Source of the DNA: Bacteroidota bacterium
Lineage (GTDB): Bacteria > Bacteroidota > Bacteroidia > Chitinophagales > Saprospiraceae
Direction of reading: 5' to 3'
Length of the DNA: 64,000 nt
NCBI GenBank assembly: GCA_039028895.1
Contig: JBCCHF010000013.1
Location: 4,360-68,359, forward strand
The notes beneath the pieces were generated by a model. It searched no databases. It had not been told where the DNA came from and saw only the letters and a list, made by a program, of their open reading frames with translations. The position numbers were made by a program, and so were the translations under genes. This document shows, piece by piece, positions 1-64,000 of this stretch; position 1 is the first letter of the stretch, and each line of letters opens with the position of its first letter.

Positions 1-754
1 ACCCAACAGAGAACTCGATAGCAGCTTTGTCTGGCATGGCATTTTGCATACCTACAACGTATGGGATATGCTCTGCGATGGCCTTCGCCTGTACTTCCGA
101 GTAACAGGAATTGAGAATAACGCATTTGACCGAATCTTTGAATAACTCAAAAAGACTGTTTAAGACACCTGGATTGACAAAAACACCATGGCCTTCATTG
201 GATTCAAGGATAATGCCTTCTTTCAGGCCGTGTCCGGAAAAGTGAACTATTGTAGGTTCGTGGTCCAATAATGCTCTCCTAAGGTCTGAAGTTCTGGTAG
301 CGTGTCTTTGAATAAACTCAAACCGATTACGGTGTTTGCCCATCTTGATCCCGTCTTCAATTTCTCGGCTTTCTTCGCCAATTCTGATTCTGGAGGTATT
401 TTCAGGATTTGCTGCTGCAAATAGAATTTTTATGGTACCCTGATTGACAGGAGGTTGGGGATTATTATTGGTGGGGTTATCAGGTGTTTTTACAGAATCT
501 TCGATGTGAGCATCATCTTCAATTTCCTTGGACATTTCAATAATAGCAAACCGTATGCGGTTTAGGGTTTCAGGTTTGGCTCCCATCCCAAATCTTTCAT
601 CACGTTTATATTGTGCATATTGCCCCTGGAGCATGATGACCTGAGTTTCTTCATCTCCCCCTTTTGAAGAATAATACTGACTTAAAGCAGTCAGAGCTTC
701 ATCAATTCTTCCTGAAGCCATATGATTAGTAATTACATCTTTGAGCTTGGCCAT
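1..754 (-). CDS. Cytoplasmic caspase-like CHAT-type domain protein with N-terminal helical effector-associated-like domain (C-terminus lies beyond window edge)
   Basis: The ORF is open to the window edge, so it is absent from the ORF track. Hand translation of the minus strand from ATG (754..752) gives MAKLKDVITNHMASGRIDEALTALSQYY...TIKILFAAANPENTSRIRIGEESREIEDGI...EPTIVHFSGHGLKEG...VKCVILNSCYSEVQAKAI with no stop down to position 1. The His (FSGHG) and Cys (LNSCY) lie about 45 aa apart, as in the caspase/CHAT dyad. The first ~80 aa form a small all-helical module. No signal peptide. Confidence 0.6.
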   Translation of the reverse strand, partial: MAKLKDVITNHMASGRIDEALTALSQYYSSKGGDEETQVIMLQGQYAQYKRDERFGMGAKPETLNRIRFAIIEMSKEIEDDAHIEDSVKTPDNPTNNNPQPPVNQGTIKILFAAANPENTSRIRIGEESREIEDGIKMGKHRNRFEFIQRHATRTSDLRRALLDHEPTIVHFSGHGLKEGIILESNEGHGVFVNPGVLNSLFELFKDSVKCVILNSCYSEVQAKAIAEHIPYVVGMQNAMPDKAAIEFSVG

Positions 755-866
755 GCCTGTCGCAATTATATTTTCCGGTTAAGGGAATAATATACGAAAT
801 ATGGGTATTAACCAAGTAAATCAACAAATTTGTAATTTACAGGTCTATCCTCAAATCTACATCAAT

Positions 867-3152
867 ATGAATCCTATTCGAATTATCTTTTCCCTGGTCT
901 TGGTGGTCTCTTTTTCTATAAATCAATCAAATGCCCAGGTAGCATCATCTGACTCACTATTCCTGGTTGATTTTTACAATTCTACTAACGGTAGTGACTG
1001 GAATAATGACTTAAACTGGTTAACGGCCAATCCGGTAAGTACCTGGTTTGGTGTAAGTGTAGTGGACTGGAACGGCGTGTTCAGAGTGTCTGCAATTGAA
1101 TTGAATGGGAATAATGTAACAGGAACCATTCCGGCTGATATCAATGGTTTGGCCGCCTTGGAGCGGTTCGACATTTTTACAAATGGAGTAGGGGGCAGTT
1201 TCCCAAATATCACCTCACTTGATCGGTTGGAATACCTCGACCTAGGGCGGAACTTGTTTACCAGTATTGGTGCTATGCCAACTCCGATTAATGTATTGGA
1301 AACTTTCTATTGTGACCAAAACCAGTTAACAGATCTGCCCGACCTGAGTGGGTTAGATGACCTTAACCTTTTTTGGTGTAATGATAACCGATTAACCTTT
1401 GAAGATGTTGGACCTTATGTAGGTGACTTTATTGATTACAGTTACGCGCCGCAGGCCGACCTCGATCCTCAGACAATATATATTCCATTTGGATCATTTA
1501 TCAATCTTTTCATTTTTGTTGATAATTATCCCAATTTGGTTTATGACTGGTTTTTTGGTGGCGCGAATGTACATACCGGCACTTTTTATGGCTTGTCTAA
1601 TGTAAGCGAAATTGATGATGGAATTTATACCATTGAGGTAACCCACCCCAGTGTTCCGGGCCTTACGATAACCGGGTTTATCGATCTTGTTGTCCTTTTT
1701 CAGGATAATAACGGAGGACAGTTTAATCCTCAGCAATTTATGGTGCAGTTTGAAGATGGCGCTGATCCGGCCAATATTGCTGCGTTGGAAACCTTGCTCA
1801 TTTCAGAAGGTGCCTTCAAGATCAAAGACTGTATGTGCGGAGATAGACTACAGTTGTGGGGTGCGAGTACGGCTTTTGATGTTGAGGAACGCCGACAAAC
1901 TGCCGAAGACCAATTAGATGTTGACAGTACAGGCACCAACTACCTGGTAAATATCATGCCACTACAGGAAGGGGAAGGACCCGTTACCTCCTGGGCACCG
2001 CCCAATACACCGACAGGTGCAAATCCTGTCAAAATTGCAGTGATTGATACAGGTATTGATCCTGAAAACATCGATATCAAGGACTTTATCTGGACGAACG
2101 ACGATGAACAGGTAGCAATGACGGATGATGACCTTAACTGTTATATCGATGACGAAGTGGGCTACGATTTTTTCAATGAAAGAACAGACCCTATAGACCT
2201 TAACGGGCATGGTACACATGTTAGTGGTTTGATATTGAGAGATTATCCGGCTAATGTAGCCGCGGAGCTTATGAATCTCAAGGTACATACAGGTGAAATC
2301 GGATTCCTCTTTGACGCCGCCTGCGCGATGCGTTATGCTATTGACAAACAGGCCGATGTTATGAATCTCAGTTTCGGTTATTATGGCGACCGTTCCTATA
2401 TTCTTGAATCAGCAGTTACAGATGCTGAATCAGCAGATATTGTATTAGTAGCTTCTGCAGGTAATGGTATTGACGATTCTGGTGTTGATACGGATATCAA
2501 TTTCCACTGGCCAAGCAGTTTTGAAAACAATAACATGATCACAGTTGGAGCACTTAATCCTGATCTTAATGATCTGGCCACTTATTCTAATTTCGGTCCA
2601 AATAGTATCGATATTTGTGCGCCTGGCTCCTTGATTGAAAGTACGCATTTAAGCAATGGTTTCGTGATTTTAAGTGGCACCTCCATGGCAGCAGGATTAG
2701 TAACGAGAACCGCCTCCGTAATCAGAGGTTTATACCCGAGCCGAAATGCTTATGAAGTCATTAGTTGTATCTTGAATACCGCAGAATTTACTCCTAACCT
2801 TGATGGAAAAATTTTGACAAGTGGACAATTGAATCATGGTAATGCCATTAATGACTGCCTGGTGATCAGCACCGAAAATATTCCCGAAAGGGAAATGAAG
2901 ATATTCCCTCAGCCTTTTGCTGATATGGTAACTATCCAATTGGATAATGTCATTCCCGGAGCTGTAGAATTTGAGATATATGATACCTTCGGCCAATTAA
3001 TTTTCAGACAAAACCTTGAAAATATTGAGCGAATTGATTGGAATGGGACAACCTTGTCAGGAAATATCGCACCATCAGGGGCTTACCCGTTTCTGTTAAA
3101 AACGAAAGAAGGTCAACATAGCGGAATTCTGATTAAATTAGTGAATGATTAA
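867..3152 (+). CDS. Secreted leucine-rich-repeat + subtilisin-family (S8) serine peptidase with T9SS C-terminal sorting domain
   Basis: The ORF is 801..3152. The Met at 867 begins a signal peptide (MNPIRIIFSLVLVVSFSINQSNAQ), so 867 is preferred. LRR segment: NWLTANPVSTWFGVSV, LEYLDLGRNLF, LTDLPDLSGL. S8 triad motifs: AVIDTGID / HGTHVSG / SGTSMAAG. The last ~80 aa look like a T9SS type-A sorting domain (KIFPQPFADMVTIQL...GAYPFLLKT). Confidence 0.85.
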   Translation: MNPIRIIFSLVLVVSFSINQSNAQVASSDSLFLVDFYNSTNGSDWNNDLNWLTANPVSTWFGVSVVDWNGVFRVSAIELNGNNVTGTIPADINGLAALERFDIFTNGVGGSFPNITSLDRLEYLDLGRNLFTSIGAMPTPINVLETFYCDQNQLTDLPDLSGLDDLNLFWCNDNRLTFEDVGPYVGDFIDYSYAPQADLDPQTIYIPFGSFINLFIFVDNYPNLVYDWFFGGANVHTGTFYGLSNVSEIDDGIYTIEVTHPSVPGLTITGFIDLVVLFQDNNGGQFNPQQFMVQFEDGADPANIAALETLLISEGAFKIKDCMCGDRLQLWGASTAFDVEERRQTAEDQLDVDSTGTNYLVNIMPLQEGEGPVTSWAPPNTPTGANPVKIAVIDTGIDPENIDIKDFIWTNDDEQVAMTDDDLNCYIDDEVGYDFFNERTDPIDLNGHGTHVSGLILRDYPANVAAELMNLKVHTGEIGFLFDAACAMRYAIDKQADVMNLSFGYYGDRSYILESAVTDAESADIVLVASAGNGIDDSGVDTDINFHWPSSFENNNMITVGALNPDLNDLATYSNFGPNSIDICAPGSLIESTHLSNGFVILSGTSMAAGLVTRTASVIRGLYPSRNAYEVISCILNTAEFTPNLDGKILTSGQLNHGNAINDCLVISTENIPEREMKIFPQPFADMVTIQLDNVIPGAVEFEIYDTFGQLIFRQNLENIERIDWNGTTLSGNIAPSGAYPFLLKTKEGQHSGILIKLVND

Positions 3153-6036
3153 TCGGTTTTTAACCCTTTTCATTCTACTAATTTTATCGAGTATTTTATA
3201 TGGTCAGAGTTGGCCTGATTCCTTGCAGTCTGCCATTGACAAGGCATTCGATCTATACGACGATCAACGTGATGAAGAAGCCATTACTGCACTGCTCTCG
3301 TCTATTGAAGGAGCTGAAAACGCTTTAGGAACCCAAAATCTCGATGTTGCCAATGCCTGGCATAATCTCGGGGTTTTATTCTACAGACTATATCGCTATG
3401 ATGAGGCAATTGAAGCCTATGCTCAAGCACTCAAGGTTAGAGAAGACAATCCTGAAACCCAGCCTGTTGACCTGATCAAAAGTTATCATAACATAGGAGC
3501 AGCCTACCAGTATAAAGGCGATTATATCAATGCTGTTGAATACCTCGAAGGTGCCATTTCAAAAAACAGCGATCCCTTAGTTAGTGAACGCCGCCTGATT
3601 AGGAGTTATCGCGAAATAGCCCGGGCTTATTCCAAAATGGGTGAACATGCCAAAGCCTTGGGGTTTTACGACTCTATTTGCGCCTTTTATCTTGAATCTG
3701 AAAACTATTTGTCACTCGCCTCCACCTATAACGATATGGCCAGTCTTTACACAAGGAAAGACAACGGCGCAAAAGCTTTGGAGATGTCTGCTAAGGCAAT
3801 TGACTTTTTTGATAAAATAGAAGAGAAATCCGATCGTGCTTATCGCTCTCTGGCTAATATCTACCATAATTATGCACTTGGCTATGAAGTTGAGGAAAAT
3901 TTTCAGGAAGCCTTAAATGCTTATGAAAAATCGCTTGACCTTTATTTGAAATACGCTGGTTCGGGTAGTGATCTGGTGGCAATTAATCATAATAACCAGG
4001 GGAATGTGCACCGAAAAAATAACCAGTTCAAAAAAGCGCTTGAACACTATAGCCAGGCCATCGAATTGAATGAAGCTAACAATAATTCCGCTGCCCTGGC
4101 CGATAATTACCATAACCTTGGAGAACTAAATGTCAAACAAGGCAATTATGCCAATGCACTTGAGGCTTATGACAAAGCGCTGGCTCTCCTTACCGAAAAT
4201 GATAAGGCGAATAGTAAAAACACTGATGCCGCTCCGACAGGAGACAAACTAGGCCTGCTGACCAATTTGTCAGCAAAAGCCGTATGTCATTACCAACTTT
4301 TCCTTGCCGAAGGACATGTCGATGAACTTGAAACGGCATTAACCGTATTTGAAGAAACAGATAAGGTAATTGACCAACTAAGACAGAATTATCGTTTTGA
4401 TGTATCAAAAAGCCAGTTGACAGAAACCATGCTTCCGGTGTTTGAATCTTCAATTTCAGCTTGTATTGCTCAATACCAGGTTACCCGCTCGCCCGCCTAT
4501 CTCGAAACAGCATTCAGGTATGCAGAAAAAAGTAAGGCGGTTGCACTATTGGAAGCCATTACCGACTCAAAAGCCAAATCATTTGTCGGCCTCCCCGCAG
4601 AGCTAAAAGAACAGGAAAGACAACTTAAGGTAGACATCGCCTTCCAGGAAGAAGAATTGCGAATTGAAAAATCGTTTAGCTCCCCCAGCCCTTCAGCCAT
4701 AAAAAGGATTTCAGAAAAACTGATCGGTCTTCGTCAATCTTACGAAGCGCTCATTGCGCGGATTGAAAAGGAATACCCAGACTATCACCTCCTGAAATAC
4801 AATCTTGAAACCCGTTCAGTACCACAGATACAGAGTGGTTTGTTACAGTCCGGACAAGGTCTGATCGAATATTTCGTAGGGGCAGACAGCTTGTTTGTCT
4901 TTTATGTTAATGCAAAGTCTTTCAGAGTTTTGACCCTTGAAACACCCCCTTTTCTTGGCAAAATGGTAAAAGACATGAGAGAAGGTATTTCAGGCTTCCA
5001 TCTCTCTGCTACCCCTACAGATATTGAATACGAAAGATTGGCAAAGCTCTATACGGTTCGTGCCTCTCAACTTTATCAATTATTGATTGGAAAACTTGTT
5101 GATGAAGGCATTGATTTGCCCAATGATCTGGTCATCATCCCAGATGGAGTATTGAATTACCTGCCGTTTGAAGCATTACTAACCGAAACTGCGAAAGGTG
5201 CACTTTCTTTTAGCTCCATGCCGTATTTTATCAATAAGCATAATGTCAGTTACTGCTATTCCGCCACATTATTGGACGAAATGGTGTCAAAAAAAGTTAA
5301 GGGCAAAAGTGCTGGCCTCCTAGCGATGGCACCGATCTTTAAAGGTGGTAGTGACCTTTCTCCACTTGAAAGCAATACGTCGGAAGTAGAACAGATAATG
5401 ACTATCTGGAATGGTGACATGAGACTTGGAGATCAGGCTACCAAGTCTGCTTTTGTTGACCTTGCCGGAAATTATCGCCTGCTACATCTGGCCACTCACG
5501 CCGAAGCCTTATCTGAAGATGGCGACCGATCATATCTTGCATTTACGCAATCAGGTAGTGAGCCATTGGACGCCAGGTTACTGGTAAAAGAACTGTATAA
5601 TTTACCATTGAATGCAGACCTTGTAGTTTTGAGCGCATGCGAAACAGGCATAGGTGAATTCAGGAGGGGAGAAGGATTGATTAGCCTGGCCAGGGGTATG
5701 TCATATGCAGGTGCAACAGGGATTGTAACAACCTTGTGGAAAATTGACGATGCGAAAACCTCGGAATTGATGGCCAATTTTTATAAATACCTAAAGTCCG
5801 GGAAATCAAAGTCCATTGCTCTGACGGAAGCTAAGCGTAAGTATATTACTTCGAATAAAGACTATGATGCTCACCCCTTCTTTTGGGCAGCGCCAGTTGC
5901 AATTGGGGATATGGGATCAATTAGGCTCGACCTGTCTCCTGCAACAAACCTGGGCTGGTACCTTGGGATAGGGGTGTTGTTGGTTTTGGCGATTGGGTAT
6001 TTTTTCAGAAAAAAGCCTAAATCAAAATCAGTTTAA
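3145..6036 (+). CDS. TPR-repeat + CHAT (caspase-like peptidase) domain protein with signal peptide and C-terminal membrane anchor
   Basis: 963 aa. The ATG overlaps the upstream S8 stop by 8 nt (AATGATTAA). Signal-like N-terminus MINRFLTLFILLILSSILYGQ. Many TPR-like units (e.g. AWHNLGVLFYRLYRYDEAIEAYAQAL, SYHNIGAAYQYKGDYINAVEYLEGAI). The CHAT domain has His785 (LHLATHA, cac 5497..5499) and Cys832 (VVLSACETG, tgc 5638..5640). Terminal TM helix WYLGIGVLLVLAIGYFF is followed by RKKPKSKSV. Confidence 0.85.
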   Translation: MINRFLTLFILLILSSILYGQSWPDSLQSAIDKAFDLYDDQRDEEAITALLSSIEGAENALGTQNLDVANAWHNLGVLFYRLYRYDEAIEAYAQALKVREDNPETQPVDLIKSYHNIGAAYQYKGDYINAVEYLEGAISKNSDPLVSERRLIRSYREIARAYSKMGEHAKALGFYDSICAFYLESENYLSLASTYNDMASLYTRKDNGAKALEMSAKAIDFFDKIEEKSDRAYRSLANIYHNYALGYEVEENFQEALNAYEKSLDLYLKYAGSGSDLVAINHNNQGNVHRKNNQFKKALEHYSQAIELNEANNNSAALADNYHNLGELNVKQGNYANALEAYDKALALLTENDKANSKNTDAAPTGDKLGLLTNLSAKAVCHYQLFLAEGHVDELETALTVFEETDKVIDQLRQNYRFDVSKSQLTETMLPVFESSISACIAQYQVTRSPAYLETAFRYAEKSKAVALLEAITDSKAKSFVGLPAELKEQERQLKVDIAFQEEELRIEKSFSSPSPSAIKRISEKLIGLRQSYEALIARIEKEYPDYHLLKYNLETRSVPQIQSGLLQSGQGLIEYFVGADSLFVFYVNAKSFRVLTLETPPFLGKMVKDMREGISGFHLSATPTDIEYERLAKLYTVRASQLYQLLIGKLVDEGIDLPNDLVIIPDGVLNYLPFEALLTETAKGALSFSSMPYFINKHNVSYCYSATLLDEMVSKKVKGKSAGLLAMAPIFKGGSDLSPLESNTSEVEQIMTIWNGDMRLGDQATKSAFVDLAGNYRLLHLATHAEALSEDGDRSYLAFTQSGSEPLDARLLVKELYNLPLNADLVVLSACETGIGEFRRGEGLISLARGMSYAGATGIVTTLWKIDDAKTSELMANFYKYLKSGKSKSIALTEAKRKYITSNKDYDAHPFFWAAPVAIGDMGSIRLDLSPATNLGWYLGIGVLLVLAIGYFFRKKPKSKSV

Positions 6037-6047
6037 CTTGCTTTTTC

Positions 6048-6845
6048 TTATTTGCTCTTTTCCAGAATTTCCAAGGCTTCGGAGTTGTATTCATGACCCT
6101 GGTCATTAGCGATCCGCTGCAAATGCTCTTGCCACTCATTTTCTCTTTCGAGGGCCAGGTAACATAATGCAGCAAACCAATCAGCTTTTTCTTTAAACCT
6201 TGGACTATTTGTCGCGACGACTGTCTCGAATGCCTTTATTGCACTTCCGTAATTCTCATTTTCGAATTGGGCGTAGCCAAGATATATTTGAGCATCGGTG
6301 TACTGTGGATCGTCTGCAGGAATTGAAGCGAAGTAGTCCGCTGCGTCTCCAAATGCTTTATCGGTAAAGGCGATGATGCCTTCTTTCAATCGATGCTCAG
6401 TGCCGGAAGCATCCCTGACCAATGGCATTTTGTGTTCTGGAGTATAAGTCGCTAGAATCTCTTCTGTGCTCAAGACACCAGTAGGCCGCAATAGGAACCA
6501 GAAAATAAGAACAGTAACCACCAGGCTTGCGGCCATAGCAATTAGTGGCAAGATGCCGCGCTCGCGACGAGATTTCGACGGGTTGATATCACGGATATTG
6601 TCGTTATCTGATTGAGCACCTTTTTCTTGTTGGCTAATTGCCTTTTCCCAACTATCGAGATTGGTTTGAAAGTCTTCAGCATTCAAGGTGTCAAAACCAA
6701 GCTTTAATTGTCGGTAATGCTCAACTTCGGCTTTTAGAGATTCGTCCTTTGACATTTGGTCAATGAATTGTTGTTCCTCAGCTTTTTCCATATCGCCGTT
6801 GAGGAATCTTTGGATGATCTCTATATTTTGTAATTCCTGATCCAT
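6048..6845 (-). CDS. Single-pass anti-sigma-like membrane protein with periplasmic TPR-like domain
   Basis: 265 aa, starting 15 nt downstream of the ECF sigma gene on the same strand. N-terminal helical region (IEIIQRFLNGDMEKAEEQQFIDQM), one TM helix (ILPLIAMAASLVVTVLIFWFLL), and a C-terminal TPR-like region (AQIYLGYAQFENENYGSAIKAFETVV, ADWFAALCYLALERENEW). The anti-sigma role rests on position and architecture, not on a recognised family motif. Confidence 0.55.
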   Translation of the reverse strand: MDQELQNIEIIQRFLNGDMEKAEEQQFIDQMSKDESLKAEVEHYRQLKLGFDTLNAEDFQTNLDSWEKAISQQEKGAQSDNDNIRDINPSKSRRERGILPLIAMAASLVVTVLIFWFLLRPTGVLSTEEILATYTPEHKMPLVRDASGTEHRLKEGIIAFTDKAFGDAADYFASIPADDPQYTDAQIYLGYAQFENENYGSAIKAFETVVATNSPRFKEKADWFAALCYLALERENEWQEHLQRIANDQGHEYNSEALEILEKSK

Positions 6846-6860
6846 AGCCCTGGTTTTTAG

Positions 6861-7427
6861 TTAATTACCATCTGATTTGGCGATCAGGTCACGCATTTTC
6901 TTCAAACAGAGGAATTTACGCTTTCTAACTGCTTGTTCGTTCTTTAGTTCCATAGTATGCATTACGGCGTCTGTACTGTAAGCTTTGATAAAAAGCAATT
7001 CCAGCAATTGCCTGCAAGGCTCGCCGATCATATTAAGTAACCGTCGGACAAGGTCCGCCTGGTCGCGATGATTATACGAGTCCATGATTGAGTAGTCTAC
7101 CTGGCTTTTAATGACGGTGTCGTCCAGATCACTTACTTTCAAATGTTTGTCCCTGAACCGCTTCAGGAAAACATTCCTGCCGATAGAAAACAAGTAGGTT
7201 TTCAAACTGCTTGTAAGCTCGGTTAATTTACCCTCCTTGATATTAAAATAAAAGATGGTAAAGGCTTTCTGATAGACATCAACAGCATCTTCCCTGGGAC
7301 AACTGAATTTCTGTGCCCCCCAAGCCAGGAAATTTTCCCTGTATTCATGGTAAAGTTGTTGAAGCAGTCGCTGATCTCCCATTCTGATCTGCTCCAATCG
7401 CACTTTTTCTGTTGTGTTCTTATCCAT
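6861..7427 (-). CDS. ECF-type RNA polymerase sigma-70 family factor
   Basis: 188 aa. Region 2-like segment (LLQQLYHEYRENFLAWGAQKF...EDAVDVYQKAFTIFY) and region 4 HTH (CRQLLELLFIKAYSTDAVMHTMELKNEQAVRKRKFLCLKKMRDLI). Size and layout are typical of group IV sigma factors. Confidence 0.85.
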   Translation of the reverse strand: MDKNTTEKVRLEQIRMGDQRLLQQLYHEYRENFLAWGAQKFSCPREDAVDVYQKAFTIFYFNIKEGKLTELTSSLKTYLFSIGRNVFLKRFRDKHLKVSDLDDTVIKSQVDYSIMDSYNHRDQADLVRRLLNMIGEPCRQLLELLFIKAYSTDAVMHTMELKNEQAVRKRKFLCLKKMRDLIAKSDGN

Positions 7428-7572
7428 TTATACCACAAGGATTGAAAGTATTCCTTCGAATTTAGAAAAAAACTACAGCTTCAGGGAATACATTGGAATA
7501 CGAAGGGGATAAAAGGTTGAATTGAAGGGGCAAATGACTTTGCTCCGATTAATAAAACCTAAAAAAATAATT

Positions 7573-8853
7573 ATGAAAGCCCTAACAGTTGAATTAAGAC
7601 CATTAGACCTGAGTTCATACTTAATATTACTCTCAATGTTTTTGATGTTTGCTATTGCCAATACCGGTTGTGAGCATATCGAAATACCCGAAACTCCGGA
7701 AACACCAATCGTAGAGATGGATCCTACAGATAGTATTGCAGGCCAGTATGTGGTGATCATGAAAGAAGAATTCATGACCCCGTTTTACCATTTTACCTTT
7801 AATGGTAACCCCGAAAACAGAGGAGATCAAAAAGAAGAATACGAATCCTACCAGATCCAGGTTGAGGAAGAACTTGAAGCTTATCTCACCCAGATCGGCA
7901 TTGAGTGGGATTCCATCCACACCGTTTACGCTGCTTCTATGATCGGTTTTGCGGGAGGTATTTCTAATGAACAGGCCAATATGCTGAGCTTTGAACCAAT
8001 GGTTGATGTTGTTGAGCCGGATTTTGAAGATTTGGTAATAGAAACAAAAGGTAAAAGCCATGTAAAAGGCGGTGGCGATCCACAAACAGTAGATTGGGGA
8101 GTCAGCCAGATTGGATCAACAGATATGACCGGATCTCCCTGGTGGGCATTTGTGTTGGATACCGGAATCGACCTTGATCACCCTGATTTGAATGTCAGAA
8201 CAGACTATAGCAAGTCATATGTCTTTTTCCGCGGACCAAATGATGAAAACGGACATGGAACACATGTTGCAGGCACCATAGCAGCCATTGACAACTCCAT
8301 TGGTACCATGGGCGTGGCTGCTGGAGCCCCGGTAGTAGCCGTCAAAGTATTAAAAGAAAATGGTCGCGGACGAATGGCGCGGATTGTGAAAGGGATTGAT
8401 TATGCATGTGGCGTAAGTATCCCAGGGGACGTTGTAAATCTAAGCCTTGGCGGAAAAGATCGCCGCCGCAGGACCAGGGTTTACTCAAGGGCAATTCAGC
8501 CAGTAGCGGCCAAAGGTGTGTTTGTCGCAATCGCTGCTGGCAATAACGGCAGGAATGCTGATAGTCAGGTCCCCGCAAGAATAAATGGTGTAAATATCTA
8601 TACCGTTTCTGCCATGAATTCAGGAGGATCTTTTGCGGGTTTCTCAAACTTCGGAAGTGATGTGGATTTTTGTGCTCCAGGTGTAGGTATATTGTCTCTT
8701 GACAAAGATGGCGGTTGTACTACGATGAGTGGGACCTCCATGGCAACACCACATGTAGCAGGAATCTTGCTTGCGAATGGTGGCGTTGTTAATACGTCTG
8801 GTAATGTTGCTGGTGATCCTGATGGGGTTGCTGATCCGATTGCTGGAATGTAA
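7573..8853 (+). CDS. Subtilisin-family (S8) serine peptidase lipoprotein with N-terminal I9-like propeptide
   Basis: The ORF is 7522..8853. The Met at 7573 gives MKALTVEL...LSMFLMFAIANTGC, a lipoprotein-type signal ending in Cys. Propeptide-like region: YVVIMKEE...VDVVEPDFE. S8 triad motifs: FVLDTGIDLDHPDL / HGTHVAGT / SGTSMATPHVAG. Confidence 0.85.
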   Translation: MKALTVELRPLDLSSYLILLSMFLMFAIANTGCEHIEIPETPETPIVEMDPTDSIAGQYVVIMKEEFMTPFYHFTFNGNPENRGDQKEEYESYQIQVEEELEAYLTQIGIEWDSIHTVYAASMIGFAGGISNEQANMLSFEPMVDVVEPDFEDLVIETKGKSHVKGGGDPQTVDWGVSQIGSTDMTGSPWWAFVLDTGIDLDHPDLNVRTDYSKSYVFFRGPNDENGHGTHVAGTIAAIDNSIGTMGVAAGAPVVAVKVLKENGRGRMARIVKGIDYACGVSIPGDVVNLSLGGKDRRRRTRVYSRAIQPVAAKGVFVAIAAGNNGRNADSQVPARINGVNIYTVSAMNSGGSFAGFSNFGSDVDFCAPGVGILSLDKDGGCTTMSGTSMATPHVAGILLANGGVVNTSGNVAGDPDGVADPIAGM

Positions 8854-8888
8854 GCAGGCGTAAACTGCAAAAATTAAAAAGTAATACT

Positions 8889-8948
8889 GCAAAATGTAAA
8901 AGTGAGTCAGGCAGACTTTTGGTTTCTGAGTCCACTTTTACATTTTGC
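8889..8948. terminator. Strong hairpin between convergent genes (probable bidirectional terminator)
   Basis: Perfect 16-bp inverted repeat: GCAAAATGTAAAAGTG (8889..8904) and CACTTTTACATTTTGC (8933..8948). It sits between the 3' ends of the S8 gene (+) and the 8958..9791 gene (-). Confidence 0.6.
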
Positions 8949-8957
8949 GGTCAGAGG

Positions 8958-9791
8958 TTACTGCTCAAACTCAACACCAAAAACCTCAAACTCTTCATAG
9001 GTGAAATCTCCTGAGTCCAAATTCCACGTGTATTCAGCATTGGCTGGTGTTAAATAGCCATCCGTTTCTACATAATTTCTGAAAACGGCACTCCAGTCCT
9101 CAGTGGTATTGTCACGATAGAGATCTTTGGCGTACAAATGACTGATTGCACCTGATGGCTCGAAGAAGAACACTGCTGATACGGAGAGATCTCCTTCCGA
9201 AATAGTGGCTCTGGAGGCGATTTCGTCTATCGGCTCCCAATTGATATTGGGAGATAAAAAAGCTGATGGCAGCCATGGCAGGTCTGCAAGATACCTTAAT
9301 AACGAGGAGCGATCCACCACTTTGTTATTTTCATTCATTACCGTGAAAGCTCCAAACAGTTTTCCTAATACATTTGCTTTTCCGTCCATGTATTTTTCTC
9401 TTACGCAAAATGATACAAAACCAGCATCCATGGTGGCATCGCGAATGAAACCGGGCTTATTTGTTATATGATAAGTGTTGGCTCTTAATGACATCCAGGC
9501 TTTCCTTGGATTCATCCTGAATCGACCTTTCCGTTTTGTAAAAGCATATTGTACGGGTTTCTGATCAAACACGCCTGAAAATTGGAGATATCGGCTAACC
9601 GGAGCAGGTAGATCGTTGTTTGGCTCAGACATTTGAGGTAGGGACTGTATTTCCGATTTCATGGAGCGGATTTCCTTTTTTGTTTTCTTATTAAAAAGGA
9701 AAGCATTGAAACACATAACGCCAACAGCAAGTAGAAAAACACCTGCCAGAAAGACAAGAATGGTAAAAAAGCTGCGGACCATACTTTGCAA
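8958..9791 (-). CDS. Hypothetical N-terminally membrane-anchored protein (possibly DUF6544-like)
   Basis: 277-aa ORF. N-terminal TM helix FFTILVFLAGVFLLAVGVMCF. The LPAPVSRYL motif and the size are reminiscent of an uncharacterised family. No catalytic motif recognised. Confidence 0.5.
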   Translation of the reverse strand: MQSMVRSFFTILVFLAGVFLLAVGVMCFNAFLFNKKTKKEIRSMKSEIQSLPQMSEPNNDLPAPVSRYLQFSGVFDQKPVQYAFTKRKGRFRMNPRKAWMSLRANTYHITNKPGFIRDATMDAGFVSFCVREKYMDGKANVLGKLFGAFTVMNENNKVVDRSSLLRYLADLPWLPSAFLSPNINWEPIDEIASRATISEGDLSVSAVFFFEPSGAISHLYAKDLYRDNTTEDWSAVFRNYVETDGYLTPANAEYTWNLDSGDFTYEEFEVFGVEFEQ

Positions 9792-9845
9792 TTTAACAGA
9801 ATTTACCCACTTTTATCAAATCATTTGTCAAACTAAACCAGACGT

Positions 9846-12041
9846 TTGAGAACATTTTTAATCATCCTCCTCACTATGTTTTGCCTCGACCTTTCAGGTC
9901 AGGATGAACCCACAAGATCATTTATTGTAAAAAAGGGGAGCGGTAAGATTACCCTTGATGGTATCCTTGATGAGCCAGCCTGGGACACCGCTCAACCAGC
10001 AAATAACCTTTGGCAATATTTTCCTGTCGATACCATAAGAGCAGTTGAAGACACCGAAATTAAAATGCTCTATGATGATAACATGCTCTATGTCTCGGCG
10101 AAATGCTATGCTAAAAGCGACAAATTCGTAGTCCCTTCTCTTCGACGTGATTTCAGGGGTGGAGGCATCGATGGGGTCAGCCTGGTTTTTGACACCTTTA
10201 ATGACAGGACCAACGCTTTTATGTTCGGAATGAACCCTCTTGGGGTAAGACGTGAAGCCCTGATCTCTGGTGGCGGTTCAGAAAGAGAACAATTTTCATC
10301 GTCCTGGGATAACAAATGGGACGGAGAAGCCAAGATATATGATGGTTACTGGATCGTCGAGATGGCCATCCCATTTAAAACTCTTAGATATAAGGAGGGA
10401 AGCACTAAATGGCGATTCAATGTCTATAGAATTAACCCGGCTGAAAATGAGAGATCAACCTGGATGCGAATTCCCAGAAACCAGGTAATTTTCAATTTGG
10501 CCTTCATGGGTGATATGGTTTGGGAAGAACCGCTTAAAAAACCCGGGACTAATATTTCTCTTATTCCCTATGTCAGTGGTGGATATTCTAAAAATTATGA
10601 GGTTGAAAATAGCGAAGCGGAATTTGATTATGGTATTGGCGGAGATGCTAAAATAGCCGTCACGCCTGCATTGAACCTAGACTTAACCGTAAATCCCGAC
10701 TTTTCACAAGTTGAAGTCGATCAGCAAATTACCAACCTTTCAAGGTTTGAGGTCTTTTTTCCGGAAAAACGGCAATTCTTCCTTGAAAATGCTGATTTGT
10801 TTGGGGCTTTTGGTACCAGAAGGATCAACCCGTTTTTCTCTCGAAGAATTGGGATTGCGGAAGACACCCTCACTGAGGAGAACATTCAAAATACCATCAT
10901 TGCTGGTGCCCGTCTTAGCGGAAAACTGGATGAAAACTGGCGCATCGGTCTCTTGAATATGCAAACAGCTGCAGATGACCGGGCAGCTTTACCAACGCTT
11001 AACTACTCTGTGGCTGCCATTCAGCGAAAGCTGTTTAGCCGTTCTAATATCGGGATGATCTTTGTGAATAAACAGGCATTTGAGAATGGCGATTCATCTG
11101 ATGTCTTTGATTCTTATAACCGGGTAATTGGCGTCGATTATAACCACGCCACTGCAGATAATCGTATTACGGGGAAAATATTTTTACATCGGGCATTTAC
11201 GACTTCCGATCTTACTGAAAAGTGGGCGCATGGCGGCAAGTTTCGATATAATGTTCGCAAGTTCACCTTCGACTGGACCCATCAATGGGTAGGGGAGGGA
11301 TATGATGCTGAGGTAGGATTTGTGCCAAGACACGATTTTTTACGGTTTAATCCTGAAGTAACCTACAGAATTTATCCTGCAAAAGGTTTATTCAGTCGAC
11401 ATGGAATTGGCATTGACGCTGACCTTATCCTCCAACCTGGCTTTGGGCGAACAGATCACCAGGTAGAATTGTTTTGGGATGCAGAGTTCTTTAAAGGTTC
11501 AAGAGGAAGGGCAACTGTACAGCATGAGTATGTATTTCTTGACGAGCCCTTTGACCCAACCAGGACGGACTCAGAAGAACTACCGGCTAATTCAGAATAT
11601 AATAACATAACTTTCAGGGCCAGGTACAGTTCAGACAGGCGTAAAATATTTAATTTCAGAATAGAACCTTCAGTGGGTACCTACTTTAGTGGCTATCGCT
11701 ATCGACTTGGCGGTGATCTAAATTTCAGGATCCAACCTCATTTTACCCTTCGCATTAACTATAATTACAACTACATTACGCTTCCCGATCCTTATGCGAC
11801 AACCTCGTTATTTCTGATTGGGCCAAGGCTCGATATCACGTTTACAAGGAGCATATTTTTTACCACTTTCGTGCAATACAACAGCCAAGACGACAATTTC
11901 AATGTCAATGCACGATTCCAGTGGCGTTTTGCTCCAGTTTCCGATTTCTTCCTCGTTTACACGGATGATTATGACTCTACTGACTTTTCAACGAAAAGTC
12001 GGGCTGTCATTCTGAAACTGACTTATTGGTTTAATCTCTGA
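9846..12041 (+). CDS. Secreted CBM9-like / DUF5916-like protein (probable beta-rich outer-membrane-associated protein)
   Basis: 731 aa, TTG start, signal peptide MRTFLIILLTMFCLDLSGQ. The N-terminal motif KITLDGILDEPAWDTA is typical of CBM9/DOMON-like modules. The long C-terminal region has an alternating beta-strand pattern and ends in LTYWFNL. The family assignment is from memory of motif patterns only. Confidence 0.55.
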   Translation: MRTFLIILLTMFCLDLSGQDEPTRSFIVKKGSGKITLDGILDEPAWDTAQPANNLWQYFPVDTIRAVEDTEIKMLYDDNMLYVSAKCYAKSDKFVVPSLRRDFRGGGIDGVSLVFDTFNDRTNAFMFGMNPLGVRREALISGGGSEREQFSSSWDNKWDGEAKIYDGYWIVEMAIPFKTLRYKEGSTKWRFNVYRINPAENERSTWMRIPRNQVIFNLAFMGDMVWEEPLKKPGTNISLIPYVSGGYSKNYEVENSEAEFDYGIGGDAKIAVTPALNLDLTVNPDFSQVEVDQQITNLSRFEVFFPEKRQFFLENADLFGAFGTRRINPFFSRRIGIAEDTLTEENIQNTIIAGARLSGKLDENWRIGLLNMQTAADDRAALPTLNYSVAAIQRKLFSRSNIGMIFVNKQAFENGDSSDVFDSYNRVIGVDYNHATADNRITGKIFLHRAFTTSDLTEKWAHGGKFRYNVRKFTFDWTHQWVGEGYDAEVGFVPRHDFLRFNPEVTYRIYPAKGLFSRHGIGIDADLILQPGFGRTDHQVELFWDAEFFKGSRGRATVQHEYVFLDEPFDPTRTDSEELPANSEYNNITFRARYSSDRRKIFNFRIEPSVGTYFSGYRYRLGGDLNFRIQPHFTLRINYNYNYITLPDPYATTSLFLIGPRLDITFTRSIFFTTFVQYNSQDDNFNVNARFQWRFAPVSDFFLVYTDDYDSTDFSTKSRAVILKLTYWFNL

Positions 12042-12095
12042 TTTATTTCAGTACGGTACATTACCTAGCTTGAATTCTTATCAAAATGTTAAAAA

Positions 12096-12148
12096 ACGAC
12101 ATTTGTCGTAGAATTGTTTGTTATTACGACAATTGTCGTTTATGTTTG
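12096..12148 (+). promoter_or_regulatory. Putative Bacteroidota-type promoter (-33 TTTG, -7 TATGTTTG) bracketed by two 14-nt palindromic operators
   Basis: ACGACATTTGTCGT (12096..12109) is a near-palindrome and ACGACAATTGTCGT (12126..12139) is a perfect palindrome. Their centres are 30 bp apart. TTTG lies at 12117..12120 and TATGTTTG (TAnnTTTG) at 12141..12148, with a 20-nt spacer. The second palindrome fills that spacer. The site lies upstream of the BlaI-like repressor gene. Confidence 0.5.
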
Positions 12149-12431
12149 TTGCACAAGCATTCTCAAATTATATTATTGAAGAGGGGGTAAGTGTTTGTTT
12201 TGCCAGTGGCGCCTTCATTTTTTTTCATTCGATAAAAAAAACGAAGCAAAAAAAATCTTGTCAAAATAAACTCACTCCGTTCAAACAGTATTTTGACGGC
12301 CTCCCACTGCCATTTAGGCTAAAGTCAAATTCGGCCTTTTTCAACCCTTAAAAGCATTAAGATTTGGAAACAGCCTTCATTTTTTTGATTCTTTTTTCCT
12401 TGATGAAAAAGAAAATTGAATAAGAACTTCA

Positions 12432-12830
12432 ATGAATAATAAAATTCAACCATCAGAAGCAGAACTTGAGATTCTGCAAATTCTTTGGGAGTATCAGCCA
12501 TGCACAATTAAGCTTGTGCATGAACAGATCAGTAAAACCAAAGATGTAGGTTATACCACGACACAAAAACAGATCCAGAGGATGTTCGACAAAGGCCTTG
12601 TTGAACGTATTCCTGGTGAAGGAAAATCGCATCTCTATTCGGCGTTAGCCCAAAAAGAGGAAGTCAGAACCAGGCTTTTTGATCGGCTTGTTGAAAATGC
12701 ATTCGGCAACTCGGTTAGTAAGATGGTTATGCATGCTCTTGGCGGCGGAAAAGCCTCGAAAAAAGAAATTGAAGAGATAAGAAAGTATTTGGACGAACTC
12801 GATAAACGCTCCACAAATGACAATTCCTGA
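12432..12830 (+). CDS. BlaI/MecI/CopY-family winged-helix transcriptional repressor
   Basis: 132 aa. SEAELEILQILWEYQPCTIKLVHEQI...GYTTTQKQIQRMFDKGLVER matches the Penicillinase_R-type wHTH layout. It overlaps the downstream M56 gene by 14 nt. Confidence 0.85.
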   Translation: MNNKIQPSEAELEILQILWEYQPCTIKLVHEQISKTKDVGYTTTQKQIQRMFDKGLVERIPGEGKSHLYSALAQKEEVRTRLFDRLVENAFGNSVSKMVMHALGGGKASKKEIEEIRKYLDELDKRSTNDNS

Positions 12831-14883
12831 ATCCTTATCCGTTATTTTCCAAAGCATTGGCTGGACACTTATCCACAGTTTGTGGCAAGTTTCGCTAATT
12901 GTTGCTGTCACTGGTTTGATCTTAACCCAGGTCGACCGCCGAAGGGCTGATCTCAGGCATAATGTGCTGTCTGTAGCGCTTTTTGCTTGCGGCATTGCAG
13001 GGCTTGGAACTTTTGTGTATTTCTTTTCATCCTTTAATACTCATGGTCTTGAGTGGAGCGGTAAGCTTTTGCTCATTGCCGGAACTGAAGCCCCGGTACA
13101 ACTTTCCGGAACGGTATCCGAAGGCTTTAAATTCTGGTGGCCATTGGGCGTCAGCGGCTATGTCTGGATAGCCGGTGTGCTCTGGATCTCAGCTTTTACT
13201 CTACTCTGCCTCAAATATTTGGTGAGTTACAGAATGAGTGTCAGATTGAGGACCAAAGGCCTGACCAATATTCCATTTTTATGGGAATGCAAATTTCGTG
13301 AACTCGTGATTCAAGCGGGGATATCGAAAGACATCGTGATCCAGTTCTCACGCTTTGTCAACAACCCTGTTAGTCTGGGCTTTTTCAAACCGATAATTCT
13401 TTTGCCGCTGGGGTACTTCACGATGTTGTCGCCAGCACAGGCAGAGGCCGTTATTTTGCATGAGCTCGCCCATATTCGCAGGAATGATTATTTGTGGAAC
13501 CTGATGCAGACTGTGATAAGACTCGGTTTCTTTTTCCATCCTGCAGTCTGGTTTCTTTATAAGCAAATCGAAATCGAAAGGGAGAATGCTTGTGATGATT
13601 TCGCTTTGTCAATCTCAGGAATGCCCACCGAATATGCAAAGGCATTGGGTTACCTGAAGATCAACATTTTCAAATCTCAAAATCCCTTAGCCATGTATTT
13701 GATCAATAATGAAAACGAATTGCTTTCGAGGCTAAAAAGGCTCGTCGGCGATAACGGATATGTTAATCGCAACCAATGGAACAATAGCAAATTATTAGCT
13801 CCCATTTTACTTTTCGCGGCCTGTTTCTTCTTTATGGCTTTTGATGCCTTGAGGCCTGACAGCAAACTGCCCATTCCGGTAACGGAAAATAGTACTGAGT
13901 TTATGTTTGCACCGATGGTAGTCGATACCATTGTGCCCATCGAAGAAGCCACAGAATCGACACCTGCAGAACAAGAGTTAAAAGAACATCTCAAGCAAGT
14001 TGAAAAGGAGATGGCCATGGAGAAAAAGATGGCAGAAAAAGCTGCTAAAGCAGCCGCCAAGGAACTTGAAAAAGCAAAATTAGCCGAAAAAGCCGCCAAA
14101 GAAGAAAAGGCCAAAGCAGAAAAAGCCAAAACGAAGGCCGAAAAAGCCAAAGCGAAGGCAAAGGCCAAACGCTTAAGTGAATCAGAAGAAGGAGCCGTAC
14201 CCGCTCCACATCCTACTCCGCATCATTTATCGGAGCATGAACATCACCATGACCACCACCATGACCACGTAGATCATGGTGACCATGAAGACCATTCCGA
14301 TGCTTGGGAAGAGCACTACCGGGAGTCTCTGAAAAATCTTGAGCAGGAAAAGGCCCGGTACAGAAAACAAATAGAACGCGCGGAAAAGGAATACGAAATA
14401 GCTATGGAACAGCGCCGTATATCAAGCGATGAACATCGCTTTAGACTGGCCGAAGAACGCGAACGATTTGAGCGTCAAAACAAGGAGGCCCGCGCCGCTT
14501 ATAGAGAACAATTAGCCGCGATGCAGGAAAAAAGAAAACTGGAGATGGAACACGTTCAGGCGCAAAGAAAACACGAGCTGGCCCAGGTACAGCAAGAAAG
14601 AAAGCTGATGCTGGAAAGAATAAGACTGGCAGAACATTCGCAAATGCGCAACTTTAAGTCTACCATGCTCAATGCACTGGTCTCAGATAAACTGATCAGT
14701 TCTTCGAAAGACCGAGTTTTCCTGGAGTTTGATAATGATATACTAAAGGTAAATGGCAAACAACTTAACAATAGGCTGAAAGAAAAATATCTGGATCTAA
14801 TAGCAGAACACCAGTTGGATCTTGGCTCGGAGTGGAGCATTGAAATGACACCTACGAATTTTTCGAAGAATTCGAATAATTAG
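12817..14883 (+). CDS. BlaR1-like M56 zinc-metallopeptidase signal transducer with atypical coiled-coil / His-rich C-terminal domain
   Basis: 688 aa. N-terminal TM helices. HEXXH motif HELAHIRRNDY. A further TM helix (LLAPILLFAACFFFMAF). Then a K/A/E low-complexity stretch, the His cluster HHLSEHEHHHDHHHDHVDHGDHEDH, and a long charged coiled-coil-like region. No penicillin-binding (SxxK) sensor domain is seen. Confidence 0.8.
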   Translation: MTIPESLSVIFQSIGWTLIHSLWQVSLIVAVTGLILTQVDRRRADLRHNVLSVALFACGIAGLGTFVYFFSSFNTHGLEWSGKLLLIAGTEAPVQLSGTVSEGFKFWWPLGVSGYVWIAGVLWISAFTLLCLKYLVSYRMSVRLRTKGLTNIPFLWECKFRELVIQAGISKDIVIQFSRFVNNPVSLGFFKPIILLPLGYFTMLSPAQAEAVILHELAHIRRNDYLWNLMQTVIRLGFFFHPAVWFLYKQIEIERENACDDFALSISGMPTEYAKALGYLKINIFKSQNPLAMYLINNENELLSRLKRLVGDNGYVNRNQWNNSKLLAPILLFAACFFFMAFDALRPDSKLPIPVTENSTEFMFAPMVVDTIVPIEEATESTPAEQELKEHLKQVEKEMAMEKKMAEKAAKAAAKELEKAKLAEKAAKEEKAKAEKAKTKAEKAKAKAKAKRLSESEEGAVPAPHPTPHHLSEHEHHHDHHHDHVDHGDHEDHSDAWEEHYRESLKNLEQEKARYRKQIERAEKEYEIAMEQRRISSDEHRFRLAEERERFERQNKEARAAYREQLAAMQEKRKLEMEHVQAQRKHELAQVQQERKLMLERIRLAEHSQMRNFKSTMLNALVSDKLISSSKDRVFLEFDNDILKVNGKQLNNRLKEKYLDLIAEHQLDLGSEWSIEMTPTNFSKNSNN
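14005..14172 (+). repeat. Imperfect short tandem repeats (GAAAAAGCCAAA / GCGAAGGCA type) inside the BlaR1-like CDS, encoding (E/A)KAK low complexity
   Basis: The DNA reads ...gccaaagcagaaaaagccaaaacgaaggccgaaaaagccaaagcgaaggcaaaggccaaa..., translated KAKAEKAKTKAEKAKAKAKAK. This also explains the spurious antisense ORF 13677..14168. Confidence 0.6.
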
Positions 14884-14910
14884 GATATATAAACTTGAAA
14901 CTTTAGTGAG

Positions 14911-14950
14911 AGAGGACAGGTGACGGCTGACGGGCTGTCTCCTGTTTTTT
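14911..14950 (+). terminator. Possible rho-independent terminator after the BlaR1-like gene
   Basis: Imperfect stem GGACAG / CTGTCT(C) around a 15-nt loop, followed by TTTTTT (14945..14950). The stem is short, so this is tentative. Confidence 0.35.
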
Positions 14951-15698
14951 ATTGTAGCATCTTCAGTAAATGTTCCTTTTTACTTTTTGAAACTGGGATT
15001 TTCATCTGGTTTTTCATGACCAGGTAACCACCATCAGATCTTACAAATTCACGGATCATGGAAAGGTTGACAAGGTGAGAAAGATGAGGCCTGTAAAAAT
15101 GGAAGGGCGATAACATTTCCTCAAAATCCTTTAGCGTTCTTGAAATGAGTTTTCTGCGCCCATTAGAAAGATACACCATGGTATAGTTGCTTTCTGATGA
15201 GCAAAGTATAATGTCTTCCGGAGCTACAAACTCAATGCTTTCTCTTGTCGAGAGGGCTATCCTACCAGGAACGCCTTTTTCTTTTTCTTCACGGACATTA
15301 TTTAATAATCCTGAAACCTGTTCATTTGAAATGGAATGGTTGCTTTTCTGTTTAAACTTATTGACTGCTTCCTGTAATTCTGTGTTTCGTACGGGTTTAA
15401 GCAGGTAGTCCAGTGCGCTAAACTTAACGGCCTGAATGCCATAATTGTCATAGGCTGTGGTGAAAATAACTGAGAAATCAGCCGCTCCCAAGCCTTCCAG
15501 GATATCAAATCCGTTGAGCATTGGCATCTCAATGTCTAGAAAAAGGATCTCAGGTGGATTGTCTTTAAGGTATGCCAATCCTTTTACCGGATCGTCGAAG
15601 GTGGCTACTACTTCAACATCCTGGCAGTAAGTTTCAATTTTCCATTGAAGCGTTTCTATGCTGTACGATTCATCGTCGATGATTACTGCTTTTATCAT
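14949..15698 (-). CDS. LytR/AlgR-family response regulator (receiver + LytTR DNA-binding domain)
   Basis: 249 aa. Receiver motifs MIKAVIIDDE and ILFLDIEMPMLNGFD. C-terminal LytTR-like region: IALSTRESIEFVAPEDIILCSSESNYTMVYL...HRSHL-like YRPHLSHLVNL. Confidence 0.85.
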   Translation of the reverse strand: MIKAVIIDDESYSIETLQWKIETYCQDVEVVATFDDPVKGLAYLKDNPPEILFLDIEMPMLNGFDILEGLGAADFSVIFTTAYDNYGIQAVKFSALDYLLKPVRNTELQEAVNKFKQKSNHSISNEQVSGLLNNVREEKEKGVPGRIALSTRESIEFVAPEDIILCSSESNYTMVYLSNGRRKLISRTLKDFEEMLSPFHFYRPHLSHLVNLSMIREFVRSDGGYLVMKNQMKIPVSKSKKEHLLKMLQ

Positions 15699-15728
15699 AA
15701 GAGATAGCTTTTACAGTTTTTTTGCAGT

Positions 15729-18700
15729 TTAAATTGGAATGTTCAGTTCAACACGAGTGCCACTGGCAATACCTTTTTTATCTTTTTTATCAAAAATCTT
15801 GATGGACGTATTGGTGTCGTAAAGCTTATTGATCATGGCAATTCTGTTTTTTGTAATAGTCATGCCCATTGACTTTTTGTCTTTACGCTGGTTTTTTGAC
15901 TTGAGTTCCTGTGCTTTTTGACGGCCGATACCATTATCATCGATGATGCAATTGAGCATACCGTTTTTCCGACTCAGTTTCAATTCTACCTTACCTTTTT
16001 CTTTTTTAGCCATTAGTCCGTGCCAAATGGCGTTTTCCACGTAAGGCTGGAATAACATCGGTGGAATAGAAATACTATCTACATCAACCTCCTCATCAAT
16101 GATCACTTCATAATCGAATTTTTGCCCAAATCTGAGTGCTTCCATTTCCATATAGAGACCAAGTGCTTCAAGTTCATCTTTCAAAACGATATAATTGGAT
16201 CTCGAATTTTGGAGGATTAATCGGATCAGCCGTGCAAAATTATTGAGGTATTCTGAGGCTTTCTGAGTCTCATTTTTGATGACAAATCGCTCTATCGAAT
16301 TGAGGCAATTGAATAGGAAGTGCGGATTCATTTGAGCCCTGAGTGCACTCATCTCCACGCTGGCCAGCTGTTTTTCGAATTCAGTCTTCATTTTAGCCCG
16401 CTTCTTAATCTGTTCAACCCGACTGCGGTAAATGAAAAATACCAAGCCGGACAGTAAAAAGAAACCGATTAATTTTGCGGCAAGCGTATCCCACCAAGGT
16501 GTTTTTATATTCACATTTACTTCAAAAAGGGATTCATTCCAAACTCCTTCATTGTTGGCGGTTTGTAGCTGAAAGGTATAATCGCCAGATGGTACATTGG
16601 TATAATTCACAAAGCGGCGATCTTTGGCATCATTCCATTCTTCCTGGAACCCCTTTAATCGGTATCTGAACTTATTATATTGAGAAAGGGTAAAGCTTTT
16701 GGCAGAAAACCCAAACAGGAAGAAGTTTTCCTGGGGATTTAAGTCCAGGGTATAACCATTTTTTATAGCAGTTGGAGCAATTACGGGTTGATTATTAATT
16801 TCGATAGCCGTGACATAAGGTTCAGGTTTTTCTTGGTTGCGAACCAGGTCATCAGGGTGAGCCATCATCAATCCAAACCTGGTACCTAAAACCAATTCTC
16901 CGGTTGGCAGGATACTTAATGAGAAAAGGTCAATATTCTCTGCTCCATATTCCAGGCTAAACCTGGTTTGTTTTAATGTTTGAGCCTCAATTTTAATCAG
17001 TTCATTTGAGGCTAATATCCAGATATCTCCGTCTGGATCAGATTCCAGAACCATACTCGTAAACTCGGTTTCTGTCTTTGAGTACATGTACATTTTTTCT
17101 ATGATTCCGTCCTCTGGTCTTTCAGCATAGGCATATCCGACCCAGCCGCCATGCCCTGTCATCCATATTCTGCCAACACGGTCTTCTGCAAAATCTTGGA
17201 CAACAGGGAATGCTATTTTCGGGTTTTCAGAATTGATGAAGTTCAGGAAAGTATCCCTTTCCGGAAGGTAAACTGAAAACCCATTTCTTCGATTTAGCCA
17301 AACATGGCCTTTATTATCTTCAAGAAAACTGCTGACTCTTGTTGTTGGCAGTTTTGACTTTCCAGGAAATAAATCCCGGTGGATAATCTCAGGGTTATGG
17401 TTTTTACCTTTCCATTTGATAAAACCATCACCTTCTGTTCCCCACCAAAAGTGATCTTTCGAATCCTTGAAAATATTGCCGTAAGCATTGCGTTTGGTCT
17501 TTGGAGAAATAGGAGCGGATTTGAATGTTCTGGTTTTCGGATTGAAAGATATCATTCCACGGTAGTAAGGGATCAACCATTCATTTTCTGAATAATATTC
17601 CAGTCCGGTGATGTAAAAGTCTCCGTGTTGATTAAGTAATCCAGTTGGGAATTTGGTACCTGTGAACGTACGATTTTCAAGGTCAAACTGGTAGAACCCA
17701 TTACAATGCCTAGCGATGAGATTAATCGTTTTATTGTCAGGTGATGGGAGGACAGCAAACGTATAGCAATCTCCGACACCTTTCATTTCTTCAAAAGTGT
17801 AATGCGGAAATTGTTGAGTCACCGGATCAAACATATAAAGCCCCTTGTTAGATTTGGACCAGGCCCTGTTTTGTTCATCTATGCAATGCATGCCTATGGG
17901 CTCTTTCAGACTACCTGTAGCATAAAGGTATACTTCATAGGTATTGACATTGTAGACCATGATCCTGTGGCCCCATTTAATCCATAACTCATCTTTACTT
18001 TTTCTTTTTACCTCAGCAATATTGGCATCGATTGGTAATAGCGCTCTTGATTTTTCCGGTTTAACCGGAAGGGAGCTAAAGGTGTTGGTTTTTGGATCAA
18101 AGATATTGACGCCTGCCGACCAAGTACCGTAATACAATAAGCCATTGTCATGGACATTGAGATGTCGGATAGCATTTCTGGCAGATCTGCCCTGCATAGT
18201 AGGATGGTCAAAATAGAACCATTTGAGGGTTTCGGTGTATTTGTTGAATTTGTATAAACCAGCCCCACATCCAGCCCAAATGATGGAGTCGTTATTGATA
18301 TCTGCTTTCAGATTATAAATGTTTTTTGAGCGAGTAGCATCTCCGAAGACCTGTAGAGGTTCATTACCTTCATATGGGAAGACTTTGAAATCATCTTCTT
18401 CAGGAAGATATTTAGCAATGCCATAATATCTTGAACCAACCCACAAAGTACCATCACTATCACGCAGAAGGGCATGGGTGATCTGGGAATGTTCCATATA
18501 AGTGGAGTCGAGTTTCCCTTGTTCGGTAAACTGGTAGTTGGTAAATTTCTCCGTTTCAAGATTGAGTTTTGATAGACCGCCGTGGTGACCTATCCAAACC
18601 TCCTCCTCTTCTGGTAAGACACAAGTAATAGAATTGTTGAAGATGGCATTAGGGTCCTCGATATTCCTTTGGTAGTTTCTGAACTGTTGACCATCGAACC

Positions 18701-18881
18701 GACTAAGGCCCTCGTTGGTGCCAACCCACAAGAAACCATGTTTGCCTTTTTCAATTACAGTTACGCGATCTCCGGCCAGTCCGTCTTCAGTAGTATATAC
18801 CACGGGACGGTCAAACCTAAGCTGGGCAAATGTGCCTATAGCCAGGAAAGTACATATAGATGTTATCAGCCCTCGTCTCAT
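15729..18881 (-). CDS. Sensor histidine kinase with periplasmic two-component-regulator beta-propeller and Y_Y_Y region, LytS-type kinase core
   Basis: 1050 aa with a signal peptide. Repeated propeller units (LWVGTNEGLSRFDG, IWIGHHGGLSKLN, LWVGSRYYGIAKY). Y_Y_Y-like segment FRYRLKGFQEEWNDAKDRRFVNYTNVPSGDYTFQL. TM helix LIGFFLLSGLVFFIY. His_kinase motif MNPHFLFNCLNSI. ATPase motif IIDDNGIG. It lies directly upstream of the LytTR regulator. Confidence 0.85.
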   Translation of the reverse strand: MRRGLITSICTFLAIGTFAQLRFDRPVVYTTEDGLAGDRVTVIEKGKHGFLWVGTNEGLSRFDGQQFRNYQRNIEDPNAIFNNSITCVLPEEEEVWIGHHGGLSKLNLETEKFTNYQFTEQGKLDSTYMEHSQITHALLRDSDGTLWVGSRYYGIAKYLPEEDDFKVFPYEGNEPLQVFGDATRSKNIYNLKADINNDSIIWAGCGAGLYKFNKYTETLKWFYFDHPTMQGRSARNAIRHLNVHDNGLLYYGTWSAGVNIFDPKTNTFSSLPVKPEKSRALLPIDANIAEVKRKSKDELWIKWGHRIMVYNVNTYEVYLYATGSLKEPIGMHCIDEQNRAWSKSNKGLYMFDPVTQQFPHYTFEEMKGVGDCYTFAVLPSPDNKTINLIARHCNGFYQFDLENRTFTGTKFPTGLLNQHGDFYITGLEYYSENEWLIPYYRGMISFNPKTRTFKSAPISPKTKRNAYGNIFKDSKDHFWWGTEGDGFIKWKGKNHNPEIIHRDLFPGKSKLPTTRVSSFLEDNKGHVWLNRRNGFSVYLPERDTFLNFINSENPKIAFPVVQDFAEDRVGRIWMTGHGGWVGYAYAERPEDGIIEKMYMYSKTETEFTSMVLESDPDGDIWILASNELIKIEAQTLKQTRFSLEYGAENIDLFSLSILPTGELVLGTRFGLMMAHPDDLVRNQEKPEPYVTAIEINNQPVIAPTAIKNGYTLDLNPQENFFLFGFSAKSFTLSQYNKFRYRLKGFQEEWNDAKDRRFVNYTNVPSGDYTFQLQTANNEGVWNESLFEVNVNIKTPWWDTLAAKLIGFFLLSGLVFFIYRSRVEQIKKRAKMKTEFEKQLASVEMSALRAQMNPHFLFNCLNSIERFVIKNETQKASEYLNNFARLIRLILQNSRSNYIVLKDELEALGLYMEMEALRFGQKFDYEVIIDEEVDVDSISIPPMLFQPYVENAIWHGLMAKKEKGKVELKLSRKNGMLNCIIDDNGIGRQKAQELKSKNQRKDKKSMGMTITKNRIAMINKLYDTNTSIKIFDKKDKKGIASGTRVELNIPI

Positions 18882-19142
18882 TAGTCACTTCAAAATACCA
18901 ATTTTTAAATGGCTTTCTTAGCCCAATTGATTGAAATGGGCTGTTTCTTGAGTGGAAGTAGTGGTTTATTGAGTACGCGATTAAAAAATAATTCCTGGTA
19001 GCTGTAAATCAGTAAATTATCGTCAACTCATTCAAAATCCTTATTGGCACATTGAAAGGGTGATTGTGATAATATGCCCTGTTTTTACAAGTTGATTTCC
19101 CCTAAAATTGTGTCATCATTATTAACCAAAAAAACAATTTCT

Positions 19143-19928
19143 ATGAAACGGACGCTCTTTTTGATTTATGGTGCCGTAGTTTATCTTTTGTTCAATCTTG
19201 CATTCATATACTTAATAGGTTTTGTAGGCAATTTTTTCGTTCCTAATACAATTGATGGTGCGGTTACGATGGGTACACTACCTGCTTTGCTGATTAATAT
19301 CGGTCTCGTTTTGATTTTTGCTGTTCAGCATAGTGTGATGGCCCGATCGGCTTTCAAGGAAAAATGGACCAAGATTATTCCACAGGAAATTGAAAGAAGT
19401 ACTTATGTCTTATTTTCCACAGCTGCTTTATGTTTGTTGATGTGGTTTTGGCAGCCATTAGGCGGTGTAGTCTGGAGCACTGATGCCCCTGTTCTCAAAG
19501 CCATCCTATATGCATTATTTGGTTTGGGCTGGGCGATTCTTCTACTCAGTACATTCATGATCAATCACTTTGATCTATTTGGACTAAGACAGGTGTGGTT
19601 GGCTTATAACAAAAAGCCTTATATCCACTTATCGTTTAAGACGCCATTTTTCTACAAGTATGTTCGTCATCCGCTTTACCTGGGATTCATGATCGCTTTT
19701 TGGTCTACACCAACCATGACGGTTACCCATCTTTTGTTGGCTATTGGATTTACATTGTACATCCTAAAGGCTATTGACTGGGAAGAAGCTGACCTGATCA
19801 AGGAACTGGGACAACCTTATGTAGAATACCGTAAAAAAGTATCGAAAATAATACCTTTCCTTGGTGGCGGAAAGAAGACGGTAAATCCAGATTCTGAACC
19901 GGTTGTTGAAGTACTCAGCTCTAACTAA
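19143..19928 (+). CDS. ICMT/PEMT-type integral-membrane SAM methyltransferase (MddA-like)
   Basis: The ORF is 19074..19928. The Met at 19143 (MKRTLFLIYGAVVYLL) starts at the first TM helix. It is polytopic. Motifs HSVMAR, NHFDLFGLRQ and VRHPLYLGFMIAFW are typical of isoprenylcysteine carboxyl methyltransferase-fold enzymes, including methanethiol S-methyltransferases. Confidence 0.6.
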   Translation: MKRTLFLIYGAVVYLLFNLAFIYLIGFVGNFFVPNTIDGAVTMGTLPALLINIGLVLIFAVQHSVMARSAFKEKWTKIIPQEIERSTYVLFSTAALCLLMWFWQPLGGVVWSTDAPVLKAILYALFGLGWAILLLSTFMINHFDLFGLRQVWLAYNKKPYIHLSFKTPFFYKYVRHPLYLGFMIAFWSTPTMTVTHLLLAIGFTLYILKAIDWEEADLIKELGQPYVEYRKKVSKIIPFLGGGKKTVNPDSEPVVEVLSSN

Positions 19929-20072
19929 ACTGACTGAGTTAACCCTGTAACCCCATGAAAACACCAACCATTGATCTGATCCGGGAAAAACCCAAAAAAG
20001 TTGTCATTATTCCCGGGCCTATTTTGCCGAAAAAGCCTGTATTTCGAAGGCAGGCTGTCCGAAAACTAGTAA

Positions 20073-20104
20073 GGACCGGAATCAACTATAATTGATTCTG
20101 GTCC
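20073..20104. terminator. Hairpin between convergent genes (possible terminator)
   Basis: GGACCGGAATCAA (20073..20085) pairs with TTGATTCTGGTCC (20092..20104): 13 bp with one G-U pair and a 6-nt loop. There is no strong U tract, so this is tentative. Confidence 0.4.
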
Positions 20105-20138
20105 TTATAGGACATTTGAATTGTATACAATTCAAGTA

Positions 20139-20801
20139 TTAATAGTCTTCTTCTTCAAGTTCGAGGCTGGTTTCCCTTGGGTTGCCTCTATAGTCGACAT
20201 CTCCACCAAGTGAAGTTTTGGCTTCGATTCGTTTGTTGGCAACTACTTCGACTGAACCGCCTGTACCAGCCCGTGCGTAGGTGTAGTTACACTCCAGGTC
20301 ATAAGCTTCAATTTCGCCTCCGGTAACTGCTCGTGCATTTTGTGTGTCAGTTTGACCTGAAAGACTAATTACAGCACCTTCAGAAGCGGATGTATGAAGC
20401 GTGGTCAGGCTTACCTGTGCGGATATTTCTGCACCAGTTGAAGCATCTATATTAAAATGTTCTGCCATGATTACATTTTCTGAACGCAGAATAGCGCCAG
20501 AGCTTGCTTTTATTGCTCTTAGCGTCTTATAAGTTACCCTTACTTTTACGGTTTCATCAAGTTTTGTCAACTTAAGCCTTTTTATCTTGAGTATCCCATC
20601 TCTAAATTTCACATTCGTACCATGCATATCAGTCAGAAAATCGACCTCTTCATGAGTGCCTTGTTCGAGGATGACTTTGACGTTTCCTGCAACATGTATT
20701 GTGTGGAAAGGTGAAGTGTGTGCTGTACCGTTAGTATTGGCGAAAGCGGAATTCGCTACAAAACATAGCATAAGAATTAATACGGGCATTATCTTTTTCA
20801 T
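20139..20801 (-). CDS. Secreted DUF2807 / head-GIN-domain (beta-helical) protein
   Basis: 220 aa. Signal peptide MKKIMPVLILMLCFVANSAFA. Repetitive beta-strand units with G-x-x-x-I/V periodicity (GNVKVILEQG, SSGAILRSEN, STGAEISAQV, SEGAVISLSG, TGGEIEAYD, TGGSVEVVA, LGGDVDYRG). Confidence 0.6.
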   Translation of the reverse strand: MKKIMPVLILMLCFVANSAFANTNGTAHTSPFHTIHVAGNVKVILEQGTHEEVDFLTDMHGTNVKFRDGILKIKRLKLTKLDETVKVRVTYKTLRAIKASSGAILRSENVIMAEHFNIDASTGAEISAQVSLTTLHTSASEGAVISLSGQTDTQNARAVTGGEIEAYDLECNYTYARAGTGGSVEVVANKRIEAKTSLGGDVDYRGNPRETSLELEEEDY

Positions 20802-21045
20802 AGAAGAAATTTGAAGAATTATGATGTTGTTGGTCTATAATGCTAAATCGGGGCATTTTATTGTCAAAGGATCAGGTTTTTGATACTTAATTGACAATTC
20901 GACCGTAGAACGGTTGCATTGTAAAAAAAGTTACAATCTGGTAGATTAAGAAAATGATCTTTTTCTAAACATAGGTCTCTTTCAGGATAGCATGGCATTC
21001 TGAAAAGCAGAAGTCCAGCTATGACGTTTAGGTTTCATATCAGAC

Positions 21046-21079
21046 AAAAAAAACCCGGTGCAGAAAGGAGGACACCGGG
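21046..21079 (-). terminator. Rho-independent terminator for the minus-strand methyltransferase/LpxH-like genes
   Basis: 7-bp GC-rich stem CCCGGTG (21054..21060) / CACCGGG (21073..21079). On the minus strand it is followed by a U8 tract (A8 at 21046..21053 on the plus strand). It lies 43 nt downstream of the stop at 21123. Confidence 0.6.
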
Positions 21080-21122
21080 TTTGAACCATAATTCACCAAA
21101 GAACCAACGGTAGAGAACAAAG

Positions 21123-21782
21123 CTATAAGGAAGGAACGGTAGAGCCAATGAATATGAAAAATTGCCAAAATCCTACACAGGAACTTTTGACACGGCAGTA
21201 TTCTTCATCGAATCTGCTTGAAACATAGGGTAAAATATTCCTGGTTACATCAACATTCCTCAACTTCATGAAGGTGTTGAATTGATCGTAATTTGAGTAG
21301 TGAAAATCGATAATGCCTATCAGGCCACCCGGTTTAAGATCTTTTTTTGCTTTTTCAATAATCGACTTCCAATCCGTCTGAATTCCTGAAAGAAAATATG
21401 AGAACAGGATCAGATCGAACTGATTATCAAGATTTGTATCCTGGTTGTAATGAACAGGGTAGAGGTCTACTCTGTTGCCTACCAATAGGTTACGCTTATT
21501 TGCTTTTTCAAGTGCTCGTCTTGACGCATCAAGGCCAGTAATGATGGCTTTCGGAAAAGCGTTGGCCAACATTCCAATATTTTTCCCAGATCCGCATCCT
21601 ACTTCCAGAATCTGATAACTGCCATTCCGCATAAGCGGAATATTATTGATCAACCTTCTTCTTCCGAAAAGGAAAGCTGATTGAGGCAGATAGAGCAGGT
21701 TGTAGAACTGGTTGGTTTTTTTGAAGGTCGAATTCCTTATCATTGTACCTGAAAATTGTCCAGTTTCCATCTGTATATTCAA
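21123..21782 (-). CDS. Class I SAM-dependent methyltransferase (start codon ambiguous)
   Basis: Motif I is ILEVGCGSGKN and the post-I acidic residue sits in ITGLDAS. Candidate starts are 21782, 21770, 21743 (all inside the upstream gene) and 21632. The N-terminal segment FYNLLYLPQSAFLFGRRRL looks like a genuine MTase N-terminus, which implies a real overlap with the LpxH-like gene. Confidence 0.7.
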   Translation of the reverse strand: MNIQMETGQFSGTMIRNSTFKKTNQFYNLLYLPQSAFLFGRRRLINNIPLMRNGSYQILEVGCGSGKNIGMLANAFPKAIITGLDASRRALEKANKRNLLVGNRVDLYPVHYNQDTNLDNQFDLILFSYFLSGIQTDWKSIIEKAKKDLKPGGLIGIIDFHYSNYDQFNTFMKLRNVDVTRNILPYVSSRFDEEYCRVKSSCVGFWQFFIFIGSTVPSL

Positions 21783-22476
21783 GGGCAGTCATGTTTTCAA
21801 TCCAGTCTCCTGAATTCAAATAAGTTACTGAACCCTTCCTGTTTTCAACCTGCCTCATTTGTGCGTTATGTATATGTCCACATATCACATAGTCATATCC
21901 GTTTTCGATAGCGAGATTTGAAGCAGCTTCTTCAAATTCATTTATATGTTTTACAGCGCGCTTTACACTGTCTTTTATTTTTTTCGAAAAGGACATCCGG
22001 GGCCGATTGAATAGCCTGGGCAAGAAATTGATCAGGCTGTTCAGGAAGATCAGTAAATTATAACCTTTGCCACCCAGTTTAGCTAACCATTTAGATGTGG
22101 TAATAGAGACATCAAAAATGTCACCATGGAAGATCCACATCTTTTTTCCGTCAAGGTCCAGCAATAGTTTATCTTCCAATATAAAATTGCCCAAAGCAAA
22201 AGGGGAAAATCGTCTTAATACGTCATCATGATTGCCTGTCAAGTAGTATACTTGTTTACCTTTGGCTGCCATTTTAACGATGAGTTGAACAACTTCCATG
22301 TGAGCTTTTGGAAAGTAACGTTTGCTGAAATACCATCCGTCGATGATATCGCCATTGAGAATCAGTATTTCAGGATCGATACTTTTGAGATATCTTCTCA
22401 ATTCGCTTGCACGGCATCCGAAAGTGCCCAAGTGGACATCAGAAATCACAGCGACATCGATTTTTCTTTTACTCAT
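21643..22476 (-). CDS. LpxH-like calcineurin-type metallophosphoesterase (UDP-2,3-diacylglucosamine diphosphatase family)
   Basis: 277 aa. Metallophosphoesterase motifs VISDVHLG, LNGDIIDGW, LTGNHDD, ICGHIH. The final ~27 aa (DLQKNQPVLQPALSASISFPFRKKKVDQ) lie beyond the conserved fold and overlap the next gene. Confidence 0.7.
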   Translation of the reverse strand: MSKRKIDVAVISDVHLGTFGCRASELRRYLKSIDPEILILNGDIIDGWYFSKRYFPKAHMEVVQLIVKMAAKGKQVYYLTGNHDDVLRRFSPFALGNFILEDKLLLDLDGKKMWIFHGDIFDVSITTSKWLAKLGGKGYNLLIFLNSLINFLPRLFNRPRMSFSKKIKDSVKRAVKHINEFEEAASNLAIENGYDYVICGHIHNAQMRQVENRKGSVTYLNSGDWIENMTALEYTDGNWTIFRYNDKEFDLQKNQPVLQPALSASISFPFRKKKVDQ

Positions 22477-22655
22477 TTTTTACTTCTGATCCTTGGTTGC
22501 AAATTTATAGGCTGCATCTAAAGTCATCGTTAAGCGATGTTTAATTATGGTTTAGCTTTTTTGTCATAAATCGCCAATTGTCAATTGTGTATGAAGCAGG
22601 TATTAAGAAATGTTAATTTGGTTCTTTTTCCTATCTTCACCCTCAGGAGGAATTT

Positions 22656-23768
22656 ATGAGCATTTTTTCGTCAGACAAGACCCGATATAAAATGAACCAG
22701 GTGTTCTGGATCGCTCTGGCGTGGACACTAGTAGGGACACTTGACGCCTTGTTTATTCACTTTCTGCTCACCGATAATATCTTTATTTCTCCTACCGAGC
22801 TCTATCGATTTATTCCCAACCTGGTCGTTAATTCTGTTTCTGGTTTTATTGGTGGTTTCGCAGCTGGTTATATTCTTGTTTTTTACGTGCGAGATGCTTT
22901 CAGAGACAGGTCTTATGGTTGGTATTTATTATTGAATAGTGCCGTGATCTGCCTGCTGATCTTTTTATTCAGCTTCATTACCAATGATCTTTTTCAGTCT
23001 TACAGGCTTGGCCTAAATCCGTTTCACCCAGAAGTGCTTTCGGCAACAAAAGAGCGGATGTTCAACCTGATTTTCGTCAGGACGGTTATCCTTTGGTTTA
23101 TTGTTTTGAATGGTACATTGCTGGCTCTTAATATCAATGATAAATACGGACCGGGCATTTTCATGAAATTCCTGCTCGGCCGCTATCATCATCCTCGCGA
23201 AGAAGAAAGAATTTTTATGTTTCTTGACATGAACCATTCGACAACGATTGCAGAAGAAATTGGACATATTAAATATTACACCCTTCTCAACTCGGTTTTC
23301 GCTGATATTACCGACGCCATTCTCTCACATGCCGGAGAGATCTATCAATATGTAGGCGATGAAGTCGTTATTTCCTGGACCAGGAAAAACGGTTTGCGCA
23401 ATGCCAATTGTATCAATTGTTATTTCGGAATTCTGGAAGCTCTGGCTTCGAAAGCAGGTAAATACACCAAGCAGTTTGGGCTGGTCCCTGAATTCAAAGC
23501 AGGTCTGCATTACGGAGATGTTACAACTGGTGAAGTAGGGATCATCAAAAAAGACCTGGTTTTTACCGGTGATGTACTAAACACCACAGCCCGCATCAGA
23601 ACAAAGTGCACAGAATTCGGCGTAAACCTGTTGGTTTCAGACAAATTGCTGAATTCATTAAGATTACCACCTCATAGTTTTGTATCCAGGAAGATCGGCA
23701 CTTTCGAGTTGAAAGGGAAGTCGGAATTGGTGACGGTTCATACTATTGAAGGTGCTATGCGGTTTTAA
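22656..23768 (+). CDS. Membrane-anchored class III adenylate/guanylate cyclase
   Basis: 370 aa. About 5-6 N-terminal TM helices, then the cyclase homology domain: RIFMFLDMNHSTTIAE, QYVGDEVVISW, FTGDVLNTTARI. AGGAGG lies 5 nt upstream of the ATG. Confidence 0.8.
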   Translation: MSIFSSDKTRYKMNQVFWIALAWTLVGTLDALFIHFLLTDNIFISPTELYRFIPNLVVNSVSGFIGGFAAGYILVFYVRDAFRDRSYGWYLLLNSAVICLLIFLFSFITNDLFQSYRLGLNPFHPEVLSATKERMFNLIFVRTVILWFIVLNGTLLALNINDKYGPGIFMKFLLGRYHHPREEERIFMFLDMNHSTTIAEEIGHIKYYTLLNSVFADITDAILSHAGEIYQYVGDEVVISWTRKNGLRNANCINCYFGILEALASKAGKYTKQFGLVPEFKAGLHYGDVTTGEVGIIKKDLVFTGDVLNTTARIRTKCTEFGVNLLVSDKLLNSLRLPPHSFVSRKIGTFELKGKSELVTVHTIEGAMRF

Positions 23769-23867
23769 TTTTGCTCCTTTCAGTGGCATTGTTGTTGGAT
23801 TCGCCTTACTTGTTTTGCTTCCTTCGGCATTGTTTTATTGTTCGAAACTATTTTTCTTTCAATTCAA

Positions 23868-24674
23868 CTACTTAACCGTACTCCAATCTACAGGGTCTAG
23901 TGACCGAAATACTGCTTCGGGCAATTCATCGAAAACCTGGATGTCAGATAATAGTCGTCCCTTACCTCTCTCGTCTGAAAGCAAAATGTGACCGTGTTGC
24001 GTATAGTTGTTCCATGGTGTTTTGAAAATTGGTTTTTCTGCTTCGGCTTTATTGAAAAAAGCCCATTCGCTTACGAGGCGGGTTTCAGTATCCACATACA
24101 CATAGTATTTATGCTCTGGTGAAATACCGACGTTGTTAAATGTGAGTTGAAGGAGGTCGGCGGCTTTACCGGCCTCAGTGGTATCAATGCCAATGTATTT
24201 CAGGGTTACCCCTGAATCTTTTAATTTAAATGGCATAAACAGCCAATAGGAGTCATTGATCCACTTGGTACGACCAGCTTCAATGTATTTGGCAATTGAA
24301 TCTATAGATTCATGAATGACGTCTCCAACCTTGACCTGGCCCTTTTTATTTTTGATATTGACCAGGGTCGTTGAATTTTCTTTAGGATCTTCTATTCTCA
24401 CATCTCCTGACCACTTATCCCATACCAACAATCTGCTTCCAAAGAAATTCCATTTGATGATTCGGGTTTGGTCCCAATTGGTTCGGCCTCCCATTGCTAG
24501 CATTACTTCGTCTGCAATCTCAATTGCTTTAGTGTCTGAACCTTCGAGGTCAAAGCCATTGGCAGGAGGGTTGGGGTCACTTGATTGTGTTGTATTCTCC
24601 ACATTATTACAAGAGAAAAATAAAAACATCGCTAGTAAAGCGCTTAACGTAAAGATGAATTTAATTTGATGCAT
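23868..24674 (-). CDS. Hypothetical lipoprotein
   Basis: The ORF is 23868..24713. The Met at 24674 gives MHQIKFIFTLSALLAMFLFFSC, a lipobox-like signal ending in Cys. No recognisable catalytic motif. It overlaps the CotH gene stop by 14 nt. Confidence 0.5.
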   Translation of the reverse strand: MHQIKFIFTLSALLAMFLFFSCNNVENTTQSSDPNPPANGFDLEGSDTKAIEIADEVMLAMGGRTNWDQTRIIKWNFFGSRLLVWDKWSGDVRIEDPKENSTTLVNIKNKKGQVKVGDVIHESIDSIAKYIEAGRTKWINDSYWLFMPFKLKDSGVTLKYIGIDTTEAGKAADLLQLTFNNVGISPEHKYYVYVDTETRLVSEWAFFNKAEAEKPIFKTPWNNYTQHGHILLSDERGKGRLLSDIQVFDELPEAVFRSLDPVDWSTVK

Positions 24675-27189
24675 TTTGAATTGGATTTGGGTAAAAAAGG
24701 CCATCAATATCATGCTTTTTTGAACCTTTAATAGTTTCTTGATTGACCTTGATGGTTATGGATGAATCAACGAGGTGATGTTGCTTTGTATTTTCAATTA
24801 AAATATCATCTATTTCAAAGGAAATAGGCGTTTCATCGTATTCTGCTTTTTTAAAATACGCTGCCAAACCGAAATCTCCGTTGGTAAGTTTTATGGTATT
24901 TCCTTTTACGGATGAACCATCTTTTACGGCAATGCCAGTGCTTTGTTCTGTGAATGTGAGTTGCTCCAAATCCACAATCCCTCCTTCACCAATGGTAATG
25001 GCTTTGTCTGTTATTTTTCGGCCTTCAGCACCGACAATCTTAATATGGCCTGAAGAGACATCGATCCCGTCATTGCCTATGTTTTCAAGACTAATATTAC
25101 TTATCGTACCAATCCCGAAATCAATGTCCACAGCATCACCGGAAGTATTGGAAAACCTGAGACCATCAAGATTAAACCAGTTAGCTCCAAACACATTCAA
25201 AGCATCTTCAGCATTGATGTTTGTAAACTCACAATCTATGAGTTCTGCTTGTGATTGGTAAATTGTTACACTACCAGTCATAAATCGTTTAGGCCCTTCA
25301 AGTGTCGTGAATCCTGAAAAAATAGCATTGGAGATTTTGGTCCTCTCTGGAGCATTAATGATGTGGATTCCCCTGCCGGTCCCATCGCTGGAGGTAAAAA
25401 TAACCTTGTTTTCGACTTCACCTTTGACATTCATTGGAGCGTAAGAAATTAAATAACTTGATTTGATGAAGTCCATGCTTGCTCCTGCCTCTACGATTAC
25501 CATTTTCCCTTGCGGAATAATAATGGGAGTAGTTAAGGTATGAACTCCGGTTTTTATAGTCCAGGTATCCTTGTCTATGCTAAACAGATTTCGATCTTCA
25601 GAGACGGTAGTTTCCGGAGCCCGGTTTCGATTAGGGGCAGGCCATCTCGATATTTTCTTAATAAAAATCTCATTATCTGAAACGGCTTTGTATTGTAAGT
25701 ATCTGTGGTCAGCAGGAATTGAAACTTTAGTGCTTGGAGGATCAAATCTCCTGTCATATACATTAAGTTTTACCGGGGGAGATAATTCCCGGAAGGACAA
25801 TTCTTTCGAAGGAGCACTTCCCAATACTTCTATTGGAGTGCCATGGTAATTTCTTAAGGTGACCACCCTGCCCGTATCGTTAACAACAGCAGTATTAGCT
25901 CTAAGTGCCATTGTTTTATAAAGTGTTTTCTTTGGGTTACCAAAATATGGATCTTCGACTGGCAAAATAGCATATTCGAATTCAGTGGTCAAGCGGTTTT
26001 TAATTTCATTATTGATGGATTTGGCCCTTTCGAAAAGGCTATTTCCATCAAATTGGTAAGCGTGAAATTCACCATCAATTAAATTTGACAAGAATAACAT
26101 TTCCTGTTGAAAATCTGAGAGCATTGTACGTATGTATACTTCAGAACTATATTTTTCGAGATAACTGAAATACAAATCCTTGAAAGTCTGGTCTTTGAAT
26201 AGGTGGAAGATGGCGACCTGATCTCTAAACGGATAAATTTCGTCTTTTCGGTTGTCTCCCAGGTGATGTTTTTTTACCCAATAAAAGTTTTTGTTTTCGG
26301 TGAAGTTGTCAAACGCAATAGGCTCAAGAAGGCCGGTAAAGGGGTTGAAATAGAACCTGACATTATGCCAGCGAATAGCATGATAGGTTTGGCAGACATC
26401 CATAATCGCAAAAAAGCGGGCGGTGACATCTATATCGACGATTTCACTGGCCGGAGCAGAGGCATAGCGAAAATGATCCATCAAAGTTTGCGCAGCGATG
26501 AATTGATTTCGCAGATTAGGATTGTTCCACGTTCTGTCCTTTTTAAATGGCCTGATGTCGGCTGCTTCAAACTCAGGTAAAACAGGATGGGGGAATTCTG
26601 ACTTTTTTGGCCGCCTTAGTTGGATCTCCCAAAATGAATCTTCTTCGAATTTTACTATAGGTGCTTCTCGACGGTTCATTGACTCTGGCAACTGTTTGTC
26701 GAAGTGTTCTTCAATGGCATATAGTCCCCAGGATTCGCCATTGACTTTGAGGTTTCTAAAAAAATACCTTAACGATGGCACGTTTTCCCGGCGCATCCAT
26801 TTATGGATAAACCATTCATCCAGATAGTGTCTTCGCTGGGGACTTTGGAGGGAAAAAGTGCGTAAGCCTGAAATGGCATTTCCTTTTTTTACCTTGACCC
26901 TGAATGACCATTTCTTTTTTTCAAGATGGTCAAGCCAATCACCTTTTAACCTGATGTCAACTGGAATCGCCTTATTGCGATAATGTATGGTCGCATCGAC
27001 ATATTGTTTTTCCTCATCCGTAATAATCCCTTTTTCCAATGCCATGAGACGATAAGCCTGTAATAGCATGAAAGATGCTTCCGGGATTTCCATGCGCAAC
27101 TGTTCCACTTTTGTTTCCTGAAAGCAACAGACAAAAGTGATTACCGTAGTGAGCAGAATCGCGGTTAGAAAATATTTCCACTTCTTCAT
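24661..27189 (-). CDS. CotH-family (atypical kinase fold) protein fused to a C-terminal parallel beta-helix domain
   Basis: 842 aa with an N-terminal signal/anchor. CotH-like core: IRLKGDWLDHLEKKKWSFRVKVKKGNAISGLRTFSLQSP...YFFRNLKVNGESWGLYAIEEHFDK. The C-terminal ~300 aa carry repeated beta-helix rungs (NISLENIGNDGIDVSSG, ITIGEGGIVDLEQ, IAVKDGSSVKGN). Confidence 0.7.
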   Translation of the reverse strand: MKKWKYFLTAILLTTVITFVCCFQETKVEQLRMEIPEASFMLLQAYRLMALEKGIITDEEKQYVDATIHYRNKAIPVDIRLKGDWLDHLEKKKWSFRVKVKKGNAISGLRTFSLQSPQRRHYLDEWFIHKWMRRENVPSLRYFFRNLKVNGESWGLYAIEEHFDKQLPESMNRREAPIVKFEEDSFWEIQLRRPKKSEFPHPVLPEFEAADIRPFKKDRTWNNPNLRNQFIAAQTLMDHFRYASAPASEIVDIDVTARFFAIMDVCQTYHAIRWHNVRFYFNPFTGLLEPIAFDNFTENKNFYWVKKHHLGDNRKDEIYPFRDQVAIFHLFKDQTFKDLYFSYLEKYSSEVYIRTMLSDFQQEMLFLSNLIDGEFHAYQFDGNSLFERAKSINNEIKNRLTTEFEYAILPVEDPYFGNPKKTLYKTMALRANTAVVNDTGRVVTLRNYHGTPIEVLGSAPSKELSFRELSPPVKLNVYDRRFDPPSTKVSIPADHRYLQYKAVSDNEIFIKKISRWPAPNRNRAPETTVSEDRNLFSIDKDTWTIKTGVHTLTTPIIIPQGKMVIVEAGASMDFIKSSYLISYAPMNVKGEVENKVIFTSSDGTGRGIHIINAPERTKISNAIFSGFTTLEGPKRFMTGSVTIYQSQAELIDCEFTNINAEDALNVFGANWFNLDGLRFSNTSGDAVDIDFGIGTISNISLENIGNDGIDVSSGHIKIVGAEGRKITDKAITIGEGGIVDLEQLTFTEQSTGIAVKDGSSVKGNTIKLTNGDFGLAAYFKKAEYDETPISFEIDDILIENTKQHHLVDSSITIKVNQETIKGSKKHDIDGLFYPNPIQNASN

Positions 27190-27251
27190 GGGAGGAACTC
27201 TAATAAATCCTAATTTAGGAATAATTAAGCTTTTATTCAGTAGTAGATTAC

Positions 27252-28208
27252 ATGACGATTTTCGAGAATGACATGGTAGATGCGGCCAAATTTTTGCAGT
27301 TAATTAACAATAGGCGAAAGTTTATTTTAATTTCTGGAGTATTGGGTTTTGTCATAGCACTTTTGGCCAGCCTGGCTATTCCTGTAAAGTATAAAGCCTC
27401 TGGAACCTTGTACCCCGGCAATGTGGAACGGTGGGATGAACTGTTGAAAAAACCGCAATTCGGTACCGAACTTGATGCCCGGCATCTGCTCGAGATTTTC
27501 GATTCGGATCGACTCAGGGAAGCCATTTTCCAAAAGCATGATTTAATTGCCTATTATGCCTTGGATACTACCATTGCTGGCTGGCCCCACCAATTACATC
27601 AATCCTTCCGGAAGGATATCACCTATTCCCGCTCTGTCAATAGGGCCATCATCATAACGGCAACAATGAAAGACCCTGAACTTGCGGCAGGGGTAGTTAA
27701 TTCCATGATCTCGTTAAGTGATGAAGTCAGAGATACAATTTTTCGGGATAATATGGAGGCGGAGTTAAAATCATTAGAGTTGATTTACACAGCACAGGAG
27801 GCTCTTACAAAAAAAGTCCTTGATAGTATTTATCTCCTCAAACCACCTTCTGGAGCCGATGAAATTCTGTTCAACCAGGTGTTCACTACTGATTCATCCT
27901 TAGTTTTGGTCGGTGAGTCAGGCTATATTAACAGTCCACAACTGGAGCGACTTGCCAACCAGTATTTTCTGGAAAAAGCGACGCTTTCCAAATGGAAGGG
28001 TAGGGTAGACTCAGCCCAAACAAATTTCCAAAGGCCTTTGCCAAAAACTTATGTGCTAAGCTCAGCGAAACCTGCCTACGATAAGTCTTACGATTACTTG
28101 TGGAGAAATGCATTTGCAGGTGGACTGGCAGCCTTGTTTTTTGCCATTATCATTATTGCTTTTGACGATCGGTTTCAGATTTTCAGGACTCAAAAAGCGC
28201 AGGCATGA
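27252..28208 (+). CDS. Wzz-like polysaccharide chain-length determinant family protein
   Basis: 318 aa. N-terminal TM helix (ILISGVLGFVIALLASLAI) is followed by VKYKASGTLYP. The long periplasmic region is helical. C-terminal TM helix (FAGGLAALFFAIIIIAF). ATGA start/stop overlap with the next gene. Confidence 0.6.
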   Translation: MTIFENDMVDAAKFLQLINNRRKFILISGVLGFVIALLASLAIPVKYKASGTLYPGNVERWDELLKKPQFGTELDARHLLEIFDSDRLREAIFQKHDLIAYYALDTTIAGWPHQLHQSFRKDITYSRSVNRAIIITATMKDPELAAGVVNSMISLSDEVRDTIFRDNMEAELKSLELIYTAQEALTKKVLDSIYLLKPPSGADEILFNQVFTTDSSLVLVGESGYINSPQLERLANQYFLEKATLSKWKGRVDSAQTNFQRPLPKTYVLSSAKPAYDKSYDYLWRNAFAGGLAALFFAIIIIAFDDRFQIFRTQKAQA

Positions 28209-29668
28209 AAACGGCAGAGCGGATGCCTGTGGTGATGTGGCAATATATTTTGCTATTGTGTTTCATGATAATTGGTGGATGCTTATTATTCTCCGAATCA
28301 AAATGGGCTATTCCTTTTTTGTTTGGTCTTCCAGCAATAGGAGCTACAATTTACCTTTTGTTGTTCAATAAGGAATTGCTGATTATACTCTGTTTCTTCC
28401 TGGTTCCTTTGTCGATGGGTGTAAACATCGGTTGGGGAATTCAGGTGGGCTTTCCTGCTGAATTGATCGTAGTTGTGATGGCAGGACTTTTCTTCCTTTT
28501 GTATTTGAAGAAATGGCCTGTTATAGACGTAAATGTGCTGTTGCACCCACTAACGATTTTGATTTTGACAGATCTTCTTTGGTTGTACATTGCGACGATA
28601 TTCAGTGCGATACCGGAGGTTTCCTTTAAACGTATTTTGCTTAAAACAGCTTTTGTGTTGTTCTTTTATTTTTTCATTATACATTGGTTTCGCTTCCGCA
28701 ATAAACTGGCTTATCCACTCATTTTTTATGGCATCGGTCTGGTGCCTGTTATTTTATTAACCCTGAATAAGCATGCGAGCTATGACTTCACACACAAGGT
28801 TGCATTTAATATTCCTCAACCTTTTTATGTTGATCATACTATTTATGGGGCGTGTCTTGCCTTTATTTTGCCAATTCTCGTAATTCTGTTTTTCCGTTAC
28901 CGGAAATTCGGGTTGAATAAGATCAATCGGCTATTGGCCGGAGGGGGTATGCTTTTATTTGCAGGGGCAACGTTTTATTCCTTTTCCCGGGCGTCACTTT
29001 TGAGTCTGGTAGTTGTCGCAGGTTTTTTTATCCTTTTAAAACTCGGGTTAAGAATGCGTGGACTACTCATCTTAATGGCTGTTACTTTGGTTTTAGCTAT
29101 TTCAGCAGTTTATTTCTTGCCAGGGGTCATCTTTCAAGGTGAGGCTGTAAGTAACAGAGGTAGTATCAAACAGCACTTTCAGTCAATGACTAACCTCCAA
29201 ACTGATGCCTCGAACCTGGAAAGAATAAATAGATGGGTTTGTGCAATTGATATGTTTAAGGACCGTCCAATAACAGGATTCGGACCCGGAACTTATCAAT
29301 TTGAATATGGAAATTACCAAACGTATGAAAGGCTGACATACATCAGCACATTTGCAGGTGACAGGGGTAATGCACATTCAGAATACCTCACCTATTTGGC
29401 GGAAGCCGGCTTACCAGGGTTTATTATTTTCTTGCTTTTGGTATGTATTACGATAAGTACAGGTATCAAAGTTACATTTGGTAATCATAAAGAACCGCTA
29501 AGACTGATTGGTTTGGGGGTATTATTGGGGTTAACCACTTTCTTCTTTCACGGGCTATTAAATGCATTTTGGGAACAAGAAAAAATGGCTGCCCTGGTTT
29601 ATCCCGCAATGGCCTGTTTGGTAGCAATTGATGTCTTTAACAGAGGAGAAAAACCTACTGCCCATTAA
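28205..29668 (+). CDS. O-antigen ligase/polymerase-like (Wzy_C family) polytopic membrane protein
   Basis: 487 aa with more than 10 TM helices. Wzy_C-type segment FYSFSRASLLSLVVVAGFF and periplasmic loop GFGPGTYQFEY...NAHSEYLTYLAEAGLPGF. Confidence 0.75.
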   Translation: MKTAERMPVVMWQYILLLCFMIIGGCLLFSESKWAIPFLFGLPAIGATIYLLLFNKELLIILCFFLVPLSMGVNIGWGIQVGFPAELIVVVMAGLFFLLYLKKWPVIDVNVLLHPLTILILTDLLWLYIATIFSAIPEVSFKRILLKTAFVLFFYFFIIHWFRFRNKLAYPLIFYGIGLVPVILLTLNKHASYDFTHKVAFNIPQPFYVDHTIYGACLAFILPILVILFFRYRKFGLNKINRLLAGGGMLLFAGATFYSFSRASLLSLVVVAGFFILLKLGLRMRGLLILMAVTLVLAISAVYFLPGVIFQGEAVSNRGSIKQHFQSMTNLQTDASNLERINRWVCAIDMFKDRPITGFGPGTYQFEYGNYQTYERLTYISTFAGDRGNAHSEYLTYLAEAGLPGFIIFLLLVCITISTGIKVTFGNHKEPLRLIGLGVLLGLTTFFFHGLLNAFWEQEKMAALVYPAMACLVAIDVFNRGEKPTAH

Positions 29669-31529
29669 TGGCCTGGTTAATAGTGTTGATGAAAAGGTCT
29701 CTTTTTTCAGATTGGGCTGTTTTGCTGGTCCAGCGAAGAGCGTTCTCATAATCCTTTAACTGGTAAAGGGAAAAAGCAAGATTAAACTTACAGTCATCAA
29801 AGGAAGGGTTAATCCTTAAGGCTTCTTCAAAATAAGGGATGGCTTGCTGGTATCGCTCCATTTTTGCAAGTGTTGTCCCATAATTGTTGAGCACATGATA
29901 ATTATATGGATTGACTTTAAGCGCTTTTTCAAAACAGGTGAAGGCATTGGAAATATCATTTTGATTAAAATAGCCGATGCCTTCAATCCAGGGGACTGGT
30001 ACGGTAGTAGGATCCATTGTGTAGAGCTTCGAAAAGGACTTTTGAGCTTCGGCAATCGCTAGGGGCCAGTTTTGATTGACTTTTGCCGTCAATGCTTTCC
30101 TCACATGTACCTCTCCAATAAAGCGCATGGCTCCGGAGTGAAGATTTGTGGCTAAAAGGAACATTAAACTCCCAAAAAACCAAGGGAACCAGTTACCTGG
30201 TAACTTTGGTTTTCCAATCTTTAGATAATCTTTTCCCCAATGCGCAGTGAGCGCCAGTAAAATGGCGAACACAGCTTGATGCTCCAGGCGTTCTTTAGGA
30301 AAGTCAATAAATGAGATAATTGAAAACCCAAATAATCCGATCAGTGTGAGTACCAAAAATTCTTTCTGTTTGAATGATTTGGTTCTGAGGGTTTTGATGC
30401 CTGCATAAAATGCAAAACCAAAGATGGCCAAAAAGGAAAGGATTCCGAAAAAGCCTGTTTCGGCGAAAACCTCAAGGTAATCGTTATGAACTCTTGTAGC
30501 AAAAGTATCAAGAGTTTCAAATCGCCAGCCTCCTTGAATGCTATTACTCGGGAAATAGATCTTCCAACTTCCACTGCCCAACCCGAATAACCAATTTTCT
30601 GCGATAAGAGAAGTGGTTTTATGCCAAATGAAAAGACGTTCTGCCGCTGTTCCCGATTCTAGCCAGGTGGTAATATTGAGCCGCTTCCCAAGATCAGGGA
30701 ATGCCCCACTGAAGCGGATAATCGCAAATAAGAGCAAAGTAGCTCCTGCACCTATTGGTAACAACCTTGTCAGGAAAATCTTTCTGAATTTTGGAAGGTC
30801 AGTAGCGAGCCAAAAAATATAAAGTGTTCCGCAAAGCAAAAATACGAGGTAGACAACACGTACTTGTAAAAATAGAATTAGGAGGACTTGTGCGAACAAC
30901 AAAAGGGTATACCACATCTTCTGTTTGGCCTTAATAAAACCGATCAGATTAAATGGCAATAATAAAAACAGAAATTCTGAAAGTAAACTTTTGTTACCCA
31001 TAAAGCCACTTACATTATAGAGTGCCTGATTTGAAAAGCTTTCACTCTCAGTAAGTGATAACATTTCAAACGGAACGTACAATAACAATACGGCCGTAAG
31101 CCCAAAAGAGGATTGCACTATTCTTTCAAGAATGGGAAGCTTGGACTTTTCCATTAATAGCCTCATGAAATAATAAATACAGAAGCCAATTAGGATTTTT
31201 TGCGTCGTAAAGACTGCCTCACCAAGATCATAGGCCCATGTAATTGAAATGAGATGAATAAGGTAATAAACCAGGAAAGCAACATCAATTAGATTCAGGC
31301 TGGCCGACTTTTGCTTGCTAAATTGTTCGTAAAAAAAATACCCACCAACCAATAAAATCAATGACTGCAGCAAATATCTGGATACCAGGTATTTATCCAT
31401 TAAAGAGGGCCAAAAAAATATTGAGCTGAAAAATAGAATAAATACTACGAATCCAGTGGCCTTTTTTGCCATTATTAGGGTCTTATAAGAAGTTAAGGAG
31501 TCAAAAAATCCAGATATGATTTTGTCCAA
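29655..31529 (-). CDS. O-antigen ligase-like (Wzy_C family) membrane protein fused to C-terminal TPR repeats
   Basis: 624 aa, polytopic. Loop LFGLGSGSWKIYFP...RVHNDYLEVFAETGFFG. C-terminal TPR units (NAFTCFEKALKVNPYNYHVLNNYGTTLAKMERYQQAIPYFEEALRINP). Its 3' end overlaps the convergent ligase-like gene by 14 nt. Confidence 0.75.
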   Translation of the reverse strand: MDKIISGFFDSLTSYKTLIMAKKATGFVVFILFFSSIFFWPSLMDKYLVSRYLLQSLILLVGGYFFYEQFSKQKSASLNLIDVAFLVYYLIHLISITWAYDLGEAVFTTQKILIGFCIYYFMRLLMEKSKLPILERIVQSSFGLTAVLLLYVPFEMLSLTESESFSNQALYNVSGFMGNKSLLSEFLFLLLPFNLIGFIKAKQKMWYTLLLFAQVLLILFLQVRVVYLVFLLCGTLYIFWLATDLPKFRKIFLTRLLPIGAGATLLLFAIIRFSGAFPDLGKRLNITTWLESGTAAERLFIWHKTTSLIAENWLFGLGSGSWKIYFPSNSIQGGWRFETLDTFATRVHNDYLEVFAETGFFGILSFLAIFGFAFYAGIKTLRTKSFKQKEFLVLTLIGLFGFSIISFIDFPKERLEHQAVFAILLALTAHWGKDYLKIGKPKLPGNWFPWFFGSLMFLLATNLHSGAMRFIGEVHVRKALTAKVNQNWPLAIAEAQKSFSKLYTMDPTTVPVPWIEGIGYFNQNDISNAFTCFEKALKVNPYNYHVLNNYGTTLAKMERYQQAIPYFEEALRINPSFDDCKFNLAFSLYQLKDYENALRWTSKTAQSEKRDLFINTINQAINGQ

Positions 31530-31556
31530 TTTAATGTTTATCGATCAAAAAAGAAA

Positions 31557-31585
31557 GGGTAAACTGTGCATTTTACAGTTTACCC
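31557..31585 (-). terminator. Rho-independent terminator downstream of the T9SS adhesin genes
   Basis: 11-bp perfect stem GGGTAAACTGT (31557..31567) / ACAGTTTACCC (31575..31585) with a 7-nt loop. A U-rich tract follows on the minus strand (plus-strand aaaaaagaaa at 31547..31556). Confidence 0.55.
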
Positions 31586-31680
31586 TTTCAATTCGATTGT
31601 AACATGATCGAAGACCAAAAACAGAAATGGTCATAGTTTGGGCCGGCGGGATCCGGCTGCTTCGCACCCGTAAAATCTTT

Positions 31681-34305
31681 TTATATTTTAATTAACCTGG
31701 CGGAATTCCAGGTTTGAAATCCTTTTATTTCGATAAAGTACATACCATTCATCCATTCTTTGATATCGAGGTCAATACTATTAACACCTGGTTGTAACTC
31801 AACCACGATTTCATCCATTATCTTTCCGGTAAGAGAAGTAATTACGATAGTAGCATGTTCTATCCCATCACTTACGATCATTACTGAAGCATCGTGATTG
31901 GCAGGATTAGGATGAACTTCAACCAATCCTTCATGTACTTCGATTTTAACAGCTTCAACAGGGCTGTAGGTGTAAGTGTCATCAAGATCTACTTGTTTTA
32001 GCCTGTAGTAACTGGTGCCTGAAAATGGCGAACGATCAGTGGCGCTGTAGTAGATCACATCAGTTGAGTTGCCAGCGGCATATACGATTTCCAATAAATC
32101 CCAATCAATCCCGTTCTTACTTTTTTGCACTTCGTAATGGCTGGAATTAATTTCTGTTGCGGTAGCCCAGGTAACCAGCACTTCCGTCTTTTTGGCTTCA
32201 GCCTGGAAGTAAATAAACTCTACAGGGAAATTGGTTCCCAAAACCTGGAAACAATCGGTGCAGGTCCATGAATTGCTTTGAAAGCCAGGTCCACAACCGG
32301 GGCCTGCAAAAACAGTCACATCATAGAGGCCTGAAGGCGCATTTATAGGGAGGTCAAGAGAGAAGTCAAAATTCGTCTCGTCAGCAGCATCACCGAATGC
32401 GGTGAAAACAAAACCATCTTTGGAGAATTCTGCACAAGTGGTGATTCCTGGGGTGAAAGTTGTTCCAACACCGTTAATGGTCGAAGTTACTGTTGTGCCA
32501 GGGTCAGCTGTTGGTTGCATAACCTCCAGCCTTGGACTACACTCAATAGATGCATTCCAGCCTTCGCGCGTATTGGCACCATCAGCATAAAACGCAAATG
32601 TCAAACATCCGCTTATATCTTTTGCTGAAATCTGCATGCCCTGGAGATCTCCAGATCCATTTGGGATAGGATCATCTCTGTCCCAGCACCAGCCGACTGT
32701 AGCTCCTCCTGGTGAAGGGATCACCGGCGAGAATTCATCTGGCCCATCATAGACCAATAACTGATCGTAACAGTTGGTGCCGTTGTTTTCCATACTAAAT
32801 GTATTGAATGTAATAGTAACAACGTTTCCAGGAACATCAGGACATATAGTTTGTGTTAAATTGGTTGAATTAGGATAGTCTCCAAGCGGGCCTCCGATAT
32901 CATAATAGTTTCCACCACAGATGAAAGGATTGAGGACCGTAAAACAATCGTTACAGGTCCATGCAGTCCCTTCGCAATTAAATCCTCGATAGATGGTTAC
33001 ATCATAGTCGCCGGGAGTCGCATCAAACGGGATAACAAAACTACCGTTGAAAACAAAATTGCTTGAAGCTGATCCTGTTATCTGATAAACCTCGTTACCC
33101 AGATTAAATTCTACACAGGTTGTCATTCCCGGAACAAAGTCGGTCCCCGCTCCAATAATAGCAAAGTTCGCTGTTGTGCCTGGATTGGCATTTTCTGGTG
33201 TAATTGAAATCGGGTCCGGCTCATCCACAGAAAAAGATGCAATTTCAGTGCATCCTGCAAGGTCAGTAACTGTGACAGAATATGAACCGACTATCAGAAC
33301 TGTAGGATCTTCAAAACTTGAACCGTTGCTCCATGCAAAATCGTAAGGTGGCGTACCGCCAGTCACTGTTAAATCTATTGAACCATTAGGGCATCCAGTG
33401 CAGGTGGCATCAGATACTATTCCATTGACATTCATTGGAATACATATGGTAAAACAATTAGTGCAACCCCAAGCATCTCCACTACAACCGGGCCCTTGGT
33501 AAAGTGATACGTCATATTGTCCTGGGGGAGCATTCGGAGGTATGGGCCAATCACCTGAAAAATTGGTGTTATCAAATGATTCTCCTGAAAAACTATAAGT
33601 TTGATTACCATTAGTTACTTCTACACAAGTTGTAACACCGGGAATGAAGTTTGTTTGAGCACCAAAAAGAACCATGCCAACTGTCGACCCCTGATTGCCA
33701 TGAGTTGGTAAAACGGTAAGCGGTTCTGGTTGAGTAACGGTATAACTTTCAAATGACGGACAACCAGCTGCATCAGTAATGGTCACATCATATTGACCTG
33801 CGCCTATATTGGCTAAAGATTGGGTGTTTGCTCCATTGCTCCAATTGAAATTATACGGTGGTGTTCCGCCGAATACATTGAGATTTACAGCACCATCGGT
33901 ACAGCCAAAACAAGTAGCGGGAACCGGGGCACCCAGGATATTTTTAGGCGCACAAATGGAAACACAATCCTCGCAACTCCATGAAGGACCACTACAACCA
34001 GGCCCCTGGTAAATGGTCAGGTCATACGGGCCGGTAGATGCAAAAATTGGAATTGTAACAAATCCGTTATACTCAGTACTACTTGTGGCAGAACCAGTTA
34101 CGGTGAATACAGCGAAATTATTACTGATCTCCACACAAGCTGTAGTACCGGGGATAAATGTTGTTCCAGTGCCCGTGATAGTTATCAGGTTGTTGACTAC
34201 TCCAGCATCCAAATATTGAGGGGCAACAGAAATCGATTGTCCCTGGATCTGGCTAGTAAGGCAGCAGGTCAGTAATATAGATAAGATTAGGTAAAGATGT
34301 CTCAA
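31681..34305 (-). CDS. Large T9SS-secreted cell-surface protein (Cys-knot Ig-like modules, SprB repeats, CUB-like domain, type-A sorting domain)
   Basis: 874 aa, TTG start, signal peptide MRHLYLILSILLTCCLTSQIQGQ. Four modules end in the pattern GPGCSG..W.C..CF. Two SprB-type repeats (CFGCTDGAVNLNVFGGTPPYNFNWSNG, CTGCPNGSIDLTVTGGTPPYDFAWSNG). CUB-like segment (GGNYYDIGGPLGDYPNS...CYDQLLVYDG). C-terminal T9SS sorting domain (VEVHPNPANHDASVMIV...GMYFIEIKG). Confidence 0.8.
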   Translation of the reverse strand: MRHLYLILSILLTCCLTSQIQGQSISVAPQYLDAGVVNNLITITGTGTTFIPGTTACVEISNNFAVFTVTGSATSSTEYNGFVTIPIFASTGPYDLTIYQGPGCSGPSWSCEDCVSICAPKNILGAPVPATCFGCTDGAVNLNVFGGTPPYNFNWSNGANTQSLANIGAGQYDVTITDAAGCPSFESYTVTQPEPLTVLPTHGNQGSTVGMVLFGAQTNFIPGVTTCVEVTNGNQTYSFSGESFDNTNFSGDWPIPPNAPPGQYDVSLYQGPGCSGDAWGCTNCFTICIPMNVNGIVSDATCTGCPNGSIDLTVTGGTPPYDFAWSNGSSFEDPTVLIVGSYSVTVTDLAGCTEIASFSVDEPDPISITPENANPGTTANFAIIGAGTDFVPGMTTCVEFNLGNEVYQITGSASSNFVFNGSFVIPFDATPGDYDVTIYRGFNCEGTAWTCNDCFTVLNPFICGGNYYDIGGPLGDYPNSTNLTQTICPDVPGNVVTITFNTFSMENNGTNCYDQLLVYDGPDEFSPVIPSPGGATVGWCWDRDDPIPNGSGDLQGMQISAKDISGCLTFAFYADGANTREGWNASIECSPRLEVMQPTADPGTTVTSTINGVGTTFTPGITTCAEFSKDGFVFTAFGDAADETNFDFSLDLPINAPSGLYDVTVFAGPGCGPGFQSNSWTCTDCFQVLGTNFPVEFIYFQAEAKKTEVLVTWATATEINSSHYEVQKSKNGIDWDLLEIVYAAGNSTDVIYYSATDRSPFSGTSYYRLKQVDLDDTYTYSPVEAVKIEVHEGLVEVHPNPANHDASVMIVSDGIEHATIVITSLTGKIMDEIVVELQPGVNSIDLDIKEWMNGMYFIEIKGFQTWNSARLIKI

Positions 34306-34609
34306 AGCCTGGGTTTTTAAAAGCTAGGGTTAACAAATATGTTCAATTCAGGTATTGGCAACGAAAAACATACTATTCCTGCGCCAAATCCTGCCCGCGG
34401 AAATCACCATTTATCAATTAAGGGTCAATGGAGACATCCGTTACGTTGCCTTTTAAAGAGTGAATTTTAATATTACCTGGTGGGGAATATTTTCCAGGGC
34501 CTCCGAATTATTAGTTAAGATATACCTTACACCATACAACTGTTCCTCAAGAAATCAGCTTTTTGTGACATGAAAGTAAAGGACGATGTTGGTTGAAAAG
34601 GACCGTTGT

Positions 34610-37237
34610 TTATCTGATTTTGGTAAATCTCAAAGGTTGCCAGTTTTGTTCTCCTTCAATCGAAATGAAGTAGACGCCATTTGGCCATCCGTGAATATCA
34701 AGATCAAAAACCTGTGTACCAATGGTTACGGATTGCTCCCAGGTTTGCAAGGTTTTACCACTTATGTCGGTCAACTTGATTTTGATATCCTCACTCCATA
34801 GACTTGAGATAACAAGAGATGCCCCTTGCCTAACCGGATTCGGATAAATCTCAATCACAGAAGCTTCTTGGCCAAATTTAACCACTTCTACTTCACTGTA
34901 AGAAAAATCGCCATCAATGTCGACTTGCCTAATGCGGTAGTAGTTGTTTTGCTTTAATGGCTCTTCGTCAGTCAGGTGGTACTCAGAAATTGATGTGGTG
35001 TTTCCGGCAGCGGAAACCCGGCCTATCTCTTCCCAGCTATGACCATCCTGGCTTCTTTCCACTCCAAAATAGTCGCTGTCGACTTCAGTGGCAGTCGACC
35101 AAAGCAACTGGATGTCAGTTGCTCGTGGAACAGCCTTGAAACTCAGCCATTCGACCGAGAGTAACGGAGGAAGTACCTGGAAACAGTTAACACAGTTCCA
35201 TGCAGCCATCTGGAAGGTACCATCCGTACAGCCCGGACCTTCATAAATAGTGGCATTATACAGGCCTTGTGAAGCACCAAGTGGGATATTAAGTGTAGCT
35301 GTAAATGAAGTTGCACTACTCGCCGCACCTGTCATTTGATAAGTTTCTCCACCCATAGTAATCTCTGCACAAGTCGTGAAACCGGGGTTGAAGTTAGTGC
35401 CGAATCCGGTAATTTCTACCATAACATTCGAACCACGTGTACCGGAAGAAGGATTAAAAACGATATCCTGGTTGCATTGGACAACAAATGCCCAACCACC
35501 TCTTGTGCCAGCGCCATCAGAGCTAAAGTTGAAAGTCAGACAGCCGGAAGGATCGGATGATGTAATACTTACCCCTTCCAGATTACCTGAACCGTTCATA
35601 GATGCATCATCCTGGTCCCAGCACCAACCGTCTGTTGTGCCATTCGGAGATGAGATAACAGGGGCTCCGGTATTATCACCGTCCCAAATCGTTAATTCGT
35701 CAAGACAGTTGTCTCCGTCATTCTCGATGTCAAAAGAAGTGAATAATACGGATACGATCTCTCCAACATTCTGTGGACAAATGGTCCAGGTATCATTGGT
35801 GTTGTCAAGATAGTCGCCAAATTGACCGCCATTGTCATAAATGGTAGCCCCACAATTCAGAATATCGTTTACAGTAAAACAATCTGTACACGCCCAATTT
35901 GTACCCATACAACCAGACTCGTAAATCGTGGCATCGTATGATCCTGGGGTTGCGCCCAATGGTAAATTAAAATCCGCAGTGAACAAGATGGCATTATCTG
36001 CACTACCGGTTATTGAATAAGTATCAGTGCCATTGGTTAATTCCAGACAAGTTGTTGAGACTGGATCAAAAGTGGTTCCAACTCCAGTGAGAATAAGATT
36101 TATGGTTGTTCCGGGGTCTCCGTTATCCGGATTGATAGAAATCGGGTCTGGTTCAGTTATCATGAATGAAGCCGTAGCGGTACACTCACCTGCATCGGTA
36201 ACTGTCACACTATAAGAGCCAGACTCCAATCCGTTAGGGTCTTGTAACATTGCCCCATTACTCCAGTTGTAGGTGAATGGAGGTAGCCCTCCGCTAACGG
36301 TCAAATCTATGGAACCATCTGCACAAACAGCACAACTTGCATCTGTAACTACCCCACTTAAGGTCATTGGATCGCAGATAACAAAACAATCAACGCAAGA
36401 CCATTCCTCACCAGAACATCCTGGTCCAGAGAAAATACTGACATCATAAGCACCTGGGGTTGCACCCATCGGGATATCAAGGTCAGCGTTAAAATCAATG
36501 GCTGAACTGGCTGTTCCGGTAAATGAATAGGTATCAGTGCCATTGGAAAGCTGGACACAATCGGTCATACCTGGATTAAACAACGGGATATCTGCTGTAG
36601 CAGCTAATCCAACCGTACTGCCTGGGTCACCATTTATCGGGGTGACGGAAATAGCTTCCGGTTCGTTAATCGTATAATCTCTGACAGCTTCACAACCATT
36701 GGCATCTGCAATGGTTACAGCGTAGTTTCCTGCACCTACACCGGTCAGATTTTGATCTGTAGAGCCGTTGCTCCAATCAAATGTATATGGGAAAGCGCCA
36801 CCAAAAACACCGAGAGTAACACCACCGTCAGTACATTGGTAACATGAAGCATCCGTAGGATTTCCAAAAATGTTGAAAGGTGCGCAAATGGAGAAACACC
36901 CTACACAACTCCACGAGGTTCCAGAGCATCCAGGGCCTTCATAAACAATTACATCATACGATCCTGGAAGAGAAAATGGCGGGATAGTCAGTAAACCTGA
37001 AAATTCTGTTGCAGACGATGCTGTACCACTAATAGTCAAACTGGTAAAACCACCCGAAATCTCAGCGCATACTGTTGTCCCGGGAATAAAATTGGTGCCA
37101 ACCCCGGTAATATTGATGACCATGTTTGATGCACCCTGTTGACCATTATCAGGAGAAACATTTGAGATAATTTGGGAAATTCCCAGAAAAGGAATCAGCA
37201 GAATTACTGCTGCGAGGAGTAAAATTCTTGGTTTCAA
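34610..37237 (-). CDS. Paralogous large T9SS-secreted cell-surface protein (same architecture as 31681..34305)
   Basis: 875 aa, TTG start, signal peptide MKPRILLLAAVILLIPFLGISQ. Collinear with the neighbour at roughly half identical residues by eye (e.g. GTNFIPGTTVCAEISGG..., CYQCTDGGVTLGVFGGAFPYTFDWSNG, CUB-like GATIYDNGGQFGDY...CLDELTIWDG). T9SS sorting domain IEIYPNPVRQGASLVIS...GVYFISIEG. Confidence 0.8.
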   Translation of the reverse strand: MKPRILLLAAVILLIPFLGISQIISNVSPDNGQQGASNMVINITGVGTNFIPGTTVCAEISGGFTSLTISGTASSATEFSGLLTIPPFSLPGSYDVIVYEGPGCSGTSWSCVGCFSICAPFNIFGNPTDASCYQCTDGGVTLGVFGGAFPYTFDWSNGSTDQNLTGVGAGNYAVTIADANGCEAVRDYTINEPEAISVTPINGDPGSTVGLAATADIPLFNPGMTDCVQLSNGTDTYSFTGTASSAIDFNADLDIPMGATPGAYDVSIFSGPGCSGEEWSCVDCFVICDPMTLSGVVTDASCAVCADGSIDLTVSGGLPPFTYNWSNGAMLQDPNGLESGSYSVTVTDAGECTATASFMITEPDPISINPDNGDPGTTINLILTGVGTTFDPVSTTCLELTNGTDTYSITGSADNAILFTADFNLPLGATPGSYDATIYESGCMGTNWACTDCFTVNDILNCGATIYDNGGQFGDYLDNTNDTWTICPQNVGEIVSVLFTSFDIENDGDNCLDELTIWDGDNTGAPVISSPNGTTDGWCWDQDDASMNGSGNLEGVSITSSDPSGCLTFNFSSDGAGTRGGWAFVVQCNQDIVFNPSSGTRGSNVMVEITGFGTNFNPGFTTCAEITMGGETYQMTGAASSATSFTATLNIPLGASQGLYNATIYEGPGCTDGTFQMAAWNCVNCFQVLPPLLSVEWLSFKAVPRATDIQLLWSTATEVDSDYFGVERSQDGHSWEEIGRVSAAGNTTSISEYHLTDEEPLKQNNYYRIRQVDIDGDFSYSEVEVVKFGQEASVIEIYPNPVRQGASLVISSLWSEDIKIKLTDISGKTLQTWEQSVTIGTQVFDLDIHGWPNGVYFISIEGEQNWQPLRFTKIR

Positions 37238-37517
37238 AGTGTAAACGTTTTAAATAGTTTGGAATATTTTGGGTTACCTCCTTTCTTGGCTACTATATTT
37301 GATAAGAGGGTAAAAGTAGACATTGCGTTGCACTAAAATAAATGATTTTTATGTTTAAACGGGTAATTATCATATTAGAATTGTCAGCTTTAATCATTCA
37401 TAGCTGTTAGTTATGAAAATCTTGTTATTGCCTGTTTTTTTTAATACTTTAACAATTCGATTCGAAAAATTACGCTTTTCCCCCCTTCAAAATTAGGTTC
37501 AGTATTTTCTGAGTAGT

Positions 37518-38468
37518 ATGAAAAATTTTCTTAATCACCTTTATTTCAATGAATTGAAAAGGGGCATCATAGAGGTGATGCTTTATTTCGAGGTGTTTTC
37601 ATATCCAATGAGCCGTGAAGAAGTTTTTCGTACGGTTAATCAAATTAACACTAATCAGGATCAGGTCAATGCAGAAATTGATGAATTGATCAATGAATCC
37701 ATTATTTATGAAAATGGTGGTTTTCTCATGACCAGACCAAAACCTGAGTGGGCTGAAGAGCGAAAAATCAAGAATCGAATGGCAGATCAGTATATTGAAA
37801 AAGCATATCGCATGGGCCGCCTGATTGGGTACTTCCCCTTTGTGCGGGCTGTAATGATATCCGGTTCGCTGTCAAAACATTGGATGACAGAGGATGGTGA
37901 CGTTGATTTTTTTATCGTTACCGAAAAGAGAAGACTCTGGATCGCGCGCACCCTGCTCGTATTATTCAAAAAAATATTCCTGCTAAATTCACATAAGTAC
38001 TTCTGCGTGAACTATTTTGTGGATGTTGATCACCTGGAAATAGAAGAAAAGAACAGGTTCACAGCCTCAGAGATCGTTACGTTACTTCCAGTAGTCAACA
38101 AGCCATTGTATTTGGAATTTTTGAAAGCAAATCAATGGATCAGGGGTATTTACCCAAATTTCCCCGTAAGGGATACTAGTAATACTACACCACTTAAAGC
38201 TTCGCTGCCCAAACTGATTATAGAAAAAATGCTGTCAACCCGCTTTGGCGACTGGCTTGATCGCTCATTTCTAAAGATGACTCTGAAACACTGGAATAAA
38301 AAGTTTGGTCATATGGATAAGGAGGAATTTGAAGTAGCGATGAAATCAAGAACATATGTTTCAAAACATCATCCTAACGCATTTCAAGCCAGAGTGCTTG
38401 AGGCAATGGCTAATAACCAGGTTCAATTTGAAGCATCCATTCTAAAAAAGATGCCAATGAGAAGCTAA
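37518..38468 (+). CDS. Hypothetical protein with wHTH-like N-terminus and polymerase-beta-type nucleotidyltransferase-like motif
   Basis: 316 aa. MISGSLSKHWMTEDGDVDFFIVT fits the G-S...D-x-D nucleotidyltransferase signature. The N-terminal ~70 aa (YPMSREEVFRTV...IDELINESIIYENGGFL) look wHTH-like. It is the first gene of the rSAM operon. The assignment is weak. Confidence 0.4.
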   Translation: MKNFLNHLYFNELKRGIIEVMLYFEVFSYPMSREEVFRTVNQINTNQDQVNAEIDELINESIIYENGGFLMTRPKPEWAEERKIKNRMADQYIEKAYRMGRLIGYFPFVRAVMISGSLSKHWMTEDGDVDFFIVTEKRRLWIARTLLVLFKKIFLLNSHKYFCVNYFVDVDHLEIEEKNRFTASEIVTLLPVVNKPLYLEFLKANQWIRGIYPNFPVRDTSNTTPLKASLPKLIIEKMLSTRFGDWLDRSFLKMTLKHWNKKFGHMDKEEFEVAMKSRTYVSKHHPNAFQARVLEAMANNQVQFEASILKKMPMRS

Positions 38469-38501
38469 CCGCTTATCTTTGCAATAAAGGTTCCCTGTTC
38501 A

Positions 38502-39968
38502 ATGGCAAATATTCTTTTTACCCACTCATATTTTTATCGATTTGACGAGAAGCAATGGGCTATGAAACAGCCATATCCGCCATATGGTACACTCTATGCT
38601 GCCGCAAAAATGCGGGAGGAGGGTCACCATGTAGCACTTTTTGACACTAACCTTGTGGTTTCTCCTGTTGAGATAAAGCCCATTCTGAAAAGTGAGCAAC
38701 CCGACTATCTGGTAATCTATGATGACGGGTTTAACTACCTGACTAAGATGTGCCTGACCAATATGCGGGAAGCTGCTTTTGAGTTGATCAAATTTGGTAA
38801 AGAAAACGCTTGTAAGGTAATTGTCTCGAGCTCTGATTCGACAGATCACCCTGATTTTTATCTTGAAAAAGGGGCTGATTTTATTCTTTTAGGAGAAGGA
38901 GAAGAAACGCTCAGTGAACTGGTCACAGCCATTGAGTCCGGCCAGCAGGATATGAGTTCTATTCTGGGTATTTGTTACCATTCCGAAACATTCGTTAAAA
39001 ATCCGAGAAGGCCCGTTATTCGCAATCTCGACAGCTTGCCTGACCCAGCATGGGATCTGGTAGATATCGATATGTATCGCAAGGTCTGGATGGAAGGAAA
39101 TGGATATTTTTCTTTAAATATTGCGACAACCAGGGGGTGCCCCTTTAAGTGTAATTGGTGTGCAAAACCCATTTATGGCAATCGATATAATTCCCGTTCA
39201 CCGGAAAGGGTAGCTAACGAAATCGAAATGCTGGTGTCAAAATTTGGTGCCCGCCATTTTTGGTTTAGTGATGATATATTCGGTTTAAAACCCGGATGGG
39301 TGCAATCGTTCAGAGATATTGTAAAGGCCAAAAATCTGCAGTTTAGCTATAAGATTCAGTCCAGGGTAGATTTGCTGCTTCAGGAAGATACGATCGCAGC
39401 ACTTGCTCAATCGGGTTTGAAAACCGTGTGGGTAGGTGCCGAATCAGGATCGCAGAAAATCCTCGATGCCATGGACAAAGGCACCAAGATCGAACAGATT
39501 TATGAAGCGACAGAATTACTGAAGCGCAAAGGTGTCGAGGTAGGATTTTTCCTTCAGTTTGGCTATCTCGGTGAAACAAGAGAAGATATTTCCAGTACTA
39601 TACAGATGGTGCTCGACTGCATGCCTGATGATATCGGGATATCTGTTTCTTACCCCTTGCCCGGCACCAAATTTTTCGAAATGGTGAAGGCCCAATTGGA
39701 TGACAAGCAAAACTGGTCGCACTCAGATGATCTGGCGATGATGTATAAAGGCACCTTCAGCCCTGATTTCTATCGACGTCTCCATCGGTTTGTCCATAAA
39801 ACATTCAGAAAACACCAGGGATTCGCAAATTTGAAAGGCATTTTAATGAACCCTACGGCAGTTAACCGATCTAAACTCAGGTCAGCGTTGGCTACAGTAT
39901 ATTATATCCCGGCAGCTGCCATCGACAATTACAAACTCAGACTTCTCGAAAAGCAAAGTGTTTCCTGA
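38502..39968 (+). CDS. B12-binding-domain radical SAM enzyme (rSAM-1)
   Basis: 488 aa. N-terminal cobalamin-binding-type Rossmann segment (ILFTHSYFYRFDEKQWAMKQPYPPYGTLYAAAKMREEGHHVALFD). CxxxCxxC cluster at C213/C217/C220 (TTRGCPFKCNWCAKP; tgc 39138..39140). Confidence 0.85.
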   Translation: MANILFTHSYFYRFDEKQWAMKQPYPPYGTLYAAAKMREEGHHVALFDTNLVVSPVEIKPILKSEQPDYLVIYDDGFNYLTKMCLTNMREAAFELIKFGKENACKVIVSSSDSTDHPDFYLEKGADFILLGEGEETLSELVTAIESGQQDMSSILGICYHSETFVKNPRRPVIRNLDSLPDPAWDLVDIDMYRKVWMEGNGYFSLNIATTRGCPFKCNWCAKPIYGNRYNSRSPERVANEIEMLVSKFGARHFWFSDDIFGLKPGWVQSFRDIVKAKNLQFSYKIQSRVDLLLQEDTIAALAQSGLKTVWVGAESGSQKILDAMDKGTKIEQIYEATELLKRKGVEVGFFLQFGYLGETREDISSTIQMVLDCMPDDIGISVSYPLPGTKFFEMVKAQLDDKQNWSHSDDLAMMYKGTFSPDFYRRLHRFVHKTFRKHQGFANLKGILMNPTAVNRSKLRSALATVYYIPAAAIDNYKLRLLEKQSVS

Positions 39969-40768
39969 TTATCAAAGCTGCTTTTGACCATATTGCCAAA
40001 GATTACGACCAGTCATTTTCCGATACTATAACGGGAAAACGACAGCGAGCACTTGTTCATGCCTACCTGGCAGAGTATTTTGTTGACATTCCCGGCCAAA
40101 AAGTGCTGGAGCTAAATTGCGGTACGGGTATAGATGCCTGCTGGATAGCGGCAAGAGGGCATACGGTTCTCGCAACTGATGTTTCAAAGGAAATGGTCAA
40201 TTTGACAGATATAAGAGTGGACCGCTTAGGGTTTGAAAAATATATTGATACCAGTGTTTGTGGGTTTTCCGAGATTCATACTTTGAATGACAAGGGCCCA
40301 TTCAATCTCATATTCTCTAATTTTGGAGGCTTGAATTGCATTGATTCGAATAGTATGGCTATGCTATCTATGGCATTACGAAAAATGCTTAAGCCTGGCG
40401 GCAGTCTCATCATAGTTTTGATGGGGCGTAAGTGTTGGTGGGAAAGCCTCTATTTTTTGTTAAAAGGCAACCCAAAAGAAGCATTTCGAAGGAAGAATGG
40501 AGGACCGGTTGAAGCAAATGTTGGAGACAAAAAGATCCTTACATGGTATTATGATCCGCAAGAATATTCAAACCTTTTTTCAAACCAATTCAAGACAAAA
40601 GTTATTAAACCTGTAGGCATTGCTTTACCGCCTTCCTACATGGATAGCATTTTTTCAAAAAGGAAATGGTTGATGAATTGGTTGACAAAATGTGAAAATA
40701 GGTTCCACAACAAATCTTACCTGGCCAAATGGTCGGACCATTACTTAATTCACCTTGAAGCGATCTGA
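39968..40768 (+). CDS. Class I SAM-dependent methyltransferase (MT-1; true start unclear, no ATG upstream of motif I)
   Basis: The ORF track starts at GTG 40103 (M/VLELNCGTG), which is motif I itself. The same frame is open back to 39965 and encodes IIKAAFDHIAKDYDQSFSDTITGKRQRALVHAYLAEYFVDIPGQK, a typical MTase N-terminus. The only candidate starts there are CTG 39965 and ATT 39968, which overlap the rSAM-1 TGA. Confidence 0.7.
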   Translation: MIKAAFDHIAKDYDQSFSDTITGKRQRALVHAYLAEYFVDIPGQKVLELNCGTGIDACWIAARGHTVLATDVSKEMVNLTDIRVDRLGFEKYIDTSVCGFSEIHTLNDKGPFNLIFSNFGGLNCIDSNSMAMLSMALRKMLKPGGSLIIVLMGRKCWWESLYFLLKGNPKEAFRRKNGGPVEANVGDKKILTWYYDPQEYSNLFSNQFKTKVIKPVGIALPPSYMDSIFSKRKWLMNWLTKCENRFHNKSYLAKWSDHYLIHLEAI

Positions 40769-42174
40769 TGGAGGTGTTGTTTACACATGGTTATTATATT
40801 GAGGAAGATCCGAAGGAGCAGGAGATCATGCGCCCTTACCCGCCTTTGGGTATTCTTTACCTGTCAGCGTGGCTGGAAAAGCATGGCGTTGATAATGAAG
40901 TGTACGACACTACATTTTCCAATAAAAAAGCGCATAAGGCATTTCTTGTCAAAAATAAACCCGGAATCCTCGCCATCTATACCAATCTGATGACCAAAGT
41001 CAATGTCATCGAATTGGTCAAATACATCAGGGCCGAACCTGATTTGAACGAAACCTTTATTGTCATAGGTGGACCTGACGTTACTTATAATATCGAAAAT
41101 TACCTGGGTTCAGGAGCGAATGTCATCGTTTTTGGAGAGGGTGAACAGACCATGCTCGAGATTGTAAACTCTGTCAAAAATGGGGTGCGGTCAGCGTTAT
41201 TCCACATTCCCGGGGTGGCATTCTTCGATGAAGGAGGTGATGTTGTAAAAACGGAAGCCAGGAAACGCATCCGCCCGGTAGACGGTCTGCCTATCCCTAA
41301 CAGGAAGAAGATTGACCTTAACAAATACCTGGAAGTCTGGAAAACACATCACGGTAAGAGTACTGTTTCAATCAGCACCCAAAGAGGATGTCCGTATACC
41401 TGCAGATGGTGTAGTACTGCTGTTTATGGACAGAGTTACAGACGTCGTTCCCCTGAAGTGGTCGTCTCTGAAATGAAATACCTGAAGGAAAACTATAACC
41501 CTGATAGCCTTTGGTTTGTGGATGATGTATTTACGGTCAGTCATAAATGGCTGAAAACTTTCAGAGATGCCTTGGAAAAAGCCAATATCAATATTCCTTT
41601 TGAATGTATAACCCGCGCAGATCGCCTTGACCCAGAAGTCATCAGCGTATTGAAAGCAAGTGGCTGTTTTCGGGTCTGGATTGGTGCTGAAAGTGGCTCA
41701 CAAAAAATCATAGATGCCATGGACAGGCGGGTAGATGTTAACCATGTCCGCAATATGATAATCGAAGCCAGGCAACAAGGACTTGAAGCCGGTACGTTCA
41801 TCATGTTAGGCTATCCCGGGGAAACCGAAACGGATATTTATGAAACGGTCAATCACCTAAAAATATCCAATCCCGATCTGTTCACAATAACAGTGGCTTA
41901 CCCGATTAAAGGAACAGGTCTTTACGAGGAAATTGAAGCCCAGCGCCTTAATAACCTGGATTGGCAAACCAGCACTGATCGCCAGATCGACTTTAAGCGG
42001 ACTTATCCAAGAAAGTATTATGATTACGCGGTACGGTGGGTGGTCAATTCGGTAAACTACAATAAACAGAAGTTGAATGGCAGACAATTGACTCCCCATG
42101 CATTGAAAATGCTTGCCAAAAGTTCCCTGGCCAGGGCAGGTATGATCTTTCATCGACAATTTGGCAAAGGATAG
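40768..42174 (+). CDS. B12-binding-domain radical SAM enzyme (rSAM-2, paralogue of rSAM-1)
   Basis: 468 aa. TGATG stop/start overlap at 40766..40770. N-terminus VLFTHGYYIEEDPKEQEIMRPYPPLGILYLSAWLEKHG parallels rSAM-1. Cluster C208/C212/C215 (STQRGCPYTCRWCST; tgt 41389..41391). Confidence 0.85.
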   Translation: MEVLFTHGYYIEEDPKEQEIMRPYPPLGILYLSAWLEKHGVDNEVYDTTFSNKKAHKAFLVKNKPGILAIYTNLMTKVNVIELVKYIRAEPDLNETFIVIGGPDVTYNIENYLGSGANVIVFGEGEQTMLEIVNSVKNGVRSALFHIPGVAFFDEGGDVVKTEARKRIRPVDGLPIPNRKKIDLNKYLEVWKTHHGKSTVSISTQRGCPYTCRWCSTAVYGQSYRRRSPEVVVSEMKYLKENYNPDSLWFVDDVFTVSHKWLKTFRDALEKANINIPFECITRADRLDPEVISVLKASGCFRVWIGAESGSQKIIDAMDRRVDVNHVRNMIIEARQQGLEAGTFIMLGYPGETETDIYETVNHLKISNPDLFTITVAYPIKGTGLYEEIEAQRLNNLDWQTSTDRQIDFKRTYPRKYYDYAVRWVVNSVNYNKQKLNGRQLTPHALKMLAKSSLARAGMIFHRQFGKG

Positions 42175-42177
42175 ATT

Positions 42178-42957
42178 ATGAAGGCTTTTCTTGAGAAATT
42201 TCCTGGAAATGGCGGTGTCTATTGCCTTTCAAAACCTGACAACAGTTTCGAAGACAGCTACATTGCTATTCGCAAAAAAGAGCAACGCGTCCTGTCTGAC
42301 GAGCAAGTCAGTCAATTACCCCGAGTGGATAGGTCTAATCCTCATTTTGACGAATGGCAAATCAGAAATCGTTCATTCGAGCGTGTCATCAATTATCTGA
42401 TGGATGATCCCAAAAGCCAACTACGGATTCTAGACCTGGGGTGCGGTAATGGCTGGTTTACCCACCGACTAGCTGCATTAGGCCATTTGGAAGTATTGGG
42501 CCTGGATATCAATATGATTGAATTGAAACAGGCTGCCAGGATCTTCACCACTGAGAAATGCCGTTTTGCCTACGGAGATATCGCTGTTTTGGACTTTGAT
42601 AACCTAAAGTTTGATCGCATTTTTCTGAATGCTTCAGTTCAATATTTCTCAAATCTTACCAGACTCCTCAAAAGGTTGTTAAACCTGCTCAACAAAGGAG
42701 GGGAGATTCATATTATCGATTCGCCATTTTATAAGTCTGTTGATATCCCCGCTGCAAAGGCACGTTCTTTTTCCTATTACAAAACCATGGGTTTTGAGAC
42801 TATGAGTACCAGCTATTTTCATCATAGTTTGGAAGAAATTAGCCAGTTTGATCCTTTCTATCTGTACCAACCATCCACTGGATTCAAGAAATTTTTGGAT
42901 AGATTTGGGAAAAAAGACACCCCGTTTCCATGGATCAGGATCTCAAAGGAAAATTAG
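42178..42957 (+). CDS. Class I SAM-dependent methyltransferase (MT-2)
   Basis: 259 aa, starting 3 nt after the rSAM-2 stop. Motif I is ILDLGCGNGWFTHRLA and the post-I acidic residue sits in VLGLDIN. Confidence 0.8.
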   Translation: MKAFLEKFPGNGGVYCLSKPDNSFEDSYIAIRKKEQRVLSDEQVSQLPRVDRSNPHFDEWQIRNRSFERVINYLMDDPKSQLRILDLGCGNGWFTHRLAALGHLEVLGLDINMIELKQAARIFTTEKCRFAYGDIAVLDFDNLKFDRIFLNASVQYFSNLTRLLKRLLNLLNKGGEIHIIDSPFYKSVDIPAAKARSFSYYKTMGFETMSTSYFHHSLEEISQFDPFYLYQPSTGFKKFLDRFGKKDTPFPWIRISKEN

Positions 42958-44462
42958 ACTTCACACTGCCGAATAGGGTGTTCATCACATTGGTTGTAAT
43001 GATTTTGGGTGTCAGGTTCTTACATTTTGGCGAATTGATTGATAATCCCCACGCCTGGAGGCAATGTGATACGGCAAACTATATTTTCGATTTTTTTAAA
43101 AATGGCATCGATATCTTTGAGCCTGCTGTATGCTGGATGGGGGCTCATAAGACCGTAATCCTTGAGTTCCCGTTACCGGAAGCTATGGTAGCTGTTTTCT
43201 ACCACGTTTTTGGAGAACATCATTGGGTCGCCCGGATGTTTTTCCTGCTGTGCTTTTGCGGAGCAGCCTATTATTTTTTTCTAATTATACTAGAACTTTT
43301 CGGTAAAACCAGGGCCAGGGTCGCTACTTTGATTTACCTTTCCCTACCATTGTCCATGTTTTATTCCAGAGCGATCCATATCGACTTCTTTGCTGTTTTT
43401 ATGGCGCATGGAATGTTTTTTCATTGGATGAAAGCCGTAAAAAATCAGGAGGCCAAGCATTGGATAGCAGGGGGTCTGTTTACTACTCTAGCATTTTTAG
43501 TAAAAGCACCTTATGCCTTTTTTCTCGCCTTGCCCCTTTTGATGATGGCAATACAGGAAAAACAGTTTGTTAAAAGTTTGAAGTGGACTTTTCTTTTAAT
43601 GTTGCCGATCATTCTATTTGTGCTTTGGCGTAGTTATGCTACCGGGGTAAACAGCTTGGCACCTGACTGGCATTACCTTGAAGCTTACCGCAAATTTGAT
43701 GAGAATACGTTCTGGTTTTTCGGCACTCTCGAACAACGACTTTCTTTATGGAATTGGCTAAGACTGGGTGAACGGCTGGCATTTGATGTCGTTGGTCATG
43801 CTGGGGTCTTGTTTGTCATTATTGGGTTTTTCCAGATGTGGTGGCTGAAACAGTACCCTTTTCTACTCGCATGGATGCTCGGGTTGTTGGTCTACTTATG
43901 TACCTTTTTTAACCTCAATCTGGTTCATGATTATTACCAAATCCCATTTTTACCAATTGCTTCTACCCTGATTACAATAGGCATTTTCTCCCTTTCGGGA
44001 AATGCAATGGTAGTCAGAATGAACATAAGTCGTTTTGCTTTTTTCGGGGGATTAGGCATCGTAATACTTGGCAATATCACTAATGCAGAACTGCGCTATT
44101 ATAAAACCGAAGATCAAAGGGTGCTTCAAGAAATAGGGGAGATCATAGAAGGGACAACCCCAACATCAGCGTTACCAGTAATCACCTATAATGATTTTGA
44201 TGTGCGTAATCCGCAAATCCTTTACCGAGCCAGAAGAAATGGTTGGTCAGTACCACTTCGAAACTGGAATGCAGAAGCCATAAACTTATTGACAGAAAAT
44301 GAAGGGGCTACACATTTTGTTTTTGTCGGTCCTGGTCCACCGGACGGGGCAATTGGGAAATTTACTCGGCGATTGAATTTGATTAATTCAACGAAACTGA
44401 ACAACACATATCTGAAAGTCTTTATTTGGACCCTATCGTATCAGGATGAAATTGAAAATTGA
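42930..44462 (+). CDS. Polytopic GT-C-fold glycosyltransferase, PMT_2/ArnT-like (polyprenyl-phosphate-sugar dependent)
   Basis: 510 aa with about 11-12 TM helices. The first periplasmic loop motif AWRQCDTANYIFDFF resembles the WRQxDTA motif of ArnT/PMT_2-type enzymes. A C-terminal soluble domain is present. It overlaps MT-2 by 28 nt. Confidence 0.6.
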   Translation: MDQDLKGKLDFTLPNRVFITLVVMILGVRFLHFGELIDNPHAWRQCDTANYIFDFFKNGIDIFEPAVCWMGAHKTVILEFPLPEAMVAVFYHVFGEHHWVARMFFLLCFCGAAYYFFLIILELFGKTRARVATLIYLSLPLSMFYSRAIHIDFFAVFMAHGMFFHWMKAVKNQEAKHWIAGGLFTTLAFLVKAPYAFFLALPLLMMAIQEKQFVKSLKWTFLLMLPIILFVLWRSYATGVNSLAPDWHYLEAYRKFDENTFWFFGTLEQRLSLWNWLRLGERLAFDVVGHAGVLFVIIGFFQMWWLKQYPFLLAWMLGLLVYLCTFFNLNLVHDYYQIPFLPIASTLITIGIFSLSGNAMVVRMNISRFAFFGGLGIVILGNITNAELRYYKTEDQRVLQEIGEIIEGTTPTSALPVITYNDFDVRNPQILYRARRNGWSVPLRNWNAEAINLLTENEGATHFVFVGPGPPDGAIGKFTRRLNLINSTKLNNTYLKVFIWTLSYQDEIEN

Positions 44463-44510
44463 CGATTTCAAATTAAAGATATTAAATATCTGATGTTAGA
44501 CGAGGTACCG

Positions 44511-45665
44511 TCAACGAAGCTTAAAATGAATCACTTTACGATCTTCCTTGCCAACGGTGATCGTCTGAGGATAAGGATCGGCATTAACAACACCATCTGC
44601 TTTGCCTGCAAAATCGAGGATTACCCTGTAAGTTCCTGGAGGTAGGTTTTTTACGACATAACCACAATTAGCATCAAAGCGTGCTGATTTTGAAATACCT
44701 GTATTGGGGTTATAGAAACTCACCTGATAAATTGTACAGCTCCGGGTATTTGAAAGGGTTCCTGAGACCTGATTGTTGATCGGTTGTTCCTTGTGTTTGA
44801 TAGTGAAATCGAATTTCGTAGTTTGTCCTGCTTTTACATGAACCACGTTGTCAATCTGACCTGGAAGGATTTGGTAATTATCCTTGTGTGGGTAATTAAT
44901 TAAAACACTGACGAGGTATTTCCCGGGTTCGAGGTTGTTCAAGGTGTAGGCACAAGATTCAGGGGCAGGGTCGAGGAACTGGCTTTTTCGTTCTCCTTCT
45001 TTTAAAATGATAACCGCATATTTGGTACAATGCTGAGTCAGGCCTTTGGCTCTTCCGGTGATCGCGCCTTTGGTAAGGTGGTTTGGTGCATTCATTTCTA
45101 CCTTAGACTGAAGTTTTAGGTTAGGATTAACCTTGGCTTTTTCGATAGCCAGGTTATTATTACTGATTACCTTATCCTTGGGTTTTTCTATTTTTTCGAC
45201 AGAAGGCTTAGTTGGCTTTTTGCTAAAACTATAGATCTTTCTGTCCACTCCTGATTTGGATTTGGACGTCATGTCAAGTCGTAATATCCCTTTGCCAGGC
45301 ATTGATATGGTAAACGAAACTTTTTCAGGGTAGTTTGAAAAGACGCCGGTTACTTCATCCGTATTTTGTACCGGATCAGCCTGTGGATTTTGGATCGAGT
45401 GAGGTACTCCTTTAGATTCTCCCCAAAAGCATTTGCCGGAAGCTTCTGATTCGCATTGCCTAAAAAAATAAACCATGAGCAAGTCAGCATCCACTTGCTT
45501 TATGACCAGTTCTGGAACCAAAGCATCTTTGTTGACAGGCCACCATACCCCAGTATAATCAAGCATACCCTGCGCATGAGTTGAGGATATTAAAGTAAGA
45601 TTCAAAAAGCAAACGGTAAACAAAATGGATAAGACTGAACGAAGTCCGTTGATTACATAGTTCAT
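44511..45665 (-). CDS. Secreted hypothetical protein with two C-terminal carboxypeptidase-regulatory-like beta-sandwich repeats
   Basis: The ORF is 44511..45713. The Met at 45665 gives the signal peptide MNYVINGLRSVLSILFTVCFLNLTLISSTHAQ. Two related modules: CAYTLNNLEPGKYLVSVL...VKAGQTTKFDFTI and CGYVVKNLPPGTYRVILD...VGKEDRKVIHFKL. Confidence 0.5.
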   Translation of the reverse strand: MNYVINGLRSVLSILFTVCFLNLTLISSTHAQGMLDYTGVWWPVNKDALVPELVIKQVDADLLMVYFFRQCESEASGKCFWGESKGVPHSIQNPQADPVQNTDEVTGVFSNYPEKVSFTISMPGKGILRLDMTSKSKSGVDRKIYSFSKKPTKPSVEKIEKPKDKVISNNNLAIEKAKVNPNLKLQSKVEMNAPNHLTKGAITGRAKGLTQHCTKYAVIILKEGERKSQFLDPAPESCAYTLNNLEPGKYLVSVLINYPHKDNYQILPGQIDNVVHVKAGQTTKFDFTIKHKEQPINNQVSGTLSNTRSCTIYQVSFYNPNTGISKSARFDANCGYVVKNLPPGTYRVILDFAGKADGVVNADPYPQTITVGKEDRKVIHFKLR

Positions 45666-45735
45666 GGTTAGTTGGTTATAGGTTTTACAAATTTGAATAA
45701 GGGCTAACACCAAAGTTATCAGTAATTTAAGGACA

Positions 45736-47073
45736 TTATAACTCCAAACGTTGTGCCAAAGCAGAATAAAGCTTATTCTCTTTCGTCATAAACCTGTTTC
45801 TGAAGCTACTGCTTTGTGTATACGTCTGTTTGAAAACGGTTGAGGCCATGCGCGCATCTTTGGCGAGGTAAAGCCGTCCGCCATACTCAAGCACTATCCT
45901 GTCGAGTGCATCTAACATCGCAAAAAGTCCTTTTGTGATCTTGAAGTCAAGTGCCAATGTGTATCCTTGCATCGGAAAAGCGAGCGGACTTTGGTTGTGG
46001 CCGGGGCCCATGAGTTTCAAAACAGTCAGGAAAGATCCGAAACCAGAATCCCTGATTTTTGAAAGTAGTTCACTGATGCCTTTTTTTCCTTCTGATTGTG
46101 GTAACACGCATTGATATTGAGTAAAACCCTTCTTCCCATAGATCCTATTCCAGTGTAATAGACTGTCCAGTGGATAAAAATATGGTTCATAATGCACAAA
46201 GGATTGCTGGATATCTGCCCGTTGTCGTTGATAATAAAGAAAGTTAAAAGTCTTAATGCTAAATGAGTTTAAAAGCATTCCAGGAAGGAAAAAAGGAACA
46301 GAAATGGCCTTTTTTTTTCGAAACAAAAGGGGAGAAGCGGTATACTGCTCTGGGAGTTCCTCTACAGATGCATGTTCGCCATTGAGTAATAAGCCGCGGC
46401 CCAGTTTTTCGCCTTTGGCCATGCAGTCTATCCATGCCACCGAATAGGTGTCATCAACAGCATTATCGATTTTTTCCAGTGTTTCAGATAGCGTTTTTGT
46501 TTTATAACTGGTTTGCTTGATAAAGGCTGTTTGAACCTTTCGTAGCCTGAACGTAGCCGTTATGATGATGCCGGTCAATCCCATTCCACCACAAGTGGCC
46601 CAAAATAAAGCCGGGTTTTTAACTTTGCTGCATTCCACTACTTTCTCGTCTGCCTGGATTAACCGGAAGCTTTCGAGGAAATCGGAAAAACTGCCTTCCT
46701 TGTGATGGTTCTTCCCATGAATGTCTGCAGCAATGGCTCCCCCAACTGTAATGAACTTGGTGCCAGGAGACACACTTAGAAAAAATCCTTTTGGAACTAC
46801 CAGTTGTAAAATGTCAGCTAATAAAACTCCTGCCTGGCAGGTAATGATGCCGTTTTCTATATCAAAATCCAGAATCTGGTTCAGACTTAGCGTGCTAACC
46901 GTATTGTGAGCTAAAGCTGCATCGCCATAACACCTACCATTGCCGCGGGCGATCAAATTTCCTTTCTGGTTTAACCAGGTTTGTAGTTCATTAAGATGTC
47001 CAGGGTAATATAGGTTGGACTCCATTTTGGGATAATTGCCCCAATTGGCGATATGTTTCTTTTCAGAATGCAT
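45736..47073 (-). CDS. FAD-binding (PCMH-type) oxidoreductase, DprE1-like
   Basis: The ORF is 45736..47112. The Met at 47073 forms a TAATG overlap with the UbiA-like stop. NWGNYP...ARGNGRCYGDAAL parallels the GLGRSYGD segment of decaprenylphosphoryl-ribose oxidases. FAD_binding_4-like N-terminal half. Confidence 0.7.
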   Translation of the reverse strand: MHSEKKHIANWGNYPKMESNLYYPGHLNELQTWLNQKGNLIARGNGRCYGDAALAHNTVSTLSLNQILDFDIENGIITCQAGVLLADILQLVVPKGFFLSVSPGTKFITVGGAIAADIHGKNHHKEGSFSDFLESFRLIQADEKVVECSKVKNPALFWATCGGMGLTGIIITATFRLRKVQTAFIKQTSYKTKTLSETLEKIDNAVDDTYSVAWIDCMAKGEKLGRGLLLNGEHASVEELPEQYTASPLLFRKKKAISVPFFLPGMLLNSFSIKTFNFLYYQRQRADIQQSFVHYEPYFYPLDSLLHWNRIYGKKGFTQYQCVLPQSEGKKGISELLSKIRDSGFGSFLTVLKLMGPGHNQSPLAFPMQGYTLALDFKITKGLFAMLDALDRIVLEYGGRLYLAKDARMASTVFKQTYTQSSSFRNRFMTKENKLYSALAQRLEL

Positions 47074-47963
47074 TAAAAGACATACAATAAAAGTGCAAAG
47101 GTGATGATCCAAAGGAGCAGGATAAATCGCAAAACCGGATTTTGTAAAAATAGGCGAGTAGGTTGTCCACTTTCGCCATGAACAAAGGTTAATTGGAGGT
47201 ATTTCAGCATTCCGAAGATGACAAAGAAACTAGTGAAGTAGACATAGTTGTTGCCAATACGATCGGTAACTTCCGGTGATAAAGTATACATGAGATAAGC
47301 CACAGTAGTCACAGCTGACACAAAGACAATTGCAATATCGATGAATTGAAGATTATAGCCATTAAGCGCTGGACGAATATCAGTAGTGGTTTTTTCAGAA
47401 AGGATAAATTCATCGCGCCGCTTGCCTAGTCCGATCATCATCGCGCCGAGGAATGTCATGATGACAAGCCATTCCGAAATCGGAACATCCGCTAACTCAC
47501 CACCAGCGAAGATCCTTAACAGGAAACCCATCGCTAAGACGAAAAGGTCCACAAACGCAATTTTTTTCAAAAACAGGGTGTAAGAAATAGTCAGAACAAG
47601 ATAACTGCCAAGCAATATGCTGAATGTCGTTATTCCAATAGAGATCATCAAAACAAGCGCAATGACAAGGCACACCATTCCTGCGAAAATAGCCTCCTTG
47701 GAAGTAACCAGTCCGGCAGCTAATGGCCTCAATTTCTTTTTTGGATGTAGTCGATCAGCCTCAATGTCATAGTAGTCATTAAAAATATAGATGCTACTGG
47801 CCACTAGGCAAAAAGCGAAGAATCCAGCTAATAAAATAAGGACAAGAGACTGGTCAGTTATCACCTGGGCAAAGAATGCCGGCATAAAGATCAACAGGTT
47901 TTTGATCCATTGTTCCGGCCTGAGTAGGCGGATAATTGGCGGGATGGAAGCTTGCTGAGCCAT
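47073..47963 (-). CDS. UbiA-family prenyltransferase, decaprenyl-phosphate phosphoribosyltransferase-like
   Basis: 296 aa with about 8-9 TM helices. Asp-rich motif IFNDYYDIEADRLHPKKKLRPLAAG. Size and motif context resemble the DPPR-synthase branch of UbiA enzymes. Confidence 0.75.
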   Translation of the reverse strand: MAQQASIPPIIRLLRPEQWIKNLLIFMPAFFAQVITDQSLVLILLAGFFAFCLVASSIYIFNDYYDIEADRLHPKKKLRPLAAGLVTSKEAIFAGMVCLVIALVLMISIGITTFSILLGSYLVLTISYTLFLKKIAFVDLFVLAMGFLLRIFAGGELADVPISEWLVIMTFLGAMMIGLGKRRDEFILSEKTTTDIRPALNGYNLQFIDIAIVFVSAVTTVAYLMYTLSPEVTDRIGNNYVYFTSFFVIFGMLKYLQLTFVHGESGQPTRLFLQNPVLRFILLLWIITFALLLYVF

Positions 47964-47969
47964 GGAGGG

Positions 47970-48731
47970 TCAAAGATAAGATTTAAAAACCACCGGATCT
48001 CTGAAGGCTATTGTGTTAAACCTCATCGGGTAAAGTGTGTAGTTGTTTTTTTCCAGATGAGCTGAAACATCACTCAGTTCAGTTGAAGCCAAATGACAAT
48101 GTTCAAAAACAATTAATGATGGTTGGAATGTTTCAAATTCAATGCTTTTCAAAATGATACCGTCATATCCTTCAGCGTCAATGATCAGGAGGTTGAAGTC
48201 TTCATTTTTATAGGGGGCCATCAAACTTTTTATGGTTTTGCACGCTACTTCGTATGATTCCAGCCTTAAGTGAGGGTGGTCATCCAATAGTGCAGCAGGA
48301 ATTGAAGGGTTAAGGCTGGCAAGTTGATTCACCCATTCCGGCGTTTGTTCTGGAGGGCCGGTAAGTATGTGAAATTTTTGTTTACCGTCTGTTTTTGAAA
48401 TAGCTACATTTTCAAATTCGAGACCACTAACTCCCTTGAATTTTCTTATTAGTTTTTTGAAAAGATCGGGCTGCGGTTCTACCATTATGCCCTTCCAGCC
48501 TTGATTGAAAATGTAATAAAACAAAGGGTCTGAGGTCTGTCCTTCGTGGGCGCCTATCATTAGAAAGTACACATTTTCATGATGCCTGGAAAAAATGTTT
48601 ATTGCATGATGAACGGAAGGAAATGCAGGAGGCCTTAAAAACATCCTTAGCCTGTTAAATGGTCTAGGATACCTCGAATCAAGGAATGACGTTAATTGTT
48701 TTATTATTCTTTTCATTAAACTTGTAAGCAC
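47970..48731 (-). CDS. FkbM-family SAM-dependent methyltransferase
   Basis: 253 aa (GTG at 48731; first ATG at 48716). FLMIGAHEGQTSDPL and LLIIDAEGYDGIILKSI are typical FkbM-family segments. Confidence 0.65.
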   Translation of the reverse strand: MLTSLMKRIIKQLTSFLDSRYPRPFNRLRMFLRPPAFPSVHHAINIFSRHHENVYFLMIGAHEGQTSDPLFYYIFNQGWKGIMVEPQPDLFKKLIRKFKGVSGLEFENVAISKTDGKQKFHILTGPPEQTPEWVNQLASLNPSIPAALLDDHPHLRLESYEVACKTIKSLMAPYKNEDFNLLIIDAEGYDGIILKSIEFETFQPSLIVFEHCHLASTELSDVSAHLEKNNYTLYPMRFNTIAFRDPVVFKSYL

Positions 48732-48747
48732 AAACGAAAGGTAAAAT

Positions 48748-49536
48748 ATGGAAAATACGGTACTCAGTCATTATGCCTCTATCAACGCAGAATTTTTGCA
48801 TGGTGCCGGTATGGCTGGAACCGAACAGTTATTCTCATACCTTCCTATTCATGATCATCAAAATGTTCTTGAAATTGGATTTGGAACCGGGGCTAGTCTG
48901 GTACGCCTAAAAGGGCGATTCCCGGATTTGGAAGTCTGTGGCATTGAGGCTTCAGAATTAATGCTCCAAAAAGCTAAAAAACGGTTTCGCTGGAGTGGTT
49001 TAAGTCCAACTCACCTAAAGGTTAAAGGTGTTCCGCCTTATCCTTTTGAGCATGACTCCTTTGATATCATTTATATCGAATCTGTCTTGGCGATACTTTC
49101 TCTTGAAAAGATTGATGCTATCCTGACTGAAATTTTCAGGCTACTTAAGCCTGGAGGCCATTTTGGACTTAACGAAACCATTTGGCTTCCAGAGATATCA
49201 TCTGCGGAAATTTCAAGAATCAACGATGCCTGCTTCAGGAAATATGGAATTATTCAATCTAACGAAGAACTAGAAGACGCCAATTCATGGGCAAGTACAA
49301 TTGAAAGCAAAGGCTTTAAACAACTGATTACTGAACCTGTTGTACCCAAAGCTTGGAACAAGAAGACAAGCTGGGTTGAAAAGCGATCAAGACTTTTTAC
49401 CCTTTTCGGAAAAATCAATGGTAAAATATCAGCAAAACATAGAAAAGTAGAACAAGAAATTATGGACTTCCAGAACAGCCTGTTTGAACCAGGAAAGGCC
49501 TACATGACGGGTCATATTTTTGTTTACACAAAATAA
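48748..49536 (+). CDS. Class I SAM-dependent methyltransferase (MT-3)
   Basis: 262 aa. Motif I is VLEIGFGTGASLVRL, post-I is VCGIEASE, motif II region is FDIIYIESVL, and LLKPGGHFGLNE follows. Confidence 0.8.
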   Translation: MENTVLSHYASINAEFLHGAGMAGTEQLFSYLPIHDHQNVLEIGFGTGASLVRLKGRFPDLEVCGIEASELMLQKAKKRFRWSGLSPTHLKVKGVPPYPFEHDSFDIIYIESVLAILSLEKIDAILTEIFRLLKPGGHFGLNETIWLPEISSAEISRINDACFRKYGIIQSNEELEDANSWASTIESKGFKQLITEPVVPKAWNKKTSWVEKRSRLFTLFGKINGKISAKHRKVEQEIMDFQNSLFEPGKAYMTGHIFVYTK

Positions 49537-49548
49537 CCAGCCTTAAGC

Positions 49549-50994
49549 ATGCATAAACGGCAGAAATTTAGAAGACTGATATTATGGGGAGAAATGCTCT
49601 TAATTTTTGGCTGTATAAGTATCTATTTGGTAGATATCATAATGGGGGATGGTGATGGTGTCATTGATCAATTTCATCTGAACCCTTTTTCCATATTTAT
49701 TTGCCTCCAGGTCTTGATTTTGTTGTTATTGGGGATGAGCAGTAAAATTAGTTGGCTGGTCAATAGTTGCCTGACTTTATTTTCTCTGCTGGTCATTACC
49801 ATTCTCGTTGATATCGGCATTTCAATGATCCATGATAAAGAGAAACCAGGCATCAAACCCATAACGGGTCATTATCCCTACAATTGGCACGATCCAATTT
49901 ACTTTAAGAACTATAACCCTGAATGTACATTTAAGTTAAAACTTCCTAAAAAAGATGGTGGAGGCGAGATTTTTTCCAATATCAACAAACAGGGTATTCG
50001 TGGTCCGGAAATTCCAATCAAAGATTCTTCAAGAAATCGGGTTTTGTTGATAGGAGACTCCTTCATTCAGGCACTTCAGGTGCCTTTTGAGGCTAGTATA
50101 GGAAATAGACTGAATGACTTACTTCCTGACTCCATTGAGGTATTTCAGCATGGCTTTGCAAGTTGGTCACCGCTTTTAGAGTTGAATTGGTTGTTACGTA
50201 AGGGGATAGCGTTTGATCCTGACCATGTTGTGTTTTTTCTTTTCGCTAATGATCTTTATTCTGGAGACAAAGTCGGGGATTCAGGATATATGCCTTACAC
50301 AAAATTTAATGATTTGGGTCTGCCAGCTGGATTTGATTTTGACCTGGTAAAAAATGAAACAAGACGAGATCCTATCCACCTTTTTACTATTAAAATGAAA
50401 CAACGGCCTCTTCCTAAAATGCTCAATCTGAAGTTGCGAAAATTGAAGTATGACATTATGTTCCCTTCATCGAAGGTGGATAAGTTATTACAATTACCTG
50501 CAGAAGAATTTGAAGGACTTTATACCGAAGCTGATTTCGGTAACGATCCCATGCTTTCAGTAGGATGGGACTTAATTGCAAGTTGCCGTGATACCGCCAT
50601 TTGGGATAAAAAAATGAGAAAAAGAGCAGCTACTACAGAGAATATACTAAGAAGAACCAATGAATTCCTGAAGGCTAAAAATATCGAATTTTCAATCGTC
50701 TTAATTGCTTCACCCTGGATGTTTCCTGACGAGGGAGTGAGTGGAAGGTTGGCTTATGGGCTAAAAAAGGAACTTCCACACAACACAGGTCTCCCTCAAT
50801 GGATCAGCCACTTTTGTGCTAATGCAAACACCTCTTTTCTCAACCTGTATCACAGATTTGATAAGTATAAAGAAGACAACCCAGGCAGTCAATTGTTTTG
50901 GGATTTTGATGGACATTGGACTGAAGAAGGACACAGGGTGGCAGCGGAGGCTGTAGGTAAGCTGATCGAAAATCATCTTCAGTCGGATCAATAG
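49549..50994 (+). CDS. Membrane-anchored SGNH/GDSL-family hydrolase or acyltransferase-like protein
   Basis: 481 aa with 3 N-terminal TM helices. Block I is RVLLIGDSFIQAL and block V-like is FDGHWTEEGH (D-x-x-H). Confidence 0.6.
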   Translation: MHKRQKFRRLILWGEMLLIFGCISIYLVDIIMGDGDGVIDQFHLNPFSIFICLQVLILLLLGMSSKISWLVNSCLTLFSLLVITILVDIGISMIHDKEKPGIKPITGHYPYNWHDPIYFKNYNPECTFKLKLPKKDGGGEIFSNINKQGIRGPEIPIKDSSRNRVLLIGDSFIQALQVPFEASIGNRLNDLLPDSIEVFQHGFASWSPLLELNWLLRKGIAFDPDHVVFFLFANDLYSGDKVGDSGYMPYTKFNDLGLPAGFDFDLVKNETRRDPIHLFTIKMKQRPLPKMLNLKLRKLKYDIMFPSSKVDKLLQLPAEEFEGLYTEADFGNDPMLSVGWDLIASCRDTAIWDKKMRKRAATTENILRRTNEFLKAKNIEFSIVLIASPWMFPDEGVSGRLAYGLKKELPHNTGLPQWISHFCANANTSFLNLYHRFDKYKEDNPGSQLFWDFDGHWTEEGHRVAAEAVGKLIENHLQSDQ

Positions 50995-51008
50995 ATGCTT
51001 CATGTTTT

Positions 51009-52130
51009 TTATAACAGAGACCTATAGTATTCGACCATTTGTTTTGCAATAACCTCGTAGCTCAAATGCTTTTTGAAAAAGTTTAAACAGCTTTCCGAAG
51101 CCTGTTTCTGATCTTGATTTAAAGTTGTTCTTAATGCAATTTCAAAAGCATCGACATCTCCTGGAGGCCATAGTTTGCCAACTGTTCCGTCTCCAGTCAT
51201 CTTGATAAACGAAGGAATTTTAGTGATCACCGGAATGCACCCACAGGCTAAAGCCTCAAGGACAGCATAACCCGAACCTTCTTTGTGACTACCGAGTAAA
51301 AAGTAATCAGCACTATTATAATATTCGGGTAAGTCATTTCGTTTTTTCGGACCAAGTAGAAATACAGATTTTACAATTTCAGGATTATTGCCGAGATAGG
51401 TTTCGACTTCATTGATCATATTATCGAATTTGTAGATCATGTAAAGCTTGGCTCCAGGGTAGTCTGGTAAAACACGATTAAAGCCTTCCAGAATAGTTAG
51501 TGGGTCTTTATTAGCATTGAGATTACCGACCCAAAGACAAACAGGTTGGCCATTCATTCCTGATTCTTGCCTGGCAATATCTCGGTCGGTTCTTTTAAAC
51601 TTCACAGATGCTTCCATCACAAATCGGACTTGATCAGGCTTAAATATTCCCTTGTGAAGCCACACTTTTTCCTGACCTTCTGCAGAAAAAAATGCCAAAG
51701 CCACATTGCGAAATACACGTTTTTGGATATAATTCCTGACTGAGTATTTCGGCGTTTCAGCATGATTTTGAATAACAACTGGAACTTTGGTAAGGCTAAA
51801 CAGATGACGATGTTGTAATACCTTATTGAAATTATGACAATGGATAATGTCAGGTTGCAGTCCGGCAACTTGTTTATGGAGTTGCCTGGGAATCTGCCAG
51901 AATTTTAATGCCGGACCAAATTCATCGGCATAAAAGTAATAATCCACCCCATTTCTGTTGACCCTCGCTGCTTTGGTAAACCGGAGGATAGCACTTATTT
52001 TACATCCTTGTTGCACTAGTGCTTCAGCCCAATCTGTTAAGCTATACAAAGCATTGAGCAAATTATCAGGATCGCTTATTTCTTCCAGGTACTCATGTAC
52101 AATAAAGCAGATATGAGGGTGTGGTTTCAT
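51009..52130 (-). CDS. GT4-family (GT-B fold) glycosyltransferase
   Basis: 373 aa. C-terminal E-x7-E region HKEGSGYAVLEALACGCIPV. Typical GT4 size. Confidence 0.8.
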   Translation of the reverse strand: MKPHPHICFIVHEYLEEISDPDNLLNALYSLTDWAEALVQQGCKISAILRFTKAARVNRNGVDYYFYADEFGPALKFWQIPRQLHKQVAGLQPDIIHCHNFNKVLQHRHLFSLTKVPVVIQNHAETPKYSVRNYIQKRVFRNVALAFFSAEGQEKVWLHKGIFKPDQVRFVMEASVKFKRTDRDIARQESGMNGQPVCLWVGNLNANKDPLTILEGFNRVLPDYPGAKLYMIYKFDNMINEVETYLGNNPEIVKSVFLLGPKKRNDLPEYYNSADYFLLGSHKEGSGYAVLEALACGCIPVITKIPSFIKMTGDGTVGKLWPPGDVDAFEIALRTTLNQDQKQASESCLNFFKKHLSYEVIAKQMVEYYRSLL

Positions 52131-52142
52131 CTAATTTGAAAA

Positions 52143-52961
52143 ATGGATCTTTTTTCTGTCAAGGTTGGCTGGTATGATGCAAAATGTCGTTTGTTTAAAT
52201 GGTATCGAACGGTGAAAAACCGCTTTTCGCCTCCCAAATTATCCAAATTTTTATTCATTTTATGCCCACCGTATAGCGGATCAACCCTTTTACACGAAAT
52301 CATCTGCACTTCTCCTGTTGTCAGTCCCAACAATGTCTTTGGAACAAGAGAAGGACAGAGTCTTCCCGAAGTTCGCCGATTAATTGAATATACGAAAAGG
52401 TGGGAGCCAGAATATCCATACCCCTGGGAAGCCATAAAAGCTGCCTGGATGCCCTATTGGGAACACAGCAAATTGCTATTGCTTGATAAAAGTCCACCTA
52501 ATACATTTCGCGCGAAAGCTATTCAACATCATTTTGATCCTTCTGTTTTTATTGTGTTGACTCGTAATCCTTACGTATTATGCGAGTCGCTGATGCGTAA
52601 GAACAAATTATCCGCTGGCGAATCGGCAGGTATTGTCGTTCGTTTTCTGACGTATCAAAAAATGAATCTTGAACAATTGTCAGAAACCTTACTGATCAGG
52701 TATGAAGATCTGGTCGCCCACCCTGATTCTATTAAAGAGAACCTACTCGGTTTCCTGCCAGAATTATCGGCGATAAGTGTTCATAAAAAATTTAAAGGCC
52801 ACAACAAGGACAAGCAAAAGATACCAGTTACGGATTTAAATATTGGAAAAATTGAAAAGATCAAGGACCAGGAAATGGAGGAGATAAACGCAGTTTTTTC
52901 GCTTTACGGGGCATTGTTTTCCTATTTCAGTTATACCCTAATTCACGAAGCCGATCGATAA
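52143..52961 (+). CDS. Sulfotransferase-family protein
   Basis: 272 aa. The 5'-PSB-like loop FILCPPYSGSTLLHEI (P-x-x-G-S-T) and 3'-PB-like VLTRNPY fit PAPS-dependent sulfotransferases. Confidence 0.6.
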   Translation: MDLFSVKVGWYDAKCRLFKWYRTVKNRFSPPKLSKFLFILCPPYSGSTLLHEIICTSPVVSPNNVFGTREGQSLPEVRRLIEYTKRWEPEYPYPWEAIKAAWMPYWEHSKLLLLDKSPPNTFRAKAIQHHFDPSVFIVLTRNPYVLCESLMRKNKLSAGESAGIVVRFLTYQKMNLEQLSETLLIRYEDLVAHPDSIKENLLGFLPELSAISVHKKFKGHNKDKQKIPVTDLNIGKIEKIKDQEMEEINAVFSLYGALFSYFSYTLIHEADR

Positions 52962-53976
52962 CCTCATTGCCTATGATTGTCTGGCCAAAAGAATTTAGGT
53001 GAGGGTCATTTCCATAAAAGACCGGTGAGATTCTTTCTGCTTTTTGGAGTACAGGAAGTGTATTGATCATACTCAACCCTGGTCTTTCAAGTTTTGCTGA
53101 GAGCCTTTCCAGAAAAGGATAAATGATTTGCTGGTGATTTAGTTGTTCTTCAAATTTTGCCCCGATCTTCTCCATATTTGATTGGTACTGTGCACTAACT
53201 TGCGCACAATGCGGAATGACAACTATCAGAATGTTCTTCCCTGTGTCTACTTTATCTGTCAGGTCTTTTACTTTTTTAGCGTAAGCTTCAAAATCCTTTT
53301 CTCTCTTTCCGGACAGAAATACAGAATTACTGATTAATCGGGGTTCAGTCTGAAACTGTAACTTCACGCGTCTTGAATAAGTTGCAGGGTCATAATCAGC
53401 TAATGTTTTTGGATCAAATTCGACAGGAGAAGTATTTGCTACAGTTTGTCTGATGGCTGGCATCTTGGCGTTGATATATCCGATGACCCAGAGTCGATCG
53501 CTCAGCCACCAGTATACTTTTCGAATAGTAGAAATTGAGCTGCCTTTTGTCCTGTGTTTATATTCAAACAAGTCGTTGCCTACGTAAACCTGGTAGATAA
53601 CAACTCCAGGATCTACCTTTCGGAACCTTTTTCTGGCCATTAAACCCGATTGCTTAATCGTTGTTCCAGGCACAGCAGCATTAAAAACCCGGGTGTTTAA
53701 CAAACTGTCACGCAGGTGGCCCACATACCCAAGCGGATCGGCTGTAAACGAATCACCCAAGGCCAGCACTTTTGGATCTGAATCTTTCGAATAGGTTAGT
53801 TCATTTGGGTTCAACCCTTTAAAATTACCACCATAAAAATCGAAAATGTAAAGTCGGTAACAAGCTTCCAGCAAAAGGAGGACGGTAACACACAAAAAAC
53901 CGAAGTAAAGTATTACCCGAAAAAGCTTTTTAGCGCCTTTTTTTAAAAATGATGCCGGAAAATCCTGATTTTGCAT
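52927..53976 (-). CDS. Membrane-anchored SGNH/GDSL-family hydrolase-like protein
   Basis: 349 aa with an N-terminal TM helix. Block I is KVLALGDSFTADP and block V-like is GNDPHLNSFG. Its 3' end overlaps the sulfotransferase 3' end by 35 nt. Confidence 0.6.
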   Translation of the reverse strand: MQNQDFPASFLKKGAKKLFRVILYFGFLCVTVLLLLEACYRLYIFDFYGGNFKGLNPNELTYSKDSDPKVLALGDSFTADPLGYVGHLRDSLLNTRVFNAAVPGTTIKQSGLMARKRFRKVDPGVVIYQVYVGNDLFEYKHRTKGSSISTIRKVYWWLSDRLWVIGYINAKMPAIRQTVANTSPVEFDPKTLADYDPATYSRRVKLQFQTEPRLISNSVFLSGKREKDFEAYAKKVKDLTDKVDTGKNILIVVIPHCAQVSAQYQSNMEKIGAKFEEQLNHQQIIYPFLERLSAKLERPGLSMINTLPVLQKAERISPVFYGNDPHLNSFGQTIIGNEVIDRLRELGYN

Positions 53977-54008
53977 GCCTGAAATTAAGGAATTACCCTA
54001 ATCGGTTG

Positions 54009-55067
54009 ATGAAAAAACAGGATGAAAGACATATCCTTTGGCTGACGCCAGGTTTCCCGGTTGATGAATCAGATACAAGATGTATACCGCCACTTCAATC
54101 TTTGGCTATTGGTTTGCGTGATTGTTCTGGGGTGCGGCTGACTATCATTTCTTTACACTATCCATTTGAAAAAAAACGGTATTTGTGGAATGATATCCCC
54201 GTGCATGCATGCGGGGCAAGTAATCGACCACTTGTCCTTCGATTGCCGATCTGGAAAAAAGTGATAGACATCGCAAAGGCTATAAACAAGGAACATCCAA
54301 TTGATCAAATCCATTCATTCTGGCTGTCGGAATGTGCGTGGCTGGGTCAAAAACTCCATCACCGATTTTCAAAACCCCATTTGGTCACCCTAATGGGGCA
54401 GGAAGGGCTAAAAGGAAATGTTTACGAGCCCTGGATACATCTTGAAAAATTAAAAATTGCGGCCATCTCGCCATACCAGTTTGCATTATTCGAGAAAAGA
54501 AAAAAAAGAAAACCTGACCATATCATCCCATGGGGAATAGACCGGGAAAACTTACCCCTTTTGGGGAATGCTGAACGTGAAATAGACATTTTAGGGGTTG
54601 GTTCGTTGATAGCGCTTAAAGACTTTAAGACTTTTATTCGGATTGTGGCAAACATGAAAAAAGAAAAGCCAGATCTCAAATGTGCTTTGGTTGGTGATGG
54701 GGTGGAAAAAAAAGAATTGGAAAAAATGGCTAATGATCTTGGACTTGCAGATTGCCTGAAATTTCACGGCTTGGTTTCCAGGGAAATGGTTTTTCGGTTA
54801 ATGGCAAAAAGTCGTTGCTTGTTGCATCCGTCTCAATATGAGTCATTTGGAATGGTTTTTTTGGAAGCGTTGGCCTCTGGAATGCATATTGTCTCTCGAG
54901 AAATTGGCATTGCCCGTAAAATGGACCAATGGACAATTGGTGACAACTTGGAAGAATTAGAAGCAGGAGTCAAGAAAATTTTGGGAAAAACTAACCAATC
55001 TTCCGTAATTTTATTCGATCAGGAATCAACGGTAAAAACCTATGTCGATCTTTACCGTATAATGTAA
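54009..55067 (+). CDS. GT4-family (GT-B fold) glycosyltransferase
   Basis: The ORF is 53949..55067. The Met at 54009 (MKKQDERHILWLTPGFP) is preferred. E-x7-E region: QYESFGMVFLEALASGMHIV. Confidence 0.8.
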   Translation: MKKQDERHILWLTPGFPVDESDTRCIPPLQSLAIGLRDCSGVRLTIISLHYPFEKKRYLWNDIPVHACGASNRPLVLRLPIWKKVIDIAKAINKEHPIDQIHSFWLSECAWLGQKLHHRFSKPHLVTLMGQEGLKGNVYEPWIHLEKLKIAAISPYQFALFEKRKKRKPDHIIPWGIDRENLPLLGNAEREIDILGVGSLIALKDFKTFIRIVANMKKEKPDLKCALVGDGVEKKELEKMANDLGLADCLKFHGLVSREMVFRLMAKSRCLLHPSQYESFGMVFLEALASGMHIVSREIGIARKMDQWTIGDNLEELEAGVKKILGKTNQSSVILFDQESTVKTYVDLYRIM

Positions 55068-56617
55068 TGAAACATAGCCGGGCCATTAATCCGGTGCCTC
55101 ATTTTATGAAAGTCATTCTCTTCAACCCCAGGTCTGCGTACGCCAAGCACCGGATACCGAACAGTATTCTACAGGTTGGAGCGTCTATTCATGATAAATA
55201 TGATTATGTTTTCGTAGACGGTAACCGTGAAGAAGATCCCTGGGTGAAGATTAAAAGTTATCTTGATACTGGAGAATATAAGGTTTTCGGAACCACAGTA
55301 ATGCCTGGGCCTCAATTGTCGCAAGCTATTCCATACGCAAAAAAGGTAAGAGAGCAATACCCAGGTGTGTTCAATATCTGGGGTGGTTATTTTGCTGCCA
55401 ATCAACATAAGGTTGTGCTTAACTCAGGGTTTGTTGATTTTGTAGTTAATGGCCCTGGCGACAAGGCATTCCCTGAATTGCTGGATGCCATAAATGACAA
55501 TAAACCTTATGAGTTTATCTCCAATCTGATTTATAAGACCGCGGAAGGTGCTATCGTCAAAACTAATAAAAACGCATTGCTTGACCAGGATGCTTTACCA
55601 AGATTGCCCTACACTTACCTTGAGCAATTCTACCCAATCAAGGATTACCTGGGGAAGACGTTTATGGGCTCAAAAACCATTTCTTATCATTCCAGCATTG
55701 GTTGTCCGTTCAAGTGCTCATTTTGTGCTGTAGTACCGATTTACGAAGCACGCTGGCGCGGCAAATCAGCTCAGAATATCTACGCTGATATCTCAATGCT
55801 GCGCGAAAAGTATGGTGCCAATGCTATTGAGTTTCATGACAATAATTTTTTCGTTTCCGAAAAACGGGTAGCAGAATTCTCCAGACTGATCATGAATGAT
55901 AATATGCAATGGTGGGGAGAGGGCAGAATAGATACGATCGACAGATACAGTGATGAGTCACTTGAACTCATGCGAAAAGCAGGATGTCGAATGATCTTTT
56001 TTGGAGCGGAAAGCGGTAACGACGAGATATTAAAGCAAATGGACAAAGGCGGAAAACAGACTGCCGCCCAGATCAAAGCATTTGCCGCAAGGCTGAAAAA
56101 GTTTGATATCGTTCCTGAATACTCCTTTGTACTGGGAATGCCAGCCAAAACTCCAGAAAAAGTAATGGCCCAGATCGATGCCGATATCAATTTTATTAAA
56201 CAGATCAAGGCAATCAATCCAAATACGGAAATTATCATTTACGTTTACAGTCCGGTACCTACAGAGGGTTCCGAGCTTTACAAAAGGATAACAGAAGCAG
56301 GTTTCAGTTTTCCAGTCAAACTTGAAGACTGGCTTGAACCGGCATGGGCAAATTTCGACCTACGAAAAAATCCATTAACACCATGGCTTACCCCGGAAAT
56401 GGTAGATAAGATCAAAGATTTTGAGACCGTTCTCAATGCATTTTACCCAACGGCATCCGATTTTAAATTAAGCGGTTTCCAAAAGAAAGTCATGAAGACC
56501 TTGTCTGGTTTCCGTTACCGGAATAATATCTTCAAATACCCTTACGAACTCAAAGCACTTCAAAAATACTGGTTAAAGTATCGTCAACCCGAAATCGAAG
56601 GCTTCTATGCTGAGTAG
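55067..56617 (+). CDS. B12-binding-domain radical SAM enzyme (rSAM-3)
   Basis: 516 aa. TAATG overlap with the GT4 stop (alternative Met at 55106, MKVILFNPRS). Cluster C213/C217/C220 (SSIGCPFKCSFCAV; tgt 55703..55705). Confidence 0.85.
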   Translation: MKHSRAINPVPHFMKVILFNPRSAYAKHRIPNSILQVGASIHDKYDYVFVDGNREEDPWVKIKSYLDTGEYKVFGTTVMPGPQLSQAIPYAKKVREQYPGVFNIWGGYFAANQHKVVLNSGFVDFVVNGPGDKAFPELLDAINDNKPYEFISNLIYKTAEGAIVKTNKNALLDQDALPRLPYTYLEQFYPIKDYLGKTFMGSKTISYHSSIGCPFKCSFCAVVPIYEARWRGKSAQNIYADISMLREKYGANAIEFHDNNFFVSEKRVAEFSRLIMNDNMQWWGEGRIDTIDRYSDESLELMRKAGCRMIFFGAESGNDEILKQMDKGGKQTAAQIKAFAARLKKFDIVPEYSFVLGMPAKTPEKVMAQIDADINFIKQIKAINPNTEIIIYVYSPVPTEGSELYKRITEAGFSFPVKLEDWLEPAWANFDLRKNPLTPWLTPEMVDKIKDFETVLNAFYPTASDFKLSGFQKKVMKTLSGFRYRNNIFKYPYELKALQKYWLKYRQPEIEGFYAE

Positions 56618-57296
56618 CAAAACAAGGACTACCTGGCGAAACAGGCTAAAAAGAATTGTTTTCCCCATCCTCGAAAAATGGTATCAAGGCTATAGTCAGA
56701 AAGAACGCACCTACAAATTCAAAGGATTGCGGGTAACCGTTCCGCCGACGGTGTTCCATCCGGGAGTATTTTTAAGTACGAAGATCTTTGCCAATTTCCT
56801 TGATAAGCTCGAGCTTCATGGTGCGAAGTTACTTGAACTGGGCTGTGGCAGTGGGCTATTGTCATTATATGCCTCCAAACGAGGCGCTGAAGTTACGGCA
56901 ACCGACATTAATCCGATCGCCATTAACGGATTAATCCACAGTAGTATCCAGAATGGTTTGAACATAGCGGCTCTTGAATCCGACTTGTTTGCGGACATTC
57001 CTGTTCAAATATTTGATTACATCCTGATCAATCCACCATACTACCCCAAAACACCAACCAGTTATAAGGAGCGTGCTTTTTATTGTGGGGTAGATTTCGA
57101 ATATTTCCACGCCCTCTTCCTTCAAATGCCTGCTTATATAAAAGAAGATTCAGAGGTGTACATGATCTTGTCAGAAGATTGTGATATTGAAAAAATTCTT
57201 CATATCGCTAAGGACAATAAATTCGAATTCAAGGAGGTACATCGCCAATCCAGGCGATGGGAAATGAATTATGTTTTTCAGCTGAGCTTCTGTTGA
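56607..57296 (+). CDS. NPPY-motif SAM methyltransferase (HemK/PrmC / RsmC-like small-domain type)
   Basis: 229 aa, with an 11-nt overlap with rSAM-3. Motif I is LLELGCGSGLLSLYASKRGAEVTATDIN. Motif IV is ILINPPYYP. Confidence 0.75.
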   Translation: MLSSKTRTTWRNRLKRIVFPILEKWYQGYSQKERTYKFKGLRVTVPPTVFHPGVFLSTKIFANFLDKLELHGAKLLELGCGSGLLSLYASKRGAEVTATDINPIAINGLIHSSIQNGLNIAALESDLFADIPVQIFDYILINPPYYPKTPTSYKERAFYCGVDFEYFHALFLQMPAYIKEDSEVYMILSEDCDIEKILHIAKDNKFEFKEVHRQSRRWEMNYVFQLSFC

Positions 57297-58696
57297 GGCA
57301 CCAGTTTTTCGTAAACCAGTTTTTCAATCGGCATAGCAAAGAAATTCATCTTGCATCTCAGTTGTGCTATGGCTTGTAATGGCTTGGTTAGAATATTCTG
57401 TCTTCTGCCTGCTACCTTGTTGTAAAACTTGAAGCGCTCAATCAACTCAAACTTGGCTTTACTGACCCACGGACCAGAGGACCCGATGTAATCGAAATCG
57501 GACCATTCACTAAGCGTTTGTGGTAGTTGATAACCTTTAGCGACAACATCCTGAGTGATCTTTGAGCCGGGATAAGGCTTAAAGTAGAAAATAGGTGTAG
57601 TAAAGAGCGGATGCATGGAGTTAAGCTCCAGCGCAGTTTTTAAGGTCGACCGGACACTATCTTCCGATTCACCAGGAAATCCAACAATAAAAGGGAAAAT
57701 AACGGCAATATCTCTTTCAGCACACCGTCGTGCCGTATCGTAGACCTGTTCAATCTTGATATCTTTCATGAGCCAGTCCATCATCTCCTGTGAGCCAGAC
57801 TCCACGCCTACCAACACTCTGCGTAGTCCTGACTTTTTACATAAGTCAAATTCTTCCTCCTTGAGGCGGAACCCCTGGTCGGCACGCATGGTCCCTGCCC
57901 AGGTAGTTTGGAGGTTTCGATTAATGAATTCTTCGGAAATGGCGACTACACGTTTTCTTTTGGTAAAGAAAGTCTCATCCTGAAAATTGATATCTGTGAA
58001 GTTGAATTTTTTCTTCCAGAACTCAAGTTCTTCACCCATCCTTTCCGGTTGGAGAGCCGTCCAGCCTCTTTTATACACAAAAGGGTCAGCACAAAATGTA
58101 CATCTGAATCGGCAACCGGCAGATGAGATATAATCGAATTGCCGGTTTTTCTTGAATTTGAAATAATTCTCAACTTTTATCAGGTCATAATTTACCGTAG
58201 GGAAAAAGTTAACATCTTGTAGGGGTCTTCCCAGGTTTTTAACGATCCCACCATCTGCATTGCGATAAGTAATACCTTTTACATCATCAAATTCACCACC
58301 TTCAGCGACTCGATTTACGATTTCAACAAAAGTCTCTTCTCCCTGGGCTTGCACGCTAATGTCGATAGCGGGTTCATCCCTTAGTGTTTCTGTCGGGAAA
58401 AGGGATGGATGCCATCCGCCCCATACGATTGTTAAACTTGGGAATTTGGCTTTTACTGCCCGGGTAACTTTTACAGCATCTTTTAAAGGAGCACCTGTAA
58501 GTGCTGTTACACCGAAACAAATAGCATCATCACAGGCTTCCAGCACTTTTTTCAACGGTGATTTGTCGACGCGGCCGTCTACTATTATGACTTCATACCG
58601 TTTTGGGTCAAGGCAAGACCCAATTGCCAGTAAAGCCAACGGCATATCATAAAATACCGAAACTGGATTATAGAGGACTACTTTCTTTTTCGTCAT
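57278..58696 (-). CDS. B12-binding-domain radical SAM enzyme (rSAM-4, paralogue of rSAM-3)
   Basis: 472 aa. N-terminus KKVVLYNPVSVFYDMPLALLAIG...VIIVDGR parallels rSAM-3. Cluster SSAGCRFRCTFCADP. Its 3' end overlaps the NPPY methyltransferase by 19 nt. Confidence 0.85.
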   Translation of the reverse strand: MTKKKVVLYNPVSVFYDMPLALLAIGSCLDPKRYEVIIVDGRVDKSPLKKVLEACDDAICFGVTALTGAPLKDAVKVTRAVKAKFPSLTIVWGGWHPSLFPTETLRDEPAIDISVQAQGEETFVEIVNRVAEGGEFDDVKGITYRNADGGIVKNLGRPLQDVNFFPTVNYDLIKVENYFKFKKNRQFDYISSAGCRFRCTFCADPFVYKRGWTALQPERMGEELEFWKKKFNFTDINFQDETFFTKRKRVVAISEEFINRNLQTTWAGTMRADQGFRLKEEEFDLCKKSGLRRVLVGVESGSQEMMDWLMKDIKIEQVYDTARRCAERDIAVIFPFIVGFPGESEDSVRSTLKTALELNSMHPLFTTPIFYFKPYPGSKITQDVVAKGYQLPQTLSEWSDFDYIGSSGPWVSKAKFELIERFKFYNKVAGRRQNILTKPLQAIAQLRCKMNFFAMPIEKLVYEKLVPQQKLS

Positions 58697-58823
58697 GGAA
58701 GGCGCTTAAAGATGAAAGGTACGAACTTTAGAGGAATAAGGGTAAATCCCAGTTTCAAAATGGCCGAAATAGTTATTAGATTTTAAACAATAAACAGCAT
58801 GCTGGAACATTTGTTTTTGAAAT

Positions 58824-59663
58824 TTAAAATTCCCAGCTTAACCTGGTCAGGCCTAGTCCAGTATCAAGTTTAACATTTGCTTTTTTGCGATGTTTCTGGG
58901 CTACTTTTTTGTGAATGGTAGGAATGAAATATCCAACTGCTCCGCCAATAAGGTAACCTGCAATGACATCAGTGTAGAAGTGTTTTCCGGCAGCAACGCG
59001 CATTCCGGCAACAGTGGCAGGTACTGCAGCAGCGAGTCCCCAAACTACATAACGCCATTTGGAGTCTGGGTGATAATCGGCAAAAAGTCTGGCCGAAAAA
59101 AACGACATGGACGACACCATGGCCGTATGCCCTGAAAAGAAGGATACTTTTGCGCCTTTACCATCTTTGAAAGGACTATACGGTACATCAGGATTATAAA
59201 CCAGGGGTCGGGTTCGTTTGAAAGCGCCTTTTGAGAACCTGACCAGGGCTTCTGTCATAAATAGAGTTTCCGCAGTCAATGCACCAAGAACCAGAAAATC
59301 CTTTCTCATTTTATTGTCAGCCAAAACAAATATGACAGGGTAAAGTGGTGCAGTATTCAAAAACCAATCGCTGACATCAGCAATGCTTTCATTGAAAAAA
59401 CCAGTTACACCCCGATCAAAAGGATTGATATCCATAGGGTCGAGGTCGGCAATATCCATCTCTGTCAGTGGCATTATCTTTTGGGTGAGACTAATCCCCC
59501 CTAATTCGAAAGCAAGGCTTGTAAAGACAATCGGGATGTCAGCCTGGTAACTTAAACGATATGGAGATTGCTCTTTCTGGGCTGCTGAAATCTGTGGAAT
59601 TAGCCAGATAAACAAAACAAAGAGCAAACTGTATAAGATTGATTTAGACGATAAAAAAGACAT
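58824..59663 (-). CDS. PAP2-family (type 2 phosphatidic acid phosphatase) membrane phosphatase
   Basis: The ORF is 58824..59720. The Met at 59663 begins the signal/TM MSFLSSKSILYSLLFVLFIWLI. PAP2 motifs: KRTRP, FFSGHT, RVAAGKHFYTDV. Confidence 0.8.
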   Translation of the reverse strand: MSFLSSKSILYSLLFVLFIWLIPQISAAQKEQSPYRLSYQADIPIVFTSLAFELGGISLTQKIMPLTEMDIADLDPMDINPFDRGVTGFFNESIADVSDWFLNTAPLYPVIFVLADNKMRKDFLVLGALTAETLFMTEALVRFSKGAFKRTRPLVYNPDVPYSPFKDGKGAKVSFFSGHTAMVSSMSFFSARLFADYHPDSKWRYVVWGLAAAVPATVAGMRVAAGKHFYTDVIAGYLIGGAVGYFIPTIHKKVAQKHRKKANVKLDTGLGLTRLSWEF

Positions 59664-59913
59664 TTTAAATAAATATAATTTGAGTTCATCCTGAATGTAC
59701 AACATATTTTTTTCTTCCATTCAAAAATCGAAAGTTGCCTGATTTTTGCCGGAGTGATAAGTAATTACCTTTTGCCTTAAACAAGGGCATGAAATTCCCA
59801 CTCATATTTTTGACTTGGTAAACCTGAATAACCAGATTTTATTTTCGAAATTAATTGATTTTTAAAAATAAAATTTCGAATCGAAAAATAATTGACATTT
59901 GTACAAAATTTTA

Positions 59914-59945
59914 TTTGCGCTTGAACTTATTAAGTCGTACCTTTG
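59914..59945 (+). promoter_or_regulatory. Possible Bacteroidota-type promoter for the esterase/ATP-grasp operon
   Basis: TTTG at 59914..59917 and TACCTTTG (TAnnTTTG) at 59938..59945, separated by 20 nt. This is the same geometry as the BlaI-upstream promoter. It lies about 55 nt upstream of the GTG start at 60001. Motif match only. Confidence 0.35.
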
Positions 59946-60000
59946 CGGTCTCAAAGCAATGAGCATAGTGTAAATATTACAATTACCTAAAAAAATAACC

Positions 60001-60708
60001 GTGAAAGAGACACATCACAAATGGTATTCACCAACATTGAGCATGGATTTCGAGATGCTTACGTTTGGTCACGCTGGTTACCCTGTAGTTGTTTTCCCAA
60101 CTACAATGGGACGTTATTTTGAGTCGAAGGATTTTAAGTTAATTGATTCTGCAAAATGGTTTTTAGATAATGGCCTGGTGCAAATCTTTTGTCCTGACAG
60201 CATTGACAAACATAGTTGGTACAATAAAGATATCCATCCTGCTGACAGGGTGAAGAATCACATCGTTTACGATCAGATGATCTATAATGAAGTTGTTAAT
60301 AATATCCGTTGGAATACTGGAGCAGGAAAAATAGCTGTTGCAGGTGCCAGTTTCGGCGGTTTTCATGCTGCAAATTTTGCTTTCCGTCATCCTGAAGTTG
60401 TAAGTCATCTGTTTTGTATGAGTGGGGCATTTGATGTCAAATCATTCATGGATGGATACTATGATGACAACGTATATTTTAATAATCCTAACGACTACCT
60501 TACAGGTTTGAATCACCCTGAGTTATGGAATATGAATATTGTCTTGGGAACATCAGACTGGGATATTTGCCTTGATGCAAATCTGCATATGTCTCATCTG
60601 TTAAACCAGAAAAATATCAACCATTGGTTGGATAAGCGTGGATGGAAGCAACACGATTGGCCATTATGGCGTGAAATGTTTCCACATTATTTGTCTTTGA
60701 TTAAATAG
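60001..60708 (+). CDS. Alpha/beta-hydrolase 'putative esterase' family protein
   Basis: 235 aa, GTG start. Nucleophile elbow AVAGASFGG (G-x-S-x-G). HKWYSPTLSMDFEMLTFGHAGYPVVVFP is typical of the esterase-D/enterochelin-esterase-like family. Confidence 0.65.
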   Translation: MKETHHKWYSPTLSMDFEMLTFGHAGYPVVVFPTTMGRYFESKDFKLIDSAKWFLDNGLVQIFCPDSIDKHSWYNKDIHPADRVKNHIVYDQMIYNEVVNNIRWNTGAGKIAVAGASFGGFHAANFAFRHPEVVSHLFCMSGAFDVKSFMDGYYDDNVYFNNPNDYLTGLNHPELWNMNIVLGTSDWDICLDANLHMSHLLNQKNINHWLDKRGWKQHDWPLWREMFPHYLSLIK

Positions 60709-60783
60709 TATTCTGGGTTAGTTATTCAGTGTTCTTTATAGAGTAATTCTGGTAGCTGACAACGAACCACAAAAAAATACAAC

Positions 60784-61818
60784 ATGAAAAAGATCGGTAT
60801 TTTATTCGGAAAGGAAAGGAGCTTCCCTGAGGCTTTTATCCAGCGTGTCAATGAAAAGAATATTGATGGTGTTATGGCAGAAGCTGTAACTATCGATAAA
60901 GTAATGCAGGCAGAACCTTCTGAGTATGCAGTTATCATTGATCGTATTTCACAAGATGTCCCTTTTTACAGGGCTTTTCTTAAGAATGCAGCAATTTGCG
61001 GAACGGCAGTTATCAACAACCCGTTCTGGTGGAGTGCTGATGAGAAATTTTTCAACAACGCACTTGCAGTTAAAGTTGGTGTGCCAGTTCCTAAGACAGT
61101 TTTACTGCCTTCAAACCAGCATCCTGATGATACTAATGGCGATTCATTCACCAACCTTGCTTTCCCATTGGATTGGGAGGGTATTTTCGAATACCTTGGA
61201 GGTTTCCCGGCATATATGAAGCCGTTTGCAGGAGGTGGTTGGAAGAATGTTTACCGCCTGGACAATATGAATGAATTCTTTGCCAGGTACAACGAAACAG
61301 GCCAGTTGGTTATGATGTTGCAGGAGGAGATCAAGTTTGATGCTTACTTCCGCTGCTACTGTATTGGTGGTGACAGGGTGAAGATCATGCATTACGAGCC
61401 ACGTAACCCACACCACTTACGCTATGATGCACACCATGATGTATCTGATGAAATGTTGAAAACGATTGAGTCATATGTTATCCGCCTATGCCAGGCATTG
61501 GGCTATGACTTCAATACAGTAGAATTTGCGATTCGCGATGGTATTCCTTATGCCATTGATTTCTGTAACCCTGCACCGGATGCAGATATCAATTCTGTAG
61601 GACAAGAGAATTTTGACTGGGTGGTTGAGGAAGCTGCTAATTTCGCTATCGAAAAAGCACTTACTCACAAAGAGGGAGAAGACAATCTCACATGGGGCGA
61701 CTTCATAAAAGAATCTGTAGGTAGCAAGCTGAATGTAAAGGCAACTGCCAAGAAAACAACTACAAAGTCAAAAGCGAAAAGTAACGGCAGGAAGCGTAAA
61801 ACCGCTGCGGTTAAGTAA
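60784..61818 (+). CDS. ATP-grasp-fold amidoligase (glutathione-synthetase/RimK-like) with Lys-rich C-terminal tail
   Basis: 344 aa. Pre-ATP-grasp region MKKIGILFGKE. AYMKPFAGGGWKNVYRL is a glycine-rich ATP-grasp loop. EFAIRDGIPYAIDFCNPAPD is a Mg/ATP-site-like segment. Tail: KATAKKTTTKSKAKSNGRKRKTAAVK. Confidence 0.7.
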   Translation: MKKIGILFGKERSFPEAFIQRVNEKNIDGVMAEAVTIDKVMQAEPSEYAVIIDRISQDVPFYRAFLKNAAICGTAVINNPFWWSADEKFFNNALAVKVGVPVPKTVLLPSNQHPDDTNGDSFTNLAFPLDWEGIFEYLGGFPAYMKPFAGGGWKNVYRLDNMNEFFARYNETGQLVMMLQEEIKFDAYFRCYCIGGDRVKIMHYEPRNPHHLRYDAHHDVSDEMLKTIESYVIRLCQALGYDFNTVEFAIRDGIPYAIDFCNPAPDADINSVGQENFDWVVEEAANFAIEKALTHKEGEDNLTWGDFIKESVGSKLNVKATAKKTTTKSKAKSNGRKRKTAAVK

Positions 61819-61832
61819 GAACAATTGTAAAG

Positions 61833-62654
61833 ATGGAAGAACGTCGAATTCGCCTTGCAATACTGGATATGTACGATGGTACACCAAACCAGGGTATGCG
61901 GGCAATACATGAACTTGTTGAGCGGTTCTCCGATCAGTTGGAATGGCAAACATTTGACGTTAGAGGAAAAGCCGAAGTCCCTGACACAGGGTTCGATATA
62001 TACATCAGTAGTGGCGGACCGGGAGATCCGCTGGAAGGCGATGGCGTTTGGGATACAAAGTTTTTTAACCTCCTTGATCGATTATGGGCAATTAACAGAT
62101 CAGGGGAAGGTCCTAAGAAATTTGTATTCTTCATCTGTCATTCCTTCCAGATGGCCTGCCATCATTTTGGGTTAGCGGAAATTAAGCCGAGAAAATCGCG
62201 TTCCTTCGGCACCTTCCCGGTTCATAAGACTGAAGAAGGTTTGTCAGACCCCTATTTTGAAAACCTGCCGAATCCTTTCTGTGTGGCTGATTTTCGCAAT
62301 TACCAGGTGGTTCAGCCTAAGCAAGAAGTGTTAGCCTCTTTAGGAGCAAAAGTCCTTGCATTAGAAAAGATCAGACCACATGTTCCTTTAGAACGTGCCA
62401 TGATGGCCGTCCGGTTTTCACGGGAATTTTTTGGCACTCAATTTCACCCTGAAGCAGATCCGGAAGGTATGATCCTCCATTTTGAAAAACAGGAGATGAA
62501 AGAACTGGTCGCCAAAAACCACGGAATGGCTAAGTTTTACCAGATGATCAAGGACCTAAACGATCCTGATATGATTGAATTGACGCATAATACGCTAATA
62601 CCAGCCTTTTTACAGGATGCCATTCATGAATTAAGTCTTCAAACTATCTCATAA
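61833..62654 (+). CDS. Class I glutamine amidotransferase-like protein
   Basis: 273 aa. Nucleophile elbow FFICHSFQM (Cys) and the His/Glu region GTQFHPEADPE are typical of GATase1. Confidence 0.75.
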   Translation: MEERRIRLAILDMYDGTPNQGMRAIHELVERFSDQLEWQTFDVRGKAEVPDTGFDIYISSGGPGDPLEGDGVWDTKFFNLLDRLWAINRSGEGPKKFVFFICHSFQMACHHFGLAEIKPRKSRSFGTFPVHKTEEGLSDPYFENLPNPFCVADFRNYQVVQPKQEVLASLGAKVLALEKIRPHVPLERAMMAVRFSREFFGTQFHPEADPEGMILHFEKQEMKELVAKNHGMAKFYQMIKDLNDPDMIELTHNTLIPAFLQDAIHELSLQTIS

Positions 62655-62665
62655 TCCCCAATCCA

Positions 62666-63859
62666 ATGATCTCGGAAGTCCGGAAAGCTTATAACGCCGC
62701 TTTCACACAGGAAAGATACGAGGCTTTTCTCAACACCATTAACACCACCTACAAACACAGGCCGCCATTCAGAATTGGAGAAACCCCTGTTTTTGTGCCT
62801 GCAGATTTCAAAAAGAAGTTATTCCAGGCTTGTGAGGAGATTACTGATGTTATTTGCCAGCCTGATTTTAAAGACTTGTCGCAAGGGGCTATTCTGGCAG
62901 GGCAGGAAGTGCCGGGCGAAGATGACCACACCTTATTCCTTCAAATGGATTTTGGAGTTTGCCGAGAAGAAAATGGTGAATTATCTCCTCAATTAATAGA
63001 AGTGCAGGGTTTTCCCTCTTTATATTTCTTCCAGGATTTGCTTGCTAATGCTTACCGCAAACATTTTGAATATCCTGAGAATTTTACCCATCTCTTCGGC
63101 GGTTTAACTTCTGAGGAATATATGGAGCTGCTACGGAAAAATATTGTCGGGACTTCAAAAGCCGAGAATGTTATCCTTCTTGAAATCGAGCCAGAGAAAC
63201 AAGTAACAAGGATTGACTTTCTGGGTGCAACCCATCACCTTGGTATTCCAACGCTTTGTGTTTCGGATCTCCAAATGAGTGGTAATGATGTCTTTTACAG
63301 GAATGCCAATGGTCAAATGATCCAGGTTGAGAAAATCCTTAACCGGGTAATTTTTGATGAACTGATCAACCGTAGTGACCTGAAACGTGATTTCCTTTTC
63401 ACAAAAGGTCCAAATGTGGATTGGATTGGTCATCCAAACTGGTTTTTCCGAATTAGTAAACATACCCTGCCATTGCTGAAAAGCCAGTATGTACCTGATA
63501 GCCGATTGTTAAGTGATGTGGATGAAATTCCAAAAGACCTTCAGAACTACGTATTGAAACCGCTTTATTCTTTCGCAGGCTCAGGGGTGTTGATCAATAT
63601 TAATGAACACGACCTGACGGGCATTAAGAATAAAGAGAACTACATTCTGCAAAGAAAAGTAGCTTATGCTCCTGTGGTGGAAACACATGACCAACCTGCT
63701 AAATGCGAGATCAGGATGTTGATGTTGTGGGAAAAAGGTGAAGCAAGACCAAGAATTGTGAATAACTTGGCGAGATTGAGTAAAGGGGAAATGATCGGTG
63801 TTAGATACAATAAGAATAAAGAATGGGTAGGCGCTAGTGTCGCCTTGTTTGAAAGCTAA
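62666..63859 (+). CDS. Hypothetical protein, possibly a glutathionylspermidine-synthase-like / permuted ATP-grasp amidoligase
   Basis: 397 aa. The segments MDFGVCREENGELSPQLIEVQGFPS and YVLKPLYSFAGSGVLIN are reminiscent of ATP-grasp-type ligases. No firm family recognition. Confidence 0.4.
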   Translation: MISEVRKAYNAAFTQERYEAFLNTINTTYKHRPPFRIGETPVFVPADFKKKLFQACEEITDVICQPDFKDLSQGAILAGQEVPGEDDHTLFLQMDFGVCREENGELSPQLIEVQGFPSLYFFQDLLANAYRKHFEYPENFTHLFGGLTSEEYMELLRKNIVGTSKAENVILLEIEPEKQVTRIDFLGATHHLGIPTLCVSDLQMSGNDVFYRNANGQMIQVEKILNRVIFDELINRSDLKRDFLFTKGPNVDWIGHPNWFFRISKHTLPLLKSQYVPDSRLLSDVDEIPKDLQNYVLKPLYSFAGSGVLININEHDLTGIKNKENYILQRKVAYAPVVETHDQPAKCEIRMLMLWEKGEARPRIVNNLARLSKGEMIGVRYNKNKEWVGASVALFES

Positions 63860-63896
63860 CAAAAACTTGTCCCTTCCGGGAAAAACCAATTAAAAA

Positions 63897-64000
63897 ATGA
63901 ACTTCCTCTGTATATCCAACGAATTCAAAGGACAAGATTTCCTGACCTTTTGCAAGAAAGAAGGCAACAACGTTTTCCTTGTGACATCAAAAGAACATGA
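63897..64000 (+). CDS. 5' end of a further gene (pre-ATP-grasp-like N-terminus), truncated by window
   Basis: ATG at 63897. Hand translation gives MNFLCISNEFKGQDFLTFCKKEGNNVFLVTSKEH, open to the window end. It resembles the N-terminal Rossmann-like strand-helix-strand of ATP-grasp enzymes. Confidence 0.4.
   Translation, partial: MNFLCISNEFKGQDFLTFCKKEGNNVFLVTSKEH

Follow-up and report, generated by a model that had tools for sequence, protein, structure and literature searches.

A TPR-CHAT gene, a TPR-type anti-sigma-like gene and an ECF-type sigma gene as a recurrent Bacteroidota module resembling a split DdvA/DdvS system

In Myxococcus xanthus, a single protein, DdvA, carries a zinc-binding anti-sigma domain that is joined through a TM helix and a linker to a TPR-CHAT part in the periplasm (PMC11506125; PDB 8rot, 8rw5). 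DdvA needs RseP, and its CHAT domain was proposed by the authors, as a hypothesis, to be the site-1 protease; the protein was reported only in Myxococcota and in one Comamonas, and it controls a CBASS/CRISPR defence island (PMC11506125). For the TPR-CHAT protein Csx29 of type III-E CRISPR, cleavage of Csx30 and the resulting release of an ECF-like sigma factor (CASP-sigma) were demonstrated experimentally (PMC10028731). In the ECF54 group of Actinobacteria, subtilase and CHAT-domain genes are conserved beside the ECF sigma gene and proteolytic control of sigma was proposed; the group is without an anti-sigma factor and was described from genomic context only (PMC8999054).

The locus analysed here is located in a marine Bacteroidota genome (Saprospiraceae relatives) and consists of a TPR-CHAT gene and a convergent gene pair for an anti-sigma-like protein and an ECF-type sigma factor. 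All positions refer to the window, i.e., the whole stretch of 64 000 nucleotides that was analysed, and are collated in Table 1. The module extends beyond positions 3145–7427, with the subtilase gene S8a on one side and the subtilase gene S8b on the other.

Table 1. Features of the TPR-CHAT/anti-sigma-like/sigma locus, in window coordinates, with predicted topology.
Feature	Nucleotides	Residues	Strand	Basis or remark
S8a–CHAT promoter-like element GGAATAATATACGAAATATGGGTAT (GGAATA-N14-GGTAT)	784–808		+	upstream of S8a–CHAT operon
S8a: secreted LRR + subtilase (S8) + putative T9SS C-terminal sorting domain	801–3152		+	Pfam
TPR-CHAT protein, 963 aa	3145–6036		+	Pfam, AF2, Foldseek
TPR-CHAT: predicted signal peptide	3145–3204	1–20	+	
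TPR-CHAT: TPR array		about 27–357	+	
TPR-CHAT: helical scaffold		about 368–566	+	
TPR-CHAT: CHAT/caspase-like domain	5062–5910	640–922	+	
TPR-CHAT: TM helix, then basic tail RKKPKSKSV	5938–6009	about 932–955	+	
Predicted catalytic His785 codon	5497–5499		+	motif HLATHA
Predicted catalytic Cys832 codon	5638–5640		+	motif LSACETG
11-nt gap between CHAT and anti-sigma stop codons, convergent	6037–6047		.	
Anti-sigma-like single-pass protein, 265 aa	6048–6845		-	family alignment, AF2, Foldseek
Anti-sigma-like: cytoplasmic helical N-domain, then disordered linker	6618–6845	1–76	-	
Anti-sigma-like: TM	6489–6551	99–119	-	
Anti-sigma-like: periplasmic juxtamembrane segment		120–148	-	
Anti-sigma-like: 3-TPR domain	6054–6401	149–264	-	
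ECF-type sigma, 188 aa, divergent	6861–7427		-	TIGR02937, TIGR02985, own-genome HMM
Sigma promoter-like element GGAATACTTTCAATCCTTGTGGTAT	7430–7454		-	directly upstream of sigma ATG
Two GGAATAC copies 10 nt apart, the second being GGAATACGAAGGGGATAAAAGGTTG	7485–7519		+	upstream of S8b
S8b: subtilase with I9 propeptide, divergent from sigma	7522–8853		+	Pfam

The TPR-CHAT protein matched the CHAT profile (PF12770) with E=8.5e-57 and 193 bits (cut-off 24) over profile positions 4–289 of 289, and many Pfam TPR families matched at about residues 40–360. An earlier, sequence-only reading had given this protein a signal peptide and, at the C-terminus, a single TM helix with a basic tail behind it, and these features were confirmed in the sequence. 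The N-terminus (MINRFLTLFILLILSSILYG, with the predicted cleavage before QSW) has the classic signal peptide pattern, and Gln after the likely cut is common in Bacteroidota. The C-terminal hydrophobic helix was placed at residues 933–951 by Kyte–Doolittle analysis and at residues 932–955 in the AF2 model. The CHAT domain is predicted to be held by this C-terminal anchor at the periplasmic (outer) face of the inner membrane; the tether was put at about 10–15 residues in the layout of this protein, and with no more than 10–20 residues between domain end and TM helix the active site would lie right where a single-pass substrate leaves the membrane surface. The same predicted topology (signal peptide, C-terminal TM and basic tail) was found in 12 of 15 paralogs from the same genome. 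His785 and Cys832, previously named as the catalytic residues, were found at these positions and are kept in 74/76 and 73/76 family members, respectively; in alignment A3, His785 is invariant and Cys832 is at least 90% conserved. Such conservation shows the predicted His/Cys dyad to be under selection and catalysis to matter, and gives no indication of the substrate. When the AF2 model (pLDDT 88.5, pTM 0.86) was searched with Foldseek, the top PDB matches were separase, Csx29 and DdvA (E 1e-13 to 1e-15). As modelled, the protein combines TPRs, a scaffold and a caspase-like fold in the separase/craspase manner and is a candidate clan CD cysteine peptidase.

The convergent neighbour had been described from the sequence as a single-pass protein encoded 11 nt from the CHAT gene, with a periplasmic TPR-like domain and a position immediately downstream of an ECF sigma gene, and this description held: the gap is exactly 6037–6047, and the anti-sigma-like gene follows the sigma gene after 15 nt on the same strand, a pairing found in nearly all modules. 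Its C-terminal domain gave weak matches to Pfam TPR_16/TPR_19, the AF2 model (pLDDT 85) could be superposed on YbgF and similar 3-TPR units (TM-score 0.84, target-normalised), and Foldseek searches with the model returned TPR matches only. The modelled N-domain comprises helices at residues 2–15, 21–33, 35–53 and 56–76, and it gave weak, sub-threshold matches to anti-sigma NCBIfam profiles (NF052375, E=7e-4; NF047528, 1.5e-3). The N-terminal motif IxxYLxGxLxxxExxxFExxLxxDxxLxxEV is conserved in family alignment A2, and the juxtamembrane segment is weakly conserved; a zinc-binding motif (CHCC / HxxxCxxC) is absent, residues 1–98 being free of Cys. The sigma protein matched TIGR02937 at positions 2–163 of 165 (E=6.9e-9; 35.5 bits, below the 42.9 cut-off), TIGR02985 below the curated cut-off (2.5e-9) and Sigma70_r2 with 19 bits (cut-off 24), and an HMM made from the ECF sigmas of the genome itself matched it with 142 bits. 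By these matches it was classed as a divergent member of the ECF (group IV) sigma-70 factors (~190 aa, with sigma-2 and sigma-4 regions only); its closest paralogs mostly adjoin other TPR-CHAT genes. An RseP-type site-2 (M50) protease is also encoded in the genome (PF02163, E=2.5e-54; 449-aa ORF, C31:73275-74522).

With DdvA/DdvS, the locus shares an ECF sigma factor, a putative single-pass anti-sigma system and a predicted periplasmic TPR-CHAT part with a His–Cys dyad; the AF2 model of the TPR-CHAT protein matches DdvA (Foldseek E about 1e-13), and no sequence similarity to DdvA was detectable by phmmer. The anti-sigma and TPR-CHAT parts are here separate genes on opposite strands, the latter with a Sec signal peptide and a C-terminal anchor, and a DdvA-type fused anti-sigma was ruled out on account of the two genes and of the missing N-terminal anti-sigma domain on the CHAT protein. 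Whereas the anti-sigma domain of DdvA binds zinc, the protein in the window is without a Cys/His zinc motif and has a small TPR domain of its own; the module is furthermore Bacteroidota-wide and multi-copy, and it lies beside secreted subtilases, not in a defence island. Judged by this analogy, it looks like a split, two-protein version of Myxococcus DdvA/DdvS. It could serve as a test of sigma factor activation by a caspase-like enzyme; DdvA is the one studied system of this kind, to which the split form adds a two-protein variant.

Csx29 was the best PDB match of the TPR-CHAT protein by sequence (8d9h, E=1.5e-4, CHAT region) and, by TM-score (0.55), also by structure. Craspase, however, is cytoplasmic, soluble and RNA-guided (bound to Cas7-11), whereas the protein in the window is predicted to be exported and membrane-anchored. 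Identity with a type III-E craspase was ruled out from the predicted export, the absence of cas genes among the scanned neighbours of the locus and the lack of a PADLOC Cas match of note, specific PADLOC matches at the locus being absent altogether. Membership in ECF54 was likewise ruled out, since the sigma factor has a clear TM/TPR anti-sigma-like partner and the relatives are Saprospiraceae and other Bacteroidota. In the DegS/RseP–RseA and PrsW/RasP–RsiW systems, as predicted for the locus here, a single-pass anti-sigma factor is encoded downstream of an ECF sigma gene, and a membrane-tethered protease in the periplasm carries, near the membrane, a sensor domain that binds peptides or proteins; an RseP homolog is likewise present in the genome. 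Site-1 proteases known so far belong to the serine or metallo classes; the candidate here comes from the clan-CD cysteine peptidases and has a TPR/helical sensor of roughly 550 residues, and a separate, i.e., dedicated, CHAT paralog stands beside each sigma/anti-sigma pair.

The genome contains 52 ECF sigmas and about 15 TPR-CHAT genes, and families this numerous in a large genome might adjoin by chance or hitch-hiking with no functional link; this is highly improbable in view of the neighbourhood statistics, which had been suggested as a check on the triad and came out positive in genome, family and phylum. An ECF sigma gene was found within 3.5 kb of 10/14 large TPR-CHAT paralogs of the genome; in the background, one was found within 6 kb of 8.5% of 414 other ORFs of at least 800 aa (Fisher p=4.5e-8), which amounts to an enrichment of at least 8-fold. 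The association is kept across classes of the phylum and in orthologs: an ECF sigma gene lies within 5 kb of 36/64 homologs (about 56%) drawn from some 17 genera in the same family and order, and within 6 kb of about 28/39 homologs from other classes and families of Bacteroidota. Conversely, members of the TPR anti-sigma family and CHAT genes are paired nearly one to one (10 of the 13 best-scoring members in the genome), and the copy numbers of the two families correlate across 31 genomes (rho 0.88; 0.59 with genome size taken out). The families also co-diverge, with a Mantel r of 0.34 for CHAT versus anti-sigma (reached by 0/2000 permutations) against 0.43 for the bona fide pair of sigma and anti-sigma. 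The sigma operon lies on the strand opposite to CHAT in 63/74 modules (85%), 36 of which are divergent; tail-to-tail CHAT/anti-sigma junctions of -71 to +20 nt occur in 13 modules. The tail-to-tail overlap with the anti-sigma gene is retained in an ortholog with 69% identity; in ortholog L119 it measures 8 nt. The triad was thereby confirmed as a multi-copy (more than ten in the genome), Bacteroidota-wide module whose arrangement is not due to chance. About 35–45% of the TPR-CHAT homologs are without a nearby sigma gene, so a TPR-CHAT protein can also work without an adjacent ECF pair. Because the triad is conserved, the predicted periplasmic topology recurs in 12/15 paralogs, the dyad is kept and DdvA provides a precedent, it is well supported that the CHAT protein and the ECF pair are functionally linked.

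S8a matched Peptidase_S8 (3.5e-39) and LRR_4 (1.1e-7) and has the D/H/S motifs DTGID, HGTHVSG and GTSMAAG; translation probably begins at the ATG at 867, with a signal peptide (MNPIRIIFSL...). The putative sorting domain scored 27.8 bits with CHU_C (cut-off 27, 2.9e-6), 25.2 bits with Por_Secre_tail (cut-off 27, 2e-5) and 16.5 bits with TIGR04183 (cut-off 23). S8b matched Peptidase_S8 (1.5e-39) and Inhibitor_I9 (1.4e-3), and probably starts with the ATG at 7573; the synteny comparison with ortholog L118 showed no S8b there, which makes S8b an accessory part. An S8 gene is present at most 500 nt upstream of five further TPR-CHAT paralogs of the genome, 36 upstream neighbours of CHAT homologs included 11 S8 genes and 12 genes with a T9SS sorting domain (Por_Secre_tail), and an S8 or T9SS cargo gene lies directly upstream of CHAT in 15/64 homologs, always on the same strand. 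Such a subtilase/T9SS cargo gene is a frequent, optional part of the module. The constancy of the triad next to a variable gene upstream of CHAT is what a sensing core combined with interchangeable outputs would be expected to show.

A GGAATA-N14-GGT motif precedes all three transcription units in the window, namely S8a–CHAT, sigma/anti-sigma and S8b; in the form GGAATA-N14-GGT[AT][TG], a pattern derived post hoc, it has 31 genome-wide matches, three of them in the module. The sigma element lies in a 43-nt block (7428–7470, CGAAGGAATACTTT[C/T]AATCCT...ATAAATG) that is kept in L118, the rest of the sigma/S8b intergenic region not being alignable with this ortholog. The motif lends direct support, in the window, to the alternative offered by the sequence-only reading, in which the protease set is expressed under the control of the ECF system, and its presence before S8a–CHAT, sigma and S8b makes the CHAT gene at least a likely regulon member there. 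At the family level, the regions upstream of the module sigmas, and not those upstream of the CHAT operons, are enriched in the motif GTTAC(C), in keeping with a CHAT gene that is not, as a rule, a simple target of sigma; the k-mers common to the sigma and CHAT upstream regions were not above the mismatched control.

The reading tentatively favoured here, and quite possible, is that the CHAT protein acts upstream of sigma as a membrane-tethered sensor-protease. Sigma would be held by the cytoplasmic N-domain of the anti-sigma-like protein until the CHAT protein senses a periplasmic protein or peptide cue through its long and fast-diverging TPR array, whereupon the membrane-proximal CHAT domain would inactivate the anti-sigma-like protein. 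The preferred route would be a site-1 cut in its juxtamembrane or TPR part, followed by the RseP-type site-2 protease of the genome; alternatively, CHAT might bind or release the TPR domain. Freed sigma would then transcribe its own operon, S8a–CHAT and S8b from the GGAATA-N14-GGT-type promoters, with positive feedback and export of the LRR-subtilase by the type IX secretion system as the result. Direct site-1 cleavage by CHAT is taken by itself rather unlikely, its support being geometric, i.e., the predicted tethering of the CHAT domain so close to the membrane. Envelope stress, the signal earlier suggested for the ECF system, found no support. Placing CHAT upstream and placing the protease set under ECF control are not mutually exclusive.

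The main rival, a doubtful yet real possibility, takes the periplasmic TPR domain of the anti-sigma-like protein as the sensor and TPR-CHAT and the subtilases as the regulon; as a tethered effector protease, CHAT might then process, mature or quality-control T9SS cargo, or degrade foreign periplasmic proteins. The divergent or convergent placement of CHAT relative to the sigma operon is a classic regulator/target layout and speaks against CHAT acting upstream, and the motif shared by the three transcription units, the translational coupling of S8a and CHAT through their 8-nt overlap, the recurrent same-strand cargo gene and the many CHAT homologs without a nearby sigma gene point the same way. 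The weakly conserved juxtamembrane segment and the weak anti-sigma profile matches of the N-domain also weigh against CHAT acting upstream. However, it is the cargo that is optional and variable and CHAT that is constant, many modules consist of the triad alone and have no further gene to regulate, and the anti-sigma family, confined almost entirely to CHAT loci, shows nearly as much co-divergence with CHAT as with sigma; the family-level motif and k-mer results also argue against CHAT as output only, and the DdvA fusion puts TPR-CHAT on the sensing side (PMC11506125). Docking of CHAT on the anti-sigma TPR domain as a co-receptor or anti-anti-sigma, or a role as negative-feedback element, with proteolysis aimed at CHAT itself or at another substrate (the S8 propeptide, a signalling peptide), is unlikely. 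TPR modules, typical of protein–protein docking, are present in both partners, which co-diverge, and the I9 propeptide of S8b needs removal; against this, the window yielded no candidate for a peptide gene or for any other substrate, and the strict conservation of the dyad means that catalysis matters, though toward a target that it does not indicate.

Polysaccharide utilisation loci comprise many paralogous ECF/anti-sigma pairs, each with a dedicated envelope sensor and secreted or surface hydrolases, and their SusC-like transducer, an outer-membrane TonB-dependent receptor contacting a FecR-type anti-sigma factor, is both regulon member and signal transducer. The module is similar in tying paralogous ECF/anti-sigma pairs to a putative envelope sensor and secreted hydrolases, and it differs in its predicted inner-membrane-anchored protease, its TPR-type anti-sigma-like protein and its outputs, which would be proteases instead of glycoside hydrolases. 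Further genes recorded near the locus in the profile scan of the neighbours were DUF6544, DUF5916 and BlaR1-like genes.

A compact block of five genes was identified in the window by ORF calling, translation, and scanning against Pfam and NCBIfam. The coordinates of these genes, of promoter-like elements, and of further features in the window and on other contigs are collated in the following table.

Features of the window and of related contigs (plain coordinates are window positions; C13 is the contig of the window, C14 and C42 belong to the same genome, and L118 is a syntenic ortholog contig)
Feature	Position	Strand	Remarks
S8a	801-3152	+	Signal peptide, LRRs, subtilase domain with intact D/H/S triad, weak type IX secretion system (T9SS) C-terminal sorting domain
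TPR-CHAT	3145-6036	+	8-nt overlap with S8a
TM/TPR protein (putative anti-sigma)	6048-6845	-	Convergent with CHAT, 11-nt gap
ECF-type sigma	6861-7427	-	15 nt upstream of TM/TPR gene, same strand
S8b	7522-8853	+	Subtilase with I9 propeptide, divergent from sigma
Promoter-like element, S8a	784-808
Promoter-like element, sigma	7454-7430	-
Promoter-like element, S8b	7495-7519
GGAATAC direct repeat	7485-7501		Extra copy at 7485, before S8b
EAD11-CHAT gene	2-754	-	Extends left of the window (C13:4217-5113)
BlaI/BlaR1-type pair	12432-14883	+	BlaI-type ORF at 12432-12830
Paralogous module	C14:8501-19807
Histidine kinase gene	C14:10515-12614		Between anti-sigma and S8-CHAT operon
Receptor-like ORF	C42:1010-3961	-	983 aa
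ECF sigma	C42:3958-4554		Adjoins receptor-like ORF
Spacer in place of S8b	L118:4685-5003		320 nt
Contig end	L118:6373-6491		Closes with an inverted repeat (~30 nt)

The sequence-only reading had assigned to the TPR-CHAT protein a signal peptide, a C-terminal TM helix with the basic tail RKKPKSKSV, and the dyad His785/Cys832. The predicted signal peptide (MINRFLTLFILLILSSILYG followed by QSW) was present at the N-terminus, helix and tail were both found in the translated ORF, and the two catalytic residues occupy these positions. Signal peptide, helix, and basic tail recur in 12 of the 15 CHAT paralogs of the source genome (the other three carry the signal peptide only), and the His/Cys dyad is retained in 73–74 of 76 family members. 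The distance from the end of the CHAT domain to the TM helix is always 10–20 residues, which is predicted to place the catalytic domain at the membrane surface; the TPR/helical part (~550 residues) would extend into the periplasm. The AF2 model (pLDDT 88.5, pTM 0.86) shows the fold class of separase, craspase, and the Myxococcus protein DdvA. A PDB sequence search with the protein matched designed TPRs and Csx29, the TPR-CHAT protein of craspase; DdvA was missed and was found by fold alone.

The sigma factor is matched over its full length by ECF profiles with scores under the curated cut-offs, and is therefore a divergent ECF factor. The putative anti-sigma assignment rests on the position 3' of the sigma gene, on a helical N-domain and a single TM helix, both modelled confidently by AF2 (pLDDT 85), on an N-terminal motif common to the whole family, and on weak profile matches. 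The periplasmic part is a 3-TPR unit of YbgF- or BamD-like type, and a Foldseek search with the model returned generic TPR proteins only. A weak motif, LxAxY[FY]xPYP (43–55%), was detected in the juxtamembrane segment; its conservation was no higher than that of the cytoplasmic linker, and the segment was dropped as a candidate conserved cleavage site for that reason. A PADLOC scan gave no defence-system assignment for the module.

The neighbourhood of sigma, anti-sigma, and CHAT genes (the triad), in which a regulatory unit had been suspected from the sequence, proved strongly conserved in the source genome, in related genomes, in a phylum sample, and among orthologs. The source genome (6.6 Mb, 99.8% complete, from a marine metagenome, with relatives labelled Saprospiraceae or Lewinellaceae) encodes 52 ECF-type sigma factors and 17 CHAT matches, including 14 large TPR-CHAT proteins. 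An ECF sigma gene lies within 3.5 kb of 10 of these 14, and a weaker sigma-like neighbour was found for two more; the background, a sigma gene within 6 kb, was 8.5% for 414 other ORFs of at least 800 aa (odds ratio 27, Fisher p=4.5e-8). An S8 subtilase is encoded directly upstream at six of the 14 loci. When an HMM of the TPR anti-sigma was run on this genome, 10 of the 13 best-scoring members fell at CHAT loci; here the family is almost exclusive to such loci, and the nearest paralogs of the window sigma are mostly neighbours of other CHAT genes. The paralogous module on C14, the sigma of which is a weak match only, carries one extra gene, for a LytS-type histidine kinase with TPR and TM parts (domains read by eye). 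The C42 ORF combines an anti-sigma-like N-domain and a TM helix with CarboxypepD_reg, Plug, and TonB-dependent receptor barrel domains; a single frame with both a barrel for the outer membrane and an anchor for the inner one is odd in its topology, and a true fusion, an assembly error, or read-through across two genes may be the cause.

Among 30 related genomes, CHAT homologs were found in 17 besides the source genome, with up to 15 copies each. The 19-kb regions around 60 homologs contained 64 CHAT genes, 36 of which had a sigma gene within 5 kb (25 of 43 in the subset of loci with full flanks) and 31 a TPR anti-sigma gene. When 200 genomes were sampled across the phylum, homologs occurred in 33 besides the source genome, and in other orders and classes a sigma gene was present within 6 kb at ~28 of 39 loci, usually with the anti-sigma gene. 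Copy numbers of CHAT and anti-sigma are correlated across genomes (rho 0.88; 0.59 with genome size removed), as are the divergences of CHAT and neighbouring anti-sigma (Mantel r=0.34; 0 of 2000 permutations as high); r was 0.43 for sigma versus anti-sigma and 0.21 for CHAT versus sigma. Gene order was tallied for 114 TPR-CHAT genes, 74 of which had a sigma gene inside 6 kb: 36 were divergent from it, 27 were convergent tail-to-tail (with gaps often of -71 to +20 nt at the junction with the sigma operon), and 11 were on the same strand. Upstream neighbours of CHAT (36 scanned) included 11 subtilases, 12 proteins with a T9SS sorting domain, and six with LRRs; they vary, so that sigma, anti-sigma, and TPR-CHAT constitute the constant core and the cargo is variable.

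On an orthologous contig from another metagenome, CHAT (69% identity) and anti-sigma (58%) are convergent with an 8-nt overlap. On L118, the sigma/anti-sigma pair lies between the same flanking genes and S8b is missing, which marks S8b as accessory; the contig stops at a long palindrome, 119 nt past the anti-sigma gene. The spacer in place of S8b is full of CCGCGGAT-type palindromic repeats, and the contig end is a ~30-nt perfect inverted repeat. These REP/MITE-like repeats border the sigma/anti-sigma pair and may mark sites of protease-gene gain or loss. A related-locus search with the CHAT protein returned one distant locus only, and a 5.8-billion-protein index queried with the anti-sigma yielded one homolog (61% identity) at a sensitivity limited by the word-based search.

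An element of the form GGAATA[A/C]-N14-GGT[AT][TG] is located upstream of S8a, sigma, and S8b. The pattern GGAATA-N14-GGT[AT][TG] has 31 matches genome-wide against ~15 expected; three matches in oriented upstream regions of one module are far beyond chance, also when the post hoc definition is allowed for. The element, a putative promoter, resembles ECF promoters of the GGAAC-N16-CGT type. The sigma-proximal copy lies inside a 43-nt block kept in L118, the remaining spacer having diverged; its distance to the sigma ATG is so short that a transcript started there would have almost no leader. Before S8b, two direct GGAATAC copies, flanked by CGAAGG, are spaced exactly 10 nt apart, that is, by one helical turn, and the inverse arrangement CGAAGGAATAC occurs upstream of sigma; the repeats could be a transcription-factor binding site instead of a -35 element. 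Reads with the window sequence were found in DNA runs of a marine metagenome only.

For the other modules, a search of divergent intergenic regions for shared bipartite motifs performed no better than shuffles. A strong signal of k-mers shared by sigma-upstream and operon-upstream regions was rejected, as it could be traced to same-strand modules, in which the two regions coincide, and to palindromes where divergent regions overlap; where the regions did not overlap, k-mers shared by sigma and CHAT operons were not above controls. In 74 modules (loci L018-L117 plus the source genome), (T/G)GTTACC was found 40–90 nt upstream of 25 sigma genes, compared with 11% for upstream regions of randomly chosen genes (p=3e-7), and in one genus it is kept as TTGTTACC-N19-21-CAGATTC. 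GTTAC(C) is missing upstream of the window sigma, CHAT operons show no enrichment of it in their upstream regions, and no family-wide sigma-dependent promoter could be defined from the module upstream regions.

The tentatively favoured reading, to which somewhat less than an even chance is given, places CHAT upstream of sigma in a split DdvA-like switch. The sigma factor would be held by the anti-sigma, and a periplasmic protein or peptide would be sensed by the CHAT protein through its TPR array; the membrane-proximal CHAT domain would then inactivate the anti-sigma, either with a site-1 cut or through binding to it, the RseP homolog of the genome would complete the inactivation, and sigma would drive transcription of the operon that encodes it and of the protease genes. 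This switch is favoured because the triad is constant and the cargo variable, because the anti-sigma/CHAT pairing is near one-to-one and co-diverging, because of the tethered geometry and the conserved dyad, because the DdvA fusion provides a "Rosetta stone" (PMC11506125), and because the pathway from Csx29 through Csx30 to sigma is an experimentally demonstrated precedent (PMC10028731). Against it counts that a third or more of the TPR-CHAT homologs have no nearby sigma gene. Direct site-1 cleavage of the anti-sigma by CHAT, which is one part of this reading, is by itself rather unlikely.

Alternatively, CHAT and the subtilases might be output only, as targets of sigma, which is possible if doubtful; the divergent CHAT/sigma layout and the promoter-like motif shared within this window argue for it, and the S8a-CHAT operon would belong to the regulon of the window copy if the element is sigma-dependent. 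That CHAT is a non-cleaving partner, or has another substrate, is considered unlikely, and the absence of any functional link highly improbable. A more far-reaching form of the split switch appears quite improbable: the stand-alone, inner-membrane-tethered caspase-fold protease would be the dedicated in-trans site-1 protease of a separate anti-sigma factor, and with it regulated intramembrane proteolysis would have its first site-1 enzyme of the cysteine (clan CD) type; the modules, at least 10 per genome, would be cue-specific sensors resembling "protein-utilisation loci". The hypervariable TPR arrays would each have a periplasmic cue of their own, a protein or a peptide (possibly fragments of prey or environmental proteins made by the cognate T9SS LRR-subtilase), and recognition of this cue would turn on the set of secreted proteases that belongs to the array.

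Among known systems, DdvA/DdvS comes closest, and the module shares its logic and fold class; the defining fusion of that system is absent here, as are its zinc anti-sigma domain and its defence regulon. Craspase has in common the principle of a protease that frees a sigma factor, but is cytoplasmic and CRISPR-bound. Actinobacterial ECF54 shares the subtilase and CHAT context but lacks an anti-sigma (PMC8999054). The Bacteroidota split module was not described in any paper found by literature searches of incomplete coverage. In DdvA, sensor and substrate are on one polypeptide, whereas in the split module protease and putative substrate are two genes, which makes the cleavage question directly testable. 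The module bears on the triggering of TPR-CHAT proteases outside CRISPR and on the site-1 role of the CHAT domain of DdvA. It is widespread in Bacteroidota; Saprospiraceae-like bacteria that degrade protein or are predatory have at least 10 copies, often beside T9SS-secreted proteases, and the module may thus represent a major, undescribed control of extracellular proteolysis. Its interest lies mainly in the protease/putative-substrate split and in this abundance.

The genes to the right of the block (DUF6544, DUF5916, a BlaR1-like gene, and a LytTR two-component system) appear to be unrelated to the module. The BlaI/BlaR1-type pair keeps its synteny with L118; BlaR1 matches peptidase M56 (E=1.7e-30), and the BlaI-type repressor was assigned solely from the Penicillinase_R tag of its L118 ortholog. 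As another signalling unit under protease control, the pair lies a few kb away and probably has no connection with the module. Directly upstream of S8a, and divergent from it, a small, cytoplasmic-looking protein is encoded that combines EAD11, an "effector-associated domain" (E=1.7e-10), with a short CHAT-like domain (E=2.7e-4), a conflict-system-type architecture unlike that of the neighbouring, predicted periplasmic CHAT protein.

Follow-up and report, generated by a model that had tools for sequence, protein, structure and literature searches.

How could a locus that is rich in glycan-modifying enzymes but poor in the usual assembly genes produce a surface polymer, and on which acceptor? 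The window analysed here (64,000 nucleotides) contains, at 24661-59720, a tightly packed island of about 35 kb and 26 genes, which is a cell-surface sugar-polymer locus of a Saprospiraceae-like host; it lies on a 131-kb contig (C13) of a 6.6-Mb genome. The inventory of the first-pass annotation was borne out gene for gene and position for position: four B12-rSAM proteins, five methyltransferases (three class I, one FkbM, one NPPY), a sulfotransferase, two SGNH proteins, two GT4 enzymes, one GT-C enzyme, UbiA with DprE1 and PAP2, a Wzz-like protein (with a sub-threshold Pfam score), two Wzy_C proteins, a CotH domain and two T9SS cargo proteins. HMM annotation also agreed with the absences it had claimed, as no match to initiating phosphoglycosyltransferase (PGT), Wzx/MATE flippase, ABC exporter or sugar-nucleotide families was found among the island ORFs with Pfam and NCBIfam; the rest of the contig has no gene of these kinds either, and such genes lie on other contigs. 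Two further genes, absent from the earlier list, encode a secreted protein of 400 aa (44511-45713) and a 316-aa NTase-fold protein (37518-38468).

Gene identities, compartments, absences, and the conservation and co-occurrence of modules could be established directly for this locus. Three separable modules make it up: a B12-rSAM cassette, a UbiA-DprE1/GT-C pentofuranose module, and Wzz/Wzy_C genes bracketing T9SS adhesins. We favour, at slightly better than even odds (about 0.55), a single accessory cell-envelope glycoconjugate locus in which the three are joined and for which initiation and Wzx flipping are supplied by other loci.

The pentofuranose module

This module is of an already known kind, and carries the same UbiA/DprE1/GT-C set as the side-chain pentofuranosylation system described by Kelly et al. 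2024 (PMC11127046), from which it differs in lacking DprE2 and a flippase. UbiA and DprE1 stand in one minus-strand operon with an FkbM gene and the gene of the 400-aa secreted protein (44511-48731):

42930-44462, plus strand: GT-C glycosyltransferase, PMT_2/GT39-like (Pfam PMT_2, E 6.7e-15)
44511-45713, minus strand: secreted 400-aa protein, in the place of DprE2 in relatives
45736-47112, minus strand: DprE1-type FAD oxidase (FAD_binding_4; NCBIfam NF053785, E 1.4e-121; PDB DprE1 4aut, E 9e-82)
47073-47963, minus strand: UbiA-type polyprenyl-phosphate phosphoribosyltransferase (NCBIfam NF008977, E 1.2e-61)
47970-48731, minus strand: FkbM methyltransferase

A DprE2-type SDR follows DprE1 in G019, G006 and L048. 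No DprE2 orthologue was found anywhere in the genome of the island, and the pentose pathway may therefore lack a step or differ in one. The AF2 model of the GT-C protein (pLDDT 89.8) had ArnT (5ezm) as its top fold match (E 5.9e-8, TM 0.63). The donor of ArnT is a polyprenyl-phosphate-pentose and its acceptor is lipid A. The island GT-C is a candidate periplasmic pentofuranosyltransferase; its orthologues were present in all four DprE1-positive genomes versus none of 17 DprE1-negative ones, and in L048 a HAD phosphatase::GT-C fusion directly follows UbiA-DprE1-DprE2.

From these genes we infer substrates and an order of steps. The UbiA-type enzyme would move ribose-5-phosphate from PRPP onto polyprenyl phosphate, a phosphatase, possibly PAP2, would take off the 5-phosphate, DprE1 would oxidise C2 and, after flipping, the ArnT-like GT-C would transfer the pentofuranose onto the glycan on the periplasmic side. 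Since the module has neither DprE2 nor a flippase of its own, reduction and flipping would depend on trans-acting proteins, or the transferred sugar may not be arabinofuranose. The earlier suggestion of an assembly route based on polyprenyl-phosphate monosaccharide donors alone does not fit these data, as a single GT-C stands against two Leloir GT4 enzymes and the UbiA/DprE1/GT-C set corresponds to a published system for side chains (PMC11127046) rather than for a backbone.

Candidate polymerisation and ligation genes and the T9SS adhesins

The left part of the island holds the genes that would act on the exported glycan, next to two adhesin-like cargo genes:

27252-28208, plus strand: Wzz-like co-polymerase (Pfam Wzz, 20.4 bits, below the cut-off of 25.5 bits; two-TM PCP topology)
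28205-29668, plus strand: Wzy_C protein with 13 TM segments (Pfam Wzy_C, E 2.8e-23)
29655-31529, minus strand: Wzy_C membrane domain with C-terminal TPR repeats (Pfam Wzy_C, E 4.9e-16; TPR)
31681-34305, minus strand: SprB-repeat T9SS cargo adhesin 1 with Por_Secre_tail type-A CTD (Pfam SprB, Por_Secre_tail)
34610-37237, minus strand: SprB-repeat T9SS cargo adhesin 2 with Por_Secre_tail type-A CTD (Pfam SprB, Por_Secre_tail)

The Wzz-like and 13-TM Wzy_C genes overlap by 4 nt and are a candidate chain-length regulator/polymerase pair; the latter has orthologues in G006, L024 and L027, and a Wzy_C paralogue on contig C5 adjoins a Wzx gene. The Wzy_C-TPR protein is a candidate WaaL/PglL-like ligase, with orthologues (27-39% identity) that adjoin the NTase-rSAM cassette in G006, L023, L024, L025 and L027. 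In the periplasm, the Wzz-like and Wzy_C proteins would polymerise the glycan, two membrane-anchored SGNH proteins would add or remove O-acyl groups, and Wzy_C-TPR would ligate the product to a final acceptor that could be either lipid A-core, to which type-A T9SS cargo would then be anchored at the surface, or protein directly. Type-A cargo of Cytophaga hutchinsonii is anchored to LPS in a WaaL-dependent manner (PMC12860637).

The two cargo proteins are tandem paralogues of about 875 aa each, and homologous cargo lies between the two Wzy_C genes in G006 and L027; three genera show cargo in this position. This arrangement would favour a protein glycosylation system, in which the island makes the glycan and Wzy_C-TPR (PglL/PilO-like) and/or the GT-C (TfpW-like) attach it to the adjacent adhesins. 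Protein O-oligosaccharyltransferases are among the members of the Wzy_C family, and a precedent for the GT-C is TfpW of P. aeruginosa, which acts on pilin, reportedly adding arabinofuranose from a donor made by DprE1/DprE2; furthermore, the GT-C loci L048, L049 and L050 are also flanked by T9SS cargo. However, type-A CTD genes number at least 150 in the genome (roughly one every 22-44 kb), which puts cargo adjacency alone near chance expectation, the Bacteroidota O-glycosylation sequon D-(S/T)-(A/I/L/V/M/T) occurs zero times in both adhesins, and most cassette loci have no neighbouring cargo gene. We consider this reading unlikely.

The B12-rSAM cassette, the tailoring block and the missing initiation genes

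The NTase and B12-rSAM/methyltransferase cassette is conserved and previously undescribed. In the island it is found on both sides of the pentofuranose module, together with a strand-alternating block (48748-55067, MT3 to GT4b):

37518-38468, plus strand: Pol-beta-type nucleotidyltransferase (NTase)-fold protein with wHTH, 316 aa
38502-39968, plus strand: B12-rSAM1
about 39965-40768 (Pfam call at 40103), plus strand: MT1, class I methyltransferase
40768-42174, plus strand: B12-rSAM2
42178-42957, plus strand: MT2, class I methyltransferase
from 48748, plus strand: MT3, class I methyltransferase
49549-50994, plus strand: SGNH1, AlgX/SGNH, TM-anchored
51009-52130, minus strand: GT4a
52143-52961, plus strand: sulfotransferase (Sulfotransfer_3)
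52927-53976, minus strand: SGNH2, TM-anchored (GDS and DPHLN motifs)
53949-55067, plus strand: GT4b
from 55067, plus strand: B12-rSAM3
56607-57296, plus strand: MT4, NPPY/HemK-like methyltransferase
57278-58696, minus strand: B12-rSAM4

All four rSAM proteins have B12-binding and Radical_SAM Pfam domains and an intact CxxxCxxC motif, three of them are each paired with a SAM methyltransferase, and none reached an NCBIfam equivalog cut-off; by tblastn, every copy of this type in the genome lies inside the island, a clustering beyond chance. The rSAM3-MT4 pair converges on rSAM4 (55067-58696) and has counterparts (64-74%/38-47% identical) in Aureispira, Ignavibacteriaceae, Cyclobacteriaceae and Chitinophagales loci. 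The NTase was modelled with high confidence (AF2, pLDDT 90.6), its structure matches to adenylyltransferases were weak, and its family is also found without rSAM genes. The core cassette is kept in 18 loci of Bacteroidota, Rhodothermales and Ignavibacteriaceae, with Wzy_C, GT4, GT2 and GT87-like GT-C genes as neighbours and, in Cyclobacteriaceae, a PglK-like lipid-linked-oligosaccharide ABC flippase; rSAM1 orthologues were found in 45 of the 400 phylum genomes sampled (~11%). Within the tailoring block, SGNH1, GT4b, GT4a and the sulfotransferase are kept together with GT-C and rSAM3 in L027 and L049. SGNH2 had no Pfam match, and a homologue lies beside the UbiA-DprE1 operon in L048.

In the cytoplasm, the NTase, the four B12-rSAM proteins, their three paired methyltransferases, the two Leloir GT4 enzymes and the sulfotransferase would build a short sugar unit, carried by a lipid-linked or nucleotidyl-activated intermediate, and modify it heavily; the modifications would be sulfation and either methylation (C-, O- or N-) or radical rearrangement. 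Priming (WbaP- or WecA-type) and Wzx flipping would be provided by other loci. A six-frame HMM search of the whole genome found no initiating transferase, Wzx or GtrA on C13; a WbaP-type PGT (Bac_transf) was found only on C24, a WecA/MraY-type pair (Glycos_transf_4) on C4 and C6, five Wzx genes (Polysacc_synt) on C5, C8, C4, C12 and C19, and a single GtrA gene on C7. As PGT and flippase are not in the locus, initiation and flipping of any lipid-linked glycan must come in trans.

In the related loci, tblastn, which is insensitive for Wzx, found no PGT within 10 kb and no Wzx or GtrA homologues in the flanks, so the acceptor could be other than undecaprenyl-diphosphate-linked. The island might then encode a glycolipid pathway without that primer, in which a membrane lipid or lipid A-core receives sugar directly from a GT4 and its head-group sugar is remodelled by the rSAM/methyltransferase cassette, in the way that HpnI/HpnK/HpnJ act on hopanoids; the lack of nearby PGT and Wzx genes in every genome would then have an explanation. 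HpnJ was the top NCBIfam match of rSAM3 (E 3e-36) and rSAM4 (E 1e-46), both far below cut-off, the GT4 enzymes, a class that frequently uses lipid acceptors, gave weak NCBIfam matches to diacylglycerol and LTA-anchor glycosyltransferases, and the fold nearest to GT-C belongs to a lipid A-modifying enzyme. Against this, the Wzy_C and Wzz-like proteins and the PglK-like flippase of Cyclobacteriaceae indicate handling of lipid-linked oligosaccharides, and the low sensitivity for Wzx weakens the screen. A glycolipid product thus appears improbable.

In a hydropathy scan, neither a signal peptide nor a TM segment was found in the four rSAM proteins, five methyltransferases, sulfotransferase, two GT4 enzymes, NTase and DprE1, and 17 of the 26 island proteins lack both; the Wzz-like, Wzy_C, GT-C, UbiA, SGNH and PAP2 proteins are multi-TM or membrane-anchored. 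SAM, PAPS, NDP-sugars and reduced Fe-S clusters are cytoplasmic which, together with the absence of export signals, indicates that most of the island acts before export. The first-pass annotation had preferred an island of late decoration and ligation, acting at the periplasmic or outer-leaflet side on a backbone from elsewhere, which the lack of PGT, flippase, exporter and sugar-nucleotide genes would favour. Part of this stands: pentosyl modification by the GT-C and acyl modification by the TM-anchored SGNH proteins are plausibly periplasmic, and initiation and flipping genes do lie on other contigs. Methylation and sulfation, however, need cytoplasmic cofactors, and sugar transfer by the two Leloir GT4 enzymes takes place in the cytoplasm, which means that the locus itself makes some of the backbone or repeat unit; decoration only is therefore very unlikely.

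Joined gene order and flanking genes

From 37518 to 58696 intergenic gaps are of at most 48 nt, which leaves no space for hidden genes between. The joined order Wzy_C - cargo - Wzy_C/TPR - NTase - rSAM1 - MT1 ... rSAM2 - MT2 - SGNH - GT-C - GT4 was seen again in G006, where UbiA-DprE1 lies inside the cassette, and in L027, and its right half in L049; this combined order in at least two other genera argues against a random patchwork, a doubt raised by the first-pass annotation that holds only in that the modules are apart in most genomes (UbiA-DprE1(-DprE2) is a separate operon in G019, G043, G054 and L048). That the rSAM cassette, the pentose module and the Wzy_C/cargo genes are independent neighbours in a variable region would agree with DprE1 being present in just three of 18 cassette genomes, far from the cassette, and with NTase and GT-C homologues that occur alone, but is highly improbable given an interleaved order kept at only 30-65% protein identity in G006 and L027, the short gaps, overlaps across module borders (28 nt for MT2/GT-C) and GT-C orthologues detected only in genomes with both DprE1 and the cassette.

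The membership of the genes at both ends in this joint locus is uncertain:

23868-24713, minus strand: 281-aa lipoprotein, downstream of the CotH gene and overlapping it by 53 nt
24661-27189, minus strand: CotH-domain secreted or lipoprotein (Pfam CotH, E 1.3e-10)
58824-59720, minus strand: PAP2 phosphatase (Pfam PAP2, E 4.3e-18)

PAP2, a possible polyprenyl-P-ribose-5-P phosphatase analogous to Rv3807c, has three paralogues at 36-40% identity (on C6, C27 and C30), and the related loci yielded no homologue of it. Nor did they yield a counterpart of the CotH protein, which has two tandem paralogues on C2 (32% identical). In L049, an orthologue of the 281-aa protein (54% identical) is encoded 8 kb away from the related cluster.

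Gene content and arrangement of the island

The gene inventory given for the envelope-glycan island (window 24661-59720) in the first-pass annotation was borne out when all window ORFs of at least 100 aa were listed and scanned against Pfam and NCBIfam:

24661-37237: CotH protein (-), Wzz-like protein (+), Wzy_C protein (+), Wzy_C+TPR protein (-), two tandem SprB-repeat cargo proteins with type-A CTD (-)
37518-48731, + strand: 316-aa protein with no Pfam match (nucleotidyltransferase-like, NTase), B12-radical SAM protein 1 (rSAM1), methyltransferase MT1, rSAM2, MT2, PMT_2-type GT-C
37518-48731, - strand: secreted 400-aa protein, DprE1, UbiA, FkbM
48748-59720, first half: MT3 (+), AlgX/SGNH protein (+), GT4a (-), sulfotransferase (+), second SGNH protein (-)
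48748-59720, second half: GT4b (+), rSAM3 (+), NPPY methyltransferase MT4 (+), rSAM4 (-), PAP2 protein (-)

From 37518 to 58696, genes overlap or sit at most 48 nt apart throughout. Start codons are separated by just 16 nt in the divergent pair FkbM/MT3 (48731-48748) and by just 12 nt in GT4a/sulfotransferase (52130-52143), so that either these starts are mis-set or the promoters must lie within adjoining coding sequence. The 842-aa CotH protein at the island edge has two tandem paralogues on contig C2 of the source genome (C2:243011-248286; 32% identity over the full length), and is therefore a member of a small family in this genome.

The island is an accessory locus, and DprE1 orthologues were found in only about 5 of 40 relatives. 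GC content ranges from 0.39 to 0.46 with no step between island and flanks, which gives no sign of recent transfer. In G006, a genome from another genus of the same family, contig C46 carries in order Wzy_C, SprB-like cargo, Wzy_C-TPR, NTase, rSAM1, MT1, FkbM, MT3, a DprE2-like SDR, DprE1, UbiA, rSAM2, MT2, SGNH, GT-C and GT4b, a relative arrangement as in the window, with proteins 31-65% identical. The Bacteroidota MAG locus L027 shows this order too, with no UbiA-DprE1 in the locus, and runs on into GT4a, and L049 (a 6.2-Mb genome) carries the first SGNH gene, GT-C, GT4b, GT4a, sulfotransferase and rSAM3 consecutively. These orders indicate that the Wzy_C-to-rSAM3 region is a recurrent supra-operonic unit. 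The island is a modular surface-glycoconjugate cluster, whose modules are also separable.

Delimiting the borders by synteny with G001, a supposed member of the same genus, was rejected because that genome is too divergent: its version of the flanking cyclase shows 34% identity, and it lacks both the right-flank gene and DprE1. Several genes appear broken in the relatives, namely a DprE1 orthologue with one in-frame TGA (G006:C46:39700-40998), another split across three frames (G020:C92:1618-2827) and the G006 FkbM, seen as two pieces; decay or assembly errors in the pentose modules of these genomes are possible causes.

A conserved B12-radical SAM cassette

The CxxxCxxC motif, after an N-terminal B12-binding domain, is intact in each of the four rSAM proteins, and according to tblastn they are the sole B12-rSAM genes of such kind in the 6.6-Mb genome, so that their clustering in the island is not due to chance. 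None of them reaches an NCBIfam equivalog cut-off (best 125-160 bits against cut-offs of 480-600). Their closest matches, all distant, are BchE, HpnJ and PhpK, and they fit no characterised subfamily in NCBIfam (BchE, HpnJ, HpnR, PhpK, GenK-like and others). The core NTase-rSAM1-MT1(-rSAM2-MT2)(-GT4b)(-rSAM3-MT4) was found at 18 loci, in Aureispira/Saprospiraceae, Chitinophagales, Cytophagales, Cyclobacteriaceae, Flavobacteriales, Rhodothermales and Ignavibacteriaceae, and 45 of 400 genomes drawn evenly from the phylum, in 39 of 179 genera, have an rSAM1 orthologue (E at most 1e-100). The neighbours of this core vary: GT2 enzymes, a GT87-like membrane transferase, a SPASM rSAM and Wzy_C proteins are among them, and so, in Cyclobacteriaceae loci, is an ABC protein that matches best to PglK, a flippase of lipid-linked oligosaccharides (E 1e-80, far short of the equivalog cut-off). 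DprE1 is present in only 3 of the 18 cassette genomes, far away from the cassette. The rSAM cassette is conserved but uncharacterised, and our literature searches found no description of B12-rSAM genes in O-antigen or polysaccharide loci.

The AF2 model of the NTase (37518-38468; pLDDT 90.6) shows a winged helix, a Pol-beta-type nucleotidyltransferase core and a helical tail, and the fold search gave nothing beyond weak, partial similarity to adenylyltransferases (DrrA, MNT, ANT, GlnE; best E 3e-3). PDB sequence searches with the NTase, GT-C and Wzy_C proteins gave nothing useful. The NTase family has 4897 matches in public data and no Pfam or NCBIfam model; since some members occur without rSAM genes, for example beside AraC-type regulators in loci L040 and L041, the gene was rejected as a marker of the cassette.

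In their B12-binding domain and CxxxCxxC core the rSAM proteins resemble class B radical SAM enzymes acting on sugars and glycolipids (GenK/GenD1, Fom3, AprD4, HpnJ); the locus has no aminoglycoside genes, and the radical chemistry is here a prediction. Fom1 is a cytidylyltransferase, and the substrate of the Fom3 rSAM is nucleotidyl-activated. A putative nucleotidyltransferase likewise adjoins an rSAM gene in the island, but it has a Pol-beta fold and is not of the Fom1/LicC type. A phosphonate (PhpK/Fom3-like) function was rejected, because there is no PEP mutase and the scores fall far below the cut-offs. A role in RiPP or protein modification was also rejected, because the gaps of at most 48 nt hold no precursor-sized ORF, and the glycan-gene neighbours in the 18 loci oppose it as well.

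MT1 is listed with a GTG start at 40103, which falls exactly on SAM-binding motif I. No stop interrupts the frame as far back as about 39965, and 39965-40102 reads as an N-terminus typical of methyltransferases (IIKAAFDHIAKDYDQSF...) that contains no in-frame ATG, GTG or TTG. The orthologues are 269-275 aa long, and each begins at the rSAM1 stop or overlaps it. MT1 therefore likely uses a non-canonical start codon, such as CTG, ATT or ATC, that overlaps the stop of rSAM1.

The pentose module

DprE1 matches over its full length both NF053785 (E 1.4e-121) and M. smegmatis DprE1 (PDB 4aut, E 9e-82). The UbiA protein (Pfam UbiA, E 5.6e-21) matches decaprenyl-phosphate phosphoribosyltransferase over its full length (NF008977, E 1.2e-61), at 208.7 bits against an equivalog cut-off of 234, and scores 204.9 bits for NF008978 (cut-off 207). 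The GT-C (Pfam PMT_2, E 6.7e-15) has an AF2 model (pLDDT 89.8) closest to ArnT (E 5.9e-8), with AftA and AftD also matched. The donor of ArnT is undecaprenyl-phosphate-pentose, and the GT-C is a candidate user of a polyprenyl-phosphate sugar donor. Orthologues of it (40-44% identity) turned up only in three genomes that have DprE1 (G006, G043 and G046), and in none of 17 DprE1-negative genomes; with the source genome included, the count is 4/4 for genomes with DprE1 against 0/17 for those lacking it (hypergeometric P ~0.006).

UbiA-DprE1(-DprE2) forms an operon of its own in G019, G043 and G054. In addition, the metagenomic contig L048 encodes UbiA, DprE1, a DprE2-type SDR and, immediately downstream, a HAD-phosphatase::GT-C fusion (10001-12091, P0134) with 42% identity to the window GT-C. 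These genes make up a compact, complete arabinofuranose-type module of an uncultured Bacteroidota bacterium; T9SS cargo genes lie on both flanks of it. The SDR that follows DprE1 in G019, G006 and L048 scores 289-298 bits for NF005489 and 164-179 bits for the DprE2 model. No DprE2-type SDR above the cut-off was found in the source genome (best 103.6 bits), and in the island the position of this SDR is filled by the secreted 400-aa protein. A dedicated lipid-sugar flippase (MATE, GtrA/SMR) had no Pfam match among the island ORFs. The PAP2 protein (58824-59720) is only a candidate phosphoribose 5-phosphatase, as it has three paralogues elsewhere in the genome and no homologue was found in the related loci.

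The mycobacterial DPR/DPA pathway comprises UbiA/Rv3806c, the PAP2-type Rv3807c, DprE1/DprE2 and the Aft/Emb GT-Cs. A three-component pentofuranosylation system has been described for periplasmic pentofuranose side chains in Citrobacter youngae O1/O2 (Kelly et al. 2024, PMC11127046). The co-occurrence of GT-C and DprE1, the L048 operon and the ArnT-like fold fit with both systems, with which the island shares a UbiA-type phosphoribosyltransferase, a DprE1-type FAD oxidase and a GT-C, its PAP2 protein being a candidate further counterpart. Unlike them, it lacks DprE2 (genome-wide, at orthologue level) and a MATE/GtrA protein in the locus, its GT-C is PMT_2/ArnT-like and not a demonstrated GT136 or Aft/Emb member, and its pentose module sits inside a radical-SAM cassette in a Bacteroidota host. 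The pentose branch would be a DprE2-less variant of the known system.

Assembly of the glycan and T9SS cargo

The two Wzy_C proteins were assigned with Pfam E-values of 2.8e-23 and 4.9e-16; the Wzz call consists of a sub-threshold Pfam match (20.4 bits) and topology only. With these membrane proteins (the Wzz-like one with two TM segments), Leloir GT4 enzymes and a compact layout with tailoring methyl-, sulfo- and acyltransferases, the island resembles Wzx/Wzy-dependent O-antigen/EPS loci. In contrast to them, it holds no initiating phosphoglycosyltransferase, Wzx or sugar-nucleotide gene. Among all island ORFs, no Pfam or NCBIfam family match was obtained for a phosphoglycosyltransferase, a Wzx/MATE or GtrA flippase, an ABC exporter or a sugar-nucleotide enzyme, in agreement with the absences claimed earlier. 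In six-frame HMM searches over the whole assembly, Bac_transf matched one gene, on C24, Glycos_transf_4 matched genes on C4 and C6, and Polysacc_synt (Wzx) matched five genes, on C5, C8, C4, C12 and C19; the only GtrA gene of the genome is at C7:123520. None of these four families is present on the 131-kb contig of the window, C13. Downstream of the Wzx gene on C5, at a distance of about 2 kb, lies a Wzy_C paralogue, which indicates that a canonical locus is present elsewhere in the genome. Initiation and flipping of the island glycan are provided in trans. A multi-TM protein upstream of Wzy_C in locus L024 was considered as a WecA-type primer and rejected, being an AI-2E transporter. The island differs from described O-antigen loci by its four B12-radical SAM enzymes, which to our knowledge are no feature of such loci.

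Neither a signal peptide nor a TM segment is predicted for the rSAM, methyltransferase, GT4, sulfotransferase, NTase and DprE1 proteins, the Wzz, Wzy_C, GT-C, UbiA, both SGNH and PAP2 proteins are predicted membrane proteins, and the CotH protein, the adhesins and the 281-aa and 400-aa proteins are predicted to be secreted or lipoproteins. SAM, PAPS, NDP-sugars and the reductive activation of Fe-S clusters are cytoplasmic, so that methylation, radical chemistry and sulfation must precede export. The first-pass interpretation holds in part: initiation and flipping in trans are supported, but a late periplasmic stage of methyl and sulfate decoration is contradicted by the missing export signals and the need for cytoplasmic cofactors.

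Both 875-aa adhesins carry a type-A CTD (Por_Secre_tail, E 7e-7 and 2e-10) and no D-(S/T)-(A/I/L/V/M/T) sequon, the motif of general protein O-glycosylation in Bacteroidota, of which the window averages 2.2 per 1000 residues. In C. hutchinsonii, type-A T9SS cargo is anchored to LPS through WaaL (PMC12860637), which makes a Wzy_C/Wzz locus beside cargo genes meaningful. The adjacency of Wzy_C and cargo is by itself weak evidence, because type-A CTD genes number at least 150 in the source genome; the better argument is that homologous cargo lies between two Wzy_C genes in a position conserved in three genera. As for P. gingivalis A-LPS and C. hutchinsonii WaaL, type-A CTD cargo genes are found directly by Wzy_C (WaaL-family) and Wzz-like genes, and the glycan is potentially anionic (sulfated). 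In contrast to those systems, cargo-glycan attachment is here putative, and one island Wzy_C has a TPR fusion undescribed in those WaaL proteins.

The envelope glycans that free-living Bacteroidota carry have hardly been characterised, and they govern the display of hundreds of T9SS-secreted surface proteins. A joint reading, to which we give a probability of only about 12%, is that the cassette would make a new class of poly-methylated or radically rearranged sugar on a nucleotidyl- or lipid-activated intermediate, that the DprE1-only branch would give a 2-keto or other non-arabinose pentofuranose from a polyprenyl-phosphate donor, and that Wzy_C-TPR would ligate the sulfated glycan as a dedicated anchor or coat of the embedded T9SS adhesins. 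The island joins an unusual, DprE2-less form of the known periplasmic pentofuranose side-chain route to Wzy_C ligase-like genes by T9SS cargo, and to a radical-SAM cassette present in about one tenth of the sampled Bacteroidota genomes. If this cassette acts on sugars, cobalamin-dependent radical chemistry would join the repertoire of surface-polysaccharide tailoring and new methylated or rearranged sugars are predicted; the island is a concrete, compact gene set for testing this action.

Outside the island, window 2-8853 encodes EAD11-CHAT and TPR-CHAT proteins as well as two S8 subtilases, of which one carries a T9SS CTD. It also encodes a sigma-70 region-2-like protein beside a TPR protein with a weak DUF2207-type membrane-domain match, and looks like a conflict/effector-type neighbourhood unrelated to the glycan locus. 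At 60001-64000, a same-strand operon encodes an alpha/beta hydrolase, a 344-aa protein with no Pfam match, a class I GATase and a glutathionylspermidine-synthase-like protein; a homologue of the 344-aa protein in the relative G004 (68% identity) suggests that this operon is independent of the island.

Follow-up and report, generated by a model that had tools for sequence, protein, structure and literature searches.

A conserved locus of B12-type radical-SAM enzymes, methyltransferases and a GT-C glycosyltransferase that probably decorates a cell-surface glycan with unusual methyl-type groups

What would a bacterium do with two B12-type radical-SAM enzymes, two methyltransferases, a nucleotidyltransferase-like protein and a membrane glycosyltransferase packed into one run of genes? 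The question is raised by positions 37518-44462 of the 64,000-nucleotide stretch of Bacteroidota DNA analysed here (the window), and our answer is that the six genes probably serve to decorate a glycan of the cell surface with unusual groups of methyl type. An ORF check of the window confirmed six forward-strand reading frames, and the coupled packing and every domain call proposed by a first-pass annotation were borne out:

37518..38468, + strand: P1, winged-helix plus Pol-beta-type nucleotidyltransferase-like plus C-terminal helical domain (316 aa, soluble)
38502..39968, + strand: rSAM1, B12-binding-domain radical-SAM enzyme (488 aa)
39965..40768, + strand: MT1, class I SAM methyltransferase, UbiE/Methyltransf_25-like (about 267 aa, non-canonical start)
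40768..42174, + strand: rSAM2, B12-binding radical-SAM enzyme (468 aa)
42178..42957, + strand: MT2, class I SAM methyltransferase, Methyltransf_31/25/11 (259 aa)
42930..44462, + strand: GT-C, PMT_2, ArnT-like membrane glycosyltransferase (510 aa, C-terminal periplasmic alpha/beta domain)

Four of the junctions are as first described: a 33-nt gap between P1 and rSAM1 (38468 to 38502), a TGATG with a 1-nt overlap between MT1 and rSAM2 (40766-40770), a 3-nt gap between rSAM2 and MT2 (42174 to 42178) and a 28-nt overlap of MT2 and GT-C (42930-42957). Terminator-like sites show no excess within the unit. The fifth junction, given as a stop/start abutment at 39966-39968, had to be corrected. The MT1 frame contains no ATG, GTG or TTG upstream of 40103, and its conserved N-terminus IIKAAFDHIAKDYD is in frame from 39965/39968; judged from the sequence, the most likely start is CTG at 39965-39967, overlapping the rSAM1 stop TGA as CTGA, with ATT at 39968 as the alternative. 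The closest relative, L028, has an identical CCTGATCATC junction between rSAM1 and MT1, the corresponding site of L029 reads ATGA, and in most loci the two genes overlap or lie at most 11 nt apart.

We compared 26 related loci, judging contiguity of the P1/rSAM1/MT1 trio where the flanks allow a check. The trio is contiguous in most checkable loci, which come from Bacteroidota, Rhodothermales and Ignavibacteriaceae; rSAM1 is directly downstream of P1 in most of the 26, and MT1 follows rSAM1 in 21 of them. The P1-rSAM1-MT1 order, with or without rSAM2, MT2 and the genes GT4b, rSAM3-MT4 and SGNH-GT-C described below, recurs across these loci in Saprospiraceae, Chitinophagales, Cytophagales, Cyclobacteriaceae, Flavobacteriales, Rhodothermales and Ignavibacteriaceae, the ignavibacterial loci carrying additional GT2, GT4, GT9 and GT87 genes. 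The complete six-gene order is found at one other locus and, with inserted genes, at two more; L028 reproduces the entire order, including DprE1-like and UbiA genes after GT-C. Because the arrangement recurs in other genomes, it is far beyond chance. All loci from species-representative genomes (18/18) are in MAGs, and no cultured host was identified among the related loci: the locus is real, conserved and common to many uncultured Bacteroidota, Ignavibacteria and Rhodothermales. With strong synteny beyond this genome, and with Pfam and NCBIfam searches assigning the radical-SAM enzymes to no well-known housekeeping family, both comparative findings that bear on the first-pass proposal of an undescribed system therefore come out on its side. 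A literature search likewise found no paper describing the radical-SAM part, in line with the earlier failure to match it to a characterised pathway, and this surface-sugar-polymer locus is apparently uncharacterised.

The six genes had been taken as a self-contained unit; they are one segment of a larger system, a set of ~30 kb at about 27-60 kb of the window with two more B12-radical-SAM enzymes. Besides four of these enzymes and six methyltransferases, the set encodes a Wzz-like protein, a pair of Wzy_C proteins of which one has TPR, two GT4 enzymes, SGNH-like proteins, a sulfotransferase and a PAP2 protein:

27252-28208, + strand: Wzz-like protein, two terminal membrane helices
28205-29668, + strand: Wzy_C protein, by domain match
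29655-31529, - strand: Wzy_C + TPR protein, TPR domain C-terminal
45736..47112, - strand: DprE1-like FAD oxidase (FAD_binding_4), same position in L028
47073..47963, - strand: UbiA-type polyprenyl-phosphate phosphoribosyltransferase-like protein (UbiA), same position in L028
47970-48731, - strand: FkbM-family methyltransferase, divergent pair with MT3
48748-49536, + strand: MT3, class I methyltransferase, divergent pair with FkbM
49549..50994, + strand: SGNH/AlgX-like membrane protein (481 aa)
51009-52130, - strand: GT4a, glycosyltransferase
52143-52961, + strand: sulfotransferase
52927-53976, - strand: SGNH-like membrane protein
53949-55067, + strand: GT4b, glycosyltransferase
55067..57296, + strand: rSAM3 (B12-binding radical SAM, 516 aa) and MT4, overlapping
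57278..58696, - strand: rSAM4, fourth B12-binding radical-SAM enzyme (472 aa)
58824..59720, - strand: PAP2 phosphatase-family membrane protein, possibly a lipid-phosphate or phosphoribose phosphatase

Topology prediction makes GT-C, Wzy_C, UbiA and the Wzz-like protein membrane proteins, and the P1, rSAM and MT proteins, all six, soluble. Parts of these surroundings recur as well. Wzy_C-TPR stands divergently upstream of P1 in L002, L003, L004, L007, L008, L010, L028 and L029 (two SprB-repeat genes lie between them in the window), the FkbM/MT3 pair adjoins MT1 in L002 and L010, and the SGNH/AlgX-like gene is directly upstream of GT-C in L010, L026 and L029; L026 keeps the order GT-C, GT4b, GT4a (minus strand), sulfotransferase, rSAM3, and rSAM3 and MT4 are adjacent in L008, L011, L013, L014, L016, L022, L027 and L028. 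Neither a Wzx-type flippase nor an initiating transferase was found within the window.

P1 gave no Pfam or NCBIfam match above threshold in profile searches. Weak NTP_transf_2 matches are nevertheless seen in 29 of 33 family members, the motif G116-S..D128-x-D130 is invariant (G116, S119, K120, D128, D130 and D169 being the invariant residues), and a confident AlphaFold (AF2) model (pLDDT 91) gave weak Foldseek matches to the Pol-beta-type nucleotidyltransferases MNT, ANT(4'), AadA, LinB, GlnE and DrrA, the best at E about 7e-3 and none at or below 0.001. Among the relatives of P1 are fusion proteins whose other part is a GT4 enzyme, a Bac_transf initiating sugar transferase or a methyltransferase, which points to a lipid-linked glycan as the substrate. 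One such fusion lies in a locus of classical glycan type (L030: GT4, GT4, Wzy_C, fusion, epimerase); another classical glycan locus, L031, runs Bac_transf, GT4, Wzy_C-TPR, RgpF, Wzy_C and then a GT4-P1 fusion, an rSAM1 orthologue, a carbamoyltransferase and an rSAM4 orthologue. Solitary P1 homologues (48-50% identity) are found away from any radical-SAM gene.

GT-C is a PMT_2 protein (56.1 bits in Pfam; GT39-like by its NCBI name) whose AF2 model (pLDDT 92) has ArnT 5EZM as its top Foldseek match (TM 0.64, E 2.5e-8), followed by STT3, ALG12, AftA and PglB. Its conserved first-loop residues are D38, P40, H41, W43, R44, Q45, D47 and E79, and one homologue, P0260, has an N-terminal HAD-IB phosphatase. 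Only in the window and L028 does GT-C adjoin MT2, and only there do the UbiA and DprE1-like genes, which overlap by 40 nt, stand next to it. Their NCBIfam scores are near the curated cut-offs, mostly under them: 407 bits (cut-off 500) for decaprenylphosphoryl-beta-D-ribose oxidase, and 208.7 bits (cut-off 234) and 204.9 bits (cut-off 207) for decaprenyl-phosphate phosphoribosyltransferase. In a published three-component pathway, a UbiA-type synthase, an epimerase and a GT-C add pentofuranose side chains (PMC11127046), and by analogy the three proteins here fit part of it; the GT-C end of the cassette, whose gene order as a whole had been matched to no characterised pathway, thus finds a partial counterpart. 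The window yielded neither a DprE2-type reductase nor a donor flippase of the MATE or SMR/GtrA type.

Because of the glycan-locus context and the P1 fusions, a glycan or lipid-linked sugar, among the substrates first suggested, is still the best-supported class. We give somewhat better than even chances to the reading that the six genes form the core of a conserved pathway of many genes, which builds and heavily decorates a polyprenyl-phosphate-linked cell-surface glycan by Wzy-dependent assembly, whether O-antigen, exopolysaccharide or glycoprotein-glycan. In the order of steps that we infer, a repeat would be assembled on a lipid carrier in the cytoplasm by the GT4 enzymes; the soluble rSAM1 and rSAM2 (plus rSAM3 and rSAM4, encoded downstream) would perform 5'-deoxyadenosyl-radical chemistry, most likely with cobalamin passing a methyl group to unactivated carbons in a sugar or a sugar substituent; and the neighbouring class I methyltransferases would methylate O or N atoms by polar chemistry, the overlapping stop/start junction perhaps holding rSAM1 and MT1 in fixed proportion. 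P1, an active-looking nucleotidyltransferase-fold protein and presumed partner of the glycan-assembly enzymes, would either add a nucleotide handle to the substrate or transfer an activated substituent. After flipping, GT-C would add a side-chain sugar in the periplasm, in this genome probably a pentofuranose whose polyprenyl-phosphate donor would come from the adjacent UbiA-type synthase and DprE1-like oxidase, and the Wzy_C, Wzy_C-TPR and Wzz-like proteins would polymerise or ligate the product. To our knowledge no bacterial surface polysaccharide is B12-radical-SAM-modified, and hence the scheme has no direct precedent.

B12-binding radical-SAM enzymes characterised so far are mostly methylases. 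In Pfam, rSAM1 scores 77.5 bits for Radical_SAM and 26.5 bits for B12-binding, the latter under the cut-off of 32.1, and rSAM2 scores 82.9 and 43.3 bits; their CxxxCxxC motifs are CPFKCNWC at residue 213 and CPYTCRWC at residue 208, respectively. Every NCBIfam equivalog score is far under its cut-off (for rSAM1, which reached none, the top is BchE at 160 vs 481 bits; for rSAM2 PhpK-family, 157 vs 600; for rSAM4 HpnJ, 160 vs 578), and by such profiles the enzymes fall in no family that is curated as housekeeping or has been characterised. Among solved structures, rSAM1 is closest in sequence to MgmA (9CCB, E 1e-22), the methyl-coenzyme M reductase glutamine C-methyltransferase; AprD4 (6FD2), the apramycin C3' dehydratase, is closest to rSAM2, rSAM3 and rSAM4 (E 1e-10 to 1e-20) and second closest to rSAM1. 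The NCBIfam MgmA and AprD4 models score 109 (cut-off 360) and 52-92 (cut-off 500).

That rSAM1 and rSAM2 are paralogues was correctly seen (33% identity across 468 aa, E 3e-87), and by sequence the split is ancient, because orthologues across phyla are 46-72% identical (rSAM1 50-72% in 17 loci, rSAM2 46-66% in 9) vs 33% between the paralogues. Between rSAM4 and rSAM3 identity is 25% (E 1e-54), rSAM3 orthologues are 39-74% identical, and radical-SAM homologues number thousands in metagenomes. The claim of a duplicated radical-SAM plus methyltransferase cassette holds for its radical-SAM half alone. MT1 and MT2 both fall in Pfam class I methyltransferase families (MT1 in Methyltransf_25 and Ubie_methyltran) but have only the Rossmann core in common (E 0.003 across 120 aa), and we rejected them as duplicates; MT2 follows rSAM2 in L007, L010, L028 and L029, yet occurs without it in L019 and L022, as rSAM2 does without MT2.

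Against methylation by the radical-SAM enzymes, the solved structure nearest to rSAM2-4 is AprD4, a non-methylating sugar dehydratase, and the B12-binding score of rSAM1 is under the Pfam threshold. The same glycan pathway could instead use non-methylating B12-domain enzymes, with methyltransferases independent of them, and catalyse AprD4-type dehydration/deoxygenation, epimerisation, HpnJ-type ring contraction or BchE-type cyclisation; this we consider unlikely, if well worth keeping in mind. It would agree with the top matches to BchE and HpnJ, neither a methylase, and with the L031 rSAM1 orthologue, which has no adjoining MT1. However, the similarities are remote (E 1e-10 to 1e-22, with NCBIfam scores a quarter to a third of cut-offs), an AprD3-like reductase partner is absent, and the near-universal, translationally coupled rSAM1-MT1 and rSAM3-MT4 pairs suggest linked methyl chemistry.

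Substrates other than a glycan fare worse. UbiA, PAP2, GT4 and GT-C are typical of glycolipid pathways such as PIM/LM, and a membrane lipid or polyprenyl carrier might be tailored here (by methylation in mid-chain or at the terminus, or by chemistry of the hopanoid or ether-lipid kind) while GT-C and GT4 make a glycolipid head group. We regard this as quite improbable: remote matches to HpnJ and HpnR, both hopanoid enzymes, and to lipid-associated TIGR04072 would fit, but lipid-family scores are all far under cut-off, genes for a squalene-hopene cyclase, fatty acids or ether lipids are absent from the window, and the Wzz-like, Wzy_C, Bac_transf and RgpF contexts, with the P1 fusions, indicate polymer assembly. 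A protein or peptide target is highly improbable, be it type IX secretion adhesins with C-/N-methylated side chains or a precursor peptide that escaped recognition, on the pattern of proteusin RiPPs or methyl-coenzyme M reductase. It would account for the MgmA relationship of rSAM1, for MT4 (229 aa, HemK/MTS-type, HemK/PrmC-like, with an NPPY motif), for the type IX secretion proteins with SprB repeats that the window, L010 and L029 carry within the locus or beside it, and for a rSAM-SPASM gene nearby in Ignavibacteria. Yet the MgmA similarity is remote, the locus showed neither a gene for a precursor peptide nor a leader peptidase or RiPP recognition element, the conserved partners are glycan enzymes with P1 fused to glycosyltransferases, and type IX cargo genes are so abundant in these genomes that the SprB-repeat adjacency may be chance. 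Least probable of all is an aminoglycoside-like or glycolipid secondary-metabolite cluster with P1 as an ANT-like self-resistance or tailoring nucleotidyltransferase: glycosyltransferases, several B12-radical-SAM enzymes and N- or O-methyltransferases do make up gentamicin and fortimicin tailoring sets, as they do here with GT4, and the P1 fold resembles ANT(4'), AadA and LinB, but cyclitol synthase, aminotransferase and dehydrogenase genes are absent, partners such as Wzy_C and the Wzz-like protein are not of the cluster type, and the radical-SAM orthologues, which share 50-74% identity and a similar gene order in three phyla and come with those thousands of metagenomic homologues, suit a conserved role in the envelope better than a biosynthetic cluster of patchy distribution.

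How, then, does a probable glycan-decorating locus of this kind compare with known systems? Likeness to MgmA and AprD4 is remote, and host, context and partners all differ. The class B radical-SAM methylases include GenK/GenD1 (gentamicin), Fom3 with the cytidylyltransferase Fom1 (fosfomycin) and CysS with the O-methyltransferase CysQ (cystobactamid). Like them, the window enzymes have an N-terminal B12-binding-type domain and a CxxxCxxC radical-SAM core, and by analogy the pairing with a nucleotidyltransferase recalls Fom1/Fom3 and that with a polar methyltransferase CysQ/CysS. There is a weak sequence match to CysS, but no curated model of these families is reached, P1 is a Pol-beta-fold protein and not a Fom1-type cytidylyltransferase, no PEP mutase is present, and the context is cell-envelope glycan assembly, not antibiotic biosynthesis.

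Another comparison is with the three-component extracytoplasmic pentofuranose side-chain systems of Citrobacter youngae O1/O2 (Kelly et al. 2024, PMC11127046). The mycobacterial decaprenyl-phospho-arabinose pathway, with DPPR synthase, Rv3807c, DprE1/E2 and Emb/Aft GT-Cs, is related to them. As in the three-component systems, UbiA-type, DprE1-like and ArnT-like GT-C genes stand side by side in the window, with a PAP2 phosphatase in the locus and a HAD phosphatase fused to one GT-C homologue; unlike them, the window has no MATE/SMR flippase or DprE2 reductase, its synthase has no fused HAD phosphatase domain, and most related loci have no UbiA/DprE1-like genes beside GT-C. None of the published pentofuranose systems has radical-SAM enzymes, unlike the window. 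From Wzy-dependent O-antigen/exopolysaccharide assembly (Wzz, Wzy, WaaL/PglL-type) the window differs in the C-terminal TPR of one Wzy_C protein and in having no Wzx or initiating transferase. A set of four B12-radical-SAM enzymes and six methyltransferases was not found in the literature on Wzy-dependent pathways, and we know of no such pathway that has one. The window nevertheless resembles these pathways in its Wzz-like and two Wzy_C proteins, as do related loci in their Bac_transf initiating transferases, GT4 and RgpF.

An ORF check of the window recovered, at the positions claimed in the first-pass annotation, the six plus-strand reading frames that it had read as one coupled operon:

37518-38468, plus strand: P1, a winged-helix and Pol-beta-type nucleotidyltransferase-like protein, 316 aa
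38502-39968, plus strand: rSAM1, a B12-type radical-SAM enzyme, 488 aa
39965 (CTG) or 39968 (ATT) to 40768, plus strand: MT1, a methyltransferase, about 267 aa
40768-42174, plus strand: rSAM2, a second B12-type radical-SAM enzyme, 468 aa
42178-42957, plus strand: MT2, a second methyltransferase, 259 aa
42930-44462, plus strand: GT-C, a PMT_2, ArnT-like membrane glycosyltransferase, 510 aa

Four of the junctions between these genes were likewise confirmed: a 33-nt gap, a TGATG overlap (40766-40770), a 3-nt gap and a 28-nt overlap. At the remaining junction the MT1 frame lacks any ATG, GTG or TTG before 40103, despite which its conserved N-terminus (IIKAAFDHIAKDYD) is in frame from 39965/39968; MT1 orthologues start 2-8 residues ahead of an AFDxxAxxYD motif. 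The rSAM1 stop lies within CCTGATTATC (39960-39975), the same junction reads CCTGATCATC in the nearest related locus, L028 (6990-7005), and the homologous junction of another, L029 (5404-5412), is ATGA, CCTGAT(T/C)ATC being the conserved form. Comparison of these junctions suggests that MT1 starts at the CTG of a CTGA stop/start overlap with the rSAM1 TGA (with ATT at 39968 as the alternative), and that this start is conserved, non-canonical and translationally coupled. A frameshift fusion of rSAM1 and MT1 might also explain the absent start, and is less likely than a CTG start because the end of rSAM1 matches the ends of its orthologues and the L029 junction is ATGA. We note that automatic gene callers shorten MT1, to 191 aa in locus L001 and 243 aa in L028. 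Scans of the six-gene region found no promoter-like or terminator-like sites above chance, and control of the operon by a riboswitch was ruled out by Rfam scans, which returned no cobalamin or SAM riboswitch in the whole window or, at sensitive settings, in the 5' intergenic region.

The six genes sit within a glycan locus that occupies approximately 27-60 kb of the window, the first 19 kb being unrelated to it (at 801-8853, for instance, lies an unrelated cluster of two S8 subtilase genes around a 963-aa TPR-CHAT protein). The main surrounding features are:

27252-31529: Wzz-like, Wzy_C and Wzy_C+TPR genes, upstream of the six genes
31681-34305 and 34610-37237, minus strand: two SprB-repeat type IX secretion proteins, 874/875 aa, 47% identical to each other
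45736-47963, minus strand: a DprE1-like oxidase and a UbiA-type phosphoribosyltransferase-like gene, with a 40-nt mutual overlap
52927-53976, minus strand: an SGNH-like membrane-anchored protein, 349 aa, without a Pfam match and with blocks GDSFT, GND and DPHLN
55067-58696: a block of rSAM3, MT4 and rSAM4, in which rSAM3 overlaps MT4 and rSAM4 is convergent on the opposite strand

Downstream of GT-C the nearer genes encode the DprE1-like and UbiA-type proteins, FkbM, a third methyltransferase (MT3), an SGNH/AlgX-like protein, the glycosyltransferase GT4a, a sulfotransferase and the second SGNH-like membrane protein; farther away follow a second glycosyltransferase (GT4b), the rSAM3 and MT4 pair, rSAM4 and a PAP2 protein. 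The four radical-SAM enzymes agree with the number counted previously. Membrane helices were predicted in GT-C, Wzy_C, UbiA and the Wzz-like protein, and none in P1, the radical-SAM enzymes, the methyltransferases, the GT4 enzymes or the sulfotransferase. The 349-aa SGNH-like protein recurs with the system (L027, 237-1253; L031, 13538-14482, directly after the rSAM1 orthologue). A CotH-kinase-domain protein (24661-27189, minus strand) adjoins the Wzz-like gene, and in L002 (13871-21479) the module adjoins a pair of very large CotH proteins that carry type IX secretion tails.

P1 matches no Pfam or NCBIfam model, and sequence searches of the PDB with P1 and GT-C gave nothing meaningful, so that structure prediction was needed. 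In an alignment of 33 P1 homologues G116, S119, K120, D128, D130 and D169 are invariant; the hG[GS]...D-x-D motif, a third carboxylate and the Pol-beta-type nucleotidyltransferase fold were judged present, and 29 of the 33 give a weak, sub-threshold match to NTP_transf_2. The AlphaFold model is confident (pLDDT 91), and its Foldseek matches are weak (E ~1e-2; probability up to 0.98) yet all are Pol-beta-type nucleotidyltransferases (MNT, ANT(4'), AadA, LinB, GlnE and DrrA). By motif and predicted fold P1 therefore belongs to this class, as a putative enzyme. The family is large, with approximately 4,900 homologues and 383 representatives at E <= 1e-30 in a 50%-identity library, and it is not confined to this module, since lone homologues of 48-50% identity (L023, 10001-10921; L024, 10001-10915; L025, 3311-4231) have neither radical-SAM nor glycan genes within 10 kb.

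Three kinds of P1 fusion occur in the representative library: to a GT4 glycosyltransferase (P0391), to a Bac_transf initiating phosphoglycosyl transferase (P0402) and to a class I methyltransferase (P0435). Locus L030 has the order GT4, GT4, Wzy_C, [Bac_transf-P1], epimerase, and L031 the order Bac_transf (minus strand), GT4 (minus), Wzy_C-TPR, RgpF (minus), Wzy_C, [GT4-P1], followed by an rSAM1 orthologue (57% identity), an SGNH-like protein, a carbamoyltransferase and an rSAM4 orthologue (49%). Both fusion contexts are, as judged from gene content, classical polymer loci, and the fusions are the strongest evidence that the P1/rSAM module would act in the assembly of a polyprenyl-phosphate-linked glycan and not on lipids or peptides. 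We favour, with slightly better than even confidence, a Wzy-dependent surface-glycan pathway in which soluble B12-type radical-SAM enzymes and methyltransferases would modify, in the cytoplasm, a precursor linked to a nucleotide or a lipid, after which GT-C would attach a side-chain sugar in the periplasm. The chemistry of this pathway is entirely one that we infer; the system itself is real and widespread.

The extent of its conservation was assessed in 26 related loci (18 from species-representative genomes and 8 from a contig index) of Saprospiraceae, Chitinophagales, Cytophagales, Cyclobacteriaceae, Flavobacteriales, Rhodothermales and Ignavibacteriaceae. Most of those with sufficient flanks have P1-rSAM1-MT1 as a contiguous block, rSAM2 comes next in 11, and MT2 follows rSAM2 in 4 of these 11; the rSAM2-MT2 pairing is not obligate, each being found without the other. 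Wzy_C-TPR stands divergently upstream in 8 of the 26, and rSAM3-MT4 form an adjacent pair in 8. The complete order recurs exactly once, in L028 (rSAM1 73% identical): Wzz-like, Wzy_C, Wzy_C-TPR (minus strand), P1, rSAM1, MT1, rSAM2, MT2, GT-C, then DprE1-like (minus), UbiA (minus), GT4b, rSAM3, MT4. L029 and L010 keep the order with insertions of SGNH, or of FkbM/MT3 and SGNH, and one 6.2-Mb genome has the set divided between two sub-loci, L002 and L026, 180 kb apart. The ignavibacterial versions lie among GT2, GT4, GT9 and GT87 genes and an ABC transporter. In Ignavibacteriaceae (L003, 21214-21464 and 19967-21214; L008; L022) the module is found beside a GT87-family GT-C, an rSAM-SPASM protein and a 591-aa ABC transporter; PMT_2-type GT-C, SGNH and sulfotransferase genes are absent there.

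Pfam matches bore out Radical_SAM (PF04055; rSAM1 77.5 and rSAM2 82.9 bits against a cut-off of 29.5), the class I methyltransferase folds of MT1 and MT2, and PMT_2 in GT-C. The CxxxCxxC motif is CPFKCNWC in rSAM1 and CPYTCRWC in rSAM2, and is present in rSAM3 and rSAM4 as well. The B12-binding domain scores above the Pfam cut-off of 32.1 bits in rSAM2 (43.3) and rSAM4 (46.1) and below it in rSAM1 (26.5) and rSAM3 (25.3); most rSAM1 homologues have a precomputed PF02310 match. A B12-binding domain can, as in AprD4, exist without cobalamin use. Of the NCBIfam equivalogs covered (BchE, HpnJ, HpnR, PhpK, MgmA/TIGR04014, AprD4, BzaD, TIGR04072 and RiPP C-methylases), none reached its curated cut-off with any of the four enzymes, which bears out the proposal that they lie outside the well-known families. 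The top scores were 160 against 481 for rSAM1 (BchE) and 157 against 600 for rSAM2 (PhpK), a quarter to a third of the cut-offs, and 125 and 160 against 578 for rSAM3 and rSAM4 (both HpnJ). The nearest solved structures are remote relatives, namely 9CCB (MgmA, identified via the literature) for rSAM1 at E 1e-22 and AprD4 (6FD2) for rSAM2 at E 1e-19.

Within the unit the two radical-SAM enzymes are, as had been seen, paralogues, and mutually the closest ones (33% identity over 468 aa, E 3e-87); however, the accompanying proposal of a duplicated two-enzyme module does not hold, since MT1 and MT2 share the common Rossmann core only (E 0.003), and tandem duplication of an rSAM and methyltransferase cassette was ruled out. 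The radical-SAM enzymes of the related loci sort into clean orthologous groups (best/second-best bit-score ratio at least 1.64), with identities of 50-72% for rSAM1 (17 loci), 46-66% for rSAM2 (9 loci) and 39-74% for rSAM3 (9 loci). Sequence relationships thus point to a duplication that is old and was of the rSAM gene alone. Conservation within the system is highest for rSAM3, whose identity reaches 83% in L028. Thousands of rSAM1 homologues, 64-73% identical, carry the names of Bacteroidota, Aureispira and Ignavibacteriaceae MAGs; a search of homologue cluster members for a named cultured host returned MAG names only.

Most characterised enzymes of the B12-rSAM architecture are methylases, and because of this and of the coupled methyltransferase partners, methylation of an unactivated carbon would be the most likely radical outcome. 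As the main alternative, the same glycan pathway might employ non-methylating radical chemistry of the AprD4, HpnJ or BchE type, which we regard as doubtful. Modification of a protein or peptide is a minor alternative to which several similarities point: rSAM1 resembles MgmA, MT4 is HemK/PrmC-like with the NPPY motif typical of N-methyltransferases, and SprB proteins are neighbours, their two genes, which encode type IX secretion C-terminal domains, lying between Wzy_C-TPR and P1. Type IX secretion genes of the SprB type are also found inside or beside the locus in L010 (3478-6078) and L029 (13373-16948), and L002, L026 and L027 have other cargo genes of this secretion system at their flanks; this proximity may be a functional link or chance. 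Lipid tailoring, against which the P1 fusions also speak, and a small-molecule cluster are likewise minor alternatives. A local phosphonate pathway (Fom1/Fom3-like, PhpK-like) was rejected, the PEP-mutase motif EDKx5NS occurring in no coding frame of the window or of 27 loci, as was anti-phage defence, for which PADLOC gave generic domain-level matches to the radical-SAM enzymes and methyltransferases only and none to P1 or GT-C.

Antibiotic, cofactor, hopanoid and peptide pathways are the known settings of B12-dependent radical-SAM enzymes; to our knowledge, the assembly of bacterial surface polysaccharides is not among them. The openly searchable literature held no description of the rSAM part of the locus under B12 or radical SAM combined with O-antigen ligase, Bacteroidetes, Ignavibacteria, Saprospiraceae, sulfotransferase, type IX secretion or nucleotidyltransferase, and the words polysaccharide, glycan and lipid are all absent from a 2026 review of B12-rSAM enzymes. 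By sequence comparison the rSAM/MT/P1 part has no curated family models and no characterised relative closer than E 1e-22, and the whole is an undescribed system, putatively of glycan tailoring, whose radical-SAM battery is without known precedent. Inside Wzy-type glycan loci lie three to four radical-SAM subfamilies that are distinct and slow to evolve, with cross-phylum identities of approximately 50-74% and one outlier at 39%; their hosts are bacteria of sludge, sediment and water that are abundant but mostly uncultured. If these enzymes modify the glycan, their products would widen the known chemistry of cell-surface sugars, a function would be gained for three or four unassigned radical-SAM subfamilies and for a large nucleotidyltransferase-like family that has no Pfam model, and the envelope of these bacteria would be cobalamin-dependent. 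A bolder speculation, and in our view a long shot, is a surface glycan with carbon-linked alkyl decorations undescribed in bacterial polysaccharides, with P1 providing a nucleotide handle for rSAM1 and Wzy_C-TPR performing ligation, as a conserved envelope trait of the Bacteroidota-Ignavibacteria-Rhodothermota group. Such decorations could, for example, be C-methyl sugars formed through cobalamin radical chemistry or, by analogy with CysQ/CysS, O-methyl groups that rSAM/MT pairs lengthen to O-ethyl or O-isopropyl, and the ligation target would be lipid A-core or SprB-type type IX secretion surface proteins.

For the periplasmic step of the favoured glycan pathway, GT-C matches PMT_2 at 56 bits, and its AF2 model (pLDDT 92) has ArnT as its best Foldseek match (TM 0.64/0.61, E 2.5e-8), followed by STT3, ALG12/9, AftA and PglB among 23 GT-C matches at E <= 1e-3. 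Pfam and the predicted structure indicate that the protein is polytopic, adopts the GT-C fold and has a periplasmic loop following its first membrane helix. Across 32 homologues D38 and D47 of this loop are nearly invariant and E79, P40, H41, W43, R44 and Q45 are invariant, and we infer from this conservation that the acidic residues are probably catalytic. The UbiA-type gene (47073-47963) scores just below the cut-offs of the NCBIfam decaprenyl-phosphate phosphoribosyltransferase models (208.7 bits against 234; 204.9 against 207), and the DprE1-like oxidase scores 407 bits against a cut-off of 500 for decaprenylphosphoryl-ribose oxidase.

According to Kelly et al. 2024 (PMC11127046), alpha-pentofuranose side chains are put on O antigens in the periplasm by an ArnT-like GT-C together with a polyprenyl phosphoribose synthase of the UbiA type, a phosphatase and a flippase, and DprE1/E2-type epimerases change the sugar to arabinofuranose. 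The phosphoribose 5-phosphatase was sought here as a HAD domain or a PAP2 protein like Rv3807c: the UbiA-type synthase-like protein lacks a HAD domain, a PAP2 gene is present at 58824-59720, and one GT-C homologue (P0260) has an N-terminal HAD-IB phosphatase domain, which fits the requirement for such a phosphatase. The window holds no DprE2-like short-chain reductase, and no donor flippase (MATE, SMR/GtrA-type) was found among its Pfam-scanned ORFs; the DprE1-like/UbiA pair of L028 is likewise without DprE2. The sugar finally delivered may therefore be ribo-, arabino- or a 2-keto-pentofuranose. In most other related loci an SGNH-like gene precedes GT-C, and UbiA/DprE1 do not adjoin it, so that a pentofuranose donor is reasonable for this genome and not for the whole family.

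The GT-C/UbiA/DprE1-like part is probably a new member of a known pathway type, and it would bring the recently described pentofuranose side-chain pathway into Bacteroidota. Unlike the three-component pentofuranose system, the window and L028 have no recognisable flippase and no DprE2; they do have synthase-like, DprE1-like and GT-C parts together with a PAP2 protein, and the window GT-C shares with the GT136 GT-C of that system both its ArnT-like architecture and its C-terminal periplasmic domain.
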